Origin: Raillietiella orientalis
Lineage: Eukaryota
DNA length: 64,000 nucleotides
Direction: 5' to 3'
Assembly (NCBI GenBank): GCA_036172245.1
Contig: JAYWIR010000055.1
Span: 1 to 64,000, forward strand
Shown: piece by piece, positions 1 to 64,000 of the stretch
Numbering within the stretch: the first letter of the stretch is position 1
Layout of the letters: each line of letters starts with the position of its first letter
Notes under the pieces: generated by a model
Databases searched by the model: none
Told to the model about the DNA's origin: nothing
The model's input: the letters and a program-made list of their open reading frames with translations, nothing else
Program-made: the position numbers and the translations under genes

Positions 1-540
1 AGTCATGTGGACCACCACGGAGCGGTCCATTGATACTGGCAGGATCTTGCGGCCGTCTACGTTCAGCGGCGCATGGATTAGGCGGTGAGCCAAGGTGACA
101 TCTTTGCAGACCACTTCGACCCGCTGCCCGCCGCTGAGGACGGAGAGGCCGTCCAGATCCTTCTCGGTAACATTCGCGTCCTTCAACGCTTTGCTGAAGG
201 CGCGCGCTGTCCGGCCGTCGAACAAGTTGCCTACCTGGTAGACAAGCGATGGCTTGTACCCGGAGGCCTTGTATGCGGCCATCTCCGCCATGGCTTCTGC
301 GCTGGACGCGGCCACCATGGCGCTCCATGTCCTCGGCGTGGCCGGGGATGATTCCGGGGCGGCTGCCCCTGCTCCAGTAGGCTGTGGGGGCGAACTAGCC
401 TCCCCCACTCCAACCTCCATCGCGGTGTCCTCTGGCGTCGTGGCCATTGGACACCGACGATGTACACAAAACACCACACAGAAGAAAAAGCGCTTTCCTA
501 CTACTCTTTGGGGAGTGAAGGAAAAACACGTCCTCCTACT
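1..540 (-). mobile_element. Tx1/L1-like non-LTR element Z: 5' UTR and ORF1 N-terminus (runs off the window)
   Basis: ATG at 447 (-) opens MATTPEDTAMEVG...AYKASGYKPSLVYQVGNLFD...PLNVDGRKILPVSMDRSVVVHM, clearly homologous to the ORF1s at 7638(-), 12400(-) and 824(+). The 5' motif GGACGTGTTTTT lies at 533-522. 5' boundary approximate. Confidence 0.85.
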
Positions 541-729
541 AACCGCGGAGGGTTCTGGCTGCAACGAGGCTGCCAGCTCCTCCGCGGCTCGCGCGAAGGC
601 TAACTCATCATGGTGCTGTCGATGACGGACACCGCCGCCAGCTCGTTCCCCTCGCTGTTGACAGAGTCAACAGAGGGGTTGTCGTCGGTAGCGGCGAGTT
701 CTTTTGCGCAGCGGTCGGGAATACGCTCG
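541..729 (-). mobile_element. Displaced continuation of element B ORF1 (left of the element A insertion)
   Basis: Removing A and one TSD copy joins 6545 to 738 and restores an open frame: ...EQIKECSVVVERIPDRCAKELAATDDNPSVDSVNSEGNELAAVSVIDSTMMS* (stop 602-600). Confidence 0.7.
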
Positions 730-823
730 ACGACAACGGTGCACGGACGTGTTCTGTGTTGCTCCTCGAGCGTGATTCCTTTCCGTCTTCTTGTGTGTGG
801 TGTGCCCGATTGCGTCCACTAGG

Positions 824-2653
824 ATGTCCACGGAGCCCCTGCAGCAAAAGATGGATGTGGAGGCTGCTACTGGCAGTGGAGACTCTACTGCAGATGTCCG
901 GTCCGCCTCTGATTCTTGTGTCTCGCCACCGGCGAGATGCTTCGCCGCCGTCGTCAAGGCGGCGGCAGCCAACGGAGCACCGTCCGACGAAGCAGAGCTG
1001 CAGGCATATGCAGCCCATGGCTACAAGCCTGCGCTCTGCTCTCCGGTGAGTGCTTCTATCTCCGACGGTGTCGGAGAAAATTTGTTGGACGAGCTTTTGC
1101 GCGTCGGGGTCCGACAGGACGACTTCCTGGCCGTCATGCCGGTTAACGCGCTCGGACACTGGGAGGTGCACTGCAAAGAGGCCCCCCCAGTCCAGCGCCT
1201 TCTTCGCACCCGGCTAAATATCCGCGGGAAGGAGGTCGTCCCGTCGGCCATGGACCAGTCGTTCGTGGTCCGATTATCCGCCCTCCAGGTGGACACGCCC
1301 GATCGCGTGCTTGTCGCTGCAATAAGTGCATTAGCCACGGTGCATGCGCTGTGGAGAGCAGATAATCCGATCAAAAGGATTGCATCTCTCCACAGCGGAG
1401 TTGCCATGGCGCGTGTCACCATGGCGGATAGGAGGCAAATGCCTCCGCACTTGCAGATCGGCGATGCGATCTTCCACCTTGAATTTGCTGGTTAGCGACC
1501 GGCTTGCGGCATTTGCGGTGCAGAGGGCCACCGTCCGTGGACGTGCCCTTCACGCAACTGCCGCTATTGTAAACAGCTCGGCCACTCCATCAAAGAGTGC
1601 GCGGAGCTGAAGAGCAAGCGGCAGGCGAAAAGCCGCAAACAATCGACCCCGTTTGCGCCGAAAAGATCCCCCGTTGTGCCACGGGAGAAATCGGGCGCGA
1701 AGGGCGGGGCATTTTCGAATGGAGGTCCCGCGAAAAAGGACGCGGCGGCTTCAGGGAAGCCACCATCCCAGACAACCGCGCAGACGGGAGGAATGCCACG
1801 TCGTCCTGGGGGCAAATCGCCATCTTCGAAGCAGCCTAAGAGTGCGGGCACGCACTCAATCAAGGCTGCTGAACCGTCCGCGTCCGCTTGTGCGTCCAGC
1901 GGAGCACACGGGAAACCGTGCGCGGGTACCCTCGGAACTGCCTCTTAACGGCAGTCTCCTCCTACGGCGGTGGAGATAACGTCTTCCACGCCGAAGGCAC
2001 GAGCATCGAAGGCTGCAATAGCGCCCCGCGGGACGACGGCAATGACCGCCGTTTCGCCTGCATCGGCTAAGGAGCAGGTGCAGTGCGCAACGGGGACGGA
2101 GACGTCTCCCGCCGCGAGCGAGAAACGTGAGCCGGCATCTCCGGCCAAACAATTGAGGGAGGCGTCGGCCTCCCAGGAGGGCGTCCCCGACGCGGGCTGG
2201 ACTCGAGTCTCCAGGACGCCCACAAAGGGGAAGAAGAAGGTTGACCCTTCAATATTCCCCATCCTTAAGGTGGGTGGGAGGCAAAAGAGAAGCACGCCGA
2301 AGAAGGTGCGTACCCAGGTACGCACTACGGCGGCGTGCTCTGTCTCCGTCGCTTCGCGCGAGAGGGCGGCTGCGGAAGCCAAAGCTCCGGAAGCTGCGTT
2401 GGCGACTGCGACGACCCCTGCGCGGGCAGGGCAAGCCTCCACCTGCCGAAACAAAAAGAGACTGGCAAAACGCCAGTCTCGCGCCAGGCACTCGGACTTC
2501 GAGGTGGAGTCCGAGTGCAAACAAATGGAGCGCGTATCCCGGGGTAAGCCGGTAGCGCGCCGGGCTAAAGTGCGAAGGCACGAGCCTGTTCCCGGAGGCG
2601 GTTCCGGCTCCTGCACGGAGACCGAGGCGATGATCCTCGGCTCCCAGGACTAA
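824..2653 (+). pseudogene. Element A ORF1 (gag-like, two CCHC zinc knuckles, long basic Ala/Ser/Lys tail) with two in-frame stops
   Basis: ORFs 791-1495, 1676-1948 and 1970-2653 are in one frame. Reading through TAG 1493-1495 gives CGICGAEGHRPWTC and CRYCKQLGHSIKEC. A second stop, TAA, is at 1946-1948. Confidence 0.85.
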
Positions 2654-2751
2654 GCTGGGCGCGATGTGGCGGCGAACGGGAGCGATTCCGCTTCCCAATC
2701 CGCTCTCCCACCAGCTGACTTCTTGCCGGACGGGGCGAGGAGCACGCCGTC

Positions 2752-5700
2752 ATGTCCGCAGCAGTGATGCGTGGACTCGCGTCCGCTCGTCGCGTCAGCG
2801 TGGCCTGTTGGAATGTCAACGGGCTACGTGATGCTGACAAAAGGCGGACGGTAGCCAACGCTTTGCGCGCGTTCGATCTGGTGCTGCTGCAGGAGATACA
2901 TATCATCTCCGAACGGCAGGCATCGGATCTGGAAGAGCGCGCGGGCGGGACGCTACACTGGCGGCCAGGCTCCGCGCACACGTGCGGAGTCGCGTTCCTC
3001 GTCCGAGGCAGGGTGGCGAAGGCGGTGCGGAACGTTTGTTCCGACGAGGAAGGTCGTGTGGGCCAACTTGTCCTCAAGTGGTCCGAATCGATCGATCTGG
3101 CCGTTACGAACACCTACGCGCCGAGCGGCGGCCGGCATTACGCCCAGCGACTTGCATTCCTGGGTGGCCTGCGCAGCCCCTGGCTCGCTGACTCCGGCCC
3201 TAACGTGGCGCACCTCCTTGCAGGAGACTTCAACGTCCACCTGCTAACAGAGGAGAGATGCCGCTTGAGGGAGAAGCAACTGGTGAGCGAGGTATGCGCG
3301 TCCGTGCGCGTGCAAAACTGGCTTGCTGGTGAGCCCGGGATGGAGAGATCGCCGGAGCATGCGTTCCTCGATGAACACCTGCTCTCACGAGTAGGTCGGA
3401 GAGGGCGCCTGCTGTCCACGATTTCGGATCATCCGAGACTGGAGTTCGAGCTCCTCCCGCCTGGCAAAGGGCCTCCGATGAATGTCTGGAGGTTGCCGGC
3501 CGACTGGCTTAGCAATTCGGAGGCGGCGGAGCATCTTCGCCAACACCTTCGGGGCTTCGCCATCCGTGAACTCGAGGACTGGGACGATCTGAAAAGATCG
3601 GTCCACGAGTTCTGCTGCCGGTTCCCTTTGCACCTGCTTCCCCGCGGCTTCGGGGAGGGTGTCGCGAACAGCAGATCCTATCTGCAGGCGCGTACCTTCT
3701 CCCGATGCCCGGACGTCCGGCGTCTGGCGGAATACAAGGCCAGGGCCGAGCGCCAGGTTTGGCAGTCTGGAGCGGCTTGTCTGCTCGATGACGCTGGACA
3801 GAAATGCACGGCTGCAGCCGAAGTACACCGCGTAGTCAAGCGCTACTACTCCTCGTTGTACGCGGAGGAGCCCACGGAACGCAGTCTCTCCGAGCTGCTT
3901 CTTCCGACGGGAAACCCTGCTATCGACGAGGAGGAACGCGCCAGATTGGATTGGTTCTTCACGGCGGAAGAAGTATCTTTTGCCATAGCGGGCCTGAAGG
4001 GGCGTAAGGTGCCTAAGGAGGATGGCCTGCCCGCGGATTTCTTTCAGTGCTTCGCGGCGGAGCTCGTCCCTCTGGTGCTAAGCCTTTCCTCGCTGATGCG
4101 TGAGACGGGAGATGTTCCCGCTTCTTTCCGCTCAGCAAAGGTGCGGCTCCTGCCGAAAGGCGGTGATTTGCGCCACCTCAGCAACTGGCGTCCGATCACA
4201 TTGGTGAATTCGGACGTCAAGTTGTTCTCCAGGCTATGGGTCGCGCGCCTGGGGAGAATCGCGGAGTCCTTGGTAAGTCCGGAGCAGACGTATGCTGTTC
4301 CGGGGCAGTCCATGGACGCGAATCTCTTCTTCGCGCGAACATGGTTCGAGTTGCAGCAGCGCGTGTCGCAGCAGAGCCAGGCAGCCGAAATCGCCACTGC
4401 CAAAGGTAAGCGGCGGTGTTCAAGGCACGATGGAACAACGGGAGCCTTAGCGGTCGCCGTCGGTCTCTGCAAAGCGTTCGACAGCGTAAACGAGGACCTT
4501 CTTCTGGAGCTTCTGGGACGCCTAGGCCTCCCGACGCACCTCATCGCCTACTTGCGCTCCTGCTGGCGCCACGCGTTATGCTGTATCTCTTTCAGCGGGC
4601 GCCACGTGTACGGCATTCCCATACGGCGGGGTATCAGGCAGGGAGACAGCTTATGCCCCCTGCTCTTCAGCATCTTCTTTGAGTTGGTGCTGAGGGCGTA
4701 CAGGCTGACGCTGGCCAACCTGCCGAGCTCCTGCCCGGGAACACCGGCCGTGACCGCCTATGCTGAGGACCTTCTCCTGCTGCTGCCCATGTCCACCCCG
4801 GCGTCCAGGCTCGAGGACTTCTTCGAGCTCATTCGTCGGGGAGCGGGCCTGAGCGTCAACAGGACGAAATCAACCGTTCTACCGGTTGGCTGTACGTGGG
4901 AGTGGCAGTCCGACTGGATCCGCCTGGGGATCCCAACGGGCAGGTGCTTGAAGTACCTCGGCGTTCCCTTGGGCGCCTTCTGTCCAGCAGAAGCGTGGTC
5001 GGACTGCCTTCACAAGGCCGAGACCGCTCTGGGCCCGTTCCAAGGCGGCAGGTTTCTCCTGTTGGAACGGGCCTTCGTGTGGAACATTTTCGTTGCCCCC
5101 CTCCTCCGTCCCCTTTTTTTTGTTTGTCCCCCTCCCTACTCGGCTAAGCGCCGGGCGCAACGCCTGTTGCGTGACGCCCTGTGGGGACCGGCGAGGTCCA
5201 GGATCCGCCTGAAGAACTTGGCAGCTCCTCGGCGGGATGCAGGATTGGGCATTCTGATGCTGGAGCGGGTCGGACTGCTAGTGCAGTTCCGCATGCTGGC
5301 ACTTTGTGCGCAGATCTGGACTACTCCCTGGTGTGCTCCAGCGCGGCTGCTGCTGCAGCGCAGCACGGGTGGCGACGGACTACGTTCGTTGCATGTGCGC
5401 ACGGAGCGCGCCCAGAGAGGATTCGGATTCCCTTTGAAGCAGCTCGCCACGCTTGTGGGAAAGCATGAGTAGATCTCCTGCCGGCCGACGAACTTCAACG
5501 CCTGGAGGCAGGAAGCCTTATCGTCCTGGGCAGCGCAACAGGATGTGTCCCGTTTGGAACTCCGTTGCGCGAAACTTTCCCCATACTGTACAGTGGGGGA
5601 GGTGCTGGAAGACCAGGACCAGTGGACACGCCTAGCCGCTACGCCACTCGCCGAAGCACTGTGTGCACTTATGCTGCGAGATGACAGTGACCTGCCGGCG

Positions 5701-6330
5701 AGGTGGGAGATCACTTGCGAAATCGCAGGCGGAACCCGACTGCAGGGCGGCTGGCGGACTTGCGAAGTGGCAGACGCTGCTACACCTCGCATTCTTACAA
5801 AGGGGCTTCTCCGGTATAGTGAGCTCCTCGGGGTGCCCACCGATGAACTTGTGGTCCCTTCTGCGTGTTTGGACGCGACTCTTTTCCCCCTTCGGTGGAA
5901 GCAGGACGCCTTTCTGCTGGTGCATTGGGGTTTGTACTGCAACCAGCGGGCGCACCTGATTTCCGGGGAAGTTGCGTCCCCGAACTGTGCCAAATGCGGA
6001 GCGTTGGAATCGCTCCCGCATTTGCTGTTTGAGTGCGGTGCTCTCCAGGAGCTGTGGCAGCGGCTGTCTTCAGTGCTCCTGCACCCTGGACACACCGCAC
6101 TGGATTGGATGCGCCGCTTCTACACGCGTGGCGCACTTTCTCTTGGAGCGGTCGTCGCAATCATCTGCTGCGTCCGCGCCATTGTCAGGGCCCGCCACGT
6201 ATTGCAGATGCGAGCAGTCCCAACATCGGTCCCCGACACCTCAGCCTGCAGCCTGCAAATGGCTGCCGGTTGGCCACATCTTGGAGCAGAAGTGAGGACG
6301 GAGATCGGCGGCATTCACTGCCGGTTCTGA
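2752..6330 (+). pseudogene. Element A ORF2: AP endonuclease + reverse transcriptase + C-terminal zinc finger, with one in-frame stop
   Basis: EN motifs WNVNG, LLQE, NTYAP, GDFN, SDH. RT motifs WRPITLVNSD, KAFDSV, GIRQGDSLCPLLF, YAED (for YADD), KYLG. C-terminal CAKCGALESLPHLLFEC. TAG 5470-5472 replaces the TGG seen in the copy at ~25109, and the frame continues into 5545-6330. Confidence 0.93.
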
Positions 6331-6544
6331 GAATAGGAACGGTTAGACTGTATACCCCTGTCCCCGCCCTCCCAACCAATTTATTTATTTATTGTCTCAC
6401 CCCCTCCCGTTCCGAACTCTCAGTGTGCCCGGACTGCGTTCCGGGAAATCTACTCCCCATTTTTTGTTTCCCTTGCGTGGGAACACAGTTCCCAGTTAAT
6501 ATTTTAATAAACGTCCCGGCGCAACCGGGTAATAAACGACAACG

Positions 6545-7732
6545 CTGCATTCTTTAATTTGCTCGCTTGCCTGCTCTTTTTTCTGGAGGTACGCGAGCTT
6601 TTTCTCCATCCTCCTCTTCTTCTTTGATTTTTTGGCCGTAGCCACCTGCCACCAAGGCTCCTGGCTAGTTCCCTCGACTTGTTCGGCGTTGTTCGCCGGC
6701 GTCTCGGGTGCGGTCTGGGCCTTGGGCGCGGGTGGCACAGCCTTCGCGGCAGCTTTCGCCGCCAGCCTTTTCTGCAGAAGCCGGGCGCGTTTTCTAAGGT
6801 TTCTCTTGGAAACCACCCGCACTGCTGCTTTTGAACACACATCCCTCGTGTGACCCATTGTGCCGCATACTTGGCACTGCACATTGGGACACCTCTTTTT
6901 GAGGTGGCCCGACGTATTGCAGAAGCCACAGTATTTCGGCTTTCCCACATACCAGAGGTCGACGGTTTCGCCTTCGACCACCAGTTTGTGGGGAAGAGTG
7001 CAGCCCTTTCGAACGGTCACGCGCGCAGCCGTGAGGCCGTGTTGCAGCCCCGTGTAGTCCTCGAAAGGACTAACTTTCGTCCACTGCGCGTGGACCGTTC
7101 CGTATTCCTCCAACGCGGCGCGAACCTGTTCCTTGCGCATCCGCGCGGTAACACCTAACAGGTGGACCACCATGCTGCGGTCCGCCGTAATAGGGAGGAG
7201 CCTGCGCGTTCCCATCACCACGGGGGTTTCAAGCAGTCGTTGGGCCATCCCTGCATGTTTGCAGATGACCCCAACGTACTGACCCCCGCTGCGGATGGTC
7301 ATAGCGCTGAGCTCCTCCTCTTTCACATCGAGAGCGCGCATGCCCTTCGAGAAGGCACGCGCGCTCTCTAAAGAATATAAATTGCCTACCTTGTAGAACA
7401 ATGAGGGGTTGTACCCCTCCTCTACATAGGCCGACAATTCCGCCGCGGCTGCAGGCGATGGCGCCGACACAACGGCGCTCCACGCCCGCGCTGCAGCGGG
7501 GACCGATTCTGTGGGGGCGGATGCCCCCACCTCCATCGCCTCTGGGGACGACGTTGCCGCCGCCCCCTGGCTTTCCATCGCCTCTGGGGGCGGCGTTGCT
7601 GCTGCCCCCTGGCCATCTCTGGTGGTCGCGTCAGGCATTGCTGCCTGATCGACCACCGAACCACACGACGCTTGCACTGGGGGAGACCCTTCGGCACGAG
7701 GAGCACCGAGAAAACACGTCCACCCTGGAGCA
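6545..7732 (-). mobile_element. Tx1-like element B: 5' UTR and ORF1 (interrupted by element A)
   Basis: ORF1 from ATG 7638 with knuckles CGFCNTSGHLKKRC and CQVCGTMGHTRDVC. 5' motif GGACGTGTTTT at 7721-7711. The 5' boundary is set where plus-strand RT homology begins. Confidence 0.88.
7530..7613 (-). repeat. 42-bp tandem duplication in the B ORF1 N-terminus
   Basis: Encodes QGAAATPPPEAMES followed by QGAAATSSPEAMEV. Coordinates approximate. Confidence 0.75.
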
Positions 7733-9840
7733 CGCAAGGCGGTCGACTGCGTGGACCAGGAGCTCCTCCTGGAGCTTTTGCATAGCAAGGGCTTCCTTCC
7801 TACATTAACGGCGTACCTGCGCTCCTGCTAAAGAGCCGCGTTAACAAACATCTCTTTCAGAGGGCAGAACGTGTACCGCGTGCCGGTGCGCCGCGGGATT
7901 CGGCAGGGCGATAGCCTCAGTCCCCTGCTCTTTAGCACCTATTTCGAGTTGGTGCTGAGAGCATACAGGATGACTTTGGCTGCCTTGCCAAGCTCGTGCC
8001 TTGGCACGCTCGCCGTGTCCGCATATGCCGACGATCTCCTGCTACTGCTCCCAATGTCCGCCCCGGCAACGGTAGTCGAATATTTCTTCGACTTGCTAAG
8101 CCGTGGGACAGGGCTACGGGTCAACAGGGCAAAATCGTCGATGGTGACAGTTGGAGCGACGTGGGTAGGATGGCCTGACTGGATCTGCCTGGGGACCCCG
8201 ACTGACACACATCTGAATTACCTTTGCGTTCCGCTGGGGGACTTCTGCCCGTCAGAAGCATGGTCAGGCCGTCTTCAGAAAGTGGATTTGGCGATCCGCC
8301 CGTTCCTGGACGGCAAGTTTTACTTGCCGGAACGGGCCGCAGTATGGAATGCTTTTGCGGCTCCCATCCTTTGCCCCCTACTTTTTGTTTGCCCCGTCCC
8401 CAGAGAAATAAAAAAGAGGATTAAGGACCTCCTGCGCATTGCCCTTTTGGGCAAGGGGAGGCCCCAAGTCCCTTTGATGGACTTGTGCGCTCCGCGTCGT
8501 GATGGTAGTCTAGGCCTCCTGACGCTGGAGCGCATGGAAATTCAGCTGCGATGGCGCACCCTAGCCATTGCAGCAAAGACGTGGAACACCCCCTGGTGCG
8601 TCCCGGCCCGCATCCTCGCCAGCCGTGTACCGAGGACGCAAGGACTCGCGTGTTTCCTTCTGTGCCCCGGTCGGAAGGTTAGAAGATTCGGCCTTCTCTT
8701 TGGGTGCATGGAATCCCTGGTGAGAGAGAACGGCTGGACGGTATGCAGCCCCGCCAACTCCTCCGCTTGACTGGAGGAATCCGTTGGGACGTGGGCCAAG
8801 CTGAACCTCCAGACTGGACGTGAATGGAACCGCCTGCGACACGGCCCCAGAGCCTGCTGCACCATACGGACCACTCTGGAGTGTCCCGCCCGGAGCACGT
8901 GGGCAGGGACCACCCTTTGGCTCCGACCCTGCCCTTCCTATGAAGGGCTCTAACCAGCGGCCGGACGCCGAAGTGGCACGTCTCCTGCCGGATCGCAGGC
9001 AGGGAAAAGAAATTGAGCGGTTGGACCATGGGTGAACTGGCAGATGTTACGACCCCGAGTGCCCTCCCGCGTGGACTTGTTAGATGGGGCGAGCTGCTCG
9101 GCATCGCTGCCGCGCAGTTCTGTGATGACCTCAAGTGGGCCCCATTATTAATCGGATCCAGGATTCTCCCGCTAAAGTGGCAAGAGTCGGCACTGCTGCT
9201 GTTGCACTGGAGTTTACCCTGCAACGCGCACCGCTTCCACTGGACGCGTGGAAGTGTAAGCCCTGAGTGGGCCAGGTGTGGGGAGCGGGAATCGCTCCCC
9301 CACCTACTAGTTGACTGTGCTGCCATCCGACCCCTGTGGGAACGATTCGGGACGACCCTCGGGCCCCCAATGGGCAGCGCGCCCAGAGACGTTCTTCGGC
9401 CCCTCTTCGTGCGGGACGCCCTGCAGCCCGCCGCAGCCCTCGCAGCCCTCTGCTGCATCGTGGCGGCCTGGGGCGACATTTGCGACGAAGGAGTGGATGC
9501 CAACGAGAGGGAAGTCATCCCGTATGCTGTGAGCTTCATGCGAAGAGCTGGGAGATGGCCCCATCTGGGACAAACGCAGAAGGACCTAGAGGGCATCCTG
9601 CGAAGGATGGGCCCTCCTCCTAGTGAACAGTGGTCCCTTCCCCTCCCTCCAAACTCCTTTTGTTTTTCTTTATTTTATTTTATTTTTTGTTTTCTTCCAA
9701 ACTCCCCTCCACTGCCGAGGAGCGTCACGCCGGGCTGCGTCCCGGCGTCCCGGCAGGTCCGGTGTTGTGCGGCCGTTAGTGGAGCCTCGTACCACGTTTT
9801 TGTAGAGTTTTAATGAACGACCCGGGCGTACCCGGGTGGC
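7733..9840 (+). mobile_element. Tx1-like element P: 3' half (RT domain onward to 3' UTR), decayed
   Basis: RKAVDCVDQELLLELL..., GIRQGDSLSPLLF, YADD, C-terminal ARCGERESLPHLLVDC. Stops at 7829 and 8768 plus frameshifts. 3' hairpins at 9727-9748 and 9820-9837. Confidence 0.9.
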
Positions 9841-12490
9841 AACACCAGATCCCCGGGGCAAACGGTGCACAGGGAACTCCTCGCAGAACTCGCGGACCCT
9901 GGCTTTCATGCGGTCCCAGTCTTGGAGATTCCGGAGGATGACGCCTCCCAGTACTTGGCGGAGATGTTCTTCCGCACCTGAGATGCGCGTCCAGTCCCCG
10001 GGCAGACGCCACGCCCTGGATGTTGGTCCTTTGTCGCGAGGCATAACCTCGAATATCAACCGGAAATGGTCCGATAGCGTCGACGGAATTTTCCCTCGTC
10101 TGCCGACCCGTGGGCACAGGTCGGCCTCAAGGAAGACGTGGTCTACGCTTTGGACCATTTCCGGTATGTCTCTCAACAAGTTTTGCGTGCGCATGACAGC
10201 CCACAACACGCTGGCTGCGTGTCTTTGCCCGCAAGGCACACCTGAGAGCTGGCGGATGTTAAAATCCCCACCGATCAGATGTGCCTTGCGTACGTTTGTA
10301 TCAGCCAGTTAGTCGCGCTTCAGAGTTTCGAGGAACCGGAAACGTTCCCCGTACACGCATCTAACTCTCGGAGCGTACACGTTCGTCAAGACAAGGTGGA
10401 TCGAGTCGGAGCACCTAAGGATGAGCTGGCCAGCCGTCTGTCCTTGTCGAAGCGTACGCCCTTGACGACGGCGGTGACTGCTGTCTTCATAAAAAACGCC
10501 ACGCCACAGGTGTTGAGAGCGCCGCATTGTTAATACAGACGACGCCCTGTGATCCTCTCGATCTCCTCGGCGCTATCCCTGGCGATCACGTGGATCTCCT
10601 GCAGGAGTGCCAGGTCGAAGTCACGCACGGTATCGGCCGTATCCCGCCTGTTGCCGTCGTCGCTCATCCCGTTGACGTTCAAGCAGGCTATGCCGATCCT
10701 ACGGCGACAGGAGAGCCGAAGTGCTAATCCTTGGAAAGTGGCAATGGGACTTCCGTAACCTGGTCGGGCGGGAAGCTAGAAGGATGGGGTGCGTCGCGCA
10801 CGGCTTCGCGCTCCTCCATGGGGGTCGAATCGTTAGCAGGGCCGTGAATAGAAAAGGGGGATTCAATCACCTGTACTTCCTATTTCATGGAAGTCACCAG
10901 CTGCACGGTATCGGAAAATGAGAGATTCCCACCCTCCTCTCCCACACTGCTGGCTTCCCCCTCGGGTGCCGCTTCATTCCTCTCCTTGGTCCGGATGCGC
11001 CGCCTGTGGTTCTTCTACTTGCTCCCCGTCTTCTTTGGTGGCGACTCCGCTGAGGAAGACACACTTCCAGCATCCGGATCGGCCTCACCTGCCTTCGGAG
11101 GCTTCCTCACGGCCGGCCTTCCTGAGGCTTTCCGCGAGTTCTTCTAATGGCCTTGCAGTTCAACCGCGAGTTCTTCCACCGCCTAGAGGAAAGTGGCCTC
11201 CTCGAGCACGTCGGGCGCGGCAGGCGGTTCCCCTTCGGTATCCCCAGAGGGTTCGCCATCCACCGTCGTGGCTTCGGCGGACGCGAGGGGGGGAATTGCT
11301 CCCCCGGTGGCGGCATCGAGTGCCTCCTCACGCTCTAATTTCACGAAACACGCGCGGAGTTTTTCGCGGCACGGTTTTTCGCGCTGCGTTTTTGTTTTCC
11401 TTGCGTTTCTTTCGGGAATCCCGAGTTTTCTTCTTGGCGGTACCCTCTGCCAGCCTTCGCCGTTGCCAGCGTCGTCGGGAGTGCTCTCAACCGACGTTTG
11501 CTGAGAAAGTTTGTGGACTGGCATCTGGCTTTTTACAGCCCGTTTCAAGTTATTCACATCTCCCTCCTGTTTTTCCTTTCCCTCTTTGGGAGCGGGTGGG
11601 ACCTTGATTTCTCTTCTCGGGCTCACCTTGCGAATGGGGCTTTTATTTCCACATAAGTGGCATTGGATGTTTTTTTAGGTCCCTGTGGCATCGCAATCGC
11701 CACAATACTTGAGCTTTCCAAGATACCAAACATCGACTTCTTCTTCATCGATGTTTAGTTTGTGGGGAAGCCCACCATTCTCCGGTAATGTGACACGGGA
11801 AGCATCCATCCCACTGAATAGCCGTCCGTAAGTTCGGAAGACATTAGGTTTGGCCCAATAAGCGTGCACATTACCGTGTTTTGCCAATTCCTCATGGACT
11901 TCGCTTTTGCCCATTCGTAGTGTGACTCCTGTGAGGTGGACCACGACGGAGCGGTTCTCCGTCACAGGGAGGATCCTGCGACCGTCCACCTTAATGGGGG
12001 TGTTCAGCAGGCGCTTCGCCAGACTTGCATCTCTGCAACTCAGCTCGACTCGTCCCCCACTAAGGACGGAGAGGCCCTCAAGGTCTTCCTCCCTTACGTT
12101 TAAACTTTGCAGCTCCATTTCGAAGGAGCGTACAATTTTCTCATCGAATACACTGCCTACCTTATAGATCAGCGACTGTTTGTAGCCGCTGTCCATGTAG
12201 GCAGTCTGCTCCGCAACTGCAGCCGGGGATGGTGCGGCAACGACGGTACCCCAACTCCTCGCCGCTGGCGAAGAGGTTTGCGAAGGGGTGGTTGCCCCGG
12301 ATTCCGTGGGGGCAGATGCCCCCACTTTCATGGATGTAGGAGAGCAAATCGCCTCTCCTCTCCCAATTTCCATCGCGGTGCCCTCAGGCATTTCTGCCAT
12401 AGGATTACGGCGCTCCCGCACACCAGACAAAACCAACGAAAAGCTTTCCACTAACTAGACAGCGGTGCGATGCCAAAATACGTCCGCTCC
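9841..12490 (-). mobile_element. Tx1-like element C: 5' half (5' UTR, ORF1, endonuclease), decayed
   Basis: ORF1 from ATG 12400, frameshifted at the knuckle (CGDCDATG). EN remnants LNVNG, NVYAP, GDFN, TLSDH at ~10700-10050. 5' motif GGACGTATTTT at 12485-12475. Confidence 0.88.
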
Positions 12491-13100
12491 CTAGACGGAC
12501 ACGGGGGAGAGTCAACCTTATTTGTGTCAGGTGCGGGGAGAGAGAATACCTCTCCCACCTGTCATTGCATTGTGTTGACCTCCGGCCCCTGTGGGAACGC
12601 TTTGCCGCGGCCCTAAGTATATCCGGAGGCAACCCCAGAGACGCTTTGCGCCCCCTCTTCGTCCGTGACGCCCTGCCTCCGACGGCCTTGCTTGCAGTCC
12701 TGTGCTGCCTACGCGGGATCGTCGTGGCATGGAGCAAAGCGACGGGAGGAACCGGTGACAGGGATGGTAGCGAATACGCCGCCCGCTTCATGGGGATGGC
12801 GACGCGATGGCCCCATCTGGAACCAAGTACCCATCAACAGCTTGCCGGCATCCTCCAAAGGATGACGGACCCTCCCAGCAGATAGTGATCTCTTCTTCTT
12901 CCCTCCACAATTTGGTTTGGTTTTTTATTTTCTTTTTGTTTCATTCCCCCTCCCCTCTGCTGCCGAGGTCGGCCGCACCGGTCTGCGCACCGGGTGCTCG
13001 GCAGGCTGATAGTTTCTAGGGCATGGCTGGTCTACTGTTGCAGCCACAGTTTATATAGGTTTGTTCGCAAGAATAAACGTCCCGGCGCAACCGGGTTTCA
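12491..13100 (+). mobile_element. Tx1-like element Q: ORF2 C-terminus and 3' UTR
   Basis: CVRCGEREYLSHL..HCVDLRPLWERF...RWPHL, homologous to P. AATAAA plus terminal hairpin CCCGGCGCAACCGGG at 13081-13095. Confidence 0.85.
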
Positions 13101-13104
13101 ACTG

Positions 13105-14800
13105 AAACCGCAGAGCCGTCGCATGAAAACTGCGGCAACGACGCGAGCAGCAGCGACGAGAAAAATTTCGAGAAGGCGGCGGAGGAATTAGCGGCGAGCT
13201 TAAAAAGGAGGTGTGTGGTAGATGCAAAGTGAGGGGTGGGAAGCGGTTGTTCTGTTTTTGGCTCGCTGGAAAAGAATTTTGTTGTGTGGAACTATCTGTG
13301 GTGTGTGAACCGCTCGCCACAGGTGGAGCTTCGCATGGTGTTTCGATCAAATCGGAGATGTTTTCGAGGAAGCACACTTCAGTGGAATATTTTTCGCTAA
13401 AGGAGTTGCGGAAGCACGGATGCAACCGTTGAGGGATAGCTTCTCGAAGGGCACAAGTTGTTCTAAGGAGAATATAAGGTGGGTTTTGGGCAGTAATAGG
13501 ATACTTTGTAGTTTCTTCTAGAGATGAAAAAGAGATACTGCAGTTTGGTGGAGACACAGAAAGGCATGGTTCGAGGGAAGAGTTTGTCTCAGGATTAGAT
13601 TGAACAGGATTAAATGGGGACTGAATAAATGCCTCATTCTTAAGTTTTTCCATTCGAATAGGGGAAGAGCGAGCACTAGAACGTGCAGGAAGTTGTCTTG
13701 TTATTGGGGATTTCCTGCAGGCTGAAGATGATTCATGTTCCCAGCTCGGGAGAAAGCTATGAAAAGATTTCCTAGGCATTACTCGGGCTGGCGTTTTAAG
13801 ATGTCTGCATATGAGGAAAGAGATAACGGAGCTTTCAATGTGGCAGATGGAGTACCACCACTAGGGTTAAGTGTTGAACGGAGTTTCTTGGTCATCGGAT
13901 GAATATCTTGTTTGCTCTCTATCTTCGAAGTAGCGTCATCGTGGGAGCATGCAGAGAATTGGGCAGAAATTTCGCTTCGAATTTCCAGAGGGATAGGTTG
14001 AAACGCATCTTCATTATCCAAAAAATTTTCACAGCTTCCTCAGGAGAAGGAGAGGATGGATTCGCAGCGTGAGTCGCAGGGTTAAAAGAGGTTGTTCGAG
14101 GATGTCGCTCGAGGTTGTACATGACGCTGTTTGTGAAGATTGAAGGAAGTTTGAGTCTTCTAGGGATTTAAGCAGGATATCGTCTCCCAGCTGTTCAAAA
14201 AACTCTGAATGACTTGGGCCGGCTTACTCATCAAGAAGTTCAAACTCAGATAGTTTCTTAAATTTTGATGTGCCATGCACACTTTGGTTGTTCTTCACGC
14301 GAAAACCTTTGCGGTCGAAGCTAGAGGGACAGAACGTACAGGGAAACTTTAAATTTTTCAGGGGGAGTGGAAGTTCTAATGCTCGAATGGATTGAATGCA
14401 CTTATGGGAAGCAAGAGAATATTTCAGAGGGTCGGCAGTAAAGTTGCATTCATTACAAAAGTAAAAAGTAATTTGGGGGTTTACACCATGGATGCGTGAG
14501 ATACGGTGCTTCAGGCTTCTAAAGCGATTGTAGGTTTCTTCAGCTGAGGAAGCAAACTTCTATCTCTCGATCGGACATAGGCATGGTCGTGGGAGGGAAA
14601 CACGTAGATATAGGCATCTGTCGGAGTCTAAGAAATTGGGCTTGGAAGACGGCTTTAAATTTTCCATGCTGCACATGTCATGAGACAAACAAAATTACAT
14701 CGGACATAAGGTCAGTGGACATCCTTAGGAATTACTGCGAAATCTTCAGAAGTTCAGACGCGATCGCAAGCGCCATGGACATGGTAAAAAAGAAAGTTTT
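13105..14800 (-). mobile_element. 5' fragment of a probable R2/NeSL/Utopia-type non-LTR element (three N-terminal zinc fingers + Ser/Pro-rich linker), decayed
   Basis: From ATG 14667(-): ...CPIER*...SLKHRISRIHG, FCNECNF...ASHKC, FPCTFCPSSFDRKG...VHG, followed by broken S/P-rich ORFs (14122-13051). No RT is visible, so the clade call rests on the zinc-finger layout only. Confidence 0.5.
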
Positions 14801-15316
14801 CCGGAAACGAGAGACAGCGCGTGAATACTCCTGTATACACTAGCAGTATATATGCGCAATACAGGTACGCTACCATGCCTAGCGCGCGGTGCGTATGTTT
14901 TACGAGCATGCCATGTGGCCGCGCCGCCATCTTGGAAAATATCGCACATTCATTCAACATCAGGCATTGTACGTAAACCCACTTTTCATGCACAATATTG
15001 CAAAGCATCAAATGTTTTGAAAATGAGCGCAAACTTAGCATAAATCAAACCTATGCAATGTCTTGATAGCGACAAAGCAAAAACTCTTACCTTGGCCAGC
15101 CAACAGCTCTCTAGTTAAACTATAGCAGCTGCGGGCGACCAGAGGGAAATCCGTATTTTCGCAACACTAACTAACGTATCACGCTAATTTTCCGTATACA
15201 GCTAGAGTACGTATATAAATATTAGAAAACAGTAAATGATCACAAGTCGTGGCGAGAAAAGTTTTGAACACTACTTGAACTTCTACATAGCGGAGCTAGG
15301 TTCAAACACGTCTTGC

Positions 15317-16887
15317 CGTACAGGCTAACGCTGGCCAACCTGTCCAGGAACTCCGGCCATGGCCGCCTATGCTGACGACCTACTTCTCCTGTTTCCCATG
15401 TCCACTCCGGCGTCCAGTCTGGAAGATTTCTTCGACCTCATCCGTCGGGCAGCGGTCGTGAGCGTCGACAGGACGAAATCCCTCGTCGTGCTGGTTGGCT
15501 CTACGTGGGACTGCATCCGCCTGGGGATCCCTACGGGCAGGTGCTCTAAGTACCTCGGCGTTCCCTTGTACGCCTTCTGTTCAGCAGAGGCGTGGTCGGA
15601 CCGTCTTCAAAACGTGGAATTGGCGATCGACCCGTTCCGGGACGGCAAGTTTTACTTGCGGGAACGGGCCGCGGTGTAAAACGCCTTTGCAGCCCGTCTC
15701 CTTCGCCCCCTACTTTTTGCGTGCCCCCTCCACAAATTATTACACGGACAAGGGGCCTCATACGGAAAGCCCTCTGGGGCGATCGGAGGCCCCGCGTCCG
15801 GTTTAAAGACTTGTGCGCTCCCCGCAGAGACGGTGGACTTGGTGACTTGGTCTCCTGAAGTTGGAGCGCATAGAGCGCCAGCTTCAATTTAGAAAACTTG
15901 CCCTTGTGGCAAAGTATTGGACAGCACCCTGGTGTGCGCCGACAAGACTCCTCGCTCACAAGGCAACCGGCTGCTTCGGATTGACCTCAATCCTAGTAGC
16001 CAACGACCGTAGCCTGAACCATTGTGGGTTTCAGCTGCGCGATTTGGTTGCCCTGTTGAGAGACAATCCTTGGATCTCCTGCATCCCTGCGGACTGGACT
16101 ACCTGGCTCCTGGAGTCCGTTTCCGCGTGGGGGAAAATAAACGGCTCTAGCGATGAGGACTTCTCCTGCCTCCGTAGAGGCAGGTACGCTGGTCAGCCAC
16201 TGCAGGAGATCGTTTGCAACCCACGGAAACTTCTGTGGGCTTCCTTCACCCCCCTTGCCCCCGTGCTGCCCTTCCTTACAGAAGCTAGGGACAGCCAAGA
16301 GGAGGCTTGTTACGAAGTGTCTTGCCTCATCGGAGGCAGGAAAAAACCAATGAAGGTGTGGACTTCCCGGGAACTAGCGGACGCTACAACCCCAAGTGTC
16401 CCGCCAAATGAAATTGTGCGCTGGGGCGAGCTGCTCGGCATGCCTCCGGAGGAGGTGAAGTGGCCCCCGGCGTATTGGGACAGTGGCACCCTCCCTTTGG
16501 ATTGGCAGGAGATGGCGCTGCTTGTGCTCCATTGGATACTTTTGAGAGGAGCACGCCTGTCTCACTGGACATTGGGGAGATTGGATGCCCATTGTACAGT
16601 GTGGGGAAAGGGAGACCTTTCCCACTTAATAATCGAATGTGTTGCCCTCCTCCGCACGTGGGATCGACTCTCGTCGGCCATAAACGTAGCGGTGGGCGAC
16701 CCTAAAAACATTTTTCGTCGCCTCTTGATGCGGAACTCCCTGCCAGGTGCCGCGTGTGTTGCGATTCTCTGCTGCATACGAGGAATGTTGGACAAGTGGA
16801 ACGCGTCGATAAGAGGCCACAGTAGTCTTTATTATGTAATTTTGTAAACAGTTATAATAATTAATGCCCCGGCATATCTGGGTGATA
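15317..16887 (+). mobile_element. Tx1-like element D: 3' half of ORF2 and shortened 3' end
   Basis: AYADDLLLL, KYLGVP, TAPWCAP, WGELLG. Stop at 15677. Ends CCCGGCATATCTGGGTGATAA. Confidence 0.88.
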
Positions 16888-16899
16888 AACTTTCAGTCA

Positions 16900-18563
16900 T
16901 GGGGATTCGCTGAGGATCCCCACAGGCGCGTACATCAGGTACTTTGGCGTTCCACTGGGGACTTCTGTCCAACAGAATCCTGGTCGGTCGGTCCGCCTGT
17001 AGTTGGCAATCGGCCCGTTCCTGGGAGGCAAGTTTCACTTGCCGCAACGGTCCGCAGTGTGAAACGCGTTTGTGGCCCGCTTCCTTGTCCCCTACTTTTT
17101 GTTTGCCCCGCCCACCCAACATGGAAAAAAGCACGGAGGACCTCCTGAGGAAAGTCCTTTGGGGCACAGGGAGGTCTTGGGTTCGTTTAAAAGACTTGGG
17201 CGCTCCACGCAGGGACGGTGGACGCTGGAGCGCATGGAGCTGCAATTTCGAAAATTCGCCCTTGCGGCGAATTTGTGGACAACGCCATGGTGCGAACGCG
17301 CACTCCCCCTCCCCAGTAGAGCGACCGGCTGCGAAGGATTGCCTTCGACTGTCGTGGCCTACGACCGCAGCCTGAGGCACTGTTGCCATCAGCTGCGCGG
17401 CATGGTTACCCAGTGCAGGAGAGCACGTGGATCTCCTGCGTCCTCGTGAACTGTACTGCCTGGCTTCAGGAGCGTCAGTTTCCGCATGGGAAAAGATCAA
17501 CGGCTCGAGCGAGCCGGACTACGCATGCCTCCGTAGAGGCAGGTACGCTGGACAGCCCCTGCAGGAGATTGTAAACAACCCACGCAAGTTGGGCTGTGGG
17601 CTTCTTCTACCCCCTTGCCCCCGTGCTGTTCTCCCTCAGGAACGCTAGGGACAGCAACGAACGAGCATCGTGGGAAGTGCCCTGCCTCATTGGAGGCAGG
17701 AAAAGACTGTTCAAGTCATGGACAACTCGGCAGCTAGTGGATGCTGAGACCCCGAGCGTCCTGCCTAAAGGACTTCTGCGCTGGGCGAGCTGCTCGGAAT
17801 ACCTCCGGAGAATTTGAAGTGGCCCCCAGCGCGTTAGGACAAAGGCACCCTTCCCCTGAAGTCGCAGGAGACGGCGTTGCTATTCTTGCATTGGGGAATC
17901 CTATGCAGAGTGCGCCTGTATCACTGGACACTGGGGAATGTGGATGCACGCTGCATCGAGTGCGGCGAAAGGGAAACCTTTCCGCATCTGATAATAGTCT
18001 CTGTTGACCTCCGTGTAGTTTGGGATCGGTTTTATTTGATCCTACAAATTCCGGTAGGCAATCCGAAGAACATTTTCCGCCGCCTCTTCCGGAGTGATGC
18101 CCTGCCCATAGCTGCATCTGTAGCAGTTTTCTGCTTGCTACGCGGAATCCCTGCAAGATGGAACGCATCAATAAGAGGCCACAATAGCAGGATGCCATCC
18201 ACTTGGCGTCCATGGCCTTCATGAAGATCGCCGCCCGATGGTCCGACTACGGAACATTCTGTCAACACTTGTCAGCATCCGGAACAGGATGCAGAGGAGC
18301 ACTCCAGGTGACCGTTGATCTCTTCCCTGCCCTCTTCTCCCCGAAAAAACATTTCTCTCCTTTTTTTTGAATTTTTTGTATATTTTTTTCCCTGGTTTTC
18401 TCTTCCCCACCGTCTATAGAGAGGACCTCACCAGTCTGCTCACCAGTTAAGACAAGTGTTTCGCAAAGATGGAACCAAGCGTTCCACCTCAAACATTTTT
18501 ACGATTTTATTAAAAAATTCATGAAGTTCTAACAATAAATGCCCCAGCAAATCTGGGTGATAA
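16900..18563 (+). mobile_element. Tx1-like element E (same family as D): 3' part, heavily frameshifted
   Basis: Shares long nucleotide blocks with D (e.g. gcctccgtagag..ggcaggtacgctgg). CIECGERETFPHL. Ends AATAAATGCCCCAGCAAATCTGGGTGATAA. Confidence 0.85.
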
Positions 18564-18574
18564 ACTTCCAGCCG

Positions 18575-19008
18575 TGCGCTGGTCATAGACCCATCTGCAC
18601 TCGACGTTGCTGGACGAGGTTGCCCCGTGACAGCCATAGTTGCACGATTACGTCCTGAAGCTGCTGATGCTGTTGCTGCAGTAGGATGCTCTCGGAATCT
18701 CAGCGCAGGTTGAACTGAGAAAGAGTTCCTGGACCGAATGATCAATCTGCTCAGCTGTAGCTATGTTGTCCCTGTTGTCCAATACACCAAACAGTGCTTG
18801 CAGAAACAGGACACAGACGTATCTTGGGAACGCTACTTTGGGGTGAATGTTTTAGACGTGATCGTCATACTCTTTGGAGTTCTACCAGCTGTTCCCACCT
18901 ACGGTACAGAACGAAGAGGTCACAGGCAGCATGCATGCTGAAGGGCAGAACGACCCTGTCTTTGAATTCACTGTTTACTGCAAAGCCAATTGCATAATGG
19001 TGGTTTGA
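18575..19008 (+). pseudogene. NELFCD: Decayed 3' fragment of negative elongation factor C/D (TH1-like)
   Basis: Across stops and frameshifts: HSTLLDEVAP*QP*LHDYVLKLL...[96 protein letters not shown]. This is colinear with the NELF-C/D C-terminus as I recall it (LLDRMVHLLSRGYVLPVV...DTDISLIRYF...EGEHDPVTEFIAHCKSNFIM). Confidence 0.85.
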
Positions 19009-19204
19009 GCTCATCCGTGGATGCAAGTGCGAGAAAGATGAGATGGATGCCGCTGTTGTGACATGCCGGCAGAATGTCAACTTCCTTTCAGCACGACTTC
19101 CACCCTCCCCATCTCCAGATCTGGAGACAGGCATGATTCCGCATAACTGGAGGCTGTAACTGCAAAATCTTGTACAAATGACATTTTTATCTGGTTTCAG
19201 CACC

Positions 19205-19983
19205 TGTGATGCAGAGGTATGCTGTGGCCCCCAGCGTGCCGGAACAGTGCTACCCTCTTCCTAAAGTGGCAAGAGGCGGCAATTCTGCTGTTCCATAGAG
19301 GCCTCTCGTACAACGCCCGTTTACACCACTGGAACCATGGGGGGGGAGGTGAACCCCAACTGCGGCAGTTGCGGCGATAGAGTCCCTTCCGCACCTGCTC
19401 ATGGACTGCATTGCCCTACGCCCTCTGCGGCAGAAGGCGTCTTCGCCGAGTGCCTGGAGATCCCCAAGGGCAACCCCGGAGGAGTTTCGAAACGCTTCTT
19501 CCTGCGCGGCGCGTTCCCCCACGCCGGCCGCATCCCCAGCAGCCCTCTGCTTGCTACCTCCACGGCGGAACCGTGGTTGCGTGCAGCAATGCGAGAGGAG
19601 GCCAGGATGACAGGGACGCCAATTATTGGGTGCTCCTCTTCTTGATGGTAGCGTCAAGATGGCCCCATCTGGGAATCCTGAGACAGCGAAATTGCAGGCA
19701 TCCTGGCAAGACGCAGAAGACGCCCTCTAGCATCCGGTGATCCCTTCCAGAACATTCCCAATTTTTCTTATTTTTGTATGTATTTTTGCATTTATTTTTA
19801 TTTTTCTTTGTTCCACCTCCACCCTCGTTCCTTCTCTACCGAAAGCGAACTTTGCCGGACTGCATGCTGGCACTCGGCAGGTTCCCATGATTGCATTTGT
19901 GACGTGGTAGGGCCAAGCATCCTGCCATCGACATCTACGTTTATTTCATATAAATAGACACCCCGGCGCAACCGGGTGTCAAG
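19205..19983 (+). mobile_element. Tx1-like element F: ORF2 C-terminus and 3' UTR, decayed
   Basis: LKWQEAAILL, NCGSCGDR..PHLLMDC, RWPHL. Terminal hairpin CCCGGCGCAACCGGG at 19962-19976. Confidence 0.8.
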
Positions 19984-19989
19984 CCACTT

Positions 19990-20655
19990 GCTTTTGAGAA
20001 TTGCTATGCCTTCCAGGAACCATGGAGGAGGAAACTGGCAGCAGCACTCGTGCACCAGGAGGACACCGGTTGAGGCGCGCTGCGTCGGTTCTTCGCGCAG
20101 GGAGGACTCTCGACTAGTACGATGGTCGCAACGATGGATGGTTGCATCCGTACTATCATCACGGCCCGCCATGTGCTCGAGACGACCACGCAGCGAATGG
20201 AGGTTACCGGGATGGCAGACGCCTACATGGGTACGGCTGCAAAGTGGACTCACCTGCAAGAAGAAGTGAAGGAGGAGATGGCCGGCTCCTGTTTGAGGGT
20301 GGCTAGGAATGGCAGGCACCGGCGACCTTTGTCCTCTGCCTCCCTTTATTTTTTCTTCCCATTCCTCATTTCCATTCGCTCTGTTTCTTATCCAGTATAT
20401 TTTTTTTCGATCCTGATGTACACGGAGCCAACCCAAAGATCCCTGTCCCACCCCACTGCATTTATTTCATTCCATTTTATTTCTTTATTTATTTGTTGTT
20501 CCCGCTTCGCACTCCCGTGCCGGTCTTTCCGTTATCCCCGACCTGCGTGTCGGTGTACCCTTCCCTTAAACTTCTTTCGCCGTCGGCTGGGAACCAGCGC
20601 GCTCCCGACTGGTTTGTCTTTTACCAAAGGAACGCCCCAGTGCGACCGGGTGAGG
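19990..20655 (+). mobile_element. Tx1-like element G (A-related): ORF2 extreme C-terminus and 3' UTR
   Basis: CIRTIITARHVL...AAKWTHLQEEV matches A CVRAIVRARHVL...AAGWPHL. Hairpin CCGAC-CTGCGT-GTCGG at ~20538-20553. Degenerate terminal hairpin at ~20637-20651. Confidence 0.7.
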
Positions 20656-20845
20656 AACCTCTCCGTGCCTGTCCACGGATGAATCCGGGAGCTTTGGGGT
20701 TTCCCACATCCGCTTCTTCCGGGGAGGCGGTTGGGCTGCGTTCCTTGCACGCTGCGAGCAAATGCCTGCGACTCGCGGCGCGTCCTCGCAACCGGAAGTC
20801 AGACGGCGGCGACCGACGAAGACGGGCTTGGGAGGAAAGGGCGGG

Positions 20846-21796
20846 TCAGCACCTGGGTACGCCGGGGCCTTTATTATGGACTCTGTTTTACTTGGTAGAA
20901 GGCCCCACGGCCAACACAACGCCGGAACTGCCGGGACGCAGCCCGGCGTGACTCTCCTCGGCAGTGGAAGGGGATGGAGGAGAGAACAACAAAAAAAATT
21001 AAACATAAGGAAAAGAAAAAGAGTTTGGAGGGGCAGGATGGGATTACAGGCCACAGAGAAGAGGATCCATCCTTCGCAGGATGCCCTCGAGATCCTTCCT
21101 CATTCGTCCCAGTTGGGGCCATACCGTTGCTCTCACCATAAAGCGAACAGCATACGGGATGACGTCCCTCTCGTTACCATCTTCGTCGTGGTCATCACTC
21201 CAAGCCACCACGATGCCTCGAATGCAGCATAGTGCTGCCACGGCTGCGGCTGGCTGCAAGGCGTCCCGCACGAAGAGAAACCGGAAAACGTCTCTGGGTT
21301 CGCTCCCCACCGGAAGCCCGAGGATCGTCCCAAACCGTTCCCATTAGGGTCGGAAGGCAGCACAATCAACGATGAGGGGGGAAGCGATTCTCGCTTCCTA
21401 CACCTGGCACAATCAGGATGTACTCTACCTCGCGTCCAGTGGAAGCGGCGCGCGTTGCAGGGTAGACCCCGATGCAACAGCAGCAGCGCCGACTCTTGCC
21501 ACTTCAGGGGGAGAATCCTGGATCCTTGCAGCAGTGGGGGCCACTTCAGGTCATCCGTCGGGATGCCGAGCAGCTCGTCCCATCTCATCAGTCCATGCGG
21601 AAGGACACTCAGGGTCGTGGCATCCGCCAGTTCTCCCATGATCCAGCCGCTTAACTTCTCTCTGCCTGCGATCCGACAGCCACTTCGGCGTTGGTCCGCT
21701 GACGATGGTTTTCCGTAGGAAGGGCAGTTCCGTAGCTAAAGGGGTGGTCTTTACTCACGTTCTACTGCTGGAACACTGCAGAATGGTCCCCAGGGT
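20846..21796 (-). mobile_element. 5'-truncated Tx1-like element H (P family)
   Basis: Closely similar to 8870-9840. Candidate degenerate 14-bp TSD GAGGAAAGGGCGGG (20832-20845) / GAGGAAAAGGCAGG (21797-21810). Confidence 0.85.
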
Positions 21797-22480
21797 GAGG
21801 AAAAGGCAGGAGGGGGGATAACGGCGTGGTTACGTCGAATGGAATGCTCCCGAGACACGTCGGGGCAGGTCCGAAGAGCCGCTACTGTTTGCGGGGAAGA
21901 CAGGAAGGGGGAAGGAGGAAGAAAATGAGCTGAGGGTGCGCTTACGTTCACATCTGAGTACGAAAAAGGACTTCCGGGTTGTGCGGATTCCCCAGAGAGG
22001 TAGGCTGGACCGAGGAGGCGGACCTTCCCGAGCAAAAGCCTTCCCTGGGTTCCCGGAGACGGGAAATGGTGGAAAGGTGGGTGGATCCATCCAGTCGTCC
22101 GTACTTGCCGCAGGTAGCGCGGAACCGCGCCCGACCTGCGCACGCGCCGCGGAGTCGCAACCGACGGACACTCCCCGGGAACTTTGCTGGGCGAGAGAGA
22201 AAGTCCCGCCGCGTGTCGAACCGGAGGAAGTTCTCCGGTGATCCCGCAAAGGACACTCGGGATGCGCGGGAACGGGGCACGAAAGCTGCTTCACCTGCAG
22301 GCGGATGGCCCGTAGGCGAATAGCAGGGAGCTGTGTCCTTGCTTTCCGGCACTGGGAACGGCCATCGAGGGAATTCCTGGAGTTCTTCTGACCGCCTTGA
22401 GCGGAGTGCATCCACGGGGTTTCCGAAGGAGGAAGCCCTTGAGGACCTCCCGCGGGGAGAATTGAGAGAGACGAGACGAG
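21797..22480 (+). mobile_element. Possible low-complexity ORF1 tail of a further Tx1-like element (continues 20656-20845)
   Basis: GC-rich, broken A/S/R/K/P-rich frames similar in character to 1600-2650. No diagnostic motif. Confidence 0.3.
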
Positions 22481-23494
22481 AATCTGCTACATGAGACGGG
22501 ATGCTGCGAGCACCTGGATAAGGATCTCTGATTCGCCGCCGCCTTCTGTCAGGGGAGCCCCCGTTCTGAGCTCCTTCAGGATAAGAAGTGGCAGGTGGGC
22601 CTTTAGATGCTGCGGTGCGCAGCATCTAAAGGCCGGACAGCCCTGGGATGCGTCCAACGATGCGCGTGCCTGACAACGGCGGCCGCTGAGTCTGGACGAT
22701 CCCTCCGCTTCAGAACATCCCCGCGACATTGGTGCCAGCGACGCTACGACTCCATGATGCAAGCTGGCACTTGCCTACGCATAGGCACCGGAAAACGCCC
22801 CACTGTAGGTTAGGGCAGGACCCAGGCGGCTCGTGGGGTCTTCTCGTCGTTGCCACCCTGCAATTCCAAGAGGTAGCGAACTCGGGCACCGCTTCCTCCC
22901 CCCTTTCCTTCAGGTCACCAGTAGCAAGCGGGCGAGCCGCGGAGTAGGCGTGTCGTTTCGGCAGGGCCGCCGTCATCGGCCGGACATGAACTTTGTGGCG
23001 GGAAAGTTGCCGAGCCGCATGATGCACTGATGATGTAAGCACTCGGTCCTAGGTGCGATGCTTTCGAAGGTGCCACGTGCCACACGTGCTTTTCAGTTCA
23101 GCTGTTGCGTAAACCTCGACCCCGGATGAGCCACCAGCATGTCCTGCACAAACCAGCTGCTTCTCAAACAGGGCACGAAGGGCCTCCTCAAGAACGCTTG
23201 GCATGGGAGGGGAGTCGTCCAAGTGCTGCTTTCGTCGGAGGTAGCGGCGAGCAAAGCCCACTGGTCTGTCGCGGAACTTGGGATGCTCCCGCAGATCACG
23301 TGCTAACGGACGGCACCTCACTGATGGATGAGAATGTGTAAGGGCTGTTGATTCGAATTCCACATTGCAACGATGCTGCGACATGAAGATTACAGAAATG
23401 GCTTATCTGGGATTCCGACATCCACGAGAACGTGGAAAGACGTCAAGGTCAATGAACGGTCGGTGGAACTTGGTGAGAACGCTTCCGAGACCAA

Positions 23495-23565
23495 AGGAGG
23501 AGGAGGATGGGAAGAGGAGGAGAGGGGGAGAAAGAGAAGAGGAGGGAGAGAAACAGAAGAAGAAT
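23495..23565 (+). repeat. Purine-rich (GA) low-complexity tract
   Basis: ggaggaggaggatgggaagaggaggagagggggagaaagagaagaggagggagagaaacagaagaagaa. Confidence 0.7.
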
Positions 23566-25100
23566 GGATGGCGACTTACATGATGAAGAGCAGCAAGAGG
23601 AACCATGCTGTAAGGGGGAGCGTCCGGCCGTCGTTTTGCCTTGAGGATTCACACTCGAGCGGTCGATCGTACAGCACCGAGCTCTTGGCCCTGGCCCTGT
23701 TGGGTAACTGATCATCACCGGGCAAGAGACATCGGTCTCAGAGTGACATAGAGCTTTTCGACATGGACACCACCAGTTAACCAGATGAGCACGGAAGGAA
23801 CCCTTCTTTGTTTCCCTCCCTAAACATAAGACATGTTTGGATGGCGATTTCTCAGCATCGGGCAAGCCACACAAGTTCTGGTTTTGAGCAACGATGCTCG
23901 AGGAAATCAGCGGCTTTCAAGCGGGGTGAGCGAACTGAGTCGGCGTTCTCACCGAATGTCGAGACAAACTGCGCCATGCCAACAGCATATGCGCAGCCTC
24001 CGGGTAGGTTCCACAGCATCCACGTGGGAAGAAGCGCATAGATCACAAGAGTATTCGGCCGGAATCGGTTCCCTCGGCATGCCTTCTGCTCAGTTCAAAG
24101 AATCGCATCGATCTTTGAAGACGAAAACCAATCCGAGATTTCCGAAGTATACACAGAAATGCTGAAGAGAAGCGCTCGTGCTAGCGTAAGCAGAGGGTAG
24201 TTCGGGCCAACTCTGAAATGCCCTGCTTTCGTGACCCGCCAAACTGGTCATGCAGGTCCTTCGAATTGAAGATGGAAATTAGTAGGAAGGATCGCGGGCC
24301 ATGAAAAATGGCAGCTTGTTGTCGGAACTTAGCAGCCAGCGGGGTCATCGATCCCGCCTTCAAGACATCGATGATAATAAATACCCTTGTAACGAACTAC
24401 AGGAGCACAGAGGTGTGCACAGGCACAGTGAGAGAGCTGTTGTTTACCAGGTGGTAAAAACATTGGATTTCTCTAGTTTCATGGAGGTGAGCCCGAGTAT
24501 TCGTTTGCTGGTGCAGGGCACGAATTTGGGTCATTCCTACCCATTTTCGGCACATTTCAGAAAGGACTGACAGCTTTACGCTTTCGTGTTTCTCGGAACA
24601 AGGCGACTCTCTCGTTGCTCCCGAAAGTCACCATTCAGTATTCTCGCTGTCGGGTTTTCTTCCGGGTACTACGTGGTACATAATATTCAAGAATCCGTGC
24701 CAAATTCATCTTCGACTTCACATCAGTTTGACTGACCAGCTTCTAGTTTTACCAATGCCAGAAGGTTGCTCTCAAGTTCGTTGTAGTGAGATCGTAACAT
24801 CGTTCCGTTTCGCAAAAGCAATGTGTTGCCAGAGATGGATGGATGGATGGGGGGATCATAGAATCAGACGTTCTCAACATTCCTTGACACTGCTTCAGGA
24901 CATGCATTTCCTCCCAAAACACTACCTTTCTTCATCCATTGCGACCTCGTGCAAGCTCACCCGACAGCGGTTTCCCTGCTGTTTGCTCAACCCCACGCTG
25001 TCATGACATGAAAGACGCTCATTCTGTTGACGCAATGACTCGGTGGCGCTTGCTGCACAACCCTCACGATCGAGAACGGTTAACAAACAACCCTTCTGAT

Positions 25101-26174
25101 AAAGCATGCATGGATCTCCTGCCAGCCGTCGAACTTCAACGCCTGGAGGCAGGAAGCCTTATCGTCCTGGGCAGCGCAACAGGATGTGTCCCGTTGGGAA
25201 CTCCGTTGCGTGAACCTTTCCCCATACTGTCCAGTGGGGGAGATGCTGGAAGACCAGGACCAGTGGACACGCCTAGCCGCTACGCCCCTCGCCGAAGCAC
25301 TGTCTGCATTGATGGTGCGAGACGACAGTGACCTGCCGGCGAGGTGGGAGGTCGCTTGCGAAATCCCAGGCGAAACCCGACTGCTGGGCGGCTGGAGGAC
25401 TTGCGAAGTGGCAGATGCTGCCACGCCTCGCCTTCGTGCCAAGGGACTTCTCCGGTGGAGTGAGCTCCTCGGGGTGCCCACCGATGAACTTGTGGTCCCT
25501 TCTGCGTGTTTGGACGCGACTCTCTTCCCCCTTCGTTGGAAACAGGACGCTTTTCTGCTGGTGCATTGGGGTTTCTACTGCAACCAGCGCGCGCACCTGA
25601 TTTCCGGGGGAGTTGCGTCCCCGAACTGTGCCAAATGCGGAGCGGTGGAACCGCTTCCGCATTTGCTGTTTCAATGCGGTGCCCACCAGGAGCTGTGGCG
25701 GCAGCTGTCTTCAGCGCTCCTGCACCCCGGACACACCGCACTGGATTGGATGCGCCGCTTCTACACGCGTGGCGGTCTTTCTCTTGGAGCGGTCGTCGCA
25801 ATCATCTGCTGCATCCGCGCCATTGTCAGGGCCCGCCACGTATTGCAGATGCGAGCAGTCATAACATCGGTCCCCGACACCGCAGCCTGCAACCTGCAAA
25901 TGGCTGCTGGGTGGCCACACCTTGAAGCAGAAGTGAGGACGGAGATCGGCGGCATTCACCGCAGGTTCTGAGAATAGGAACGGCTGAACTACAGACCCCT
26001 ATCCCCACCCTCCCACCCAATTTATTTATTTATTGTCCCCTCCCACCCGTTCCGAACTCTCAGTGTGCCCGGCCTGCGTGCCGGGGAATCTACTCCCCAT
26101 CTTTTGTTCCCCTTGCCTGGGAACACAGTTCCCAGATGTTTTTATCAATAAACGTCCCGGCGCAACCGGGTAAT
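25101..26174 (+). mobile_element. 5'-truncated copy A' of element A family
   Basis: Nearly identical to 5460-6535. Open ORF2 C-terminus ends at 25971. TSD AAACAACCCTT at 25085-25095 and 26175-26185. Confidence 0.93.
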
Positions 26175-28873
26175 AAACAACCCTTGTGGCTCCTGGAACG
26201 GATCTCTGCCCCAGCTGCAAGCATTCCTGGAGTTCCGTACAGTTCGTATTTCTTGGACGCTCGAGAGAGGAGCAGCTGAGACGCAGGATCTGCGGAAGGA
26301 AAATTCTTGCAATCATGAGTGATAATGCACGTGGAACATGCAGTTGCTCTTTCGTTTGTCAAGAGACGGTTGTCTCCGGGAGTTCTCACTTCACCGAGAA
26401 CTGGTCTTGAGCACAAAACCTCGTAAATACCAAGCTTTCTTTTTTTTGGCAGGAGGTCGTCCAGACAAACTCGATCGTTTGTCTCGTGATCGCATTCCTC
26501 GAGCTTGACTGTTGCTGTTTACTTCTTCCAACAGTGGAAGACAAGCCGAAAAACGCATACGACAGTGAAAGTAAGGATTCCTGGGAGGCTGAATGCCATT
26601 TGCTCCGAAGGAAAAGTAAGAAATGCAGCATCGCTCCCATGAGATGCAACACGTATCACGCGCCACTCTGTGGCGCATGAAGCCGTAGCATTAGGACGCA
26701 GGAAAAGGTGCATCAACGAGAGCACGCCTCCGACGTCGTTTCTCGCTTTCGAACGTGCAGCTGACGATTTTCACTTGACTCCATGGACCAAAAAAATCAC
26801 TGCGAATCTTCCACTTTTCCAGGAGCCTTCAGCTCTTTAATGACACCCAGTTTCCTTGAGAGAAGCTCGTTGGAGCTTTTGGGATCTCTCGTCTTCTTAT
26901 TGCGCGAGTCGCCACGCTTGGAAGGTCGCAAAACTAAGATGCTGAGTTTGACTCCCTTACGCTCATGCAGACACCCTTCTTTAAACTGATGCATTGCGAA
27001 AGGCCGAGGCTGAAAAGATTTCCTGATTGCTTTGTCGCTTCTCCTACCATGAACGAGGACTAGAGTCAACCGTGCTGCCTGCTTCCAAAATTCGTGGTGA
27101 TTGCTCTTCAGAGCACACGTTGCAAAGACAGGCAAAGAGTAGCTGCAGAATACAGAAGAATATCACCGCAAACTTAAATGACGGCAACCGATATCGAAAA
27201 TTCGTGCTTCAGGGTGAGGAGGATGCAAACCCAGTAAACAAGTGTGTCGTCGCTTGAACCGAATCGCACGGGCGCGCCAACATTCGGGGAAAGCAAATGA
27301 TTCCGAAACAGGAAGTCTGCTGGGTTCTTTCCGGTCCCTTTCCTCCGTTTCGAGGATTCAGACGGTAAGCTTGCGGTATTCAGCAGGAGGAGGCTGAGTA
27401 CTGACCGCTGAGTGACACCGCTGACCACGCCCAAGCCAAGACTACGAGAATTGCCGAAAGTATCGTGGGTGCTGCGACTACTTGCTCGAGTTTTTTCTGC
27501 CAGCCCTCATACATTCGCTTACACATGTAATACACATGCATGTGTAGGAGAATCCATGTGCTCTGCGTTGCCCACCAGCCGGGACCCCGGGTAGCAAACC
27601 AAGATCATAGAGGCACAATGCTTCACAGTCTTTCAACTTCCACGTGACAAAAGAGTTGGAACGCGGAAAACGCACACAAACAAGGAGGAAGAATTACTTG
27701 CATACGTGTATCTCGGCCTCTGATTGTTCCCAAAAGCACGGACGTCTTCGCTGACCCCAGAAACAGGAATGCAACCGGCCGCACGTACCGCCGCTTCACA
27801 GGCGTTCAGCCGAATGTAGGAGTGGGAAAGAAAGAAACCGGTTTTCGAGAAGACTGAGGGATGGGGCCTCTTGGTTTACGTCACAGTCTTATTCTGCAGG
27901 TGTTGAGGCCAAGCGCACTCGAACCTGCGGCTTTCCCACTGGGGTTTCTCCCACCCCACAATAGGATACGGCACGCTACAACGATTACTCGAAATCATTT
28001 CGAACACCTAACCACTGATCTGTGGCTCACTTTTTCAGGGTGGAGTTCACACTTCACAAAAGGTGCACGCGAACATCAATCGCAACTGATGATGCGGCAG
28101 AATCCACTCGCAACCGGTCCAAGCTTCGATGGGCACTCCTCGCTCTACCTTAACCTCCATTGCCAATATTATTATTATTATTAAAAAAAAAAAAAGAGGA
28201 GAATAGCATTCCTCTGGCTTCCAATAAAAGTACGTGAACCTCCATTCATGAGGCCTGGCTAAGGCCATGGCCGAATGTCTGGAAAAGCAGCAGTTCACAC
28301 GAAGAGCTGTAGGGGCTCTGAGGATGAGACGGAAGGCACGATTGTCTTGGAGGCCGACTTTGCTCCAGCGAGTAACTCAAAAGGCAACCATTCTATGCAT
28401 ACTTCGATGATTCCATTCGGGTGATTTACCTCCTTTCTAAGAGAAAAAAAAAGGGGGGGTTAAGGGGGCGATCCACATGCTTGCGCAAGCGTAGTGCACT
28501 TTCTAAGTAATTATTTTTTTCTTTCTTATTTTCTCGAAAATCACAAAATTTTTAGATCCGTATTAGTTCAAATTGCTGCGTATCCTGTATACCACTGCAT
28601 GTATGCAAACAAATGAAAAAACCGGTGTTGTATTTGAACACCACTCACTGTCTGTATATAAAAACCCAACTTGTGTCAAAAAAATAATAATAATAAAGAG
28701 AAGACACCATTTCAAGGATCATTCTGACAATAAATGAATGCCAACATTTGCATACGGATAAATCTTAAATATTCATCTGAATAATCTTAAATATTTAATG
28801 GAATGCAATCAAGCACTTAAAGAATGAGCAATCTGGAGAAGCTGCAGCCAAAGCAATGTCCTGTCTGGTAGAT

Positions 28874-31778
<2,905 letters not shown>

Positions 31779-34700
31779 AGCTTCAATTTGTTTTCTTAAA
31801 AAAAAGAGATCGGCATCAATCAGTTAAGGTACAACACGAAAAACTGAACAAATATCTGCAACTTACAGTCGGAACTCTTCGATCACGGACAACATGCCTT
31901 TCATGATTTTGTGCAGAATAAAAGACGAACCAGCACCATATCGATCGAAATTTGCGCACGCAAAGATATGCAATTTTGAAATACAACTTGTTTCAGATTC
32001 CCTATTTAGATAGTGTGTGCTGAGTGCAGCTTTCCGTGTTGGTGCCCAAACACACACACACACAAAAGGAAAAGATGCAAAAATAAAAAGCTTGCGGGAA
32101 GGAGGGAGGGTGTACACGCACACCGGGGGGACCATATGCCAGCCAATTCATTAGTCGTAATTGAATGAAGCAATTATGCGACTACCACAAACTGCATTTT
32201 CCGACAGACCGACAAAGTGCCGAAAACGTGGCTAAACTACGACCACAACGGAGCAGCCACGTGTAAGAAAACGGATCCACCTGGGACGTCGGTGAAACTC
32301 GACTGCATCCCGAAGGACTCATCCCCCCGACGAATGCAAAACTGCGAAACCCTTTCACTGAGCTCCAAAACGAGCTTTTGGCACTCCTTCATGAGTTACA
32401 GCGCAGAATGTTCAGCACCTCACGGTGTATGCAGAGGTGCGACACCGCGGTCCAGAATTCTACTGTAGGCGTTGGTCCACCGCTGGAGTTCCACCGGCAA
32501 ATCGAACAGAAATCGCCATCTCCAAATGCGAAACGGAGAGGGATGTGGAGAAAAAAATCCAAGGATTCGTCCGACCATCACAAACCCAACATCCCCCTGC
32601 GGAGAAAGTGTCCTCAATGAAACATGCAGATTCGCCCTGGGACCAGAAGAAATGCAGAAAAATCGAACCGCGGGAGAACTGGGATGGACACGCCTACTGA
32701 AGGTTAATAAAGGGCAGGAGAATGTCATTTGTGGAATTAGGAGGAAACTTCGTACCCGGACAAGGAAAAGTCATTACCCCCGGGTCAGCAGCCATGGAGC
32801 CGGCAACTGGAATGGGGACGACTTTGTTTCCTTCTCTGAAAGTGAGCTTACGTGTGCATTCAACTATTGGGGCTCGAAAATTTGCCGTGGAAGAGATGCG
32901 ACTGCCATAATGTGCGAACAAGACTGAACACAGAACAAGAAGGCTCGCTTCACGCTTTGCAGAGCTTCCTAAAGTTCAAAGGACCAACTGAAATCGGTGT
33001 TTAGAACTTTCCAGCTGTTTAGCACTGAAAACAGAGCACCGTTTCGTCATGCAGCCTTAGGGACTCTTGACTGTACAGCTACGACGAGCATTGATTGTAC
33101 AGATACGACGAGCAGTGGCAGCGAGTAGGTTTATTAATAATACTCCGGAGCTTGACATTCTAATGCACTTGCTTTAAGCAAACCGAGCAGGCAATTAAGA
33201 AAGGAAAAGATGAGCATAATCATGGTATGCGCATCTTTCGAATCGCCTGTAATGCATTTGTTCTCACCACAGTAAAAAAAGGCGAATTATAACCCCAAAC
33301 GAATAGAGCTCACTGTACTCCCTGAATGTTTCTTTCTCTCTTTCACTGCTCGCCTTTAAAAAGTCTGGAATAGGTTACTGCGGTCGTTTTCAGTTATTTT
33401 TTGCAAGGCGAGACCGTCACTCCTCAATAAGAGTTCTCCCTTAAATCACACTGCCCAACACCGAATTTCCGATGGGAAACGGAACGGCATAAACACACAT
33501 AAATCATCTGTAGGTGAACATGACACAAAAGTGTAGCACCACCCCGGAAAGAGAGCAAGCCGCATTTGGACTGCCCCGATGACCATCTGGGGAAACGAAA
33601 CACATCACGCAGTCACTCCCATCACGAAAGAAAGCGAAACCTGCGACACAAAGACACGTTTGCTCATATCAAAAACACGAACTCACCCTTCTCGCGAGGT
33701 TCAAAGTCTAGAAATAATAAAAAAAAACCATGTAGGCAAAATATTTAATGAGCTCAGCTGACGCACTGTGGACAAAGGTCCTCTCGCGAGCTAACTGCAT
33801 CTTCCAGTCATACTATAAAAAGTGTGTGCATGGGGACCACAATGAAAGCAGCTACTCTGTGGGAAAGGAAATACCAACGTTTATTCATTTATTTAAGATG
33901 GTGATGCTTTCTTTGACACCCCGGAAGCTACTGACAACAAAAGAACAACCGAGAAGCAACGGAAAAATTCAAGTGAATACAACCCAGCATAAGGTGACTG
34001 TGACATCTCGTTATGCAGTCCTTTCAAGCAGAAATATTAGTACAAAGACATGGCTCCAAAATGCACATTATGCTAACGATCTCGGACGCAATTCTATGCT
34101 CAAGAAAGTACACTTTCTTTCGGAAAAATCTGTTTCAAGGTCAGTGTTACACAGTACAGCGCCCTAAGGCAAAACCGGAAAAACAAACTACAAATGCCAC
34201 CAGACACTTCATAAGAAAGAACGCTACATAGGAGGGGAACTCAAATGTATACCCTTCCTATACAAATACACTGTCTGCCATTCGAAAACATGGGAAGCAT
34301 GCACGAGCATGCTTCCCAAGCATTCACGAGCATTCCAACGTGGATGACGAGAATTAGCTCATGAACGGCATCTTGTTTACAAGCAGGAAGACAGTTCGTC
34401 GACACTGCTGGAAACAAAAGATGCTTCGACTGCCGTTGCGGGAGAGGAAGTCATCCGAGCGACACGGGTTACAAGGCGGAAGAGCCTTGGGCTGCAACGC
34501 ACTGGTACTCGAAGCTGCGAGCCCGAAAGAGAAGACGAAGAACCGCACCTCCTTGACGCACGCTGCGATGCAATGATCAAAAGCACCCACTCTCAAAGGT
34601 CCTCGGACGCGACTTGGATCCTCTCTACTTGGAGGCTCGTAAATCGGACATTCCACGACCAACATTTACCAACGGCTTCGATTCAGGGCATTGCCAACCG

Positions 34701-37700
34701 CATGCTGCTAGGATCACGGTGCTGTAATCAGCGTAGAATGGAATTCTTTTCACATATGGTTTTCGAGTGCTCGAATTCTTTTTGTCTTGGTCTCTCTCCG
34801 CCAACTAACCTCACTAGCATTCACCAAATTCTACATACACATGCAATTAATCTTCCTATCGGTCCTTTAGCCAAAGTCTGCAAGTTGTGTCAAAGGCTAG
34901 GAATGAAAAGGTGCTTCCTTTCTTAAAAGCATCTTTCCACACTTGACGATGGACACAGACCTGCTAAGCACAGGCTACGTTTTACAGAACACAAGTACTA
35001 GATACACAGAAAGCAAATATAAAAAAAAAGTTTGACTTTCACAGACTGGAAACCAAAACATCTTCTGGTCCAAAACGTGCCATTTATAAATGCCATAAAG
35101 CGCATAGATCCCAAACATTATTCGGGAAGTAAGAACGATTGGAGAACTTTCAAAATGCGATTCCTCATCTATAAAGTTGAGTGAAAGCGTTTATATTCAA
35201 GAACAAAACAATTCATGGCAGAATTTACATTTTTGTGTAATACAAAGGGGAAAAAAATTGCATGCAAATTTAAGGATTGGGAGCACGTGAATTCTGAAAA
35301 CTGGTAACGGCAATTTGGGGAACACCTTCAATAATAAAATGGAATTTAAGAACCGACCGAGCAAGTGATTTATTAATAAAGCAAGTTCAACTAATTCAAT
35401 GATTCGAGGAGGCAGAATGTAACAAATCAAAATACGTGCAAACTGCACAAGAACATGGAAAGAATGCCCGTTCCCTGAATAAATAAAATGTACTTGGAAA
35501 ACTGCAACTACACTGCACCTGCAAAGAGAAAATGGAAACGCTTTGCATTTGCGCGAACACAAAATTCACCCATGGCTTAAAACTGAAGTCCGGATAAAAA
35601 GTATAAAAGCAAGATTTGGGTCCACAGGAGAATGACACCTGCAAAAGGCAAACACTTTCTCAAATACCTATGGCCTTTTGATAAGGAGTATCAAAACAAA
35701 AAACGCAGGAAACAAAACTTAGAACCAAACAAACAAAAACTCCTGCTCATGTAAGCTGCTTTCCATTTTAAGCTAAGTTTCTGAATGTTTGCTATGAAGC
35801 AGCATGGATCATTGTGGACAAGGCAGAAATTTTAAAAACACAAAAGATAAACCTTCATAGAAAACATCAGAACTCAGCTGTGTTATACACATGAACATGA
35901 TGAAAGCCACAATTTGTAGGTTCCAAAATTGACAACATCACATCACAATGTTATACCATTGGTGGCCACTGACATGGAACTGGTTCCACAAGTTTGAATG
36001 GAATAAAGACATTCAAAATTATTCATAATATTAATAAATAAAAAAAATAATGACAAAATCATCACACTTATTTCCCAGGAAATGATTTAAAACACATAAA
36101 CTATATTAAAATTTTCAAAATTCCAATTCCACATCAACTGCCTAAGAAAGCCTACAATAATTACAATCACTTAAATTGCCGATAATACAAATCAGTGGTA
36201 ACAATTAGCATTAGAATTTCAAAATGAAATTCATTGCAACTGTTACTTGAATGTTCAAAAAATAAATTAGAAATTACGATGAGCTTTGTATTTTAATGCT
36301 TAAAAATTATACAGCTACTTGGGAACCAAATGAATGATTTTTGTTACATGATATTTCAACAGAACAATAACAAAAAAGAAACAATAACATTTTGATTTTA
36401 TTAGCTATAATGAATGTACCACATTAAACAGAAGGACTGTCTCAGATTTTTTATTTCCTACACAAATTTCGGTTTGTTATACATTCATTTTTCATTAAAA
36501 TGACAATGAATGGCTTCCATCCTGCTGCTTATTATTTCTATTCTTCACTTATGAATTGATCAAAAATGGAAACTTATCTCTAAGAAAAAATACTGCACTT
36601 CAAAAGGAGCCCCACATTCAAACATTTCATATTGTATTACCACCTCATATGATCACACTACAAATGTAAGCAATAATATGATTATTACAAGAAAACTAGA
36701 GGCTCCCTCTGGTCAACATGAAATCCTGACTGCATTTGTGTGCCAATCAAATTAATTATTCTCATTGTTAAGTTTGGAAAGTTTAAATTTTCATTTATAC
36801 TTTAATTTCATGTGTAACAATTTATCTTCTTTACAATTGTGTAAAAACTTTGGTACAAATAACTTTACTGCTGAATTTAGAAAAGACTGCTAGACAAAAC
36901 AACAAATACCTGAGGTATCGTCATATTAATAATTTAATTACTTTTACTGTTAGGTAATCATAAAATTTTTTGTTTTTTCATACGTTATACATTTGTGGCA
37001 ATTTTCACTTGATTTCTGATTGACAATAGTAAGATGAACATGCAAAAAATATCTCATTGCCTGCACATTTTATTCTCTTTCATTTTCTTTATTTTTAAGT
37101 TTATAGGCACAATGAAAGAGAAAGTGTATTTTGATTCTATTCCTACAACTTGGTTAAAAACTCACACTATGAAAACATGACTTATTGGAAACTTCAGCAA
37201 AACTACTGACAACCAAAGCACTTTTGTGAAAGATTTGTCCACTTGCCTTCAAAATTCTTATGCACAAGCAACTGTTCCATTTTCTAAAAACACTGTTCTT
37301 CAGAATTAATCTGAAGAATTCATGATGTAAATTCACTTGACTGTATGGCTTTTAAATAATTGGAGTCTTTACTTTTTTTTTTTGCGAGAATTAAAGTAAC
37401 TGCTAGATATCGAATTTCGAACACTGAACTCGATCATCAAGCATTTCTAGCAGCTAAACACACACTCCAAGGTAAATAATTCAAAAAGTTTCATCATAAG
37501 TCATTCTTATGTGATTTTTATGCTCACACAACACAGTTTTATGCATGAAATACTTTTCTGAAGAACTGTTTATGATCGGTGAATCTGAAGAAAAATATAC
37601 TGAATACATACCTTTTCCAGGTGTTAGCTTCAGTTTACTGTTTCTATACAGACACTACCACCTGTGTGTACAAAGATGGTTCATCTTGCACTGCAGCACA

Positions 37701-38849
37701 CAATAGCACACAGTCACAAATTTTGGTACAGATTCTACTCAGCTGAAATTCTCTGTCTACCGTTTTGAATGTATATTAGGATTAACCTGATCCGAATCAT
37801 CAAATGTATGACTGTATTACTATGTACTTTATTTTATTTGATTGTCTTCCGTCGGTTGTTCGCTCACAAACATCACGATATGTTATTTTTTTTTTTTTAT
37901 AATTAAAACTTTCGTCTCGGAAATTTTCTTGGGACCGAGAGAACTCGATTCCCACATAAACAAATTTGTGAGTTTGCAAGTTCTCACAGTGTCCAGCGTT
38001 TGCTCCCCCTCACAAACGGCAAGGAAAGCAAATCTACAAGAAACAGAATTTGAATGTTTAATGCCAACTCGTGTGATCAACGACTTTTCTTCATAATGGG
38101 GAAGGGTTGTAGGATGGTGTTCGAGTAACGTTCACAAACTCATGAAAGTTCCGAATAAATGGTATCGTCGAAGTCGAATAAGCAGTAGCAATATGTGATC
38201 CGAAGAATCCGTGTTCATTTTTTTTGCGGTTTCTATGAAGGTTAATGTAATTTCGTTCTTCGTTTCCCTATTTACGTGTACACAACAAGCAGCAACGGCT
38301 GCGACGTGCATCGAAAAAATCCGAATCAACATGCTTTATGAAATGATTCAAATGCATACACACACACTTGTTAAAGATTTTGTGTACTGTGTACAAAGAA
38401 TCGAAGTTCATTTAAAAAAAAAGAATTCCGTGCAATCGAGTACAAGGCATCGGTACAGTGCTGCGTCCAGTACAGTCTGTACAGCAAACACTGGCATAAA
38501 AAAGGAAAAGAAAACACAGCCGTGAAAGATGAGCTACAACACTTAAAGCGCACAGACTTTACAACACATTCTTTACCTTCCTGGAACAATGTCTGCTTGA
38601 TACATATTTCCACGAGAGACCTAGATACATAATTTACAAGTCATCCGGAATAATTCTGCACAGAGAGAGTTTCAAAGCTTTGCACATCTCTAATCTCAAC
38701 GGGGTGGGTCAGTTCATCACGGGATGGGCACTGCTTGCTTGCACGGGCACGCGGAAAGTCCTGTAACTCTCTTCCTGGAAGATAAAGCGACAGAGTCTTC
38801 ATGAGAACGCCGGCACGTACGTCGATAATTTCCTGCTGAAGAAGTGGCA

Positions 38850-39250
38850 CTCACACACACTCACACACTCTCTCACATACAGAGCACGCGGCGGCCAGGC
38901 GGCTCGGCGACAGCCTCGGAGCGCTCTGGCGCGCTCGCGCCAGAACGGCGTTCCCAGCATCGCGCCGCACCTTCGCGAGGTGCGACGCACGGTGAGCCTT
39001 CCGCCTTGCAAATTACCCACCCCCTCCCTCTCTCCGCGCAAGCAAGCGTAAATATCGGAAAGGCTCGGGAAGGACGACGGTTTGCGTGTGTTGCCTTCTT
39101 TTTCTTTCGAGAGACGGGGGGAAAGCAAAGGAAACCTAGCCATCCCACTTGGGCTAATGTGCAACCCACGCAAAATAGGAGGCGCGGTTCGGTTACGAAA
39201 CCAACTCCTCTGCGAAATTTAATTAGTGAGACGCGCATAGCCTTCCCTTA
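38850..39250. promoter_or_regulatory. GC/CpG-rich island, candidate promoter region between divergent KLC and COQ3
   Basis: Local CpG-rich patch in an AT-rich context. The KLC ATG is preceded by a splice acceptor (~31795), so its TSS lies further upstream. Inference only. Confidence 0.3.
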
Positions 39251-42200
39251 CTAGTCGTCCGTGCGAATGTCAAAAGCATTTCAGTGGGGCCTGCATGAAA
39301 ACCAGGGGAAACTGCGGCATGGGTGGTTTGAGGAGACTTCCGCGCTTGCGGTGCACCCACCAAGCAAGGTCAACTATCATGGGGACTATCATGGACACGC
39401 TCCGAACCCTTACCAAAGGGCGAAATTCTATTCGGGTATTGTGCAGCAGGGCATGCGTCTACGCAAGAAGACTGCAGTGCTGTATTTTCGCATATCAAAA
39501 TTGGAGTATGTATTTCACGTAATTGTGCCCGTTTTCACGCAAACTGCATCTTTATGCCACCAGGTTTGCATTTTAGAGTTCAAGGTGATGGCGTTTCGCA
39601 GCATTTGCTTCCAGAAATGGTTGACCCCATTAGGCTTCAGTCTGTCTGCTAGGGAGGCTTATCTGCATGCAACTTTTCAACTCAGATGCGTGCATAAATT
39701 CCTAGATTGAACGATATCTGATTGGCATCCGTTGACGAAAGAAAGCACGCAAAGAGTTGCGCACAAGTTACTCCACATCACAATACGAAATGCCATTTCT
39801 AATTCATGAAATCATTTTAGAATTATGATGCTGCGATGACTTTAGCGAAACACTGCAATGCAGTTAGATTTTTGCCAACTTTCTGATACCTATTTAATGC
39901 TTCCATGTGGCAGAATGACATTTAGATTCGATTCGAAAGCAACTTGCGGTTGTCTATCATCGTCTATTTGCGTGCGTACGAAGGTATATAACGTCGAATG
40001 TTAAGCTAATAACGTTAGCTGCATGGACAGAAATTACTATTCGCATTTTTTTTTTATCATGGATAAACTTAGAAATAAAGATACAGCAAATTCTATTCAG
40101 TGTTTTTATTTAGCTTCGTAATCGACTGGTGTTTAACCAAATTAGGGAGATTGTTGCAACTGAACATGAATTTATTTCTCTCATCACGTAATTTTCGTTG
40201 TTTCATCTGAGCAATTTTTTTGAAATACTTTTAGTAAAAACAGGTTTCTCACTTTGCCATTTAGAAAAGTCTATCTCAAAATATTAAATGAAATCAACGC
40301 TCCTTCAATTTTCTGCAGAAATGGAGTCAGATATAGTTGTCAATTCAAGCAAATTTTCAAGACTACACCATCAGACTTCATAGTCTTTTTAGAACATATA
40401 GTTCTATGGTTTGCGCATGCCAAGCAAGAATATTAAACTCATGCTTCAGTGGTGGTAAAAGAATTTGCTTTTTGGTCCGTTTCAGTTTAGAGTATGGGGT
40501 TTGGCTGTAAGCAAAATGCCAACTGAATTTCAAAACGATTTTACCCTGATTTTGCATAACATAAAGTCATATGGGAATATTCCAGTATTTCAAAGAAATT
40601 CAATGAGTACATAGTTGAGCTCTTTCAAAAGTCATCCTTACGCCAAAAGTGGAACAGCCAAATAAATTCGCCTCAAAATGCCTAAATGATTAAATTCCAC
40701 CAATATTTTTAGGTTCTAAATGCAATATCTTAGATGTACGCAGTCTGCGTTTTGGAAATTGTTTCAAGTTATCTGTGCCATTTGGTAGCTTTTTTGTATT
40801 GTGTGTTCTTTGAGATTTTGATATAAAAATCATTGTCAAAGTGCTTTTGCAATTCCAAATCATATACAAGATGTGCGTTCGCATTTGGAGCCTCGTGTAT
40901 GTCGTCTGAATAGTGTGTCAGATAAATTTAAGAAAATCGATGATCGGCGATTAATCCGAACCGAAAATCAATTTAAATCAGCACTCTACCTGTTTTTAAT
41001 TCCAAGTGGAATTCAAGACTGACTCAGTTGTTGTTTTAATGTAGTTTCATTTCAAAATTTGCTATTATCTTATTTTTATAACTGAAAATTACCGTATATA
41101 ATATGTTTACAATAAACAGTAGATTGCATCTATGCAATTACAAATGGCTATTCATTTGTCGGTGCGCGGAATTGTAAATAGTTGTATACATATTAGGTTT
41201 GCTTTTCATTCGATGTACTTGATATGCCTGTTTGCAAAAACTGAAGGATTAGTTGCAGTGACGGCCTGGTTTCTGTGAGCAAACATGCTGAAAGTACTGT
41301 GTCCGATTTTTGTTCATGACATCTTCCACAATCGGTTGTGTCCGGCCCGGTGCTTTTCAAGTACGGGAGTACGCTGTGTGAAAGAAAGTAAGTTCTGCTT
41401 TCCGTTTTGGTTTGCAGCCACAGTTGGATTACAAACATGTTTACATTTCTCTCCATCTTCCCTACTCCATAGAATCGGTTGCTGTTTAAATCAATTTTAT
41501 CTTAGCTCAGTGTTAATGTCTTTATCATAAACTGATGTTTGTTTATCAACTGCTAAAAGCAGTTGTGGTTATTCATGTATCGTACATTTGATGAAATGGT
41601 TGAATGCTCATTGTGTTTTAGTGGTCTAACTGAAGCTTGTATGTGTTGCATTTCTTAGGAAAAGTGAAGTTTGATTGATGATTTCATTAACATTCATGAA
41701 AAATATTAACAGCATCAACAGTATGAGCAAAATTTATTGCTTGATTGTTTTATTGCTATTTGAAATTACAAATAAATACCCCAAAGAAGCATGATTCGTT
41801 TATAAGACCACCTTTTTTTTTGTTCAAAGGAGCGATTTAAATCGATAACTAGATTTCCATTCGGTTAAAATTTGTCATCATAGTAAAAACAAATAATCCA
41901 AATTAATTACTGGTGTTAATACAGATTAATGTAAGTGCATTATACCATTAATGAAGGAAAGTATATCTAATTTGCCTTTGTAATTGAATCCAGGTATGTT
42001 TAAGTACGATGCCCAGATAATTTTCTGACTCCGTACCGTATGGCATGCTCAGTGTTTTTCATTGAAACAGTCGATGTATACAGCATGTGAAATAAATAGG
42101 AAAAAGATGATTTAAGTAATATGATGCAGCATTTTAAAATAAATACGTAGGACATAATTAATGTTCTATGTATTTATTTTAAAATGAATAAGTAAGATGC

Positions 42201-43477
42201 AAATTTATTTTACCACAGAATCCCTGCAGAAGTAAACGAGGCGTAGGTGCAATTATTTCTAAACAGTTTTTATGTTTTTTTTTGGTCAGTTAAAAAATTG
42301 AGAATTGTCTTTAAAAAAATGACATCGGTAATTCAGTCAGGTGTTATCAGTGATATGTGTTCTTTATAAAGTATGTCGATTAAAGATAATGTTTATCTTT
42401 GCTTATTTTAATTTACGTACTAGCAGGCAGCCTTTTTTTGAAATAAATGTATGTTTGTCTTTGAAGCAAGAACTTTCTGTTTGGGGCAGTCGTGAGTTCT
42501 CAACTTGTAGGAGATCTTGCAAAGCAATCCATAAATTAGTTTTGAAATCCTTAAGTTCAAATTGAATTTTTGCTCTGTTTTCCCAGTGCTTTTACATATG
42601 AGTAGTAGTATTTATTGGGGTTTCGTAGTTACAGTTGCACTGAAGAAACTTGAGCATGCAAATGATTCCTGTTTTTTTATTACTCTAATTACACAAGGGA
42701 GTTGGATGCCAAGTTTTACTGACATAAAGTTTTGGCACATATTGCAAACCAAGGTAGACTAGATATTGCTCCAGTATACTTCGGTCTTGATAACAATGAG
42801 TAGCATGATGTCGTATATTACTAAAATGGTAGTAACTATCAGGATGAAAAATTTAGCCATGCAAAATAAGAACGGAAATGGGTCATTTGTTGATTAGATT
42901 TTCTTTGATTTCTTTGATAGCATTGTAGCATTGCTTTTGGTTGTGCACTGAAAAATGAAAGAATGCTGAAAAGGATGCACTATTGTTCATTACATTTTGT
43001 GCAAATTTATGCTCTCTTGTACTGCAAAATCATGTTTTTTCATTTTTGTTCCATTTTGTTCTATGTTGTTTTATTTCTTTTGTTTTGTTTTTTTTACTTT
43101 GGAAGTTTTTCCTTTGATTCTCTTGAAAGAAATTTTAAGATAAATGCTAAACCATAAATCTGTCGATTTTCTAACAAAGGGGTAAAATGTGGAAGCTTGT
43201 GCATGTTTCAGCATTTAATGTTGAACTGTTTTGTTTTGAGTCATCAACTCCAAGAATTGTTTTAATTCTTTTTTGAACTTTGATGATTTAGAAATGGATA
43301 GTTAACCAAGGATATGAATCTGTGAGTATGTGCATCATGGCAAAAATTAAAAATCCTTTTTTATGGTGACTTAGGGAGAATTTGTAAAATTTGATATAAC
43401 ATGAATTTTGTATAACTTTTAATTTGTGCTTTGTGATAGTATTGGTGGCTTATTATTGATTTATGATAATTTTGCAG

Positions 43478-44244
43478 CTTGGAATAGTTGTGCTGATTTG
43501 CCATTTACTGTTAACAGTGAAGAAGTGATAAAATTTCAAAACATTTCCGAGGGATGGTGGTATGAGAACAGTCATTTCAAAGCTCTACATTCACTAAACC
43601 ATCTTAGAGTGCCACTTATACGAGATTCTTTGTTGCATAAAAAGAAAACGGCTATAGTTGATCATGAACCTTTGGTTGGTTTTGAAATCCTTGATGTAGG
43701 ATGTGGTGGAGGAATTCTTTGTGAACCCTTAGCCCGTTTAGGAGCAAAAGTTTTGGGAATAGATTCTGTAAAAGAAAATATTGATTCTGCCAAATGTCAT
43801 GCACAGAATCATCCAGAATTGGCTGACAGAATATCTTATTTGCACACAACAGTGGAAGAATACGTGAATACCAACAAACAATATCATGCAGTTTTAGTTT
43901 CAGAAGTCTTAGAGCATGTGAATTACCCTCAAATTTTTGTGAATCTTGTTTCTGAGATGATTTGTCCAGAAGGCCTTTTGATAGTTACAACTATTAATAA
44001 AAGCTACTTATCTTGGTTAGCAGCTATTTTGATTGCTGAATATTGCCTTGGTATAGTGCCACGTGGGACACATGATTGGAATAAATTTATAAATCCAGAG
44101 CTTATGCAAACATGGTTAGAAAAGTGCAACTTGCATACATCTTTAATTCATGGTATGGCATACAATCCAATAACTGAGCAGTGGTTTTGGACATCTAACA
44201 CATGTGTTAATTATGCACTGGTGGCAGTCAAGTGTAAAAAATAA
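43478..44244 (+). CDS. COQ3: Ubiquinone biosynthesis O-methyltransferase (UbiG/COQ3), main exon; 5' exon(s) not resolved
   Basis: TVNSEEVIKF..WW..FKALHSLNHLRVPLIRD, ILDVGCGGGILCEPLARLGA, SEVLEHV, TTINK, IVPRGTHDWNKFINPE. Acceptor tttgcag ends at 43477. Confidence 0.95.
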
Positions 44245-46353
44245 AAATCATTGTATAAACCGATAATTCCGTTCTCAATTTAAGGAACTGTTTATGTTGA
44301 TAATATTTAGATTAAAGGTGTTTTTAAGAACATTTGGGAACTCTGGTTGTATTAAAGTTTCGTCTTCATTGTTCAGTTAAATTTGTCAGTCTTTATGACT
44401 TGTTAATGCAGTTTTTCAGGTTAATTTCTAATCTTTATGTTACAAGTGTCAAAGACTGAAAAAACAGATGGAATTCAATAAAACCTGTTTATCCATATTT
44501 GTCGCTGTGCAGAAGTAAAAATTAATTATGCAAGTATCATTAAAGCATTAGTGTGTTTTCAAAACACTACACTTAAATCACTTGAATTTTCAAACAGCCA
44601 CCAGAAATATTGAAACTGCTTTGTTAATTGAAGGTTCTTTCCTAATTAGGAGGGAAGAAGTGAAATAATCTGTAATGAATGGAATGAAGTAAGTTCAACT
44701 TTTTCTTCCCTTTTCTATAGGAATAGTTAAGAATTTTGTGTGTGAAGTCTTACGGTACATGAAAGACAATGTCACTATCCAACTAACAGTGCATACACAG
44801 CATAATTATTTCTAAAGTTATGAAAGGAAATTTATATTAACTGATGTCTAATATTCCAATTTTGCATTGCCAGAAAATGTGGTTGATACATAAAATTATA
44901 CAAAGCTAGATGCAGAAAGCAGTCAGGTGCTGGAATTCTTTTTAGGCCATGAATGTAAACTATTAGAATATGTTCAAAACTACCTGTTCAGAAATCCTGG
45001 TTGCCACAAATACAAATAGTTTTGTCCATTTTCCCTGTTATATCAGTTTTTATTATCAGGATTTAAAACCATTTTAGTTATTTGTGATGATTTCTTGTGA
45101 TCATCATTTTATTATGTGGATTAGTGATTAATATTCATTAAGACACAAAACTTTTCTTCAAACTGCACTGTGGAAGTCATCGCCAAATATGAAAACTGAA
45201 ACTGATTACAGGGATTCTCTCTCTCTCTCTCTTCTCTCTCTCATTCCCATGGTTTCAATTTCAAAAGATGTAAGATTATGTGTAGCTGCGAATGTTGCCT
45301 CTTATTTGAATGTGAAAAAGGATACTGTGCTTTTGGACAAAAACCTCAGTTTCCAAGAGCTCTTAATTTTTTTGCCCTTATTCGTATTTCTTTCATGAAG
45401 TCAGATTTAAAATTGTGTAATACTGTGAGAAGACTTAAAGGAAAGTTTCAGCGCATGTTGAGGTCCTTGATTTATACAAGCACAATTTGATGTTGATGTG
45501 TAAGATTGCTTTGTACGATCTTCACAATTTAATTGAATTTGCATGGTATGACATGATTATGATATGCTTCATGCTTTCAGAAAATGATGTGCTTTATTTA
45601 TGACTTTTGCTTGTGGTGTTCGTAAGTTAATTGTTTTTATTATGTTGAGATCTTTTCTGTTTACCCATTTCATTCACAAGTTAGTAGAAACTTATAAATG
45701 TTGTAAAAAAAAAATGTCCTTTGTTTATGCCTAAGCCCTATCATTCATGAAAACAATCCAGTTATCGACAAAATCTTCTCTTATGAAAGTTTCTTTCTAG
45801 TTTTGCGTACCACTGATAAGAATGGTGAAACAGTAATAGAAGGAAAGTATGTAGCCTCCTCCCGTACTCCTTACTTGTTGCAAAGGAAACCCTTGAAAGG
45901 AGTTTGTCCAGGTGATTGTGTGTTTTGCCAGTACAACTTGGATGTAAGGCATACAGTAAGTTATATGTGAAACTTAATCACCATCACCATGGTTCTTTGA
46001 GGATGTGCTGATTTTAAGTCAGTATTGTAACTCTGTTGGTCATACAATTCCTGCTAGAATAAATGGCTTATGTGAGCGTATGCAAAAAAAGATAGGTCAA
46101 TTAATTGAAATGGCTCAGAAAGCAGGTATGTGAATTTGAGTTCAGATGAAGACAAATGCTTAATCAATTATGTCAGGTCTTATGCCCAACTTGGCCCCTT
46201 CATACAGCAGGAAAGATCCTCATACACGTTATAAGTGGAAGAAATGGAATCGTTACTATGTAGAAGAGGAACATTTGAGACATGACTATGATCCAGTTCC
46301 AAAAACTTTGTTTCCACCAAATGCTTATAAGTACTAAACCAAAAATGGTTAAA

Positions 46354-46986
46354 TCAGTTATGGTTTATTCGACCTAAATACTCCTTTAACTGTTCTAAAT
46401 GACTGCGGAAGACTTTTTGATCATCAACAGTGCATCCTAAGATTGCATTTTGAAAATTCTGATCCACAGCACCAGTATTACTATCAGAGCAGCTATTGTA
46501 GTATAGTAAACAAGTGTCATATGCTCTTGTTGGTTGTTTAATGGCTAATTTTTCAAGACAGTCTACTAAGTCCTGCACCGATTTCAGGGACTCTTCCTGG
46601 CTTGGAGTACGAGATGTGACTACCTTAATGTGCACAGTGTTCAGTCTTGTTTGCAACTGCTTGACGTATAATAATGTCTCCTCTTGTAAATTTCCTGTTT
46701 AATTATGGGTATACAAGTAACAACAAATGAATTTCAAATCTGTACCTTCTGTGGCATTATTTATGCTCAGATACGCTTCCTCCAAAACTTTTTGCATGGA
46801 GTTTTGATCATCTTGTAGCCTCAAAGCCGTTTTGCGAATGCAACCAATTTTTTCTTCCACATCATCCAAAACTTCAATCCACGCATTTATGGGTGCATTC
46901 ACGGTGCGCATAGAATTTTCTTTCTGATACAAAAGCTTCTTGGTGTCAACTGCATCTTTGGAATCACATGCTTCATCAGACTCCAT
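46354..46986 (-). CDS. BAG2: BAG family chaperone regulator 2, two coding exons (46986-46746, 46694-46354)
   Basis: LDDVEEKIGCIRKTALRLQDD, RLNTVHIKVVTSRTPSQEESL, DQNFQNAILGCTVDDQK. A 51-nt phase-1 intron restores the frame. Confidence 0.85.
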
Positions 46987-49741
46987 GACTTCTGCACAAG
47001 AAAATTACCAGACAATTACTCGTCCAGAACTGAAAATTACTGACTGCTGCACCCGAAAGCTCATTCTAAACTATGATTGTGGATGCATCCATATTCGGAA
47101 TACATATTTTACCCACATTATGCTACTACTATCAATAGGAAGCAGCAATCCTAAAATATTTCGATATACGGCTCGTTTTCACGCGGTACACAGGGGAGCA
47201 CTATTTTGAAATTTTCACCAATTCTTTTTTCTTTAAGCACCGACGGAACAAACTTTGCAGAGGGGTGGAGTGCGACGTGGGTACGACATTCACCACGGAA
47301 ACTTTTTCAACTGCACAAAACACACGAAAAATTACGTTTGCATTGCAGGTGTGCCATACGTCACAGTTGTCGGAAAGTATTTCGTGTCTTCCGAGATTTT
47401 TTGTTGCGCAAACACCAAGGGATTGGACAGGAGGACAGTTGGACAACGCCAAGTCCTTAAGGCAAGCGCCGCAAAGTCGGTCGGTCCTTCGGCTGCGCAA
47501 CACGACTTCGTGTGGGGACGGCCGCGCGTGTGTGTGTACACCACCCGCGGTGTCCGGACGGCCGTGGATGTACACCCGTGCATGCACACCCTCCTCGCAG
47601 CCGCTCCGCAGTCTCCCCAGTTCCGTGCAAGCCGCCATGATGCAGTTGACCAACTCAATAAAACATACACGTAAGGAAGGACCGAAATTGTAATAAAGCA
47701 TTTGAGGAAGTATTTGAGGAGTTGGAGATTTCTCTCTCGATTCCCATTCTGCCAATCTCCAAAGTTCCATGAGAGCGCCTGGAGGAACTGTGGACTCGTA
47801 GAATTCGTCGCGCTTTGGATACCCTTCCCTCTCCCTCAGGACCGTTTCTTCCAGCGGGAGGCGACTCGTTTGCCTGCGGAATGCCACCTGAAGTCACTGT
47901 CAGTACATTTCAGCAGAGTTTAAAAATTGTCGAGGTCTTTAACCAAAAGTGCCTCCTTCTTCCAAATCTTATTATATATATATATATATTTCCAAAGCAA
48001 AGACATTCTCATAGTTGTGTGCGTTTTCATGTGGTAAATCAGTTTAGCCCGAGAAGTGTGACACTTCTCGGGCTGTTTTCGTCATCGAATCTCCAGCTGT
48101 GCTTGATGCATGCAATACTGCACAAAACGATTTAAGTAATGGGACTAATCCATTCCCTTACTGATTTCGTGCAGCCGTATTCAATACAGAATTAGACGTT
48201 TCGACTGGACCGGATATTTCGTCGTTTCCATGACTGCAGCAGGTTCTGTCAAAGGTGCGGCGTTTCTTACGCGAGTTAAGCTTGAGGTCCTTTTTCACTG
48301 GAAATGGTGGTGTCTTTGCATGCCATTCATCTGTTAAATGATGATGGGGAGGCTCCCTTTAATGTTTTTTTTTTTTTCCTTTTGAATTATTTCTAAAGGT
48401 CTGTTGTTTGGAAACTCAAGGGCTGTTTGATGTACGGGAGAACTTGGTTCCAGCATGCACATGAGGACAAATTACCTGAATTGTTACGGCCATTCCCTTT
48501 TTAATGCCGCCAAAAAGCTTCCATTCATAATTTCATCTCAAAGGCGTCTAATTTTTCAATAGCCATTATGGAACGAAGATGGTAACAGTGCAAGAATGTG
48601 GGTGGCAGCGAGTGGTCATGAACCGGGATTTTGACGAGCAAAAACGCCTACACGAAACTCGCAGGTTGCGAGGGAGAGGGGCCTGAAAAAGCATCCCCTG
48701 GAAGTGCTCCCCAATCTGCCTTGCAATAAACGCTGGGGAACGCCTCAGCGATAAGACCACGCTAGTTGCTGCCTCCTACCAAGTTTCACCGATCCTCGCT
48801 ACCTATTGCATGAGTGATGTCGGTCACCTTACCTTCCTTTTTCAACACGAGTTCATACGTCTGCGACGCTCGTCCCTTTTCCTGGATTTTCTATTCGTAT
48901 GGGATGATCGGGGCGTGATCTTCGGGCATTTACCAGTAAGCGCTGAAGATTCAGGACGCCATCCGAACCATGGAAACCGCTTTCTGGGTCAAGTCGTAGA
49001 CGGTAGTGCTCTACGAAGAGCGTGTACACAAATCCACTGCGTGTACCTTGGACTGTAACGGACGTGGGGCCGGGTCCGTTCGATTCATCTTTAATGAACT
49101 TTTCTTGCTCTGACCCAGGGCTTGTCGGACTAGGGAAAAACGACAGAATTGATTTTGTGTTCAAACTAACTGCTTATAAACACGCCCAATTGGAAGAAGT
49201 GGGAAGAGGGGAAGCAAGATTTTTTATTCAACCACAGAAACACAGATTCTTTATTCGTGCTCTTTTTCTTCCATTACTACATTAAGTATGCGACTTTTGC
49301 TGAATCGCAACCGACAACACAACTTTCGAGAATTGGGGGAGCTTTCCAAACACTGCTGAAGGAGCAGTGTATTTTGGATGCAATGGTTCCCTGCGAAACT
49401 CCATCAATCATAATCCATGCAGTCTCACCGAGACCAGCTCGAGATGACTTCGTCTCCGGCGCTGGTGGCGTTCTTGCATTCTACCATTCCATGACTTCGC
49501 GAGTCCCCAAGGCCACGGGACCTTTTTCGTTTCGCATCATCCCATGACATTCTTCACAGAGAATTCGCAGTCTGCAAAGCTCCTCGCGAGCGCGCAATAA
49601 ATGAGCTTCTCCATCAGTGAATAAAATCGAAATGACTAGTGGAACTTTAAAATCAACGGGCGGGTCACATGCGGGTCGGAATCCGTGCAGGGTCACACTT
49701 GCTCTATCAGGGGGCTCCTTTCTACTCCTCCAAGATCTCCG

Positions 49742-52700
49742 TTAGTAAACGAACAGATCTGGCAAGCGCACTTCACGAAGACTGGGCTGCATCGACAACA
49801 AATTGGCCGAAGATGCCTTATTATTATTCATCAAGATATTTCTTAAGCAGTCTTGCAACACGTCAGTCTGCAAGTGCCATCGGAAGAATTTTCTCACGGA
49901 TCTCACCAAATAGGCCTGACGTACCTTAGTCTGGGACCTTGCCAGAAGATCGGAGAAAGTTGCAGTGGTAAACATTTTGGAGATTTCCGCTTCGCGAAGA
50001 CGTTCTTCTTCACGCTGCTTGTCGAGAGAATCGTTCATGATTCTCTTCAATGATTCGAAAGTAATTTCCTCCTTCACGGGGAATTTCTGAAGACACAATG
50101 CAACTGGAAGATCACCAATGCCTAACCTTTGAAAACCCCGGGGAAGAAGTGGCACTATCCATTTCCTGAGTTGTGCTGCTGAGATCGATGCTACAGGACC
50201 TTTCGAAGCAGACGTGGTCAACTTGTGTGACAGTCTGATACGGCATCTGCAGAACAGTAGCTTCCAATCCAGACTGCTGTAGAAGATCCGTGATCTGGAC
50301 ACGGTCAAAAAGAAGGTAGGAAGGGGTGGTCTGGTCATCTATGAGGCCATATTTATCCTTCAGTGGCGGCAGAAGGTACGGTGCTTCTTTTCTTCTTCTC
50401 TCAACTACACTCTCAATGTGAGCGTCCAGCGACTGCAATCCAAACATGCGGGACAAAAGACACATCATTGATGCTATCAGCGCATGCACGCGAATGCGTT
50501 GAGGTCGCGTCAGCTTCGAAGTGAGCATCAGGACGTCTTGAACGCTCAGCAGCATACACAGCATGAGCAGGTTGAGTTCCGTGCAGTTCAGCTCAACAGT
50601 GAGTAACGCCAACGTTGTATAAAAGGCGCCAACATGTTCGGACGTGTTGTTGTTGTCTTGAAGGATGTGATACATGTGGTCGAGTATTTCCAACCCTTGC
50701 CTGCGGAAGAAAGTGTAGTCTCCTCGACTCTGGGTGTTCCCGAAGTGCAAGTGTTTCGAATTCAGGTCGACCCTGCAAAGACATGAAGCCACCTGTTTCC
50801 GCATTCGTAGTGCCTTACGTGGGGTGCTTCAAGAGTTCCCAATTTCTGTTTCGGTCCAGCAGCACGTGGAATATGCGCTGGACCAAGGAGCGGGTCTCGC
50901 AGTTGCTGGAGTCTGCATGAGACAGGAGATGATCCAGCAGGGAAACGTCCAAGCTGTTGCCCAGCTGATTCGTTCGGTAATTCGACCCGATCAGCAGCAG
51001 GCTCCTGAAGAGGATGTTCTGCAGCCGCGAGTTGGTGGTATCGTCCTGGGAGATTTTGGTAGCAATGAACTTCATGGCTTCTATTTTTTGGTAGTCGGGT
51101 AGGTGGCGGGCGTAGGAGGCGAGGGAGTTGATCAGGATGTCCTGATATCTCTCCTCGTTGTTTTTCTTCACCGTATCGTTGGGAGGCGTCTTCGAGACGA
51201 TCTCCCCAAGATGATTGACCAGGGAGTTGATGATGTCTAATACTGAAGGTCCTTCAAGCGACCAGGGAGGTCAGAAAGGCCAAGACAAACGTTGCAACTC
51301 ACCTAGGCACTCCTTGGTGGCGATCGCAATGATCTGCTGCAAGACGTCCGCAATGCCGATGCGCATCGATATATCAGAGTCATTGTGATCGTTAAGGTGG
51401 CCTATCAGTACTTGAACAATGGCGTAGGAATACTGAGACTGCACCGAGAAGCTGACGACATGGAAGACGTAGACTGCGAATTCATTAGGGTTCCACAGCT
51501 GGTGGTCATCGAGGTGCCTGAGGCTTCAATGCTACATCGCAAAACGGGGACCTACTTCAGAATCGGCTTCAGCACGATGACAACGCGAGCGAGGGCGGCC
51601 CGCTCTACCAGCTCACGAAGACACGATTCGGCCAGGATGGAAGGTGGAATGACCGAGGAGTTCAAAGCGTCATCTTCTTGTCTGTTCTCAGAGGAAGAAC
51701 TTTCGGTGGGATCCTTGTCTTGCATGTTGAACAAGAGAGAGGGGACGATCTTGTTCATGTATGGTTCCGACCAGATGTTCTCTACCAGTTCATCAGAAAC
51801 CGTTTTGCGGATCACTCCCTTCAGTCCCTGGAGTCCGGCTCTCCTGAGTCTGACTCTCAGGCTCCTGTCACTCATGTTGCTGTGGCACATGCACGCGAAC
51901 TGCGACATGAAGAAATCATACCGCAAGTGGTAAGACGGAGCATCCTCTTCTATGTTTGCGAATTTGACGAACTAAAAGGACGCGCGCTGCGTGGGGAAAT
52001 CGGGATGCGGGGGCAAGTCTGTACCGACTGCGTGGCCATTATCTTCAGCTGGGGTTCGGGATACTCCAGGAGTTTCTGTATGGTCCTCAAGAAACTTTCC
52101 ACGTAGAGATTGAGAATTTGTGAGTGGCAAGTAAGCAGCAGCTGGTCCATAACATCAATGGAGATCATGATGAAGCTAATGCCAATGAAAGAAAAACATC
52201 AGAAGGCAACTGAATTGCTTGAAGAGCAGGGCTCTTTTGACAGCGAAAAAGGACCCCCGAACATTCCTTCAGGTTCCCTGAGTGTTCCATTCAGGATGTG
52301 GACCAATGAGCAGTAGAGACCACAACCTGCACACGTGTTAGACATTGAGGTGATTCGGAACGGAGGTGAACAAAATGCCACACAACGGGCCATCAATAAA
52401 TGAAGAAATTTTTTCATGATCTACCTTGAGTTTCCAGGCCCACGCGCATCCCAAGAAACAGACTTTCGAAAGCACCCAAAGAAAAAAGACATTCAGCAGC
52501 CCTGTCATTAGAGCTGTTCGTATGGGAAAGACGATCGCAAAGAACCGCATCTGAACTTGGATTTCGCTGGAGAGCACTCAATGGTCATTGCAGCTGATGA
52601 CACGTAACGCGCTTGGAAAGTCACTCGCACCCTCCAGCAGCCATGAGGCCATGAGATCACGTCTGGAGCCAGGATGCCCCCGTCAGTTGGAACAAACACA

Positions 52701-55700
52701 CAAAAAACTGCGCGTTGCAGCTGACAATATTCTAGTCAAAGTGCTGATGCTGGAGGTTCTCGGGAAACACTTCGCGAACCAGAGGGCCTCTGAGTACACA
52801 ATAATATTCGTTCTTAGCTAAGAGCTTAACAAGCGCCTTGAGCTTGCCCATCAACCCACTAGTCATAGGTGCTCCACGCCTTTCTGCCTGTCCTCTCTTA
52901 GAGCTTCTGGTGGTCCCACGGGCACACCTACCTTGAGTTTTGCTCATAGTGAAGGAGGCTTGCTGAGACGTGACTATTGCTAGTCTCTCTTTTCTGGTTT
53001 CCAGCACTTTCTCCACTACAAACAGTTCCCACCAAGCTGTTTGCTGATGCGATGACTGAATGTCGAATCAGAGCTCCCTGATGCCGACACATCAGGCTTG
53101 AGGTGACCTTTAAGTGAGCTCTTTGGACACTCCACGCGTCATTTCAGCTTGACGTTCGCTTTGGCCTTGGTCTTCCGCCAATGCTCTTGTATGCCTTCTG
53201 GAGCAACAGTGCCTTCATCGGGCTCCTAGACGCTGCACTCTGACACGCCTCGTTCATCACGTGAGTCGAACCTCCTGGCAGCAAAAGACTCGAGTCTCCC
53301 GTGTCCACTCGTTACACACTCTGCAACAGCGCTCCCCGTTTCTACCTGAAGTCTCATCCTTGCGAGCGCTTCGCCATTTCAGAACGTCGACGCTGCGGTT
53401 CCTACATGTGCGGAGTGACGATGCTTTATGAACCGTGGAACGTAGTGACCACCACGTGCATGAAAAGGCTGTACGTGCAATTACTGTGACGCAGGCGAAT
53501 ACTGGGCAAGTCGCGCATTTTGCAGCTTTCGGGGAAGTGGCCCTACACGATGATAGTACGCAGCTTCCAGCTTTGTCTCAAACCTCAGTCTGGTGAAAGC
53601 CATCGTTGTGTTTCTGCCGATACCTAAAGATGGGCACTTTTCTTTCGAGGATCACACTCCGCTGTCTCTGGAGCAGTCGTTCTCAGTTAAGGCAAGTGAG
53701 CTCAGAGAAAACATAAAACGACCGTAGCGAGGTATTGACACTGCTTTGCCATTCCTGCAGTCGCGAAGAGTGGGAACAGGGAAAGCATCAGAAGCAGCAA
53801 AGCAGGTGTAATCGAAGATGAGTTTTTGCAAAGTCCACCTTATAAAGGGATAACCAGAAGCAAGCTGCATTCTTGAAAATGCAACTTAAGCATCACCCGT
53901 TCAGCGCGCTACTCCTCTGCAATTGACTCCTCGTGGTGTATTTTTGTATGTTAACCCAACGAGCCTCCAGACACCGTGTTCTTTCGGTTTCTTAATACAC
54001 AGTGTCACACACAACACGCTACTCAATCCTCATGGGGAAATGCACATTTAGGACTGGGGGAATTTCGTGATTTCCACTGAGCGCGGTCCACAATGCACCA
54101 CATTCATTATAGAATGCACAAATGCAAATTGGAATATTAATGCCAAATTACGGTGAGCACGCAATGTTTCGTCCGAATGCCTATCAGGTCGCTGTGCTTG
54201 AGACCACCGACAGGCTTGCTGTTTTCTTTTTTTTTTTTTTTTTTAACAAGCAGAACGTGAGAAAGAGATGTTCCACGCTCCACATGCTACGGTTACCGCG
54301 AAGTGGTCCTTCACCTTGTGGACGAGAAACGAATCTTACTGCAAAAGGAATCCTGTCGAGCAGTGCTCCCGAAAGACCGCGATCGAGGTTGAAGCTGAGG
54401 TTCGGAGTGCCGATAGAGGGCAAAGCTGCTTCAGTGCATCCCCGATTGGTTTTCAGACTTTCGCCAAAACTGACATTGCCTTAAGTGGTCCGCGCCATTT
54501 TTAAGTTTACAGTGTTCAGAAAACTTCCACAGGTCATCGTGAGCATACGGAAAGGGCAACACCATCGCATCGGAAGCGCGCATTTTCAAAAACAAAGAGC
54601 TCGGCCCAACCATCGGGGCTCGAGCATGCGATTCCTGAAATTCCAAGGCATGAGCTGCCACCCATGACTGGTACGCGGGCAGCGGAATCCACGGCAGGGC
54701 AGTGCAAACTCAGCCCCTCATTCGCACTCTCAGAGCCAACGGATCTGCCTTGCTGTCACTCCGAAGTAGGGGTCGTTTCAAACTGGATCTTGTACAACCC
54801 ACTCTACTTTTGTGAATTGCAAGGCCGACCACGGGCGGTGACAAATTTTGTAAAGGACCTCGATTTCCCTTAAAGACGAACGATCCGTACAAGAAAGGAA
54901 TGGAATGGATCTTGCAGCACTATGGCAAGGAGCACGCACTTCGTCCTCATCTCGTTACCCTTGCCCAAGTGGTTGGTGCTGAGACGGATGATCATTTTTA
55001 GGAGCACGCTTGTCTTTCACGGCATTCCTTGAACTTCACAAAGGTCCCTCTTTCCGGATACGCTGGAAAGCTACAGGGGCACGTACGAGCAAAACCGACA
55101 TCATAAAAATCGGAACACAATTATTCATAGGACTTATCTTTGCCGTTGTACTTCCTTTTGTGTACATGTCGGCGGAATTCTACAAGCACTTGGAATACGC
55201 AAGCCTTTTTTCCCCGTCTTTGCAACGCAATGGAAATTTACAACCCTACTGGTAACGAGTCCACGCTCCACGAATAACCCACCAGAAAACCCTTAGGGCA
55301 CTTGAAAGGTGTGCACGTTTGTAAGTGTGCAAAACTGGAACTGGGCAGTCTTTCGCAACTGAATAAAATAACCAAGAGTTAAAGCAACGACTTCATGGAG
55401 AGCTTCGCATTTCTGGGCCATCCCAACTACGTCCCTAACCAAATCGTGTCCATTCGGCGTCGAGTCAAAAAATAAAATAAAATAAAAAAACAACAACCTA
55501 TACACCTTGCTGGTTTGCAAATCAACAACACTACGTATATGGCGGAAAAAAGGCAAAGCATTTCCGTTAGCGGAAAGACAACATGTTTGCCAGCAGAGGA
55601 AAAGGAAATCCAGTTGTAGCTGTTGTCACTTATCCATCTTCCGTGCCTGTGGGCGACAGCATGCGACGAGACGGTACAAGAAGACAAGAGGAAACATTTT

Positions 55701-58700
55701 CTCACAGAATGAAACCGAAAGGCTTGAAAGGTTGCATTCGTTACGTTTTGGCGTGTAAGGAGGCAAATGTTTACAAAACCCACTCGAACTTTCTACAGTG
55801 CTTGGCAAGGACTCGGTACGTGGAAGAACACAGGAAACGTATTTTCGAAACTGGGAGAGATGTTTCATGCTCAGGTTTCCTGAACAGTTTCCTGATTCTT
55901 CACCAAAGCGATCGCTCCACCACAACTTTCACCCTTTTAACTCGGGCACAGACACAGAACGCGAATGACATGAAAGAGCCGCACAAGGCAGCCAGTTGGA
56001 AGACCAACCGAAACTTGAAGAATTCCCGTAGAATAAAACGACCCGGGCATCCTGAACCTACCTCGTTCTCCTACGAGACATATCTCGGGTTACTCGCTGC
56101 TCCAGGTATTCCCCGATACGATCCAGCTTTTCTGGAGAAGACAGCACATAAAAGGTCAGCTTCTCCATGTCCGTTCGATTCAAACCATTCTATTCGAACG
56201 AGGATTACAGTTAGCGTGCAAAAGAAATGGCCTTACTTTGGGATCTGCTGGAAATATGTTATCAACGAGACGTTTATAGCGTGGTCTCAGGGCTGCACAA
56301 CACGAGCAGAAACCTTAAATAGAGAAAATGTATTTACAAAGCTTGAAGTACTGAATGAGGTACCCAGATTACTATTACTGATGCTGGAGGGATTGCGGAT
56401 CGCTGAACCAATGATCACCAATGATCCTGAATACACCAAATTACACGAAAAGACAAAATGCATGTTAGTTCAATACAAATGATTACCAAGGAATCTTTAA
56501 TGATAGGAAATGCCACTAAGAAATTATTGGCATCTTCCAAAACTCGAGCAACGGTGCAATTTCATGATTCAGCTCCATTGCAAGAAGGGTCTCCAGCTTG
56601 CTCGAGAACTCGACTGTATCCAACAGTGTGGCCTTTGTTTTACCCTGAGTTTCTTGTGTTGCCTTTATTAACTTTATTCTCATCCATACCCATCAAACAA
56701 CATGCCTTCCATAAACCACAAAGTTCAAAAGATTGAATAACTTGTCCATTTGAATATAATTTATTGAATTTTTGATAATTACTCAAGGATTGCATTCCAT
56801 GTGGTCTCACATGATACAGATATACATTTTGGTGCAGTAACAGGTAAAGCAGTTGGTAATTCATCATGCTCAACAGAATATGAAGTGGTAAAAATGCTAA
56901 GGTATTTCGAGATGAAAAAAAAAAATCCTTCTGCAGCACATTAGCAGAACATTATGTGTGACAAAAACATTCCCTAAATAATGAAACCAAACAGCTATCA
57001 AAATCGTTGACTAGAAAAAGAGGAATGCACATGAAAAAGGATTTATTCTCTTAAGTATAAGTAACATTATCCACTAATGTTATGAATAAAAAAACATCTG
57101 TGAAGTTTACAGAAAAAACAACGTTACAAATAATGGAAAAGTAGTCGCATTTACAAAAGGGAAACTGGGAACTTGGAAGTTCAAGTGGGTTTCAAGCTTG
57201 TTTGCATCAGAAAAGGCTTAGTGACCTCTAGTGCTTTAAGACTCTTCAGAACATTTTTCACTGATCTAAGTACATGTGGTGTCATTATTTCCTAAATGCT
57301 TAAAGACAAGTCAGAAAACATTAACTGCTATTGATGACATTCAATTAGCTTAATCTGTCCCAAATGGCTTTCCAGAATTTCATTGTTATAAGCCAAAACA
57401 ATATGCAAAAAACCGGATGAAAACTGATTACAATAGATATAAAATACATGCACATGCTGGTTGACATAGTTTAATAAGAATAATCTTTTAGGGAAATTTC
57501 CAAACTTCCACGCTGAACTAAAACATGCTCTAAATCTTGTGTACATAAATGAGCTTTCTAGAAACTTTATTATAACACCTCCTCTTGAATCCAATAAATC
57601 AGTTGTTGACCACCTAATTTTACAACCTCAACTTCCATTTCAGATCTCGTATACCAATGTGGAAACCGGTTTTGCATGCTTTAAGAATCTTTCTGTGTGG
57701 CACAACTGTCAACTATATGGCAAAAGGGAGCATAATACAAATCAAAACTGTAACCACAATGAGTACATCTGAAGCAGAAGTCTCACTTGCTTTGCACCTG
57801 TAGGTACTATGAAATGTATTTGAAGTGCCTTACATGCCAACATCTCTTAAAATAGCAATAATTGACAGAAATGAAGTTAAATTAAAAAAAAGTATGCTCT
57901 ACAAAAAAGTCTTTCATGAAATCCAACACGTGTTGTTTGTAAATCACTACAATGAAAGTAATATTGGAAAATGCTAAGTATTGTGAAACACAGTACACAT
58001 GCATGATCCTGTTTCACTTTATGTGCTGAAATGGGTGGAACAAAATGTGGAGTTATTCTTTATTCAGATTCAGTGATATTCATTTCGAAAATGTAAGTCA
58101 TTTTCCTGCTCTCATGGAGAAAACCACATTACTGACTAACTTTTGTCAAGTAACCTTACATGTTTAATACTGACACTACCACTGTTCAACAGACTCTACA
58201 AAAGCATAAGTAAAACTAAAGAAACCAGAAAAATGCACAGAATGATAGTAAACACAAGTCACCATCAGTTTACCCAACTGATCTGATGCACTGTCAATGC
58301 ATTTACTGATCTGCACTGTTTACTTCATTTTAAAAATAAAACAACTCTAACACTTTAGGACAAGGATCAATACAGTAGAATCTCCCTGACTAACTTTGAG
58401 GTTTCTTCACTTACACATGAAACACAAAAATCCTTTTCTTGTGACATAAGCATGCAATATACTTTTCGTAAGATATGAACTGAAACTTGTTTAACCAGGC
58501 GCTTGCACAGAAACTCCGATTATAAAATGCTGAATTTACTTCTGCACAAAACTGATTTGAATTGTCAAATAACATGGATAATCCTTTAAAAGGATTTTAA
58601 TTATGATGTATGTACGTCAATTCTATTTTATGTATAGTAACATCTATAATCTACGTTTCGTGGAGAGTTGGTCTCAAGAATATCCAAGTATTGTGGGAAA

Positions 58701-58845
58701 CACTTCCATTAAAGCAAAAATTAAAGTCGTTGAAAACTGCTGTTCTCACGCGTCTGTCAAAGCTACAAGTAAAACACTTGGCTGTCATCGAGATTACGGT
58801 TTTAACGGTTGATTAATTTTATTAAGAATCCTTACCCAGAGCCAT
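49742..58845 (-). CDS. EFR3: Protein EFR3 homolog (PI4KIIIalpha plasma-membrane anchor; cmp44E/rbo-like)
   Basis: Exons 58845-58836 (tentative), 56313-56237, 56189-56062, 52175-52025, 51971-51556, 51517-51303, 51251-50819, 50772-50127, 50086-49925, 49867-49742. N-terminus (MAL)GFCSCCAALRPRYKRLVDNIFP, DMEKLTFY..SPEKLDRIGEYL, FVKFANIEED, C-terminus LPDLFVY. Confidence 0.95.
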
Positions 58846-60524
58846 TACGGAATGCAATTCTTTTCTGTACTTTTTATTTCATCCAATTACTCGTTCAAGT
58901 TGGAGTTTTATCTATCAAGTTGGAATTTGTACACCGCTTCTGTACGTCAGCGTTCGGCTGCGAGCCTGCGAAACGACTCCCTTCTCGTGGTTGGCTTCAC
59001 AGGGCTGCCACACCACAACAACACGGATCGTACCGCGTGTACACTTTTTCTGGTTTCCAGTTCATGAAAGAAATGTCCGAAGCTGCACTCACGTGCGAAA
59101 TGCGGGGGCAGGATGCATCTCTCCATCATCCCGGCCCTGTACCAGCGGCGGGCGACCCCGCCCTCTGCACCTGTGCGATAGCTGCAATCTGCAAATGTAC
59201 CCGGAGTGAGCTCTTCGAGAGAGACCGTCCCCCCAGGGAGGGATGATTATTTCAGTAGTAACGAAACTAGCAACGAGATGGATTTTATTCAGACGTGAGG
59301 CAGAACCTGAGACGTGGTCGTTTCTTGCACGCAGTTTCCGATGACGGAAAGTTTTTCAGGGCCCTTCGTGGGCACTCGTTTCTTACCCAGGCAAACACAC
59401 GCCCACTCCATCATCGCATGCCCATTCTTTTCCTCGTGAGGCTCTTATCCAGAAGGCAGGAGTGCACCCTTCGATTCATGTTTCCCGCGTGCTTAGTGTT
59501 TAGCCGAATGGACCGAACTGCTGCAAGTTCAGATGCGTTTCAACTTTTCGTGCGTGTAGTGGTTCGGGGGTATTCAAGTGGCGGCGTTGAGGTCATTCCC
59601 AAGTGTAGGAGCACGGGGAGACGCGTTACCACCAGATACCACTGGGAACGCTCCTTCGTGCAAATCGAACTTTTGCTGGCCAAAGTCTGCTCTCTTTGAC
59701 AGTTCCCAATGTGTCCTTCTGGAATCAGCGTTTCCAGAGCGCCCTTAGCAGCTTTGGCAATGCTGTGTGTAGACAGTACGTGCATAGCTAATTAGAGGTC
59801 CGCTCTCCGAAAAGTTTGAAAGCATAGAACCAATCTCAAACTACATGAAATCGGGCACTTAAAAGACCGAGAAATAAATTTTGTTAACTATCCGGCGTTT
59901 TGCTTCGTTCTCCTAAAGAATCTCGTAATAGTTCACTTCTCCCCCAATAGAGTCTAAATCTTTCCATAGCAACCAGCGAACAGTTGCCGTCAAGTCACGT
60001 CAAGTCACGACCTTTTTAGCATCTCCGGCATTCTGAAGACGGTTATGGGACGAGGCTAGTTTGTATGGTTCTCGCTTAACATCTGAAAGAACAAGTGGAG
60101 CACTTCTGCTCTCTGGGTGAGATTCAAGCTAGGCAATATGTCCCGAAGGGTCTTTTTCTTTATGTGAAACTGTCGATGTATATCTCACTTCTGCTCCAAC
60201 GTAGGTAAAGTGAGAAGCACTTTAGTACTTGAATCCTGAGAAGGAGAATAAACTCCTCAGCCATTTGCTCTTAATCAAGAGTCTTGGTGACCTCTTAATT
60301 AAAACAAGTGACCAAGAGCTCAGTTGTCCCCTTTTGAAAATGATGCATTTGTAAAGGGAAAAACTCATGGTAATCTCATGGCCGTGGATCTTTCATTGAT
60401 CACGGTAAGCGATGTGTTTCCCACTCTTAGGGACCCCTTTGTCAACTAGTGGTGATCAGGATTTCCCGTTTATAAGAAATAGGCTCTCACCGCTCGTTTA
60501 TTGTGTGCCATTGGCTCATGAATC

Positions 60525-61722
60525 TTACCAATGTTTTTTGAGTATCCTATACTGCTTCTTTCCTACATGATCATTTAGATTGGCATTCTCACGATGACGG
60601 CGAACTACATAGAGATAGTTTCCGTTCGAAGTTTTCCATTTCAGGTATTTGCAAAGGTTCTTCTTTCTGTATTTCACATATTGGTGATGATCTCTAGGTG
60701 TGAATTTGTGTTCTGATCTCTCTTTCCTATCATAATGATTTTTGGCACCCTTCTCTTCCGCCCGATTGGAGTTGCGTAGTCGCTTCCTGTAACCGGGACC
60801 GCAATTGTACTCCGAATTGCTGCGGCTGTACACATCTATGTGTCCACACTGCTTTCTTCTTCCAAAAAAAATATTTTTATCCTTGCAATACTTCCTCATG
60901 AAGACACTGCTTTTAAAGAGCTTTCTATTCGCCTCGCTAACCATTCCAGATGCACGTCCTTTGTCAGTATCTCTATTGTGCATTGGTACCTTGTCAGCAA
61001 CAGCTTTAAAGTTGTTTTCCTGAGGACATAAGAGACGACTTACTCTCACCTGCTTTCTGAACTTCCTCTGCATGTCGGCGTGCAAGAACTAAAACATTTA
61101 GTCTTAACAGCTCTATATCTAGGTCATAGTCACTCACAGGTCCACCTTTCACCAACTCATGCTGGATAATTCGTCCCAAGCATGCTGTGGAAAGATCAAT
61201 GAATATGCTGCCAATATTGCACGTGGTCATATTCTCGCTTTAGTGTTTTGACCTCCGATTTCCTTTCACAAGCATTTTCCCACCAATAGCATTCACGTGC
61301 CCATTACGTATCCCCGAGGCGACCACGACACGTTCCATCAAATCTTTTGCATCCCAAGCCCCTTTCATTTGTTCGTTGCTGCCATCGTTTTTTGCTCGTG
61401 TTCTCCGCGTACAATCGCGCGATCCGCAGCGATGGTCATGTTCCCCTTTCGGAAGGCCCCCTTTTCGCCCAGTTAATTTGACCTGGGTTTGTTGAGGCGG
61501 CATCCCCTCGAGCGGCTTGTCCGTTTCAAGTTCGTCCCAAGCCGTTCGTTTCGTTTTTTCGTCTTTCCGCGATGCTGAGGATCGCGCACGCCATCGATTG
61601 CCACGGATGCCTTTGGTGTCCGATTTCGCCACCACCCTGTTTTGCTTTCGTTTGCAGCTCCTCCCCTTTAACCTACCTGCCACCATGAGCAATGTCAGGG
61701 TTCCTTTCCAGATTTCCATCAT
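60525..61722 (-). CDS. Candidate orphan gene: signal peptide + highly basic polypeptide (3' end uncertain)
   Basis: Exons 61722-61677, 61184-61138 and 61088-~60529 join in frame through canonical sites: MMEIWKGTLTLLMVAACLGRIIQHELVKGGPFLHADMQRKFRKQ... No family recognised. Confidence 0.4.
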
Positions 61723-64000
61723 CCTCGAAGGGTTGTGGACAATATCTGTCTGGATAGGTTGCTTGCCGTCCGCATCTTGCAAGTGGTGTGTTGTCCTAGG
61801 TGGAGCCCTTTAACTTTAAAGAGCCATCCACACCTGAGACAAACAAGTGTTCGGCTGTGGGCCCTGTCTGCGCTTTGGTTGTGCTGAACGGCTGGCGTCG
61901 GAGCAGCGCTGCAGCCACTCGTGTCAGCTGTCGTCAGCCCTGCTGCTGTCGAAGCGGTGCAGCCTAGCAGGAGCGGGGAGAGTTGGTTCCTTCCACTCGC
62001 AGCGTGGACGGCTGTTGCTGCTTGCGTGTCAATCGGGATCGTCCTCACTCTTCGCGACGTGCTGCTTGCAAGGCGCGCCGTGAAACCATCGCGGTTTCAA
62101 GGCGCCTCGGTTTCGACCCCAATCTGTCGCGTCCGCGTCAGGAGGGTGCATACGCGCGTACAACGGTGACCTCTTGACGCAAGACAAAGCGACTGGCGTT
62201 CCAGGAGACTGTGCCTTTCTTTCGCAGACGGCTGCGGCGACACCGATCCTTTGCCCCGCAACGTTCGTGTCTGTCTTGCTGCCTTCCTCATCGCATCTTC
62301 CCGCGAATCTGCCATGAGGAACGGAAGCGGTCCGCTCCTTGGCTCTCGTCCTCTAGCCCTCCATCACGAGAGGTTGGCCACTTGCCCCTTTTCAACACGG
62401 GCTCTTAGCGACTCGGGAACAGCAGTCAGCGTGCGGGCATCGTCTCTTCCTCCTTGCACTGCTGCTCCCGCTTCGCAGGCAGAGGCGCCCATGCGGGAAG
62501 CATCGCCAGTGCTTTCCGTTCTGCTGGACCCCAAACACGTGGAGCACCGTCGCGTTCCTCCGCATCCTGGGAAACGGAAAGCGCGGACGGAACGCGTCTC
62601 CCGTTCCATGCGGTTGGCATCTCGCTCGTCTCTTCCTTCTTAGTCCTTGTCGTGTTCCCAGCACGGTTTCTATGCTTCTCCAGATCCGCCTTGGTTACAG
62701 TCGCATCCGGGTGAGGGAGGAATGCGCAGGAAGCGGTTTCTTCGCATGCGTGGATTGGCCACTGCTGGTTCGCCCTCCTCCACGTCTCCTCTGAGGGCAC
62801 GTCTTCTTTACACCACAACCCTGGTTTCCTTTCCCTGCCGCACCTTACGAGAGTCCGTCGCTCACCCCCCAGGATGGACGGGTGTTCTTCGTGTCGCAAA
62901 CGGAAAACATCACGGAACGCACAATTCCTTGCGCGGGTGGCGAAGTAGCGTTTCGTGTTTTGAGAGGGAAAAAGTCTTTGTGGAACGTTGGCGAGGGCGC
63001 CGTGCCGCGAATCGCGTCTATCCTCGCAAGCGCCCGAAACTCCCTCAGCCGATTCCATGGAACCCGGGAATGCTGTCAGGGTCGTTGCGACGCCCCTTTC
63101 CCCGCTGCCGGTGCAAACCGCCCCACCACGCCCTCGTCGTTTGAAGAGGAACCGTGGCCAAGCAACGGACACTCCAGCGACCGAATTGCAGCGGATCGTC
63201 TGAGTGAGTGAAGAGTTTCTCGAATGTGAGGCTGCGCTCTTCCTTCGGTTGACGCCGTGCGGGCCCACCTCGCCGCCGGCCAGCTACCGTGGTGAGGAAT
63301 CGAAAGTTCGAGAATTCCGCGCGGAAGGCCGCGCACTTGGTATGCGGCTGACGACTTTCGGCTCGGAGACAACTGCGCTCGTCTCACTGGAACGAAATGA
63401 GCGCAGTTGTCGTGTTTTCGGGAGAGTCGCTGCAAAGGTTGGAATCTGCAAGTTGTTTTCGCGGTTTCTCTGCGTGCTGCACGACCCTCTTGCCGGTTGC
63501 TAATGGCCACCCTTCAGCCGCCGCACGCGAGGTCCTAAGGAATCCAAAAATGTGTGAAGCGAATTAAAAATCTCGCACGTCCGGATAGTCAAAATGCCGC
63601 CGCATCGCATGGTCCTTCGAAATGTCTCTCTACACTTTGAAGTTTTCGTGTTCTTTCGCCATGACACCGTCTCCTGCGTCCTGTGTGAGGCGACTCCGAA
63701 ACCATCCGTGCTTCCTTTGCAGGTCTGAAAACGATTCCCAGGAGTCCCCAGGACTTCCAGATGCTCCAGGGAGTGGAGTGTTCCTGCAGCTGCTTTTGCA
63801 ACCCACTGCCATCCTATCAGCGCAGCTCAACAAGAACTCCGTTCCTGCTCCTCGTATAAGAAGTTGCCTTTTGGAGAAAGAATGTATCTTGATGTACTTC
63901 CTGCACAGAATGATTGTCTTTTGGTTATTACGGAAAATAATAAAAATACATTCTTGTGGTGGAACTGCTGGTTCTACCACGTGTTTGGAACCTGCCGAAG

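What the first reader, a model, noticed from the sequence alone, without database searches (positions are those of the whole stretch)
1..22480. Right arm of a ~10-layer nested retrotransposon stack with an age gradient (persistent insertion growth point)
Seen: A is inside B (9-bp TSD, and the B frame is restored on removal). Moving right, every minus-strand element shows only its 5' half (Z, B, C, the ZF element) and every plus-strand element only its 3' half (P, Q, D, E, F, G), abutting with little or no spacer. Lesions increase outward: the B ORF1 is open and A has no frameshift, while E, F and G are shattered. Inference: each new element landed inside the previous one near a centre left of the window, so only right halves are visible. 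Several diverged families hitting one focal point repeatedly, beside a compact TE-poor gene region, suggests a chromatin- or element-directed trap (piRNA-cluster-like, centromere-like, or TE-into-TE targeting). Target specificity is an established trait of many Tx1-clade elements.
Basis: partly seen in the sequence, partly recalled or inferred. Interest (0 to 1): 0.8.

Follow-up and report, generated by a model that had tools for sequence, protein, structure and literature searches.

The report
Deep one-sided stack of nested LINEs
The first 21 kb of the window is a pile of related LINE retrotransposons, each apparently inserted into the one before it, youngest at the left edge; this is a deep example of ordinary transposon nesting, and the other half of the stack lies outside the window.

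Summary
Positions 1-20658 hold about 12 pieces of one L1/Tx1-like LINE clade. Its 5' ends carry GACGTGTT-N8-GCTCC. Its 3' ends carry AATAAA, a 5-bp hairpin and AAC, with no poly(A).

- Element A (739-6535) sits in ORF1 of B with a perfect 9-bp TSD, and removing it reopens B's frame.
- At nine further junctions an intact terminus of the left element abuts an internal break of the right element.
- Coding lesions rise outward, from 0-0.4 to about 10 per kb (trend p=1e-4).

- G is a minus-strand, 5'-truncated copy with its own putative TSD, so it is not a layer.
- An extra 3' fragment, N, lies between the NELF piece and F.
- The NELF piece is a processed-pseudogene fragment.
- The "ZF element" has only the clade's 5' signature and no recognisable protein.
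- A carries two in-frame TAG stops.
- F has a single lesion.

Serial nesting fits best, and a depth of 10 with one side insertion is rare under uniform random insertion (P<=0.005). The left arm could not be examined: no genome is held, no runs were listed, and no metagenome match was found. The nine target sites read share no motif by eye, so Tx1-style site specificity is not supported. The "trap" idea remains conjecture.

The parts
1..539 (-). Z: 5' UTR and N-terminal 149 codons of ORF1 (ATG ~447) of a LINE; cut by the window edge. Its 5' end abuts B about 60 nt after B's ORF1 stop.
   Evidence: tblastn; 5' signature at 511-532; open frame with 0 lesions in 441 nt
540..738 (-). B, left piece: last ~45 codons of ORF1, its stop (~603) and ~60 nt beyond. 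Includes the left TSD copy of A (730-738).
   Evidence: Frame restored after in-silico removal of A; B ORF1 C-terminus matches C ORF1 to the end
739..6535 (+). A: full-length LINE. ORF1 824-1945 has a CCHC knuckle and a TAG at 1493. ORF2 2719-6327 has APE and RT domains and a TAG at 5470. The 3' hairpin is at 6515-6530. The 9-bp TSD is ACGACAACG.
   Evidence: Pfam RVT_1 2.6e-16, Exo_endo_phos 1.1e-11, zf-CCHC 2e-4; TSD; nearest solved structure is human LINE-1 ORF2p, E=3e-38
6545..7727 (-). B, right piece: 5' UTR and most of ORF1 (ATG 7641), open. The intact 5' end abuts P. The right TSD copy of A lies at 6536-6544.
   Evidence: 5' signature at 7700-7720; junction
7728..9843 (+). P: 3' part of a LINE, from about ORF2 residue 582 (RT 'AFD' motif) to the 3' hairpin plus AAC. 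6 lesions in 1.86 kb.
   Evidence: Pfam RVT_1 positions 107-202
9844..12491 (-). C: 5' part of a LINE, comprising the 5' UTR, ORF1 (12397-11186) and ORF2 residues 4-312 (APE). 4 lesions in 2.1 kb. Its left side is broken at P's 3' end.
   Evidence: 5' signature at 12464-12484
12492..13102 (+). Q: last ~0.6 kb of a LINE (ORF2 C-terminal zinc-finger region, 3' UTR, hairpin at 13081-13096).
13103..15320 (-). Its right end carries the clade's 5' signature (15292-15312) and abuts D. No recognisable ORF1, ORF2 or Pfam domain.
15321..16890 (+). D: 3' part of a LINE, from about ORF2 residue 668 to the hairpin (16868-16883) plus GATAAAC. 3 lesions in 1.46 kb.
16891..18565 (+). E: 3' part of a LINE related to D (70% nt), from about ORF2 residue 736. 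13 lesions in 1.34 kb.
18566..19150 (+). NELF-C/D processed-pseudogene piece. Residues 493-542 and 545-589 of human NELF-C/D are contiguous with one frameshift between them. It has its own stop at 19006, ~140 nt beyond that, and no poly(A). The right boundary is uncertain by about 80 nt.
   Evidence: Pfam TH1 3e-15; PDB NELF-C/D matches at 2e-12 and 2.5e-9
19151..19984 (+). 5 frameshifts in 0.48 kb. Its 3' end abuts F.
19985..20658 (+). F: last ~0.67 kb of a LINE (from the H..C part of the ORF2 zinc finger to the hairpin at 20636-20651). 1 stop in 306 nt. Outermost layer seen; it sits in unclassified GC-rich DNA (H).
20846..21797 (-). G: 5'-truncated copy of P's family (76% nt) with its intact 3' end on the left. 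Putative degenerate TSD at 20831-20845 and 21793-21809. A separate insertion, not a nest layer.
25096..26178 (+). A2: 5'-truncated copy of A's family (91.5% nt, 87% aa, open frame) with a perfect 11-bp TSD, AAACAACCCTT (25085-25095 and 26175-26185). Shows that ordinary 5' truncation occurs in this clade.

Best explanation
Positions 1-20658 are the right-hand side of a serial nest of non-LTR retrotransposons. All belong to one L1/Tx1-like clade but to at least eight diverged families. Each element entered by ordinary target-primed reverse transcription into the body of the element that had arrived before it.

The order was: F into unclassified DNA (H), then N (with a NELF-C/D cDNA piece), E, D, X, Q, C, P, B, and finally Z and A into B, 200 bp apart. 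Seen from the right, each inserted element shows its intact right terminus, and each host shows only what lay to the right of the insertion point.

Shown:
- A lies in B with a TSD.
- Intact termini sit at internal breaks at nine further junctions.
- Coding damage rises outward.

Inferred:
- The missing left parts lie left of the window. Several may be short stubs, because plus-strand hosts such as Q, N and F were probably already 5'-truncated.
- The depth reflects a regional bias of insertion, or of survival of insertions, toward the youngest resident copies rather than sequence-specific targeting.
For: - A in B: perfect 9-bp TSD, and B's frame is restored.
- The 5' signature GACGTGTT-N6-10-GCTCC is found only at the 5' ends of A, Z, B, C and X: 5 of 5 hits in 64 kb, against 0.005 expected per 26 kb. 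Each lies about 6 nt from a junction.
- The 3' hairpin plus AAC lies at the right end of P, Q, D, E, N and F, directly followed by an internal position of the next element.
- Lesions per kb:
  - Z 0
  - A 0.42 (two stops, over 4.73 kb)
  - B 0 (frame open)
  - P 3.2
  - C 1.9
  - Q 0 (only 0.33 kb)
  - D 2.1
  - E 9.7
  - N 10.3
  - F 3.3 (only 0.31 kb)
- Trend tests: Poisson trend p=1.2e-4 and Spearman 0.78, p=0.013, over 9 pieces without A and X. D is younger than E, p=0.007. The group {P,C,Q,D} is younger than {E,N,F}, p=1.2e-4.
- Simulation of uniform random insertion. A run of >=10 openings with <=1 side insertion occurred in 0 of 3000 islands for each of 12, 15, 20 and 30 elements. The rate was 0.001 for 60 elements, 0 of 600 for 120, and 0.005 for 300.
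Against: - The left arm is not in the window, so no TSD and no host continuity is shown for any layer except A.
- X lies inside D but looks more decayed or foreign (GC 0.45, no ORF longer than 111 aa). This fits the age order only if X is a non-coding or divergent relative.
- All 9 right arms are short, 0.6-2.65 kb. If hosts were full-length (5.8 kb) and hit uniformly, a maximum of 2.65 kb or less has probability about 9e-4 (my arithmetic, from no call). Either hosts were truncated or insertion points are biased.
- P is no younger than C (3.2 against 1.9 lesions per kb, p=0.53). F has few lesions, so the gradient is stepwise rather than strict.
- Lesion counts rest on alignment to proteins only 33-50% identical.
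- The simulation's null model is simple.
Confidence: 0.6

Rival explanations
1. One-sided pile without a mirror arm. The elements did insert one after another, but the hosts' left parts were never there or were lost. Possible causes are already 5'-truncated hosts, target-site deletions at the second junction, or later deletions. On this view the region is an ordinary decaying TE island beside genes with no special growth point.
For: - 5' truncation with an intact TSD is documented in this clade (A2, and probably G).
- All nine right arms are under half an element length (coordinates).
- Q, N and F (0.6-0.8 kb) are in the size range of the free-standing truncated copies A2 and G (about 1 kb).
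Against: - Minus-strand B, C and X keep intact 5' ends and lack 3' parts, which 5' truncation cannot produce.
- Losing each of their left parts separately needs several independent deletions that each end exactly at a later element's terminus.
- The simulation shows the depth is unusual for unbiased insertion.
Confidence: 0.2
2. Fewer events than layers. Adjacent pieces are single composite insertions. The minus|plus pairs (B|P, C|Q, X|D) would arise by twin priming (5' inversion). The plus|plus pairs (D|E, E|NELF, NELF|N, N|F) would arise by reverse-transcriptase template switching.
For: - The NELF cDNA piece has no poly(A) and runs into a LINE 3' fragment.
- Elsewhere in the piece, in-frame stops seen by eye in one unaligned frame hint at heavy decay like that of N (10.3 lesions per kb).
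- A clade that ends in a hairpin rather than poly(A) is unlikely to copy an mRNA except by template switching (inference).
- Twin priming gives exactly a minus-oriented 5' segment abutting a plus-oriented 3' segment (recalled, from no call).
Against: - B has 0 lesions in 1.23 kb and P has 6 in 1.86 kb (p=0.047).
- D has 3 lesions in 1.46 kb and E has 13 in 1.34 kb (p=0.007).
- X differs sharply from D in composition (GC 0.45 against 0.56).
- These pairs therefore differ in age or origin.
- Three inverted segments all reaching the exact RNA 5' end would be unusual.
Confidence: 0.1
3. Assembly chimera: the stack is an artefact of joining reads from different copies of related repeats.
For: The region is repeat-rich, and no read data could be laid on it. 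No runs were listed.
Against: - Mis-joins arise within shared homology. Here every junction joins an element terminus to a non-homologous internal position of another family.
- A has a perfect TSD.
- Most pieces are only 66-76% identical to one another at the nucleotide level, too diverged to collapse.
Confidence: 0.05

Closest known systems
Nested retrotransposon clusters of plant genomes (maize and other LTR-retrotransposon nests)
   Same: New elements sit inside older ones. Inner elements are younger. Genes lie beside TE blocks. Nesting is used as a relative clock. PMC6911290 (abstract seen in the search listing) reports that nesting is common and that some families hit specific regions of other elements. 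PMC2774510 appeared in the search listing only.
   Different: The elements here are non-LTR (LINE) elements without LTRs, so age cannot be read from LTR divergence. Only one arm is visible. The depth of about 10, with a single side insertion, is larger than uniform insertion gave in simulation.
Tx1-clade LINEs that target other transposons (Tx1 in Tx1D; crocodilian Tx1-Mar in Mariner-N4_AMi; Tx1-8_Crp and Tx1-4_AMi in LTR retrotransposons)
   Same: These are APE-type LINEs of the L1/Tx1 group that land inside other mobile elements (PMC4494074, passages read).
   Different: Those families recognise a defined target sequence. Here the nine target sequences read at element 3' ends (A, A2, P, Q, D, E, N, F, G) share nothing beyond a possible A/AC start by eye. 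Insertion points also fall in different parts of the host elements: ORF1 end, RT, APE and ORF2 C-terminus. Membership of the Tx1 clade itself was not tested.
Drosophila piRNA clusters such as flamenco and 42AB ('transposon traps'; recalled, from no call)
   Same: Dense, nested, mostly defective TE fragments from many families at one locus.
   Different: No small-RNA or chromatin data are available. Orientation is mixed (8 plus and 5 minus pieces, counting A2 and G), unlike a uni-strand cluster. The innermost copies are nearly intact rather than fragments.
Drosophila telomeric HeT-A/TART arrays (PMC1636488, abstract seen in the listing)
   Same: In the plus|plus part (D|E, N|F), the intact 3' end of one element is joined to the truncated 5' side of the next, as in terminal additions.
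   Different: Four minus-strand elements (Z, B, C, X) are joined by their 5' ends, which priming from a chromosome end cannot give. A is an internal insertion with a TSD.
L1 twin-priming inversions (recalled, from no call)
   Same: A minus-oriented 5' segment abuts a plus-oriented 3' segment, as at B|P, C|Q and X|D.
   Different: The paired segments differ in lesion load or composition, so they are not one event.

Membership tests
APE-type non-LTR retrotransposon of the L1/Tx1 group | ORF2 with an N-terminal apurinic-like endonuclease and a reverse transcriptase | tested here: met
   A ORF2: Exo_endo_phos 1.1e-11 and RVT_1 2.6e-16. Best solved relative is human LINE-1 ORF2p at E=3e-38, against R2 at 5e-13. 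Weak zf-RVT match in the C-terminus, E=0.01, below the cut-off.
APE-type non-LTR retrotransposon of the L1/Tx1 group | ORF1 with CCHC zinc knuckle(s); target-site duplication; frequent 5' truncation | tested here: met
   zf-CCHC 2e-4 in A ORF1. TSDs of 9 bp (A) and 11 bp (A2). A2 and G are 5'-truncated.
Tx1 clade proper | RT phylogeny places the element inside Tx1 rather than L1 | not testable with these tools
   No named reference RT sequences were available. The protein search gave only 9 unnamed or distant hits at <=30% identity. The ESM Atlas could not be reached.
Tx1 clade proper | Sequence-specific target (snRNA or rRNA gene, microsatellite, or a particular transposon site) | tested here: not met
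   Nine target sequences read at element 3' ends show no shared motif by eye. Break points fall in different domains of the hosts. No Rfam family or tRNA is present in the window.
Nested TE insertion | Inner element has both termini, flanked by a TSD, and the host sequence is continuous once it is removed | tested here: met
   Met for A in B only.
Nested TE insertion | The same criteria for the other ten layers (Z, B, P, C, Q, X, D, E, NELF-psi/N, F) | tested here: inconclusive
   The right terminus is intact at an internal host position for each layer. The left terminus, TSD and host continuity lie outside the window. No genome, no runs listed, no metagenome match.
Nested TE insertion | Inner elements are younger than outer ones | tested here: met
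   Lesion density rises outward: Poisson trend p=1.2e-4 and Spearman 0.78, p=0.013, over 9 pieces. The rise is stepwise. X could not be scored. P against C is not ordered (p=0.53).
piRNA cluster / centromeric TE island | Small-RNA production, H3K9me3 or CENP-A occupancy | not testable with these tools
   Sequence only. No runs could be listed.
Telomere-type terminal LINE array | All elements in one orientation, each joined by its 3' end to the truncated 5' end of the previous one | tested here: not met
   Z, B, C and X are in minus orientation and are joined by intact 5' ends.
Twin-priming inversion | The inverted 5' segment and the direct 3' segment come from one RNA, so they share family and age | tested here: inconclusive
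   B has 0 lesions in 1.23 kb and P has 6 in 1.86 kb (p=0.047). X GC is 0.45 against 0.56 for D. C|Q has no statistical power. No overlapping sequence exists to compare families.

The most novel reading that the evidence does not exclude
The locus is a self-renewing insertion hot spot. A freshly inserted, still nearly intact LINE copy (open or transcribed chromatin, or a replication or repair feature it creates) attracts the next LINE insertion of any family of the clade, without sequence specificity. One genomic point has thus captured about ten successive elements, and the three youngest (Z, A, B) lie within 200 bp of each other's insertion points.
Probability: 0.2. Interest if true: 0.6.

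Novelty: new member of a known kind. Interest (0 to 1): 0.35.

Why it matters
If the left flank mirrors this arm, the locus gives a clean relative chronology of at least eight families of one LINE clade in this genome. It would also be an unusually deep LINE-into-LINE nest. That would point to a regional bias of insertion, or of survival of insertions, toward the youngest resident copy. Such a locus would be a natural place to test chromatin-directed LINE integration or the birth of a TE-trap or piRNA-type locus. If the flank does not mirror it, this is an ordinary decaying TE island next to genes. Either way, the exact 5' and 3' terminal signatures defined here make annotation of this clade simple.

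Tried and rejected
SEARCHES THAT GAVE NOTHING
- Whole genome: none is held, so the left flank could not be read.
- Public runs: none was listed for window:12001-22000. One search was a one-base size slip. No reads were laid.
- The exact 25-nt 3'-end pattern had 0 matches in metagenome contigs.
- Earlier findings of the scan: nothing by place, sequence or words.
- ESM Atlas: unreachable three times.
- Protein homologues of A ORF2: 9 hits, all <=30% identical, one named (a Trametes hypothetical protein). No help with clade or host.
- Rfam (E<=0.1) and ARAGORN: no hits in 64 kb.
- X: no Pfam hit even at E<=5 apart from sub-threshold zinc-binding noise. No match to an ORF1 profile built from A, B, C and Z. 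No tblastn match.
- B ORF1 against solved structures: only a CCHC-knuckle match, AIR2, at E=0.007.

IDEAS CONSIDERED AND SET ASIDE
- A telomere-type terminal array does not fit, because four minus-strand elements are joined by their 5' ends.
- Insertion at a fixed distance from a landmark does not fit, because the right arms are too short for it.
- A TSD for E ('TTTCAGTC' and 'TTCCAGCC' at 16891 and 18566) is probably E's own coding sequence plus coincidence.
- CpG decay cannot serve as an age clock, because CpG o/e is about 1 in every layer.
- GC content falls only loosely outward, from 0.61 to 0.54, with X an outlier.

Full report
WHAT IS THERE

The first 26 kb of the window are GC-rich (0.51-0.63), against 0.30-0.47 in most of the gene-bearing remainder. 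Pfam scans of all stop-to-stop frames of 60 aa or more in 1-26 kb found only four things:
- a CCHC knuckle (1496-1945, +);
- APE plus RT (2719-5469, +);
- the C-terminal half of an RT (7832-8767, +);
- a NELF-C/D (TH1) fragment (18714-18938, +).

tblastn of the full-length element's proteins against the window gave the map, refined by nucleotide self-comparison and further in-window queries. One clade of L1/Tx1-like LINEs accounts for nearly everything up to 20658. Two further copies lie at 20846-21797 and 25096-26178. No copy was found in the 38 kb of genes to the right. Those genes include a TPR/kinesin-light-chain-like exon, a methyltransferase and an EFR3 exon, so the host is probably an animal.

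TERMINI OF THE CLADE

Aligning ends shows a shared 5' signature, GACGTGTT-N6-10-GCTCC, about 6 nt from the 5' end.
- It occurs 5 times in 64 kb, only at the 5' ends of A, Z, B, C and X.
- Chance expectation is 0.005 hits per 26 kb.

The shared 3' end has no poly(A). It consists of AATAAA, a 5-bp hairpin (CCCGG..CCGGG) and a few bases ending in AAC. The hairpin is kept in 9 copies, with one compensatory pair. These signatures let every boundary be placed to within a few bases.

THE OBSERVATION, CHECKED

A (739-6535) is full length and is flanked by ACGACAACG at 730-738 and 6536-6544. Removing it extends the minus-strand frame of B from 443 to 473 codons. This gives an ORF1 of about 410 codons with its own stop at about 603.

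To the left, Z's 5' end (about 539) abuts B some 60 nt after that stop. Z then runs off the window.

To the right, each of these junctions joins an intact terminus on its left to an internal break on its right:
- B 5' end | P at the RT 'AFD' motif (7727/7728)
- P 3' end | C at about ORF2 residue 312 (9843/9844)
- C 5' end | Q, 35 nt before the C-terminal CxxC (12491/12492)
- Q 3' end | X (13102/13103)
- X 5' end | D at about residue 668 (15320/15321)
- D 3' end | E at about residue 736 (16890/16891)
- E 3' end | NELF cDNA piece (18565/18566)
- N 3' end | F within the zinc finger (19984/19985)

F's 3' end (20658) meets unclassified GC-rich DNA.

CORRECTIONS
- G is on the minus strand with its intact 3' end facing left. 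It is 76% identical to P's 3' part and has a putative degenerate TSD. It is a free-standing 5'-truncated copy and contradicts the stated rule.
- A2 likewise has a perfect 11-bp TSD.
- A further 3' fragment, N (about 19150-19984), lies between the NELF piece and F.
- The NELF piece is cDNA-like. Residues 493-542 and 545-589 of human NELF-C/D are contiguous with one frameshift, followed by the natural stop and about 140 nt, with no poly(A). Because this clade ends in a hairpin, a template switch from N's RNA to a NELF mRNA is a plausible origin. This is an inference.
- X, the 'ZF element', has the clade's 5' signature, but its 2.2-kb body has GC 0.41-0.48. It has no ORF longer than 111 aa and no match to Pfam, to an ORF1 profile or to ORF2. 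'Zinc-finger/RLE element' is unsupported.
- A has two in-frame TAG stops.

AGE ORDER

A frameshift-aware alignment to A's ORF2 or B's ORF1 counted stops plus frameshifts per kb:

| Piece | Lesions per kb | Note |
|---|---|---|
| Z | 0 | |
| B | 0 | frame open |
| A | 0.42 | two stops over 4.73 kb |
| P | 3.2 | |
| C | 1.9 | |
| Q | 0 | only 0.33 kb |
| D | 2.1 | |
| E | 9.7 | |
| N | 10.3 | |
| F | 3.3 | only 0.31 kb |

- The outward trend is significant: Poisson p=1.2e-4 and Spearman 0.78, p=0.013, over 9 pieces. A was left out because it is a side insertion, and X could not be scored.
- Z, A and B together have 2 lesions in 6.4 kb, against 32 in 7.9 kb for the rest (p=8e-7).
- D is younger than E (p=0.007), and the middle group is younger than the outer group (p=1.2e-4). 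P against C is not ordered (p=0.53).
- The gradient is stepwise, not strict.
- CpG o/e is about 1 in all layers, so CpG decay gives no clock.

INTERPRETATION

Plus-strand 3' pieces alone would be trivial, because 5' truncation is normal for LINEs and is documented here by A2. Two things are not trivial.
- The minus-strand B, C and X keep exact 5' ends but lack 3' parts.
- Every plus-strand piece begins exactly at another element's terminus.

Serial insertion of each element into the previous one explains all of this. I considered other explanations.
- Twin priming for the minus|plus pairs and template switching for the plus|plus pairs. These predict equal ages, which B|P (p=0.047) and D|E (p=0.007) do not show. 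X and D also differ in composition. NELF|N remains a good candidate for a chimera.
- A telomere-type terminal array cannot attach elements by their 5' ends.
- Assembly chimeras join within homology, not terminus to unrelated internal site.

In a simulation of islands grown by uniformly random insertion (half the elements truncated), a run of >=10 openings with <=1 side insertion was rare:
- it was never reached in 3000 trials each for 12, 15, 20 and 30 elements;
- the rate was 0.001 for 60 elements;
- it occurred in 0 of 600 trials for 120 elements;
- the rate was 0.005 for 300 elements.

If the nest is real it is therefore non-random, although the null model is simple and this window was picked for looking unusual.

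WHAT IS NOT SHOWN

The mirror arm. No genome is held, no sequencing run was listed, and the 3'-end pattern has no metagenome match.

All nine right arms are short, 0.6-2.65 kb. For full-length hosts hit uniformly, the chance that all are 2.65 kb or less is about 9e-4 (my arithmetic). Several hosts were therefore probably already truncated, and their predicted '5' halves' may be short stubs. Alternatively, the left parts were deleted.

The target sequences read at nine element 3' ends share no motif by eye beyond a possible A/AC start that overlaps the element's terminal AAC. The break points fall in different domains of the hosts. No snRNA, rRNA or tRNA is present.

Sequence-specific targeting is documented for many Tx1-clade families, some of which land in other transposons (PMC4494074, passages read). 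It is not supported here. Whether the clade is Tx1 rather than L1 could not be tested. The nearest solved relative of ORF2 is human LINE-1 ORF2p. The only database homologues are 30% identical or less.

VERDICT

This is a real, unusually deep LINE-into-LINE nest seen from one side, with the expected age order. It is a known kind of structure, since nested TE clusters are common (PMC6911290, abstract seen in the listing). The 'persistent growth point' idea is permitted by the data but untested. Interest is moderate.

Noticed in passing
window 18566-19984: A NELF-C/D processed-pseudogene fragment (last ~98 codons contiguous, one frameshift, natural stop at 19006, no poly(A)) runs directly into a LINE 3' fragment (N). 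This may be a template-switch chimera made by a LINE whose RNA ends in a hairpin rather than poly(A).
   Followed up: partly
window 6491-6535, 9799-9843, 13058-13102, 16846-16890, 18521-18565, 19940-19984, 20614-20658, 26134-26178 (+); 20846-20890 (-): All nine 3' ends of this LINE clade share AATAAA, a 5-bp GC hairpin and a terminal AAC, with no poly(A). One base pair shows a compensatory change (G-C to A-U in E). This suggests a 3' stem-loop recognised by the reverse transcriptase ('stringent' type).
   Followed up: partly
window 746-765 (+); 511-532, 7700-7720, 12464-12484, 15292-15312 (-): A conserved 5'-terminal signature, GACGTGTT-N6-10-GCTCC, lies about 6 nt from the 5' end of five elements from different families. 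It is absent elsewhere in the 64 kb. It may be an internal promoter or initiator element.
   Followed up: partly
window 13103-15320: Segment X has the LINE 5' signature at its right end, but its 2.2-kb body has a GC content like the gene region (0.41-0.48) and no recognisable coding capacity. It could be a non-autonomous relative, a divergent family or a much older copy. The last option would conflict with its nested position inside D.
   Followed up: partly
window 1493-1495 and 5470-5472: Both premature stops of the otherwise frame-intact element A are TAG. The related copy A2 has TGG at the position matching the second stop.
   Followed up: no
window 1-26000 vs 28000-60000: There is a strong compositional contrast. 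LINE layers have GC 0.54-0.63 and the gene region averages 0.42. CpG o/e is about 1 in the TE layers and 0.81 in the gene region, so there is no sign of methylation-driven CpG loss in the TEs.
   Followed up: no
window 20659-20845 and 21798-25095: The outermost host DNA (H) of F, G and A2 is GC-rich (0.55-0.66), with long overlapping open frames on the minus strand. It has no Pfam, LINE or in-window repeat match, so its nature is unknown.
   Followed up: partly
window 30419-30802 (-), 43423-44241 (+), 51953-52198 (-): Gene fragments lie to the right of the pile: a TPR (kinesin-light-chain / NPHP3-like) exon, a SAM-dependent methyltransferase ORF of 273 aa, and an EFR3 armadillo-repeat exon. 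No LINE piece of this clade was found in these 38 kb.
   Followed up: no
window 22598-22634 and 42130-42186: Two short near-perfect palindromes (37 and 57 nt) turned up in the self-comparison.
   Followed up: no

Follow-up and report, generated by a model that had tools for sequence, protein, structure and literature searches.

A hairpin with the loop CUGCGY recurs in 3′ untranslated regions (UTRs) belonging to LINE copies gathered at one end of a 64-kb stretch of DNA, called the window below. Does this hairpin mark an RNA element kept by selection and, if so, what would read it? The first 26 kb of the window are a cluster of non-LTR retrotransposon copies, with a G+C content of 57% against 43% in the remaining window. 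A tblastn search of the 64-kb window with ORF2 of one copy, element A, found eight further 5′-truncated copies on both strands. Target-site duplications delimit two elements:

739–6535, plus strand: element A, a full-length L1-like LINE (from its target-site duplication, Pfam domains, ORF listings and translation)
25096–26174, plus strand: element A′, a 5′-truncated copy of the A family (from its target-site duplication)

The duplication is ACGACAACG for A (730–738 and 6536–6544) and AAACAACCCTT for A′ (25085–25095 and 26175–26185). As these duplications show, A (739–6535) was inserted at full length, and the copies were made by target-primed reverse transcription. The 3′ end of copy E adjoins an ORF2 fragment of copy G and therefore reflects a nested insertion. 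We conclude that the copies are true retrotransposed insertions, with target-site duplications of 9–11 bp and without an A-tail.

ORF1 of element A (776–1948) carries one in-frame stop and a C-terminal pair of CX2CX4HX4C (CCHC) knuckles. ORF2 (2752–6330) comprises 906 and 285 codons with one in-frame stop between them; Pfam recognized Exo_endo_phos (APE endonuclease; 1e-11) and RVT_1 (reverse transcriptase; 2.5e-16), and although zf-RVT (0.01) fell below the cut-off, a C-terminal CX2CX7HX4C (CCHC) motif is present. Human L1 ORF2p was the best match to ORF2 among solved structures in the PDB (2.6e-38; R2, 4e-13). The nearest database relatives have an APE + RT + zf-RVT architecture and are mainly plant proteins where named; all are at most 29% identical, bar one protein at 61–63%, and a Protein Atlas look-up returned generic APE/RT clusters only. 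On the strength of its APE–RT–CCHC ORF2 and the best match to L1 ORF2p, the element is L1-like (L1 clade in the broad sense). The 3′ flanks of the nine copies are all different and ACGACAACG and AAACAACCCTT differ from each other, so no specific insertion target is evident. Target-specific insertion is described as a trait of Tx1 elements (PMC3472496).

Six CTGCGY-loop hairpins, here termed HP1, had been picked out in an earlier reading made from the letters of the window (the sequence-only reading), and a hairpin scan recovered every one of them at the positions given there. The six lie in LINE 3′ UTRs about 100–250 nt past the ORF2 stop, each downstream of an ORF2 C-terminal homology block detected by tblastn. 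Together with two divergent forms, they are as follows:

6428–6445, plus strand: HP1 of A, CCCGGA-CUGCGU-UCCGGG (hairpin scan and RNAalifold)
26068–26085, plus strand: HP1 of A′, CCCGGC-CUGCGU-GCCGGG; its loop is closed by C-G in place of the A-U of A
9727–9748, plus strand: HP1 of P, ACGCCGGG-CTGCGT-CCCGGCGT (hairpin scan)
12978–12993, plus strand: HP1 of Q, CCGGU-CUGCGC-ACCGG (hairpin scan)
20538–20553, plus strand: HP1 of G, CCGAC-CUGCGU-GUCGG; at the second pair, A-U replaces the G-C of the other copies
20930–20947, minus strand: HP1 of H, GCCGGG-CUGCGU-CCCGGC (hairpin scan)
19853–19872, plus strand: HP1 variant of E, UGCCGG-aCUGCAUg-CUGGCA, followed directly by CUCGGCAG at 19873–19880
18430–18447, plus strand: degenerate HP1 of F2, ACCAGU-CUGCUC-ACCAGU, in which four of six stem positions pair

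HP1 or a variant is present in eight of the nine copies; copy F (3′ end at 16890) has lost the region through an internal deletion. A pyrimidine-rich tract (64–78% C+U) lies upstream of the hairpin in 8/8 copies. Scanning the whole window for CTGCGY-loop hairpins with stems of at least 4 bp gave eight, two of which (7197–7212 and 63228–63241) fall outside LINE UTRs. Raising the minimum stem length to 5 bp gave seven, compared with 0.50 on average and 3 at most in 300 dinucleotide-preserving shuffles of the window, an enrichment that, since the hairpin copies are homologous, excludes coincidence and nothing more. The hexamer CTGCGT by itself showed no enrichment in the window (37 observed, 27.8 expected).

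The sequence-only reading had overlooked a second hairpin, HP2 (CCCGG-CGCAA-CCGGG), which is present in all nine copies, including F, the copy without HP1. HP2 sits at the very end of the element, and the nine-copy consensus for this end reads AAUAAA-CG-CCCGG-CGCAA-CCGGG-U, then 6–7 nt. The features of the 3′ ends, with one hairpin lying between HP1 and HP2 in the A family, are:

6479–6493, plus strand: middle hairpin of A, GGGAAC-ACA-GUUCCC; the A′ counterpart is at 26119–26133
6506–6511, plus strand: AAUAAA-like hexamer of A, just 5′ of HP2, as in the nine-copy consensus
6515–6530, plus strand: HP2 of A, CCCGG-CGCAA-CCGGG plus U; the 5-nt tail AAUAA separates it from the target-site duplication
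26156–26171, plus strand: HP2 of A′
9820–9843, plus strand: HP2 of P, ACCCGGG-CGUA-CCCGGGU, with tail GGCAAC
13081–13102, plus strand: HP2 of Q, with tail UUCAAC
16868–16890, plus strand: HP2 of F, CCCGG-CAUAU-CUGGG, in which one pair is G-U, and tail
18543–18565, plus strand: HP2 of F2, CCCAG-CAAAU-CUGGG, with A-U in place of G-C, and tail
19962–19983, plus strand: HP2 of E, and tail; this is the end that adjoins copy G
20636–20658, plus strand: HP2 of G, CCCAG-UGCGA-CCGGG, in which one position is an A-C mismatch, and tail
20845–20867, minus strand: HP2 of H, CCCGG-CGUAC-CCAGG, with one C-A mismatch, and tail

A 16-mer covering HP2 is common to A, A′, Q and E, and a 25-mer to A, A′ and Q. 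HP1 lies about 60–95 nt upstream of HP2 and about 90–130 nt from the 3′ end. At the position of the middle hairpin, the other families carry different hairpin-capable sequence. The target-site duplications place the element end 5 nt after the post-HP2 U in A and 3 nt after it in A′. None of the nine copy ends has a poly(A) tail past HP2, and none has a terminal array of short repeats; the tails are AAUAA, GGCAAC, UUCAAC and similar.

The AAUAAA-like hexamer is conserved 9–10 nt upstream of HP2, about 25–30 nt from the element end, and about 25–30 nt is the usual spacing between such a signal and the site of cleavage and polyadenylation. This distance suggests a polyadenylation signal encoded by the element, which would form the 3′ end of its own transcript. 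The hexamer, together with the pyrimidine-rich tract 5′ of HP1 in 8/8 copies, is what would be expected if HP1 served RNA metabolism, that is, 3′-end formation, stability, export or localization of the LINE transcript. We regard such a role for HP1 as improbable. The genomic copies have no A-tail, so reverse transcription starts at a defined internal point and needs specific recognition; moreover, elements read by host factors would not be expected to remain confined to the LINE families.

We then asked how far sequence comparison supports a structured RNA. The ORF2 C-terminus is 28–38% identical in amino acids between families, so neutral sites between them should be randomized (A′ and A share 88%, with dN/dS of 0.52 in this region). 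We aligned eight whole UTRs (A, A′, P, H, Q, E, G and F2) with unguided MAFFT. The HP1 loops came into register, with CUGC invariant in 8/8, and RNAalifold on this alignment returned two helices, HP1 and HP2, and no others. Mean pairwise identity across the UTRs of six families was 0.47, rising to 0.81 over HP1 and 0.84 over HP2 and falling to 0.26–0.33 in adjoining sequence. Across HP1 and HP2, 90.9% of cells were paired compared with 82.0% in shuffles (reached by 1/500), and the covariation score was 0.292 compared with 0.116 (1/500), whereas sliding the partners by 1–3 columns gave at most 0.088; because the sampled copies are related to each other, these shuffle p-values overstate significance. 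The sequences compared are 8–9 related genomic copies, of which some have decayed, and all lie in one 24-kb cluster; they are not family consensuses.

Three HP1 pairs change on both sides, as the sequence-only reading had held in stating that the loop is kept while the stems covary. The loop-closing pair is CG in two copies, GC in two, UA in two, AU in one and unpaired in one (E); it is Watson–Crick in 7/8 (exact permutation p = 0.0012; p = 0.011 when each family contributes one copy). At the outermost pair, A and A′ have C-G where P and H have G-C, and the second pair of G differs by a transition–transition double change. The double change from A to A′ at the closing pair, A-to-C and U-to-G with pairing maintained, also stands, and within about 25 nt on each side of HP1 these two copies differ by that change and one flanking base, and no more. 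The description of A and A′ as near-identical does not: their ORFs are 93% identical, and their UTRs differ by 23 mismatches and two one-base gaps over 207 nt. On this alignment the covariation signal lies above shuffles, and compensatory changes keep the stem around fixed loop bases, with moderate support from eight copies.

These data also bear on the view that HP1 has no function as RNA structure and persists through common ancestry, exchange of modules by template switching or action as a DNA-level site (CCGG palindromes, an antisense promoter or a factor site), the double changes being chance. There are just eight related copies, and the four central pairs of HP1, the CCGG core, hardly vary; being invariant and palindromic, this core looks paired anyway and is uninformative on pairing. 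The G-U pairs (HP1 of E, HP2 of F) are balanced by A-C mismatches (HP2 of G and H), so that the strand cannot be told from them, and folding, described below, does not favour HP1. Against this, conservation is limited to two short islands, and the spacer between HP1 and HP2 is unalignable, which argues against recent module exchange. The closing pair occurs as four Watson–Crick types with 7/8 copies paired, and G has its transition–transition double change at pair 2. Decay of CCGG by deamination does not appear dominant, given a CpG observed/expected ratio of 0.91. Overall, we consider an HP1 without structural function rather unlikely.

Recurrence at the same UTR position across diverged families, a conserved loop and pairs that change on both sides make selection on RNA the best reading, in agreement with the sequence-only reading. 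We therefore favour, tentatively and at somewhat less than an even chance, the interpretation that HP1 is a selected cis-acting RNA element forming half of a two-hairpin 3′ module in L1-like LINEs that lack poly(A).

In some families HP1 may be enclosed by a further helix. The sequence-only reading had noted CTGCCGAG before HP1 in P (9712), Q (12960) and H (20957–20964, minus strand), able to pair with CGGCAG after it:

9712–9756, plus strand: outer helix of P around HP1, CUGCCG (9712–9717) with CGGCAG (9751–9756)
12960–13004, plus strand: outer helix of Q around HP1, CUGCCGAG (12960–12967) with CUCGGCAG (12997–13004)

The two strands are indeed present in all three copies. P and Q have the CUGCCGAG/CUCGGCAG helix, and E has it with two mismatches. 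In H, where CUGCCGAG lies upstream of HP1 at 20957–20964 on the minus strand, CGGCAG overlaps the 3′ arm of HP1 and makes the outer helix and HP1 mutually exclusive. The overlap arises because H lacks the 8 nt that are tandemly duplicated in the 3′ arm of HP1 in P (GCGTCCCG). The CUGCCGAG/CUCGGCAG helix is absent from the UTRs of A, A′ and G.

Thermodynamic folding gave a less favourable picture of the local hairpins. The six intact HP1s are stable in isolation (−5.7 to −14.9 kcal/mol). Minimum-free-energy folds of 131–148-nt fragments (z-scores −2.87 to +0.55) contained HP1 in one of eight copies (G) and HP2 in three (P, E and F2). In whole-UTR ensembles of A, A′, P, H, Q, E, G and F2, in that order, mean pair probability was 0.00, 0.00, 0.13, 0.00, 0.05, 0.16, 0.71 and 0.00 for HP1 and 0.00, 0.00, 0.99, 0.00, 0.08, 0.24, 0.00 and 0.11 for HP2. 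These low values arise because the arms of HP1 and HP2 share CCCGG/CCGGG and can cross-pair.

Such cross-pairing could itself be the functional structure, with the arms of HP1 paired to those of HP2 and local HP1 a by-product or, in a variant, with the 5′ half of HP1 and the 5′ arm and loop of HP2 closing a domain of about 100 nt. Pairings of this kind occur in the minimum-free-energy folds of A, A′ and Q, and the ensembles of A, A′ and H give the local hairpins a probability close to zero. However, while 80.0% of arm-swap cells can pair, so can 79.4% in shuffles (216/500), and the arm-swap score of 0.093 compares with 0.074 in shuffles (59/500), nothing beyond conservation. This lack of covariation in the swapped arms means that covariation favours the local hairpins. 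In addition, the A-to-C change at the closing pair of A′ is compensated inside HP1 and not in HP2, and in G the two stems differ from each other, so the swap is unable to form. A functional long-range fold therefore seems to us a poor prospect, at about one chance in ten.

A related idea is that HP1 and HP2 constitute one switch, alternating between two local hairpins, possibly joined by a loop–loop kiss, and the long-range fold. Its basis is the common stem CCCGG/CCGGG and the complementarity of the HP1 loop UGCG to the HP2 loop CGCA; the HP2 loop CGUA of P and H pairs with UGCG through one wobble. We considered loop–loop pairing as a candidate and rejected it: 28/32 cells were pairable, with no two-sided change, and shuffles did equally well. 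A switch is the least probable of the readings considered here. If one existed, its toggling could control whether reverse transcription starts or the RNA is instead translated or packaged; to our knowledge, a regulated 3′ RNA switch of this kind is undescribed for an L1-like LINE.

We looked for the module in other sequences. Covariance models recovered just their training copies (nine for HP2, eight for HP1; next best E = 1.5 and 0.86, respectively), so no SINE with an HP1/HP2 tail, and hence no partner SINE, was visible in the 64-kb window. The comparison with Rfam proposed in the sequence-only reading returned no family for the hairpins: there were no matches at gathering score in the whole window, and of four matches at E up to 5 over 6300–26300, none overlapped HP1 or HP2. 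A scan with an HP2 20-mer pattern gave two viral and 20 metagenome loci, without LINE ORF2 homology (best tblastn E 0.11). Eighteen of the 20 metagenome loci are GC-rich and by eye resemble bacterial coding DNA, and the remaining pair, L015 and L020, are one short contig, which also gave the viral matches; in L015 the match lies within a 307-aa opposite-strand ORF and has no HP1. We regard all of these as chance matches. The HP1 loop combined with the HP2 pattern gave no match in viral contigs and 82 prokaryote loci, all with bacterial record titles, which we likewise treated as chance. From one DNA sequencing run, X1 (word share 0.17), 416 contigs were placed on 5400–21200, of which 305 were less than 90% alike; the run carries related LINE DNA, mainly below 90% alike and in short contigs. 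Among 40 of the 1296 rows comparing X1 with the window, no difference lay inside a hairpin.

If HP1 and HP2 form a selected module, then by analogy with better-studied LINEs it probably lets the element's own proteins recognize their own RNA. The ribonucleoprotein of the element would recognize the module in a stringent manner. HP2 would position the 3′ end of the RNA at the active site of the reverse transcriptase, target-primed reverse transcription would begin a few bases downstream of HP2, and HP1, by way of the exposed and invariant CUGC bases in its loop, would contribute specificity or affinity. As HP1 is degenerate in F2 and missing from F, it may be dispensable in the F/F2 lineage; alternatively, the F/F2 copies may be dead.

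Which protein would read HP1 is a separate matter; the sequence-only reading had proposed ORF2p as the probable partner. Retroviral nucleocapsid knuckles bind hairpin loops (psi hairpins), and two CX2CX4HX4C knuckles lie at the C-terminus of ORF1 in copy A. HP1 might therefore be an ORF1p packaging signal whose G-containing loop is bound by these knuckles, leaving HP2 alone for the reverse transcriptase. HP1 conserves its loop bases (CUGC in 8/8) and HP2 its stem, which suggests two different readers, and copy F retains HP2 without HP1. On the other hand, ORF2 likewise has a C-terminal CCHC motif, and the ZfL2 stem-loop is bound by ORF2 (PMC4176376). By analogy, ORF1p knuckles would be a serious alternative to ORF2p as the reader of HP1, and we rate packaging by ORF1p as unlikely but the foremost competitor to the recognition module favoured above.

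Conserved 3′ hairpins are established in other LINEs. In UnaL2, retrotransposition depends critically on a conserved 3′-tail hairpin (PMC1636434), and in ZfL2, ORF2 binds the stem-loop through a defined basic region (PMC4176376). The elements described here resemble both in having a short conserved 3′ UTR hairpin and genomic copies without poly(A), and, by analogy, in the likely role of letting the element's own reverse transcriptase pick its template. UnaL2 and ZfL2 belong to the L2 clade, whereas the present element is L1-like and has no L2-clade ORF2; they have one hairpin, whereas here two are conserved about 60–95 nt apart, with HP2 terminal; and they end in TGTAA-type repeats, whereas here there is no terminal tandem repeat and no partner SINE in the window. 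The sequence-only reading had likened HP1 to the 3′ stem-loop of UnaL2. HP2 is the better counterpart because it lies 3–5 nt from the end (A and A′) and is found in 9/9 copies, including F.

That reading had also called such an element unexpected for the L1 clade, which overstates the case, as stem-loops of the stringent type have already been published for this clade. Ohshima 2012 reports that a monocot L1-clade lineage (the LINE1-1_ZM group) conserves a 3′ hairpin whose stem shows compensatory changes, describes the L1-1_CR/SINEX-3_CR tail pair in Chlamydomonas, and puts forward stringent recognition as the ancestral state of the L1 clade (PMC3472496), a proposal repeated in a 2013 review (PMC3747384). 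Stem-loops in the 3′ UTRs of human L1 and Alu are the subject of a further study (PMC5135761). The monocot L1 elements share with ours a 3′ hairpin with compensatory stem changes and a conserved loop, read there as a sign of stringent recognition, but have a poly(A) end, the loop UCU and the 3′ flank CGAG (PMC3472496), in contrast to the loop CUGCGY, the stem core CCGG, the second, terminal hairpin and the missing A-tail here. R2 elements of Bombyx and other species offer a different likeness: a multi-helix 3′ UTR recognized by protein, a defined 3′ start and no A-tail (PMC11194090). R2, however, has a restriction-like endonuclease and rDNA specificity, and ORF2 here matches it far more weakly than it matches L1 ORF2p; we found no sequence or Rfam similarity to the R2 3′ UTR.

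The copies in this window thus share with stringent-type LINEs a 3′-end stem-loop, a stem kept by compensatory changes around a fixed loop, and a defined tail without poly(A). We conclude that their anatomy is that of a stringent-type LINE, with no A-tail, a defined end just past a terminal hairpin and an upstream hairpin conserved in its loop. The principle is already known; the motif, a CUGCGY hexaloop on a CCGG stem with a terminal CCCGG hairpin, is absent from Rfam and from the literature consulted here. If confirmed, it would represent another L1-like lineage, possibly outside plants, with sequence- and structure-specific 3′ recognition independent of poly(A). It would also fit the proposal that the L1 clade started out with stringent recognition and later relaxed it (PMC3472496), and would provide a compact two-hairpin RNA for testing against ORF1p and ORF2p. 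The HP1/HP2 module is a plausible addition to the known stringent-type 3′ hairpins.

Between the stop codon of ORF2 and HP1, the hairpin with a CUGCGY loop in the 3′ UTRs (untranslated regions) of these L1-like LINEs, all eight UTRs carry a pyrimidine-rich tract with a C+U content of 64–78% (6331–6427 in the full-length copy A). The order within this tract runs from C-rich sequence to a U-rich run (TTTATTTATTT) and back to C-rich sequence. Between HP1 and HP2, the second conserved hairpin near the 3′ end of the element, copies A and A′ can form a further, perfect hairpin:

6479–6493, copy A: middle hairpin GGGAAC-ACA-GUUCCC
26119–26133, copy A′: middle hairpin GGGAAC-ACA-GUUCCC

At this position, a GGGAAC/GGAAC motif is common to copies G and F2, and unrelated small hairpins are possible in the remaining families. 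The middle hairpin may be a third element, structural but without conservation of its sequence.

Copy P contains an 8-nt tandem duplication, GCGTCCCG × 2 (9737–9752), through which the stem of HP1 is extended to 8 bp and set apart from the strand of the outer helix, the pairing that encloses HP1. Copy H has a single copy of these 8 nt, and HP1 and the outer helix consequently overlap there.

Several copies abut one another. At 16868–16910, the 3′ tail of F (…CTGGGTGATAAACTT) directly adjoins the 5′-truncated start of F2, which belongs to the same family and has the same tail at its end. The F–F2 arrangement is a head-to-tail tandem, which would arise by insertion at the element's own tail or by a template jump between RNAs. 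A fragment of another LINE copy begins exactly at the end of the P 3′ tail, indicating a nested insertion:

9844–10715, minus strand: APE-domain fragment

Similarly to this fragment, an ORF2 fragment of G is adjoined by the tail of copy E (19983). G and H are in convergent orientation, with approximately 190 bp between their 3′ ends.

Two minus-strand ORFs, at 6496–7788 and 1–666, show homology to the ORF1 of copy A (28% identity over 167 amino acids, E = 4.5e-16, and 30% over 171 amino acids, E = 2.2e-11), and more LINE copies therefore lie on both sides of A. Contigs from one DNA sequencing run matched 6736–7470, with just 12–14 differences per 317–366 nt.

The LINE cluster (1–26200) has a G+C content of 56.9%, compared with 43.1% in the rest of the window (26201–64000); the respective CpG observed/expected ratios are 0.93 and 0.86. 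Among the ORFs scanned, the sole non-LINE ORF with a Pfam match was:

43426–44244, plus strand: ORF of 272 amino acids carrying a SAM-dependent methyltransferase domain of class I (Methyltransf_23/11/25, E of about 1e-14)

Outside the window, the viral or metagenome loci L001, L002, L015 and L020, matched by the HP2 sequence pattern, are one short contig (2.2–4.4 kb) from four samples. We rejected this contig as a LINE relative. Its HP2 16-mer is a chance match within a 307-amino-acid ORF of the opposite strand, and a lysine-rich ORF of 310 amino acids adjoins the latter. The contig looks like a small virus-like genome.
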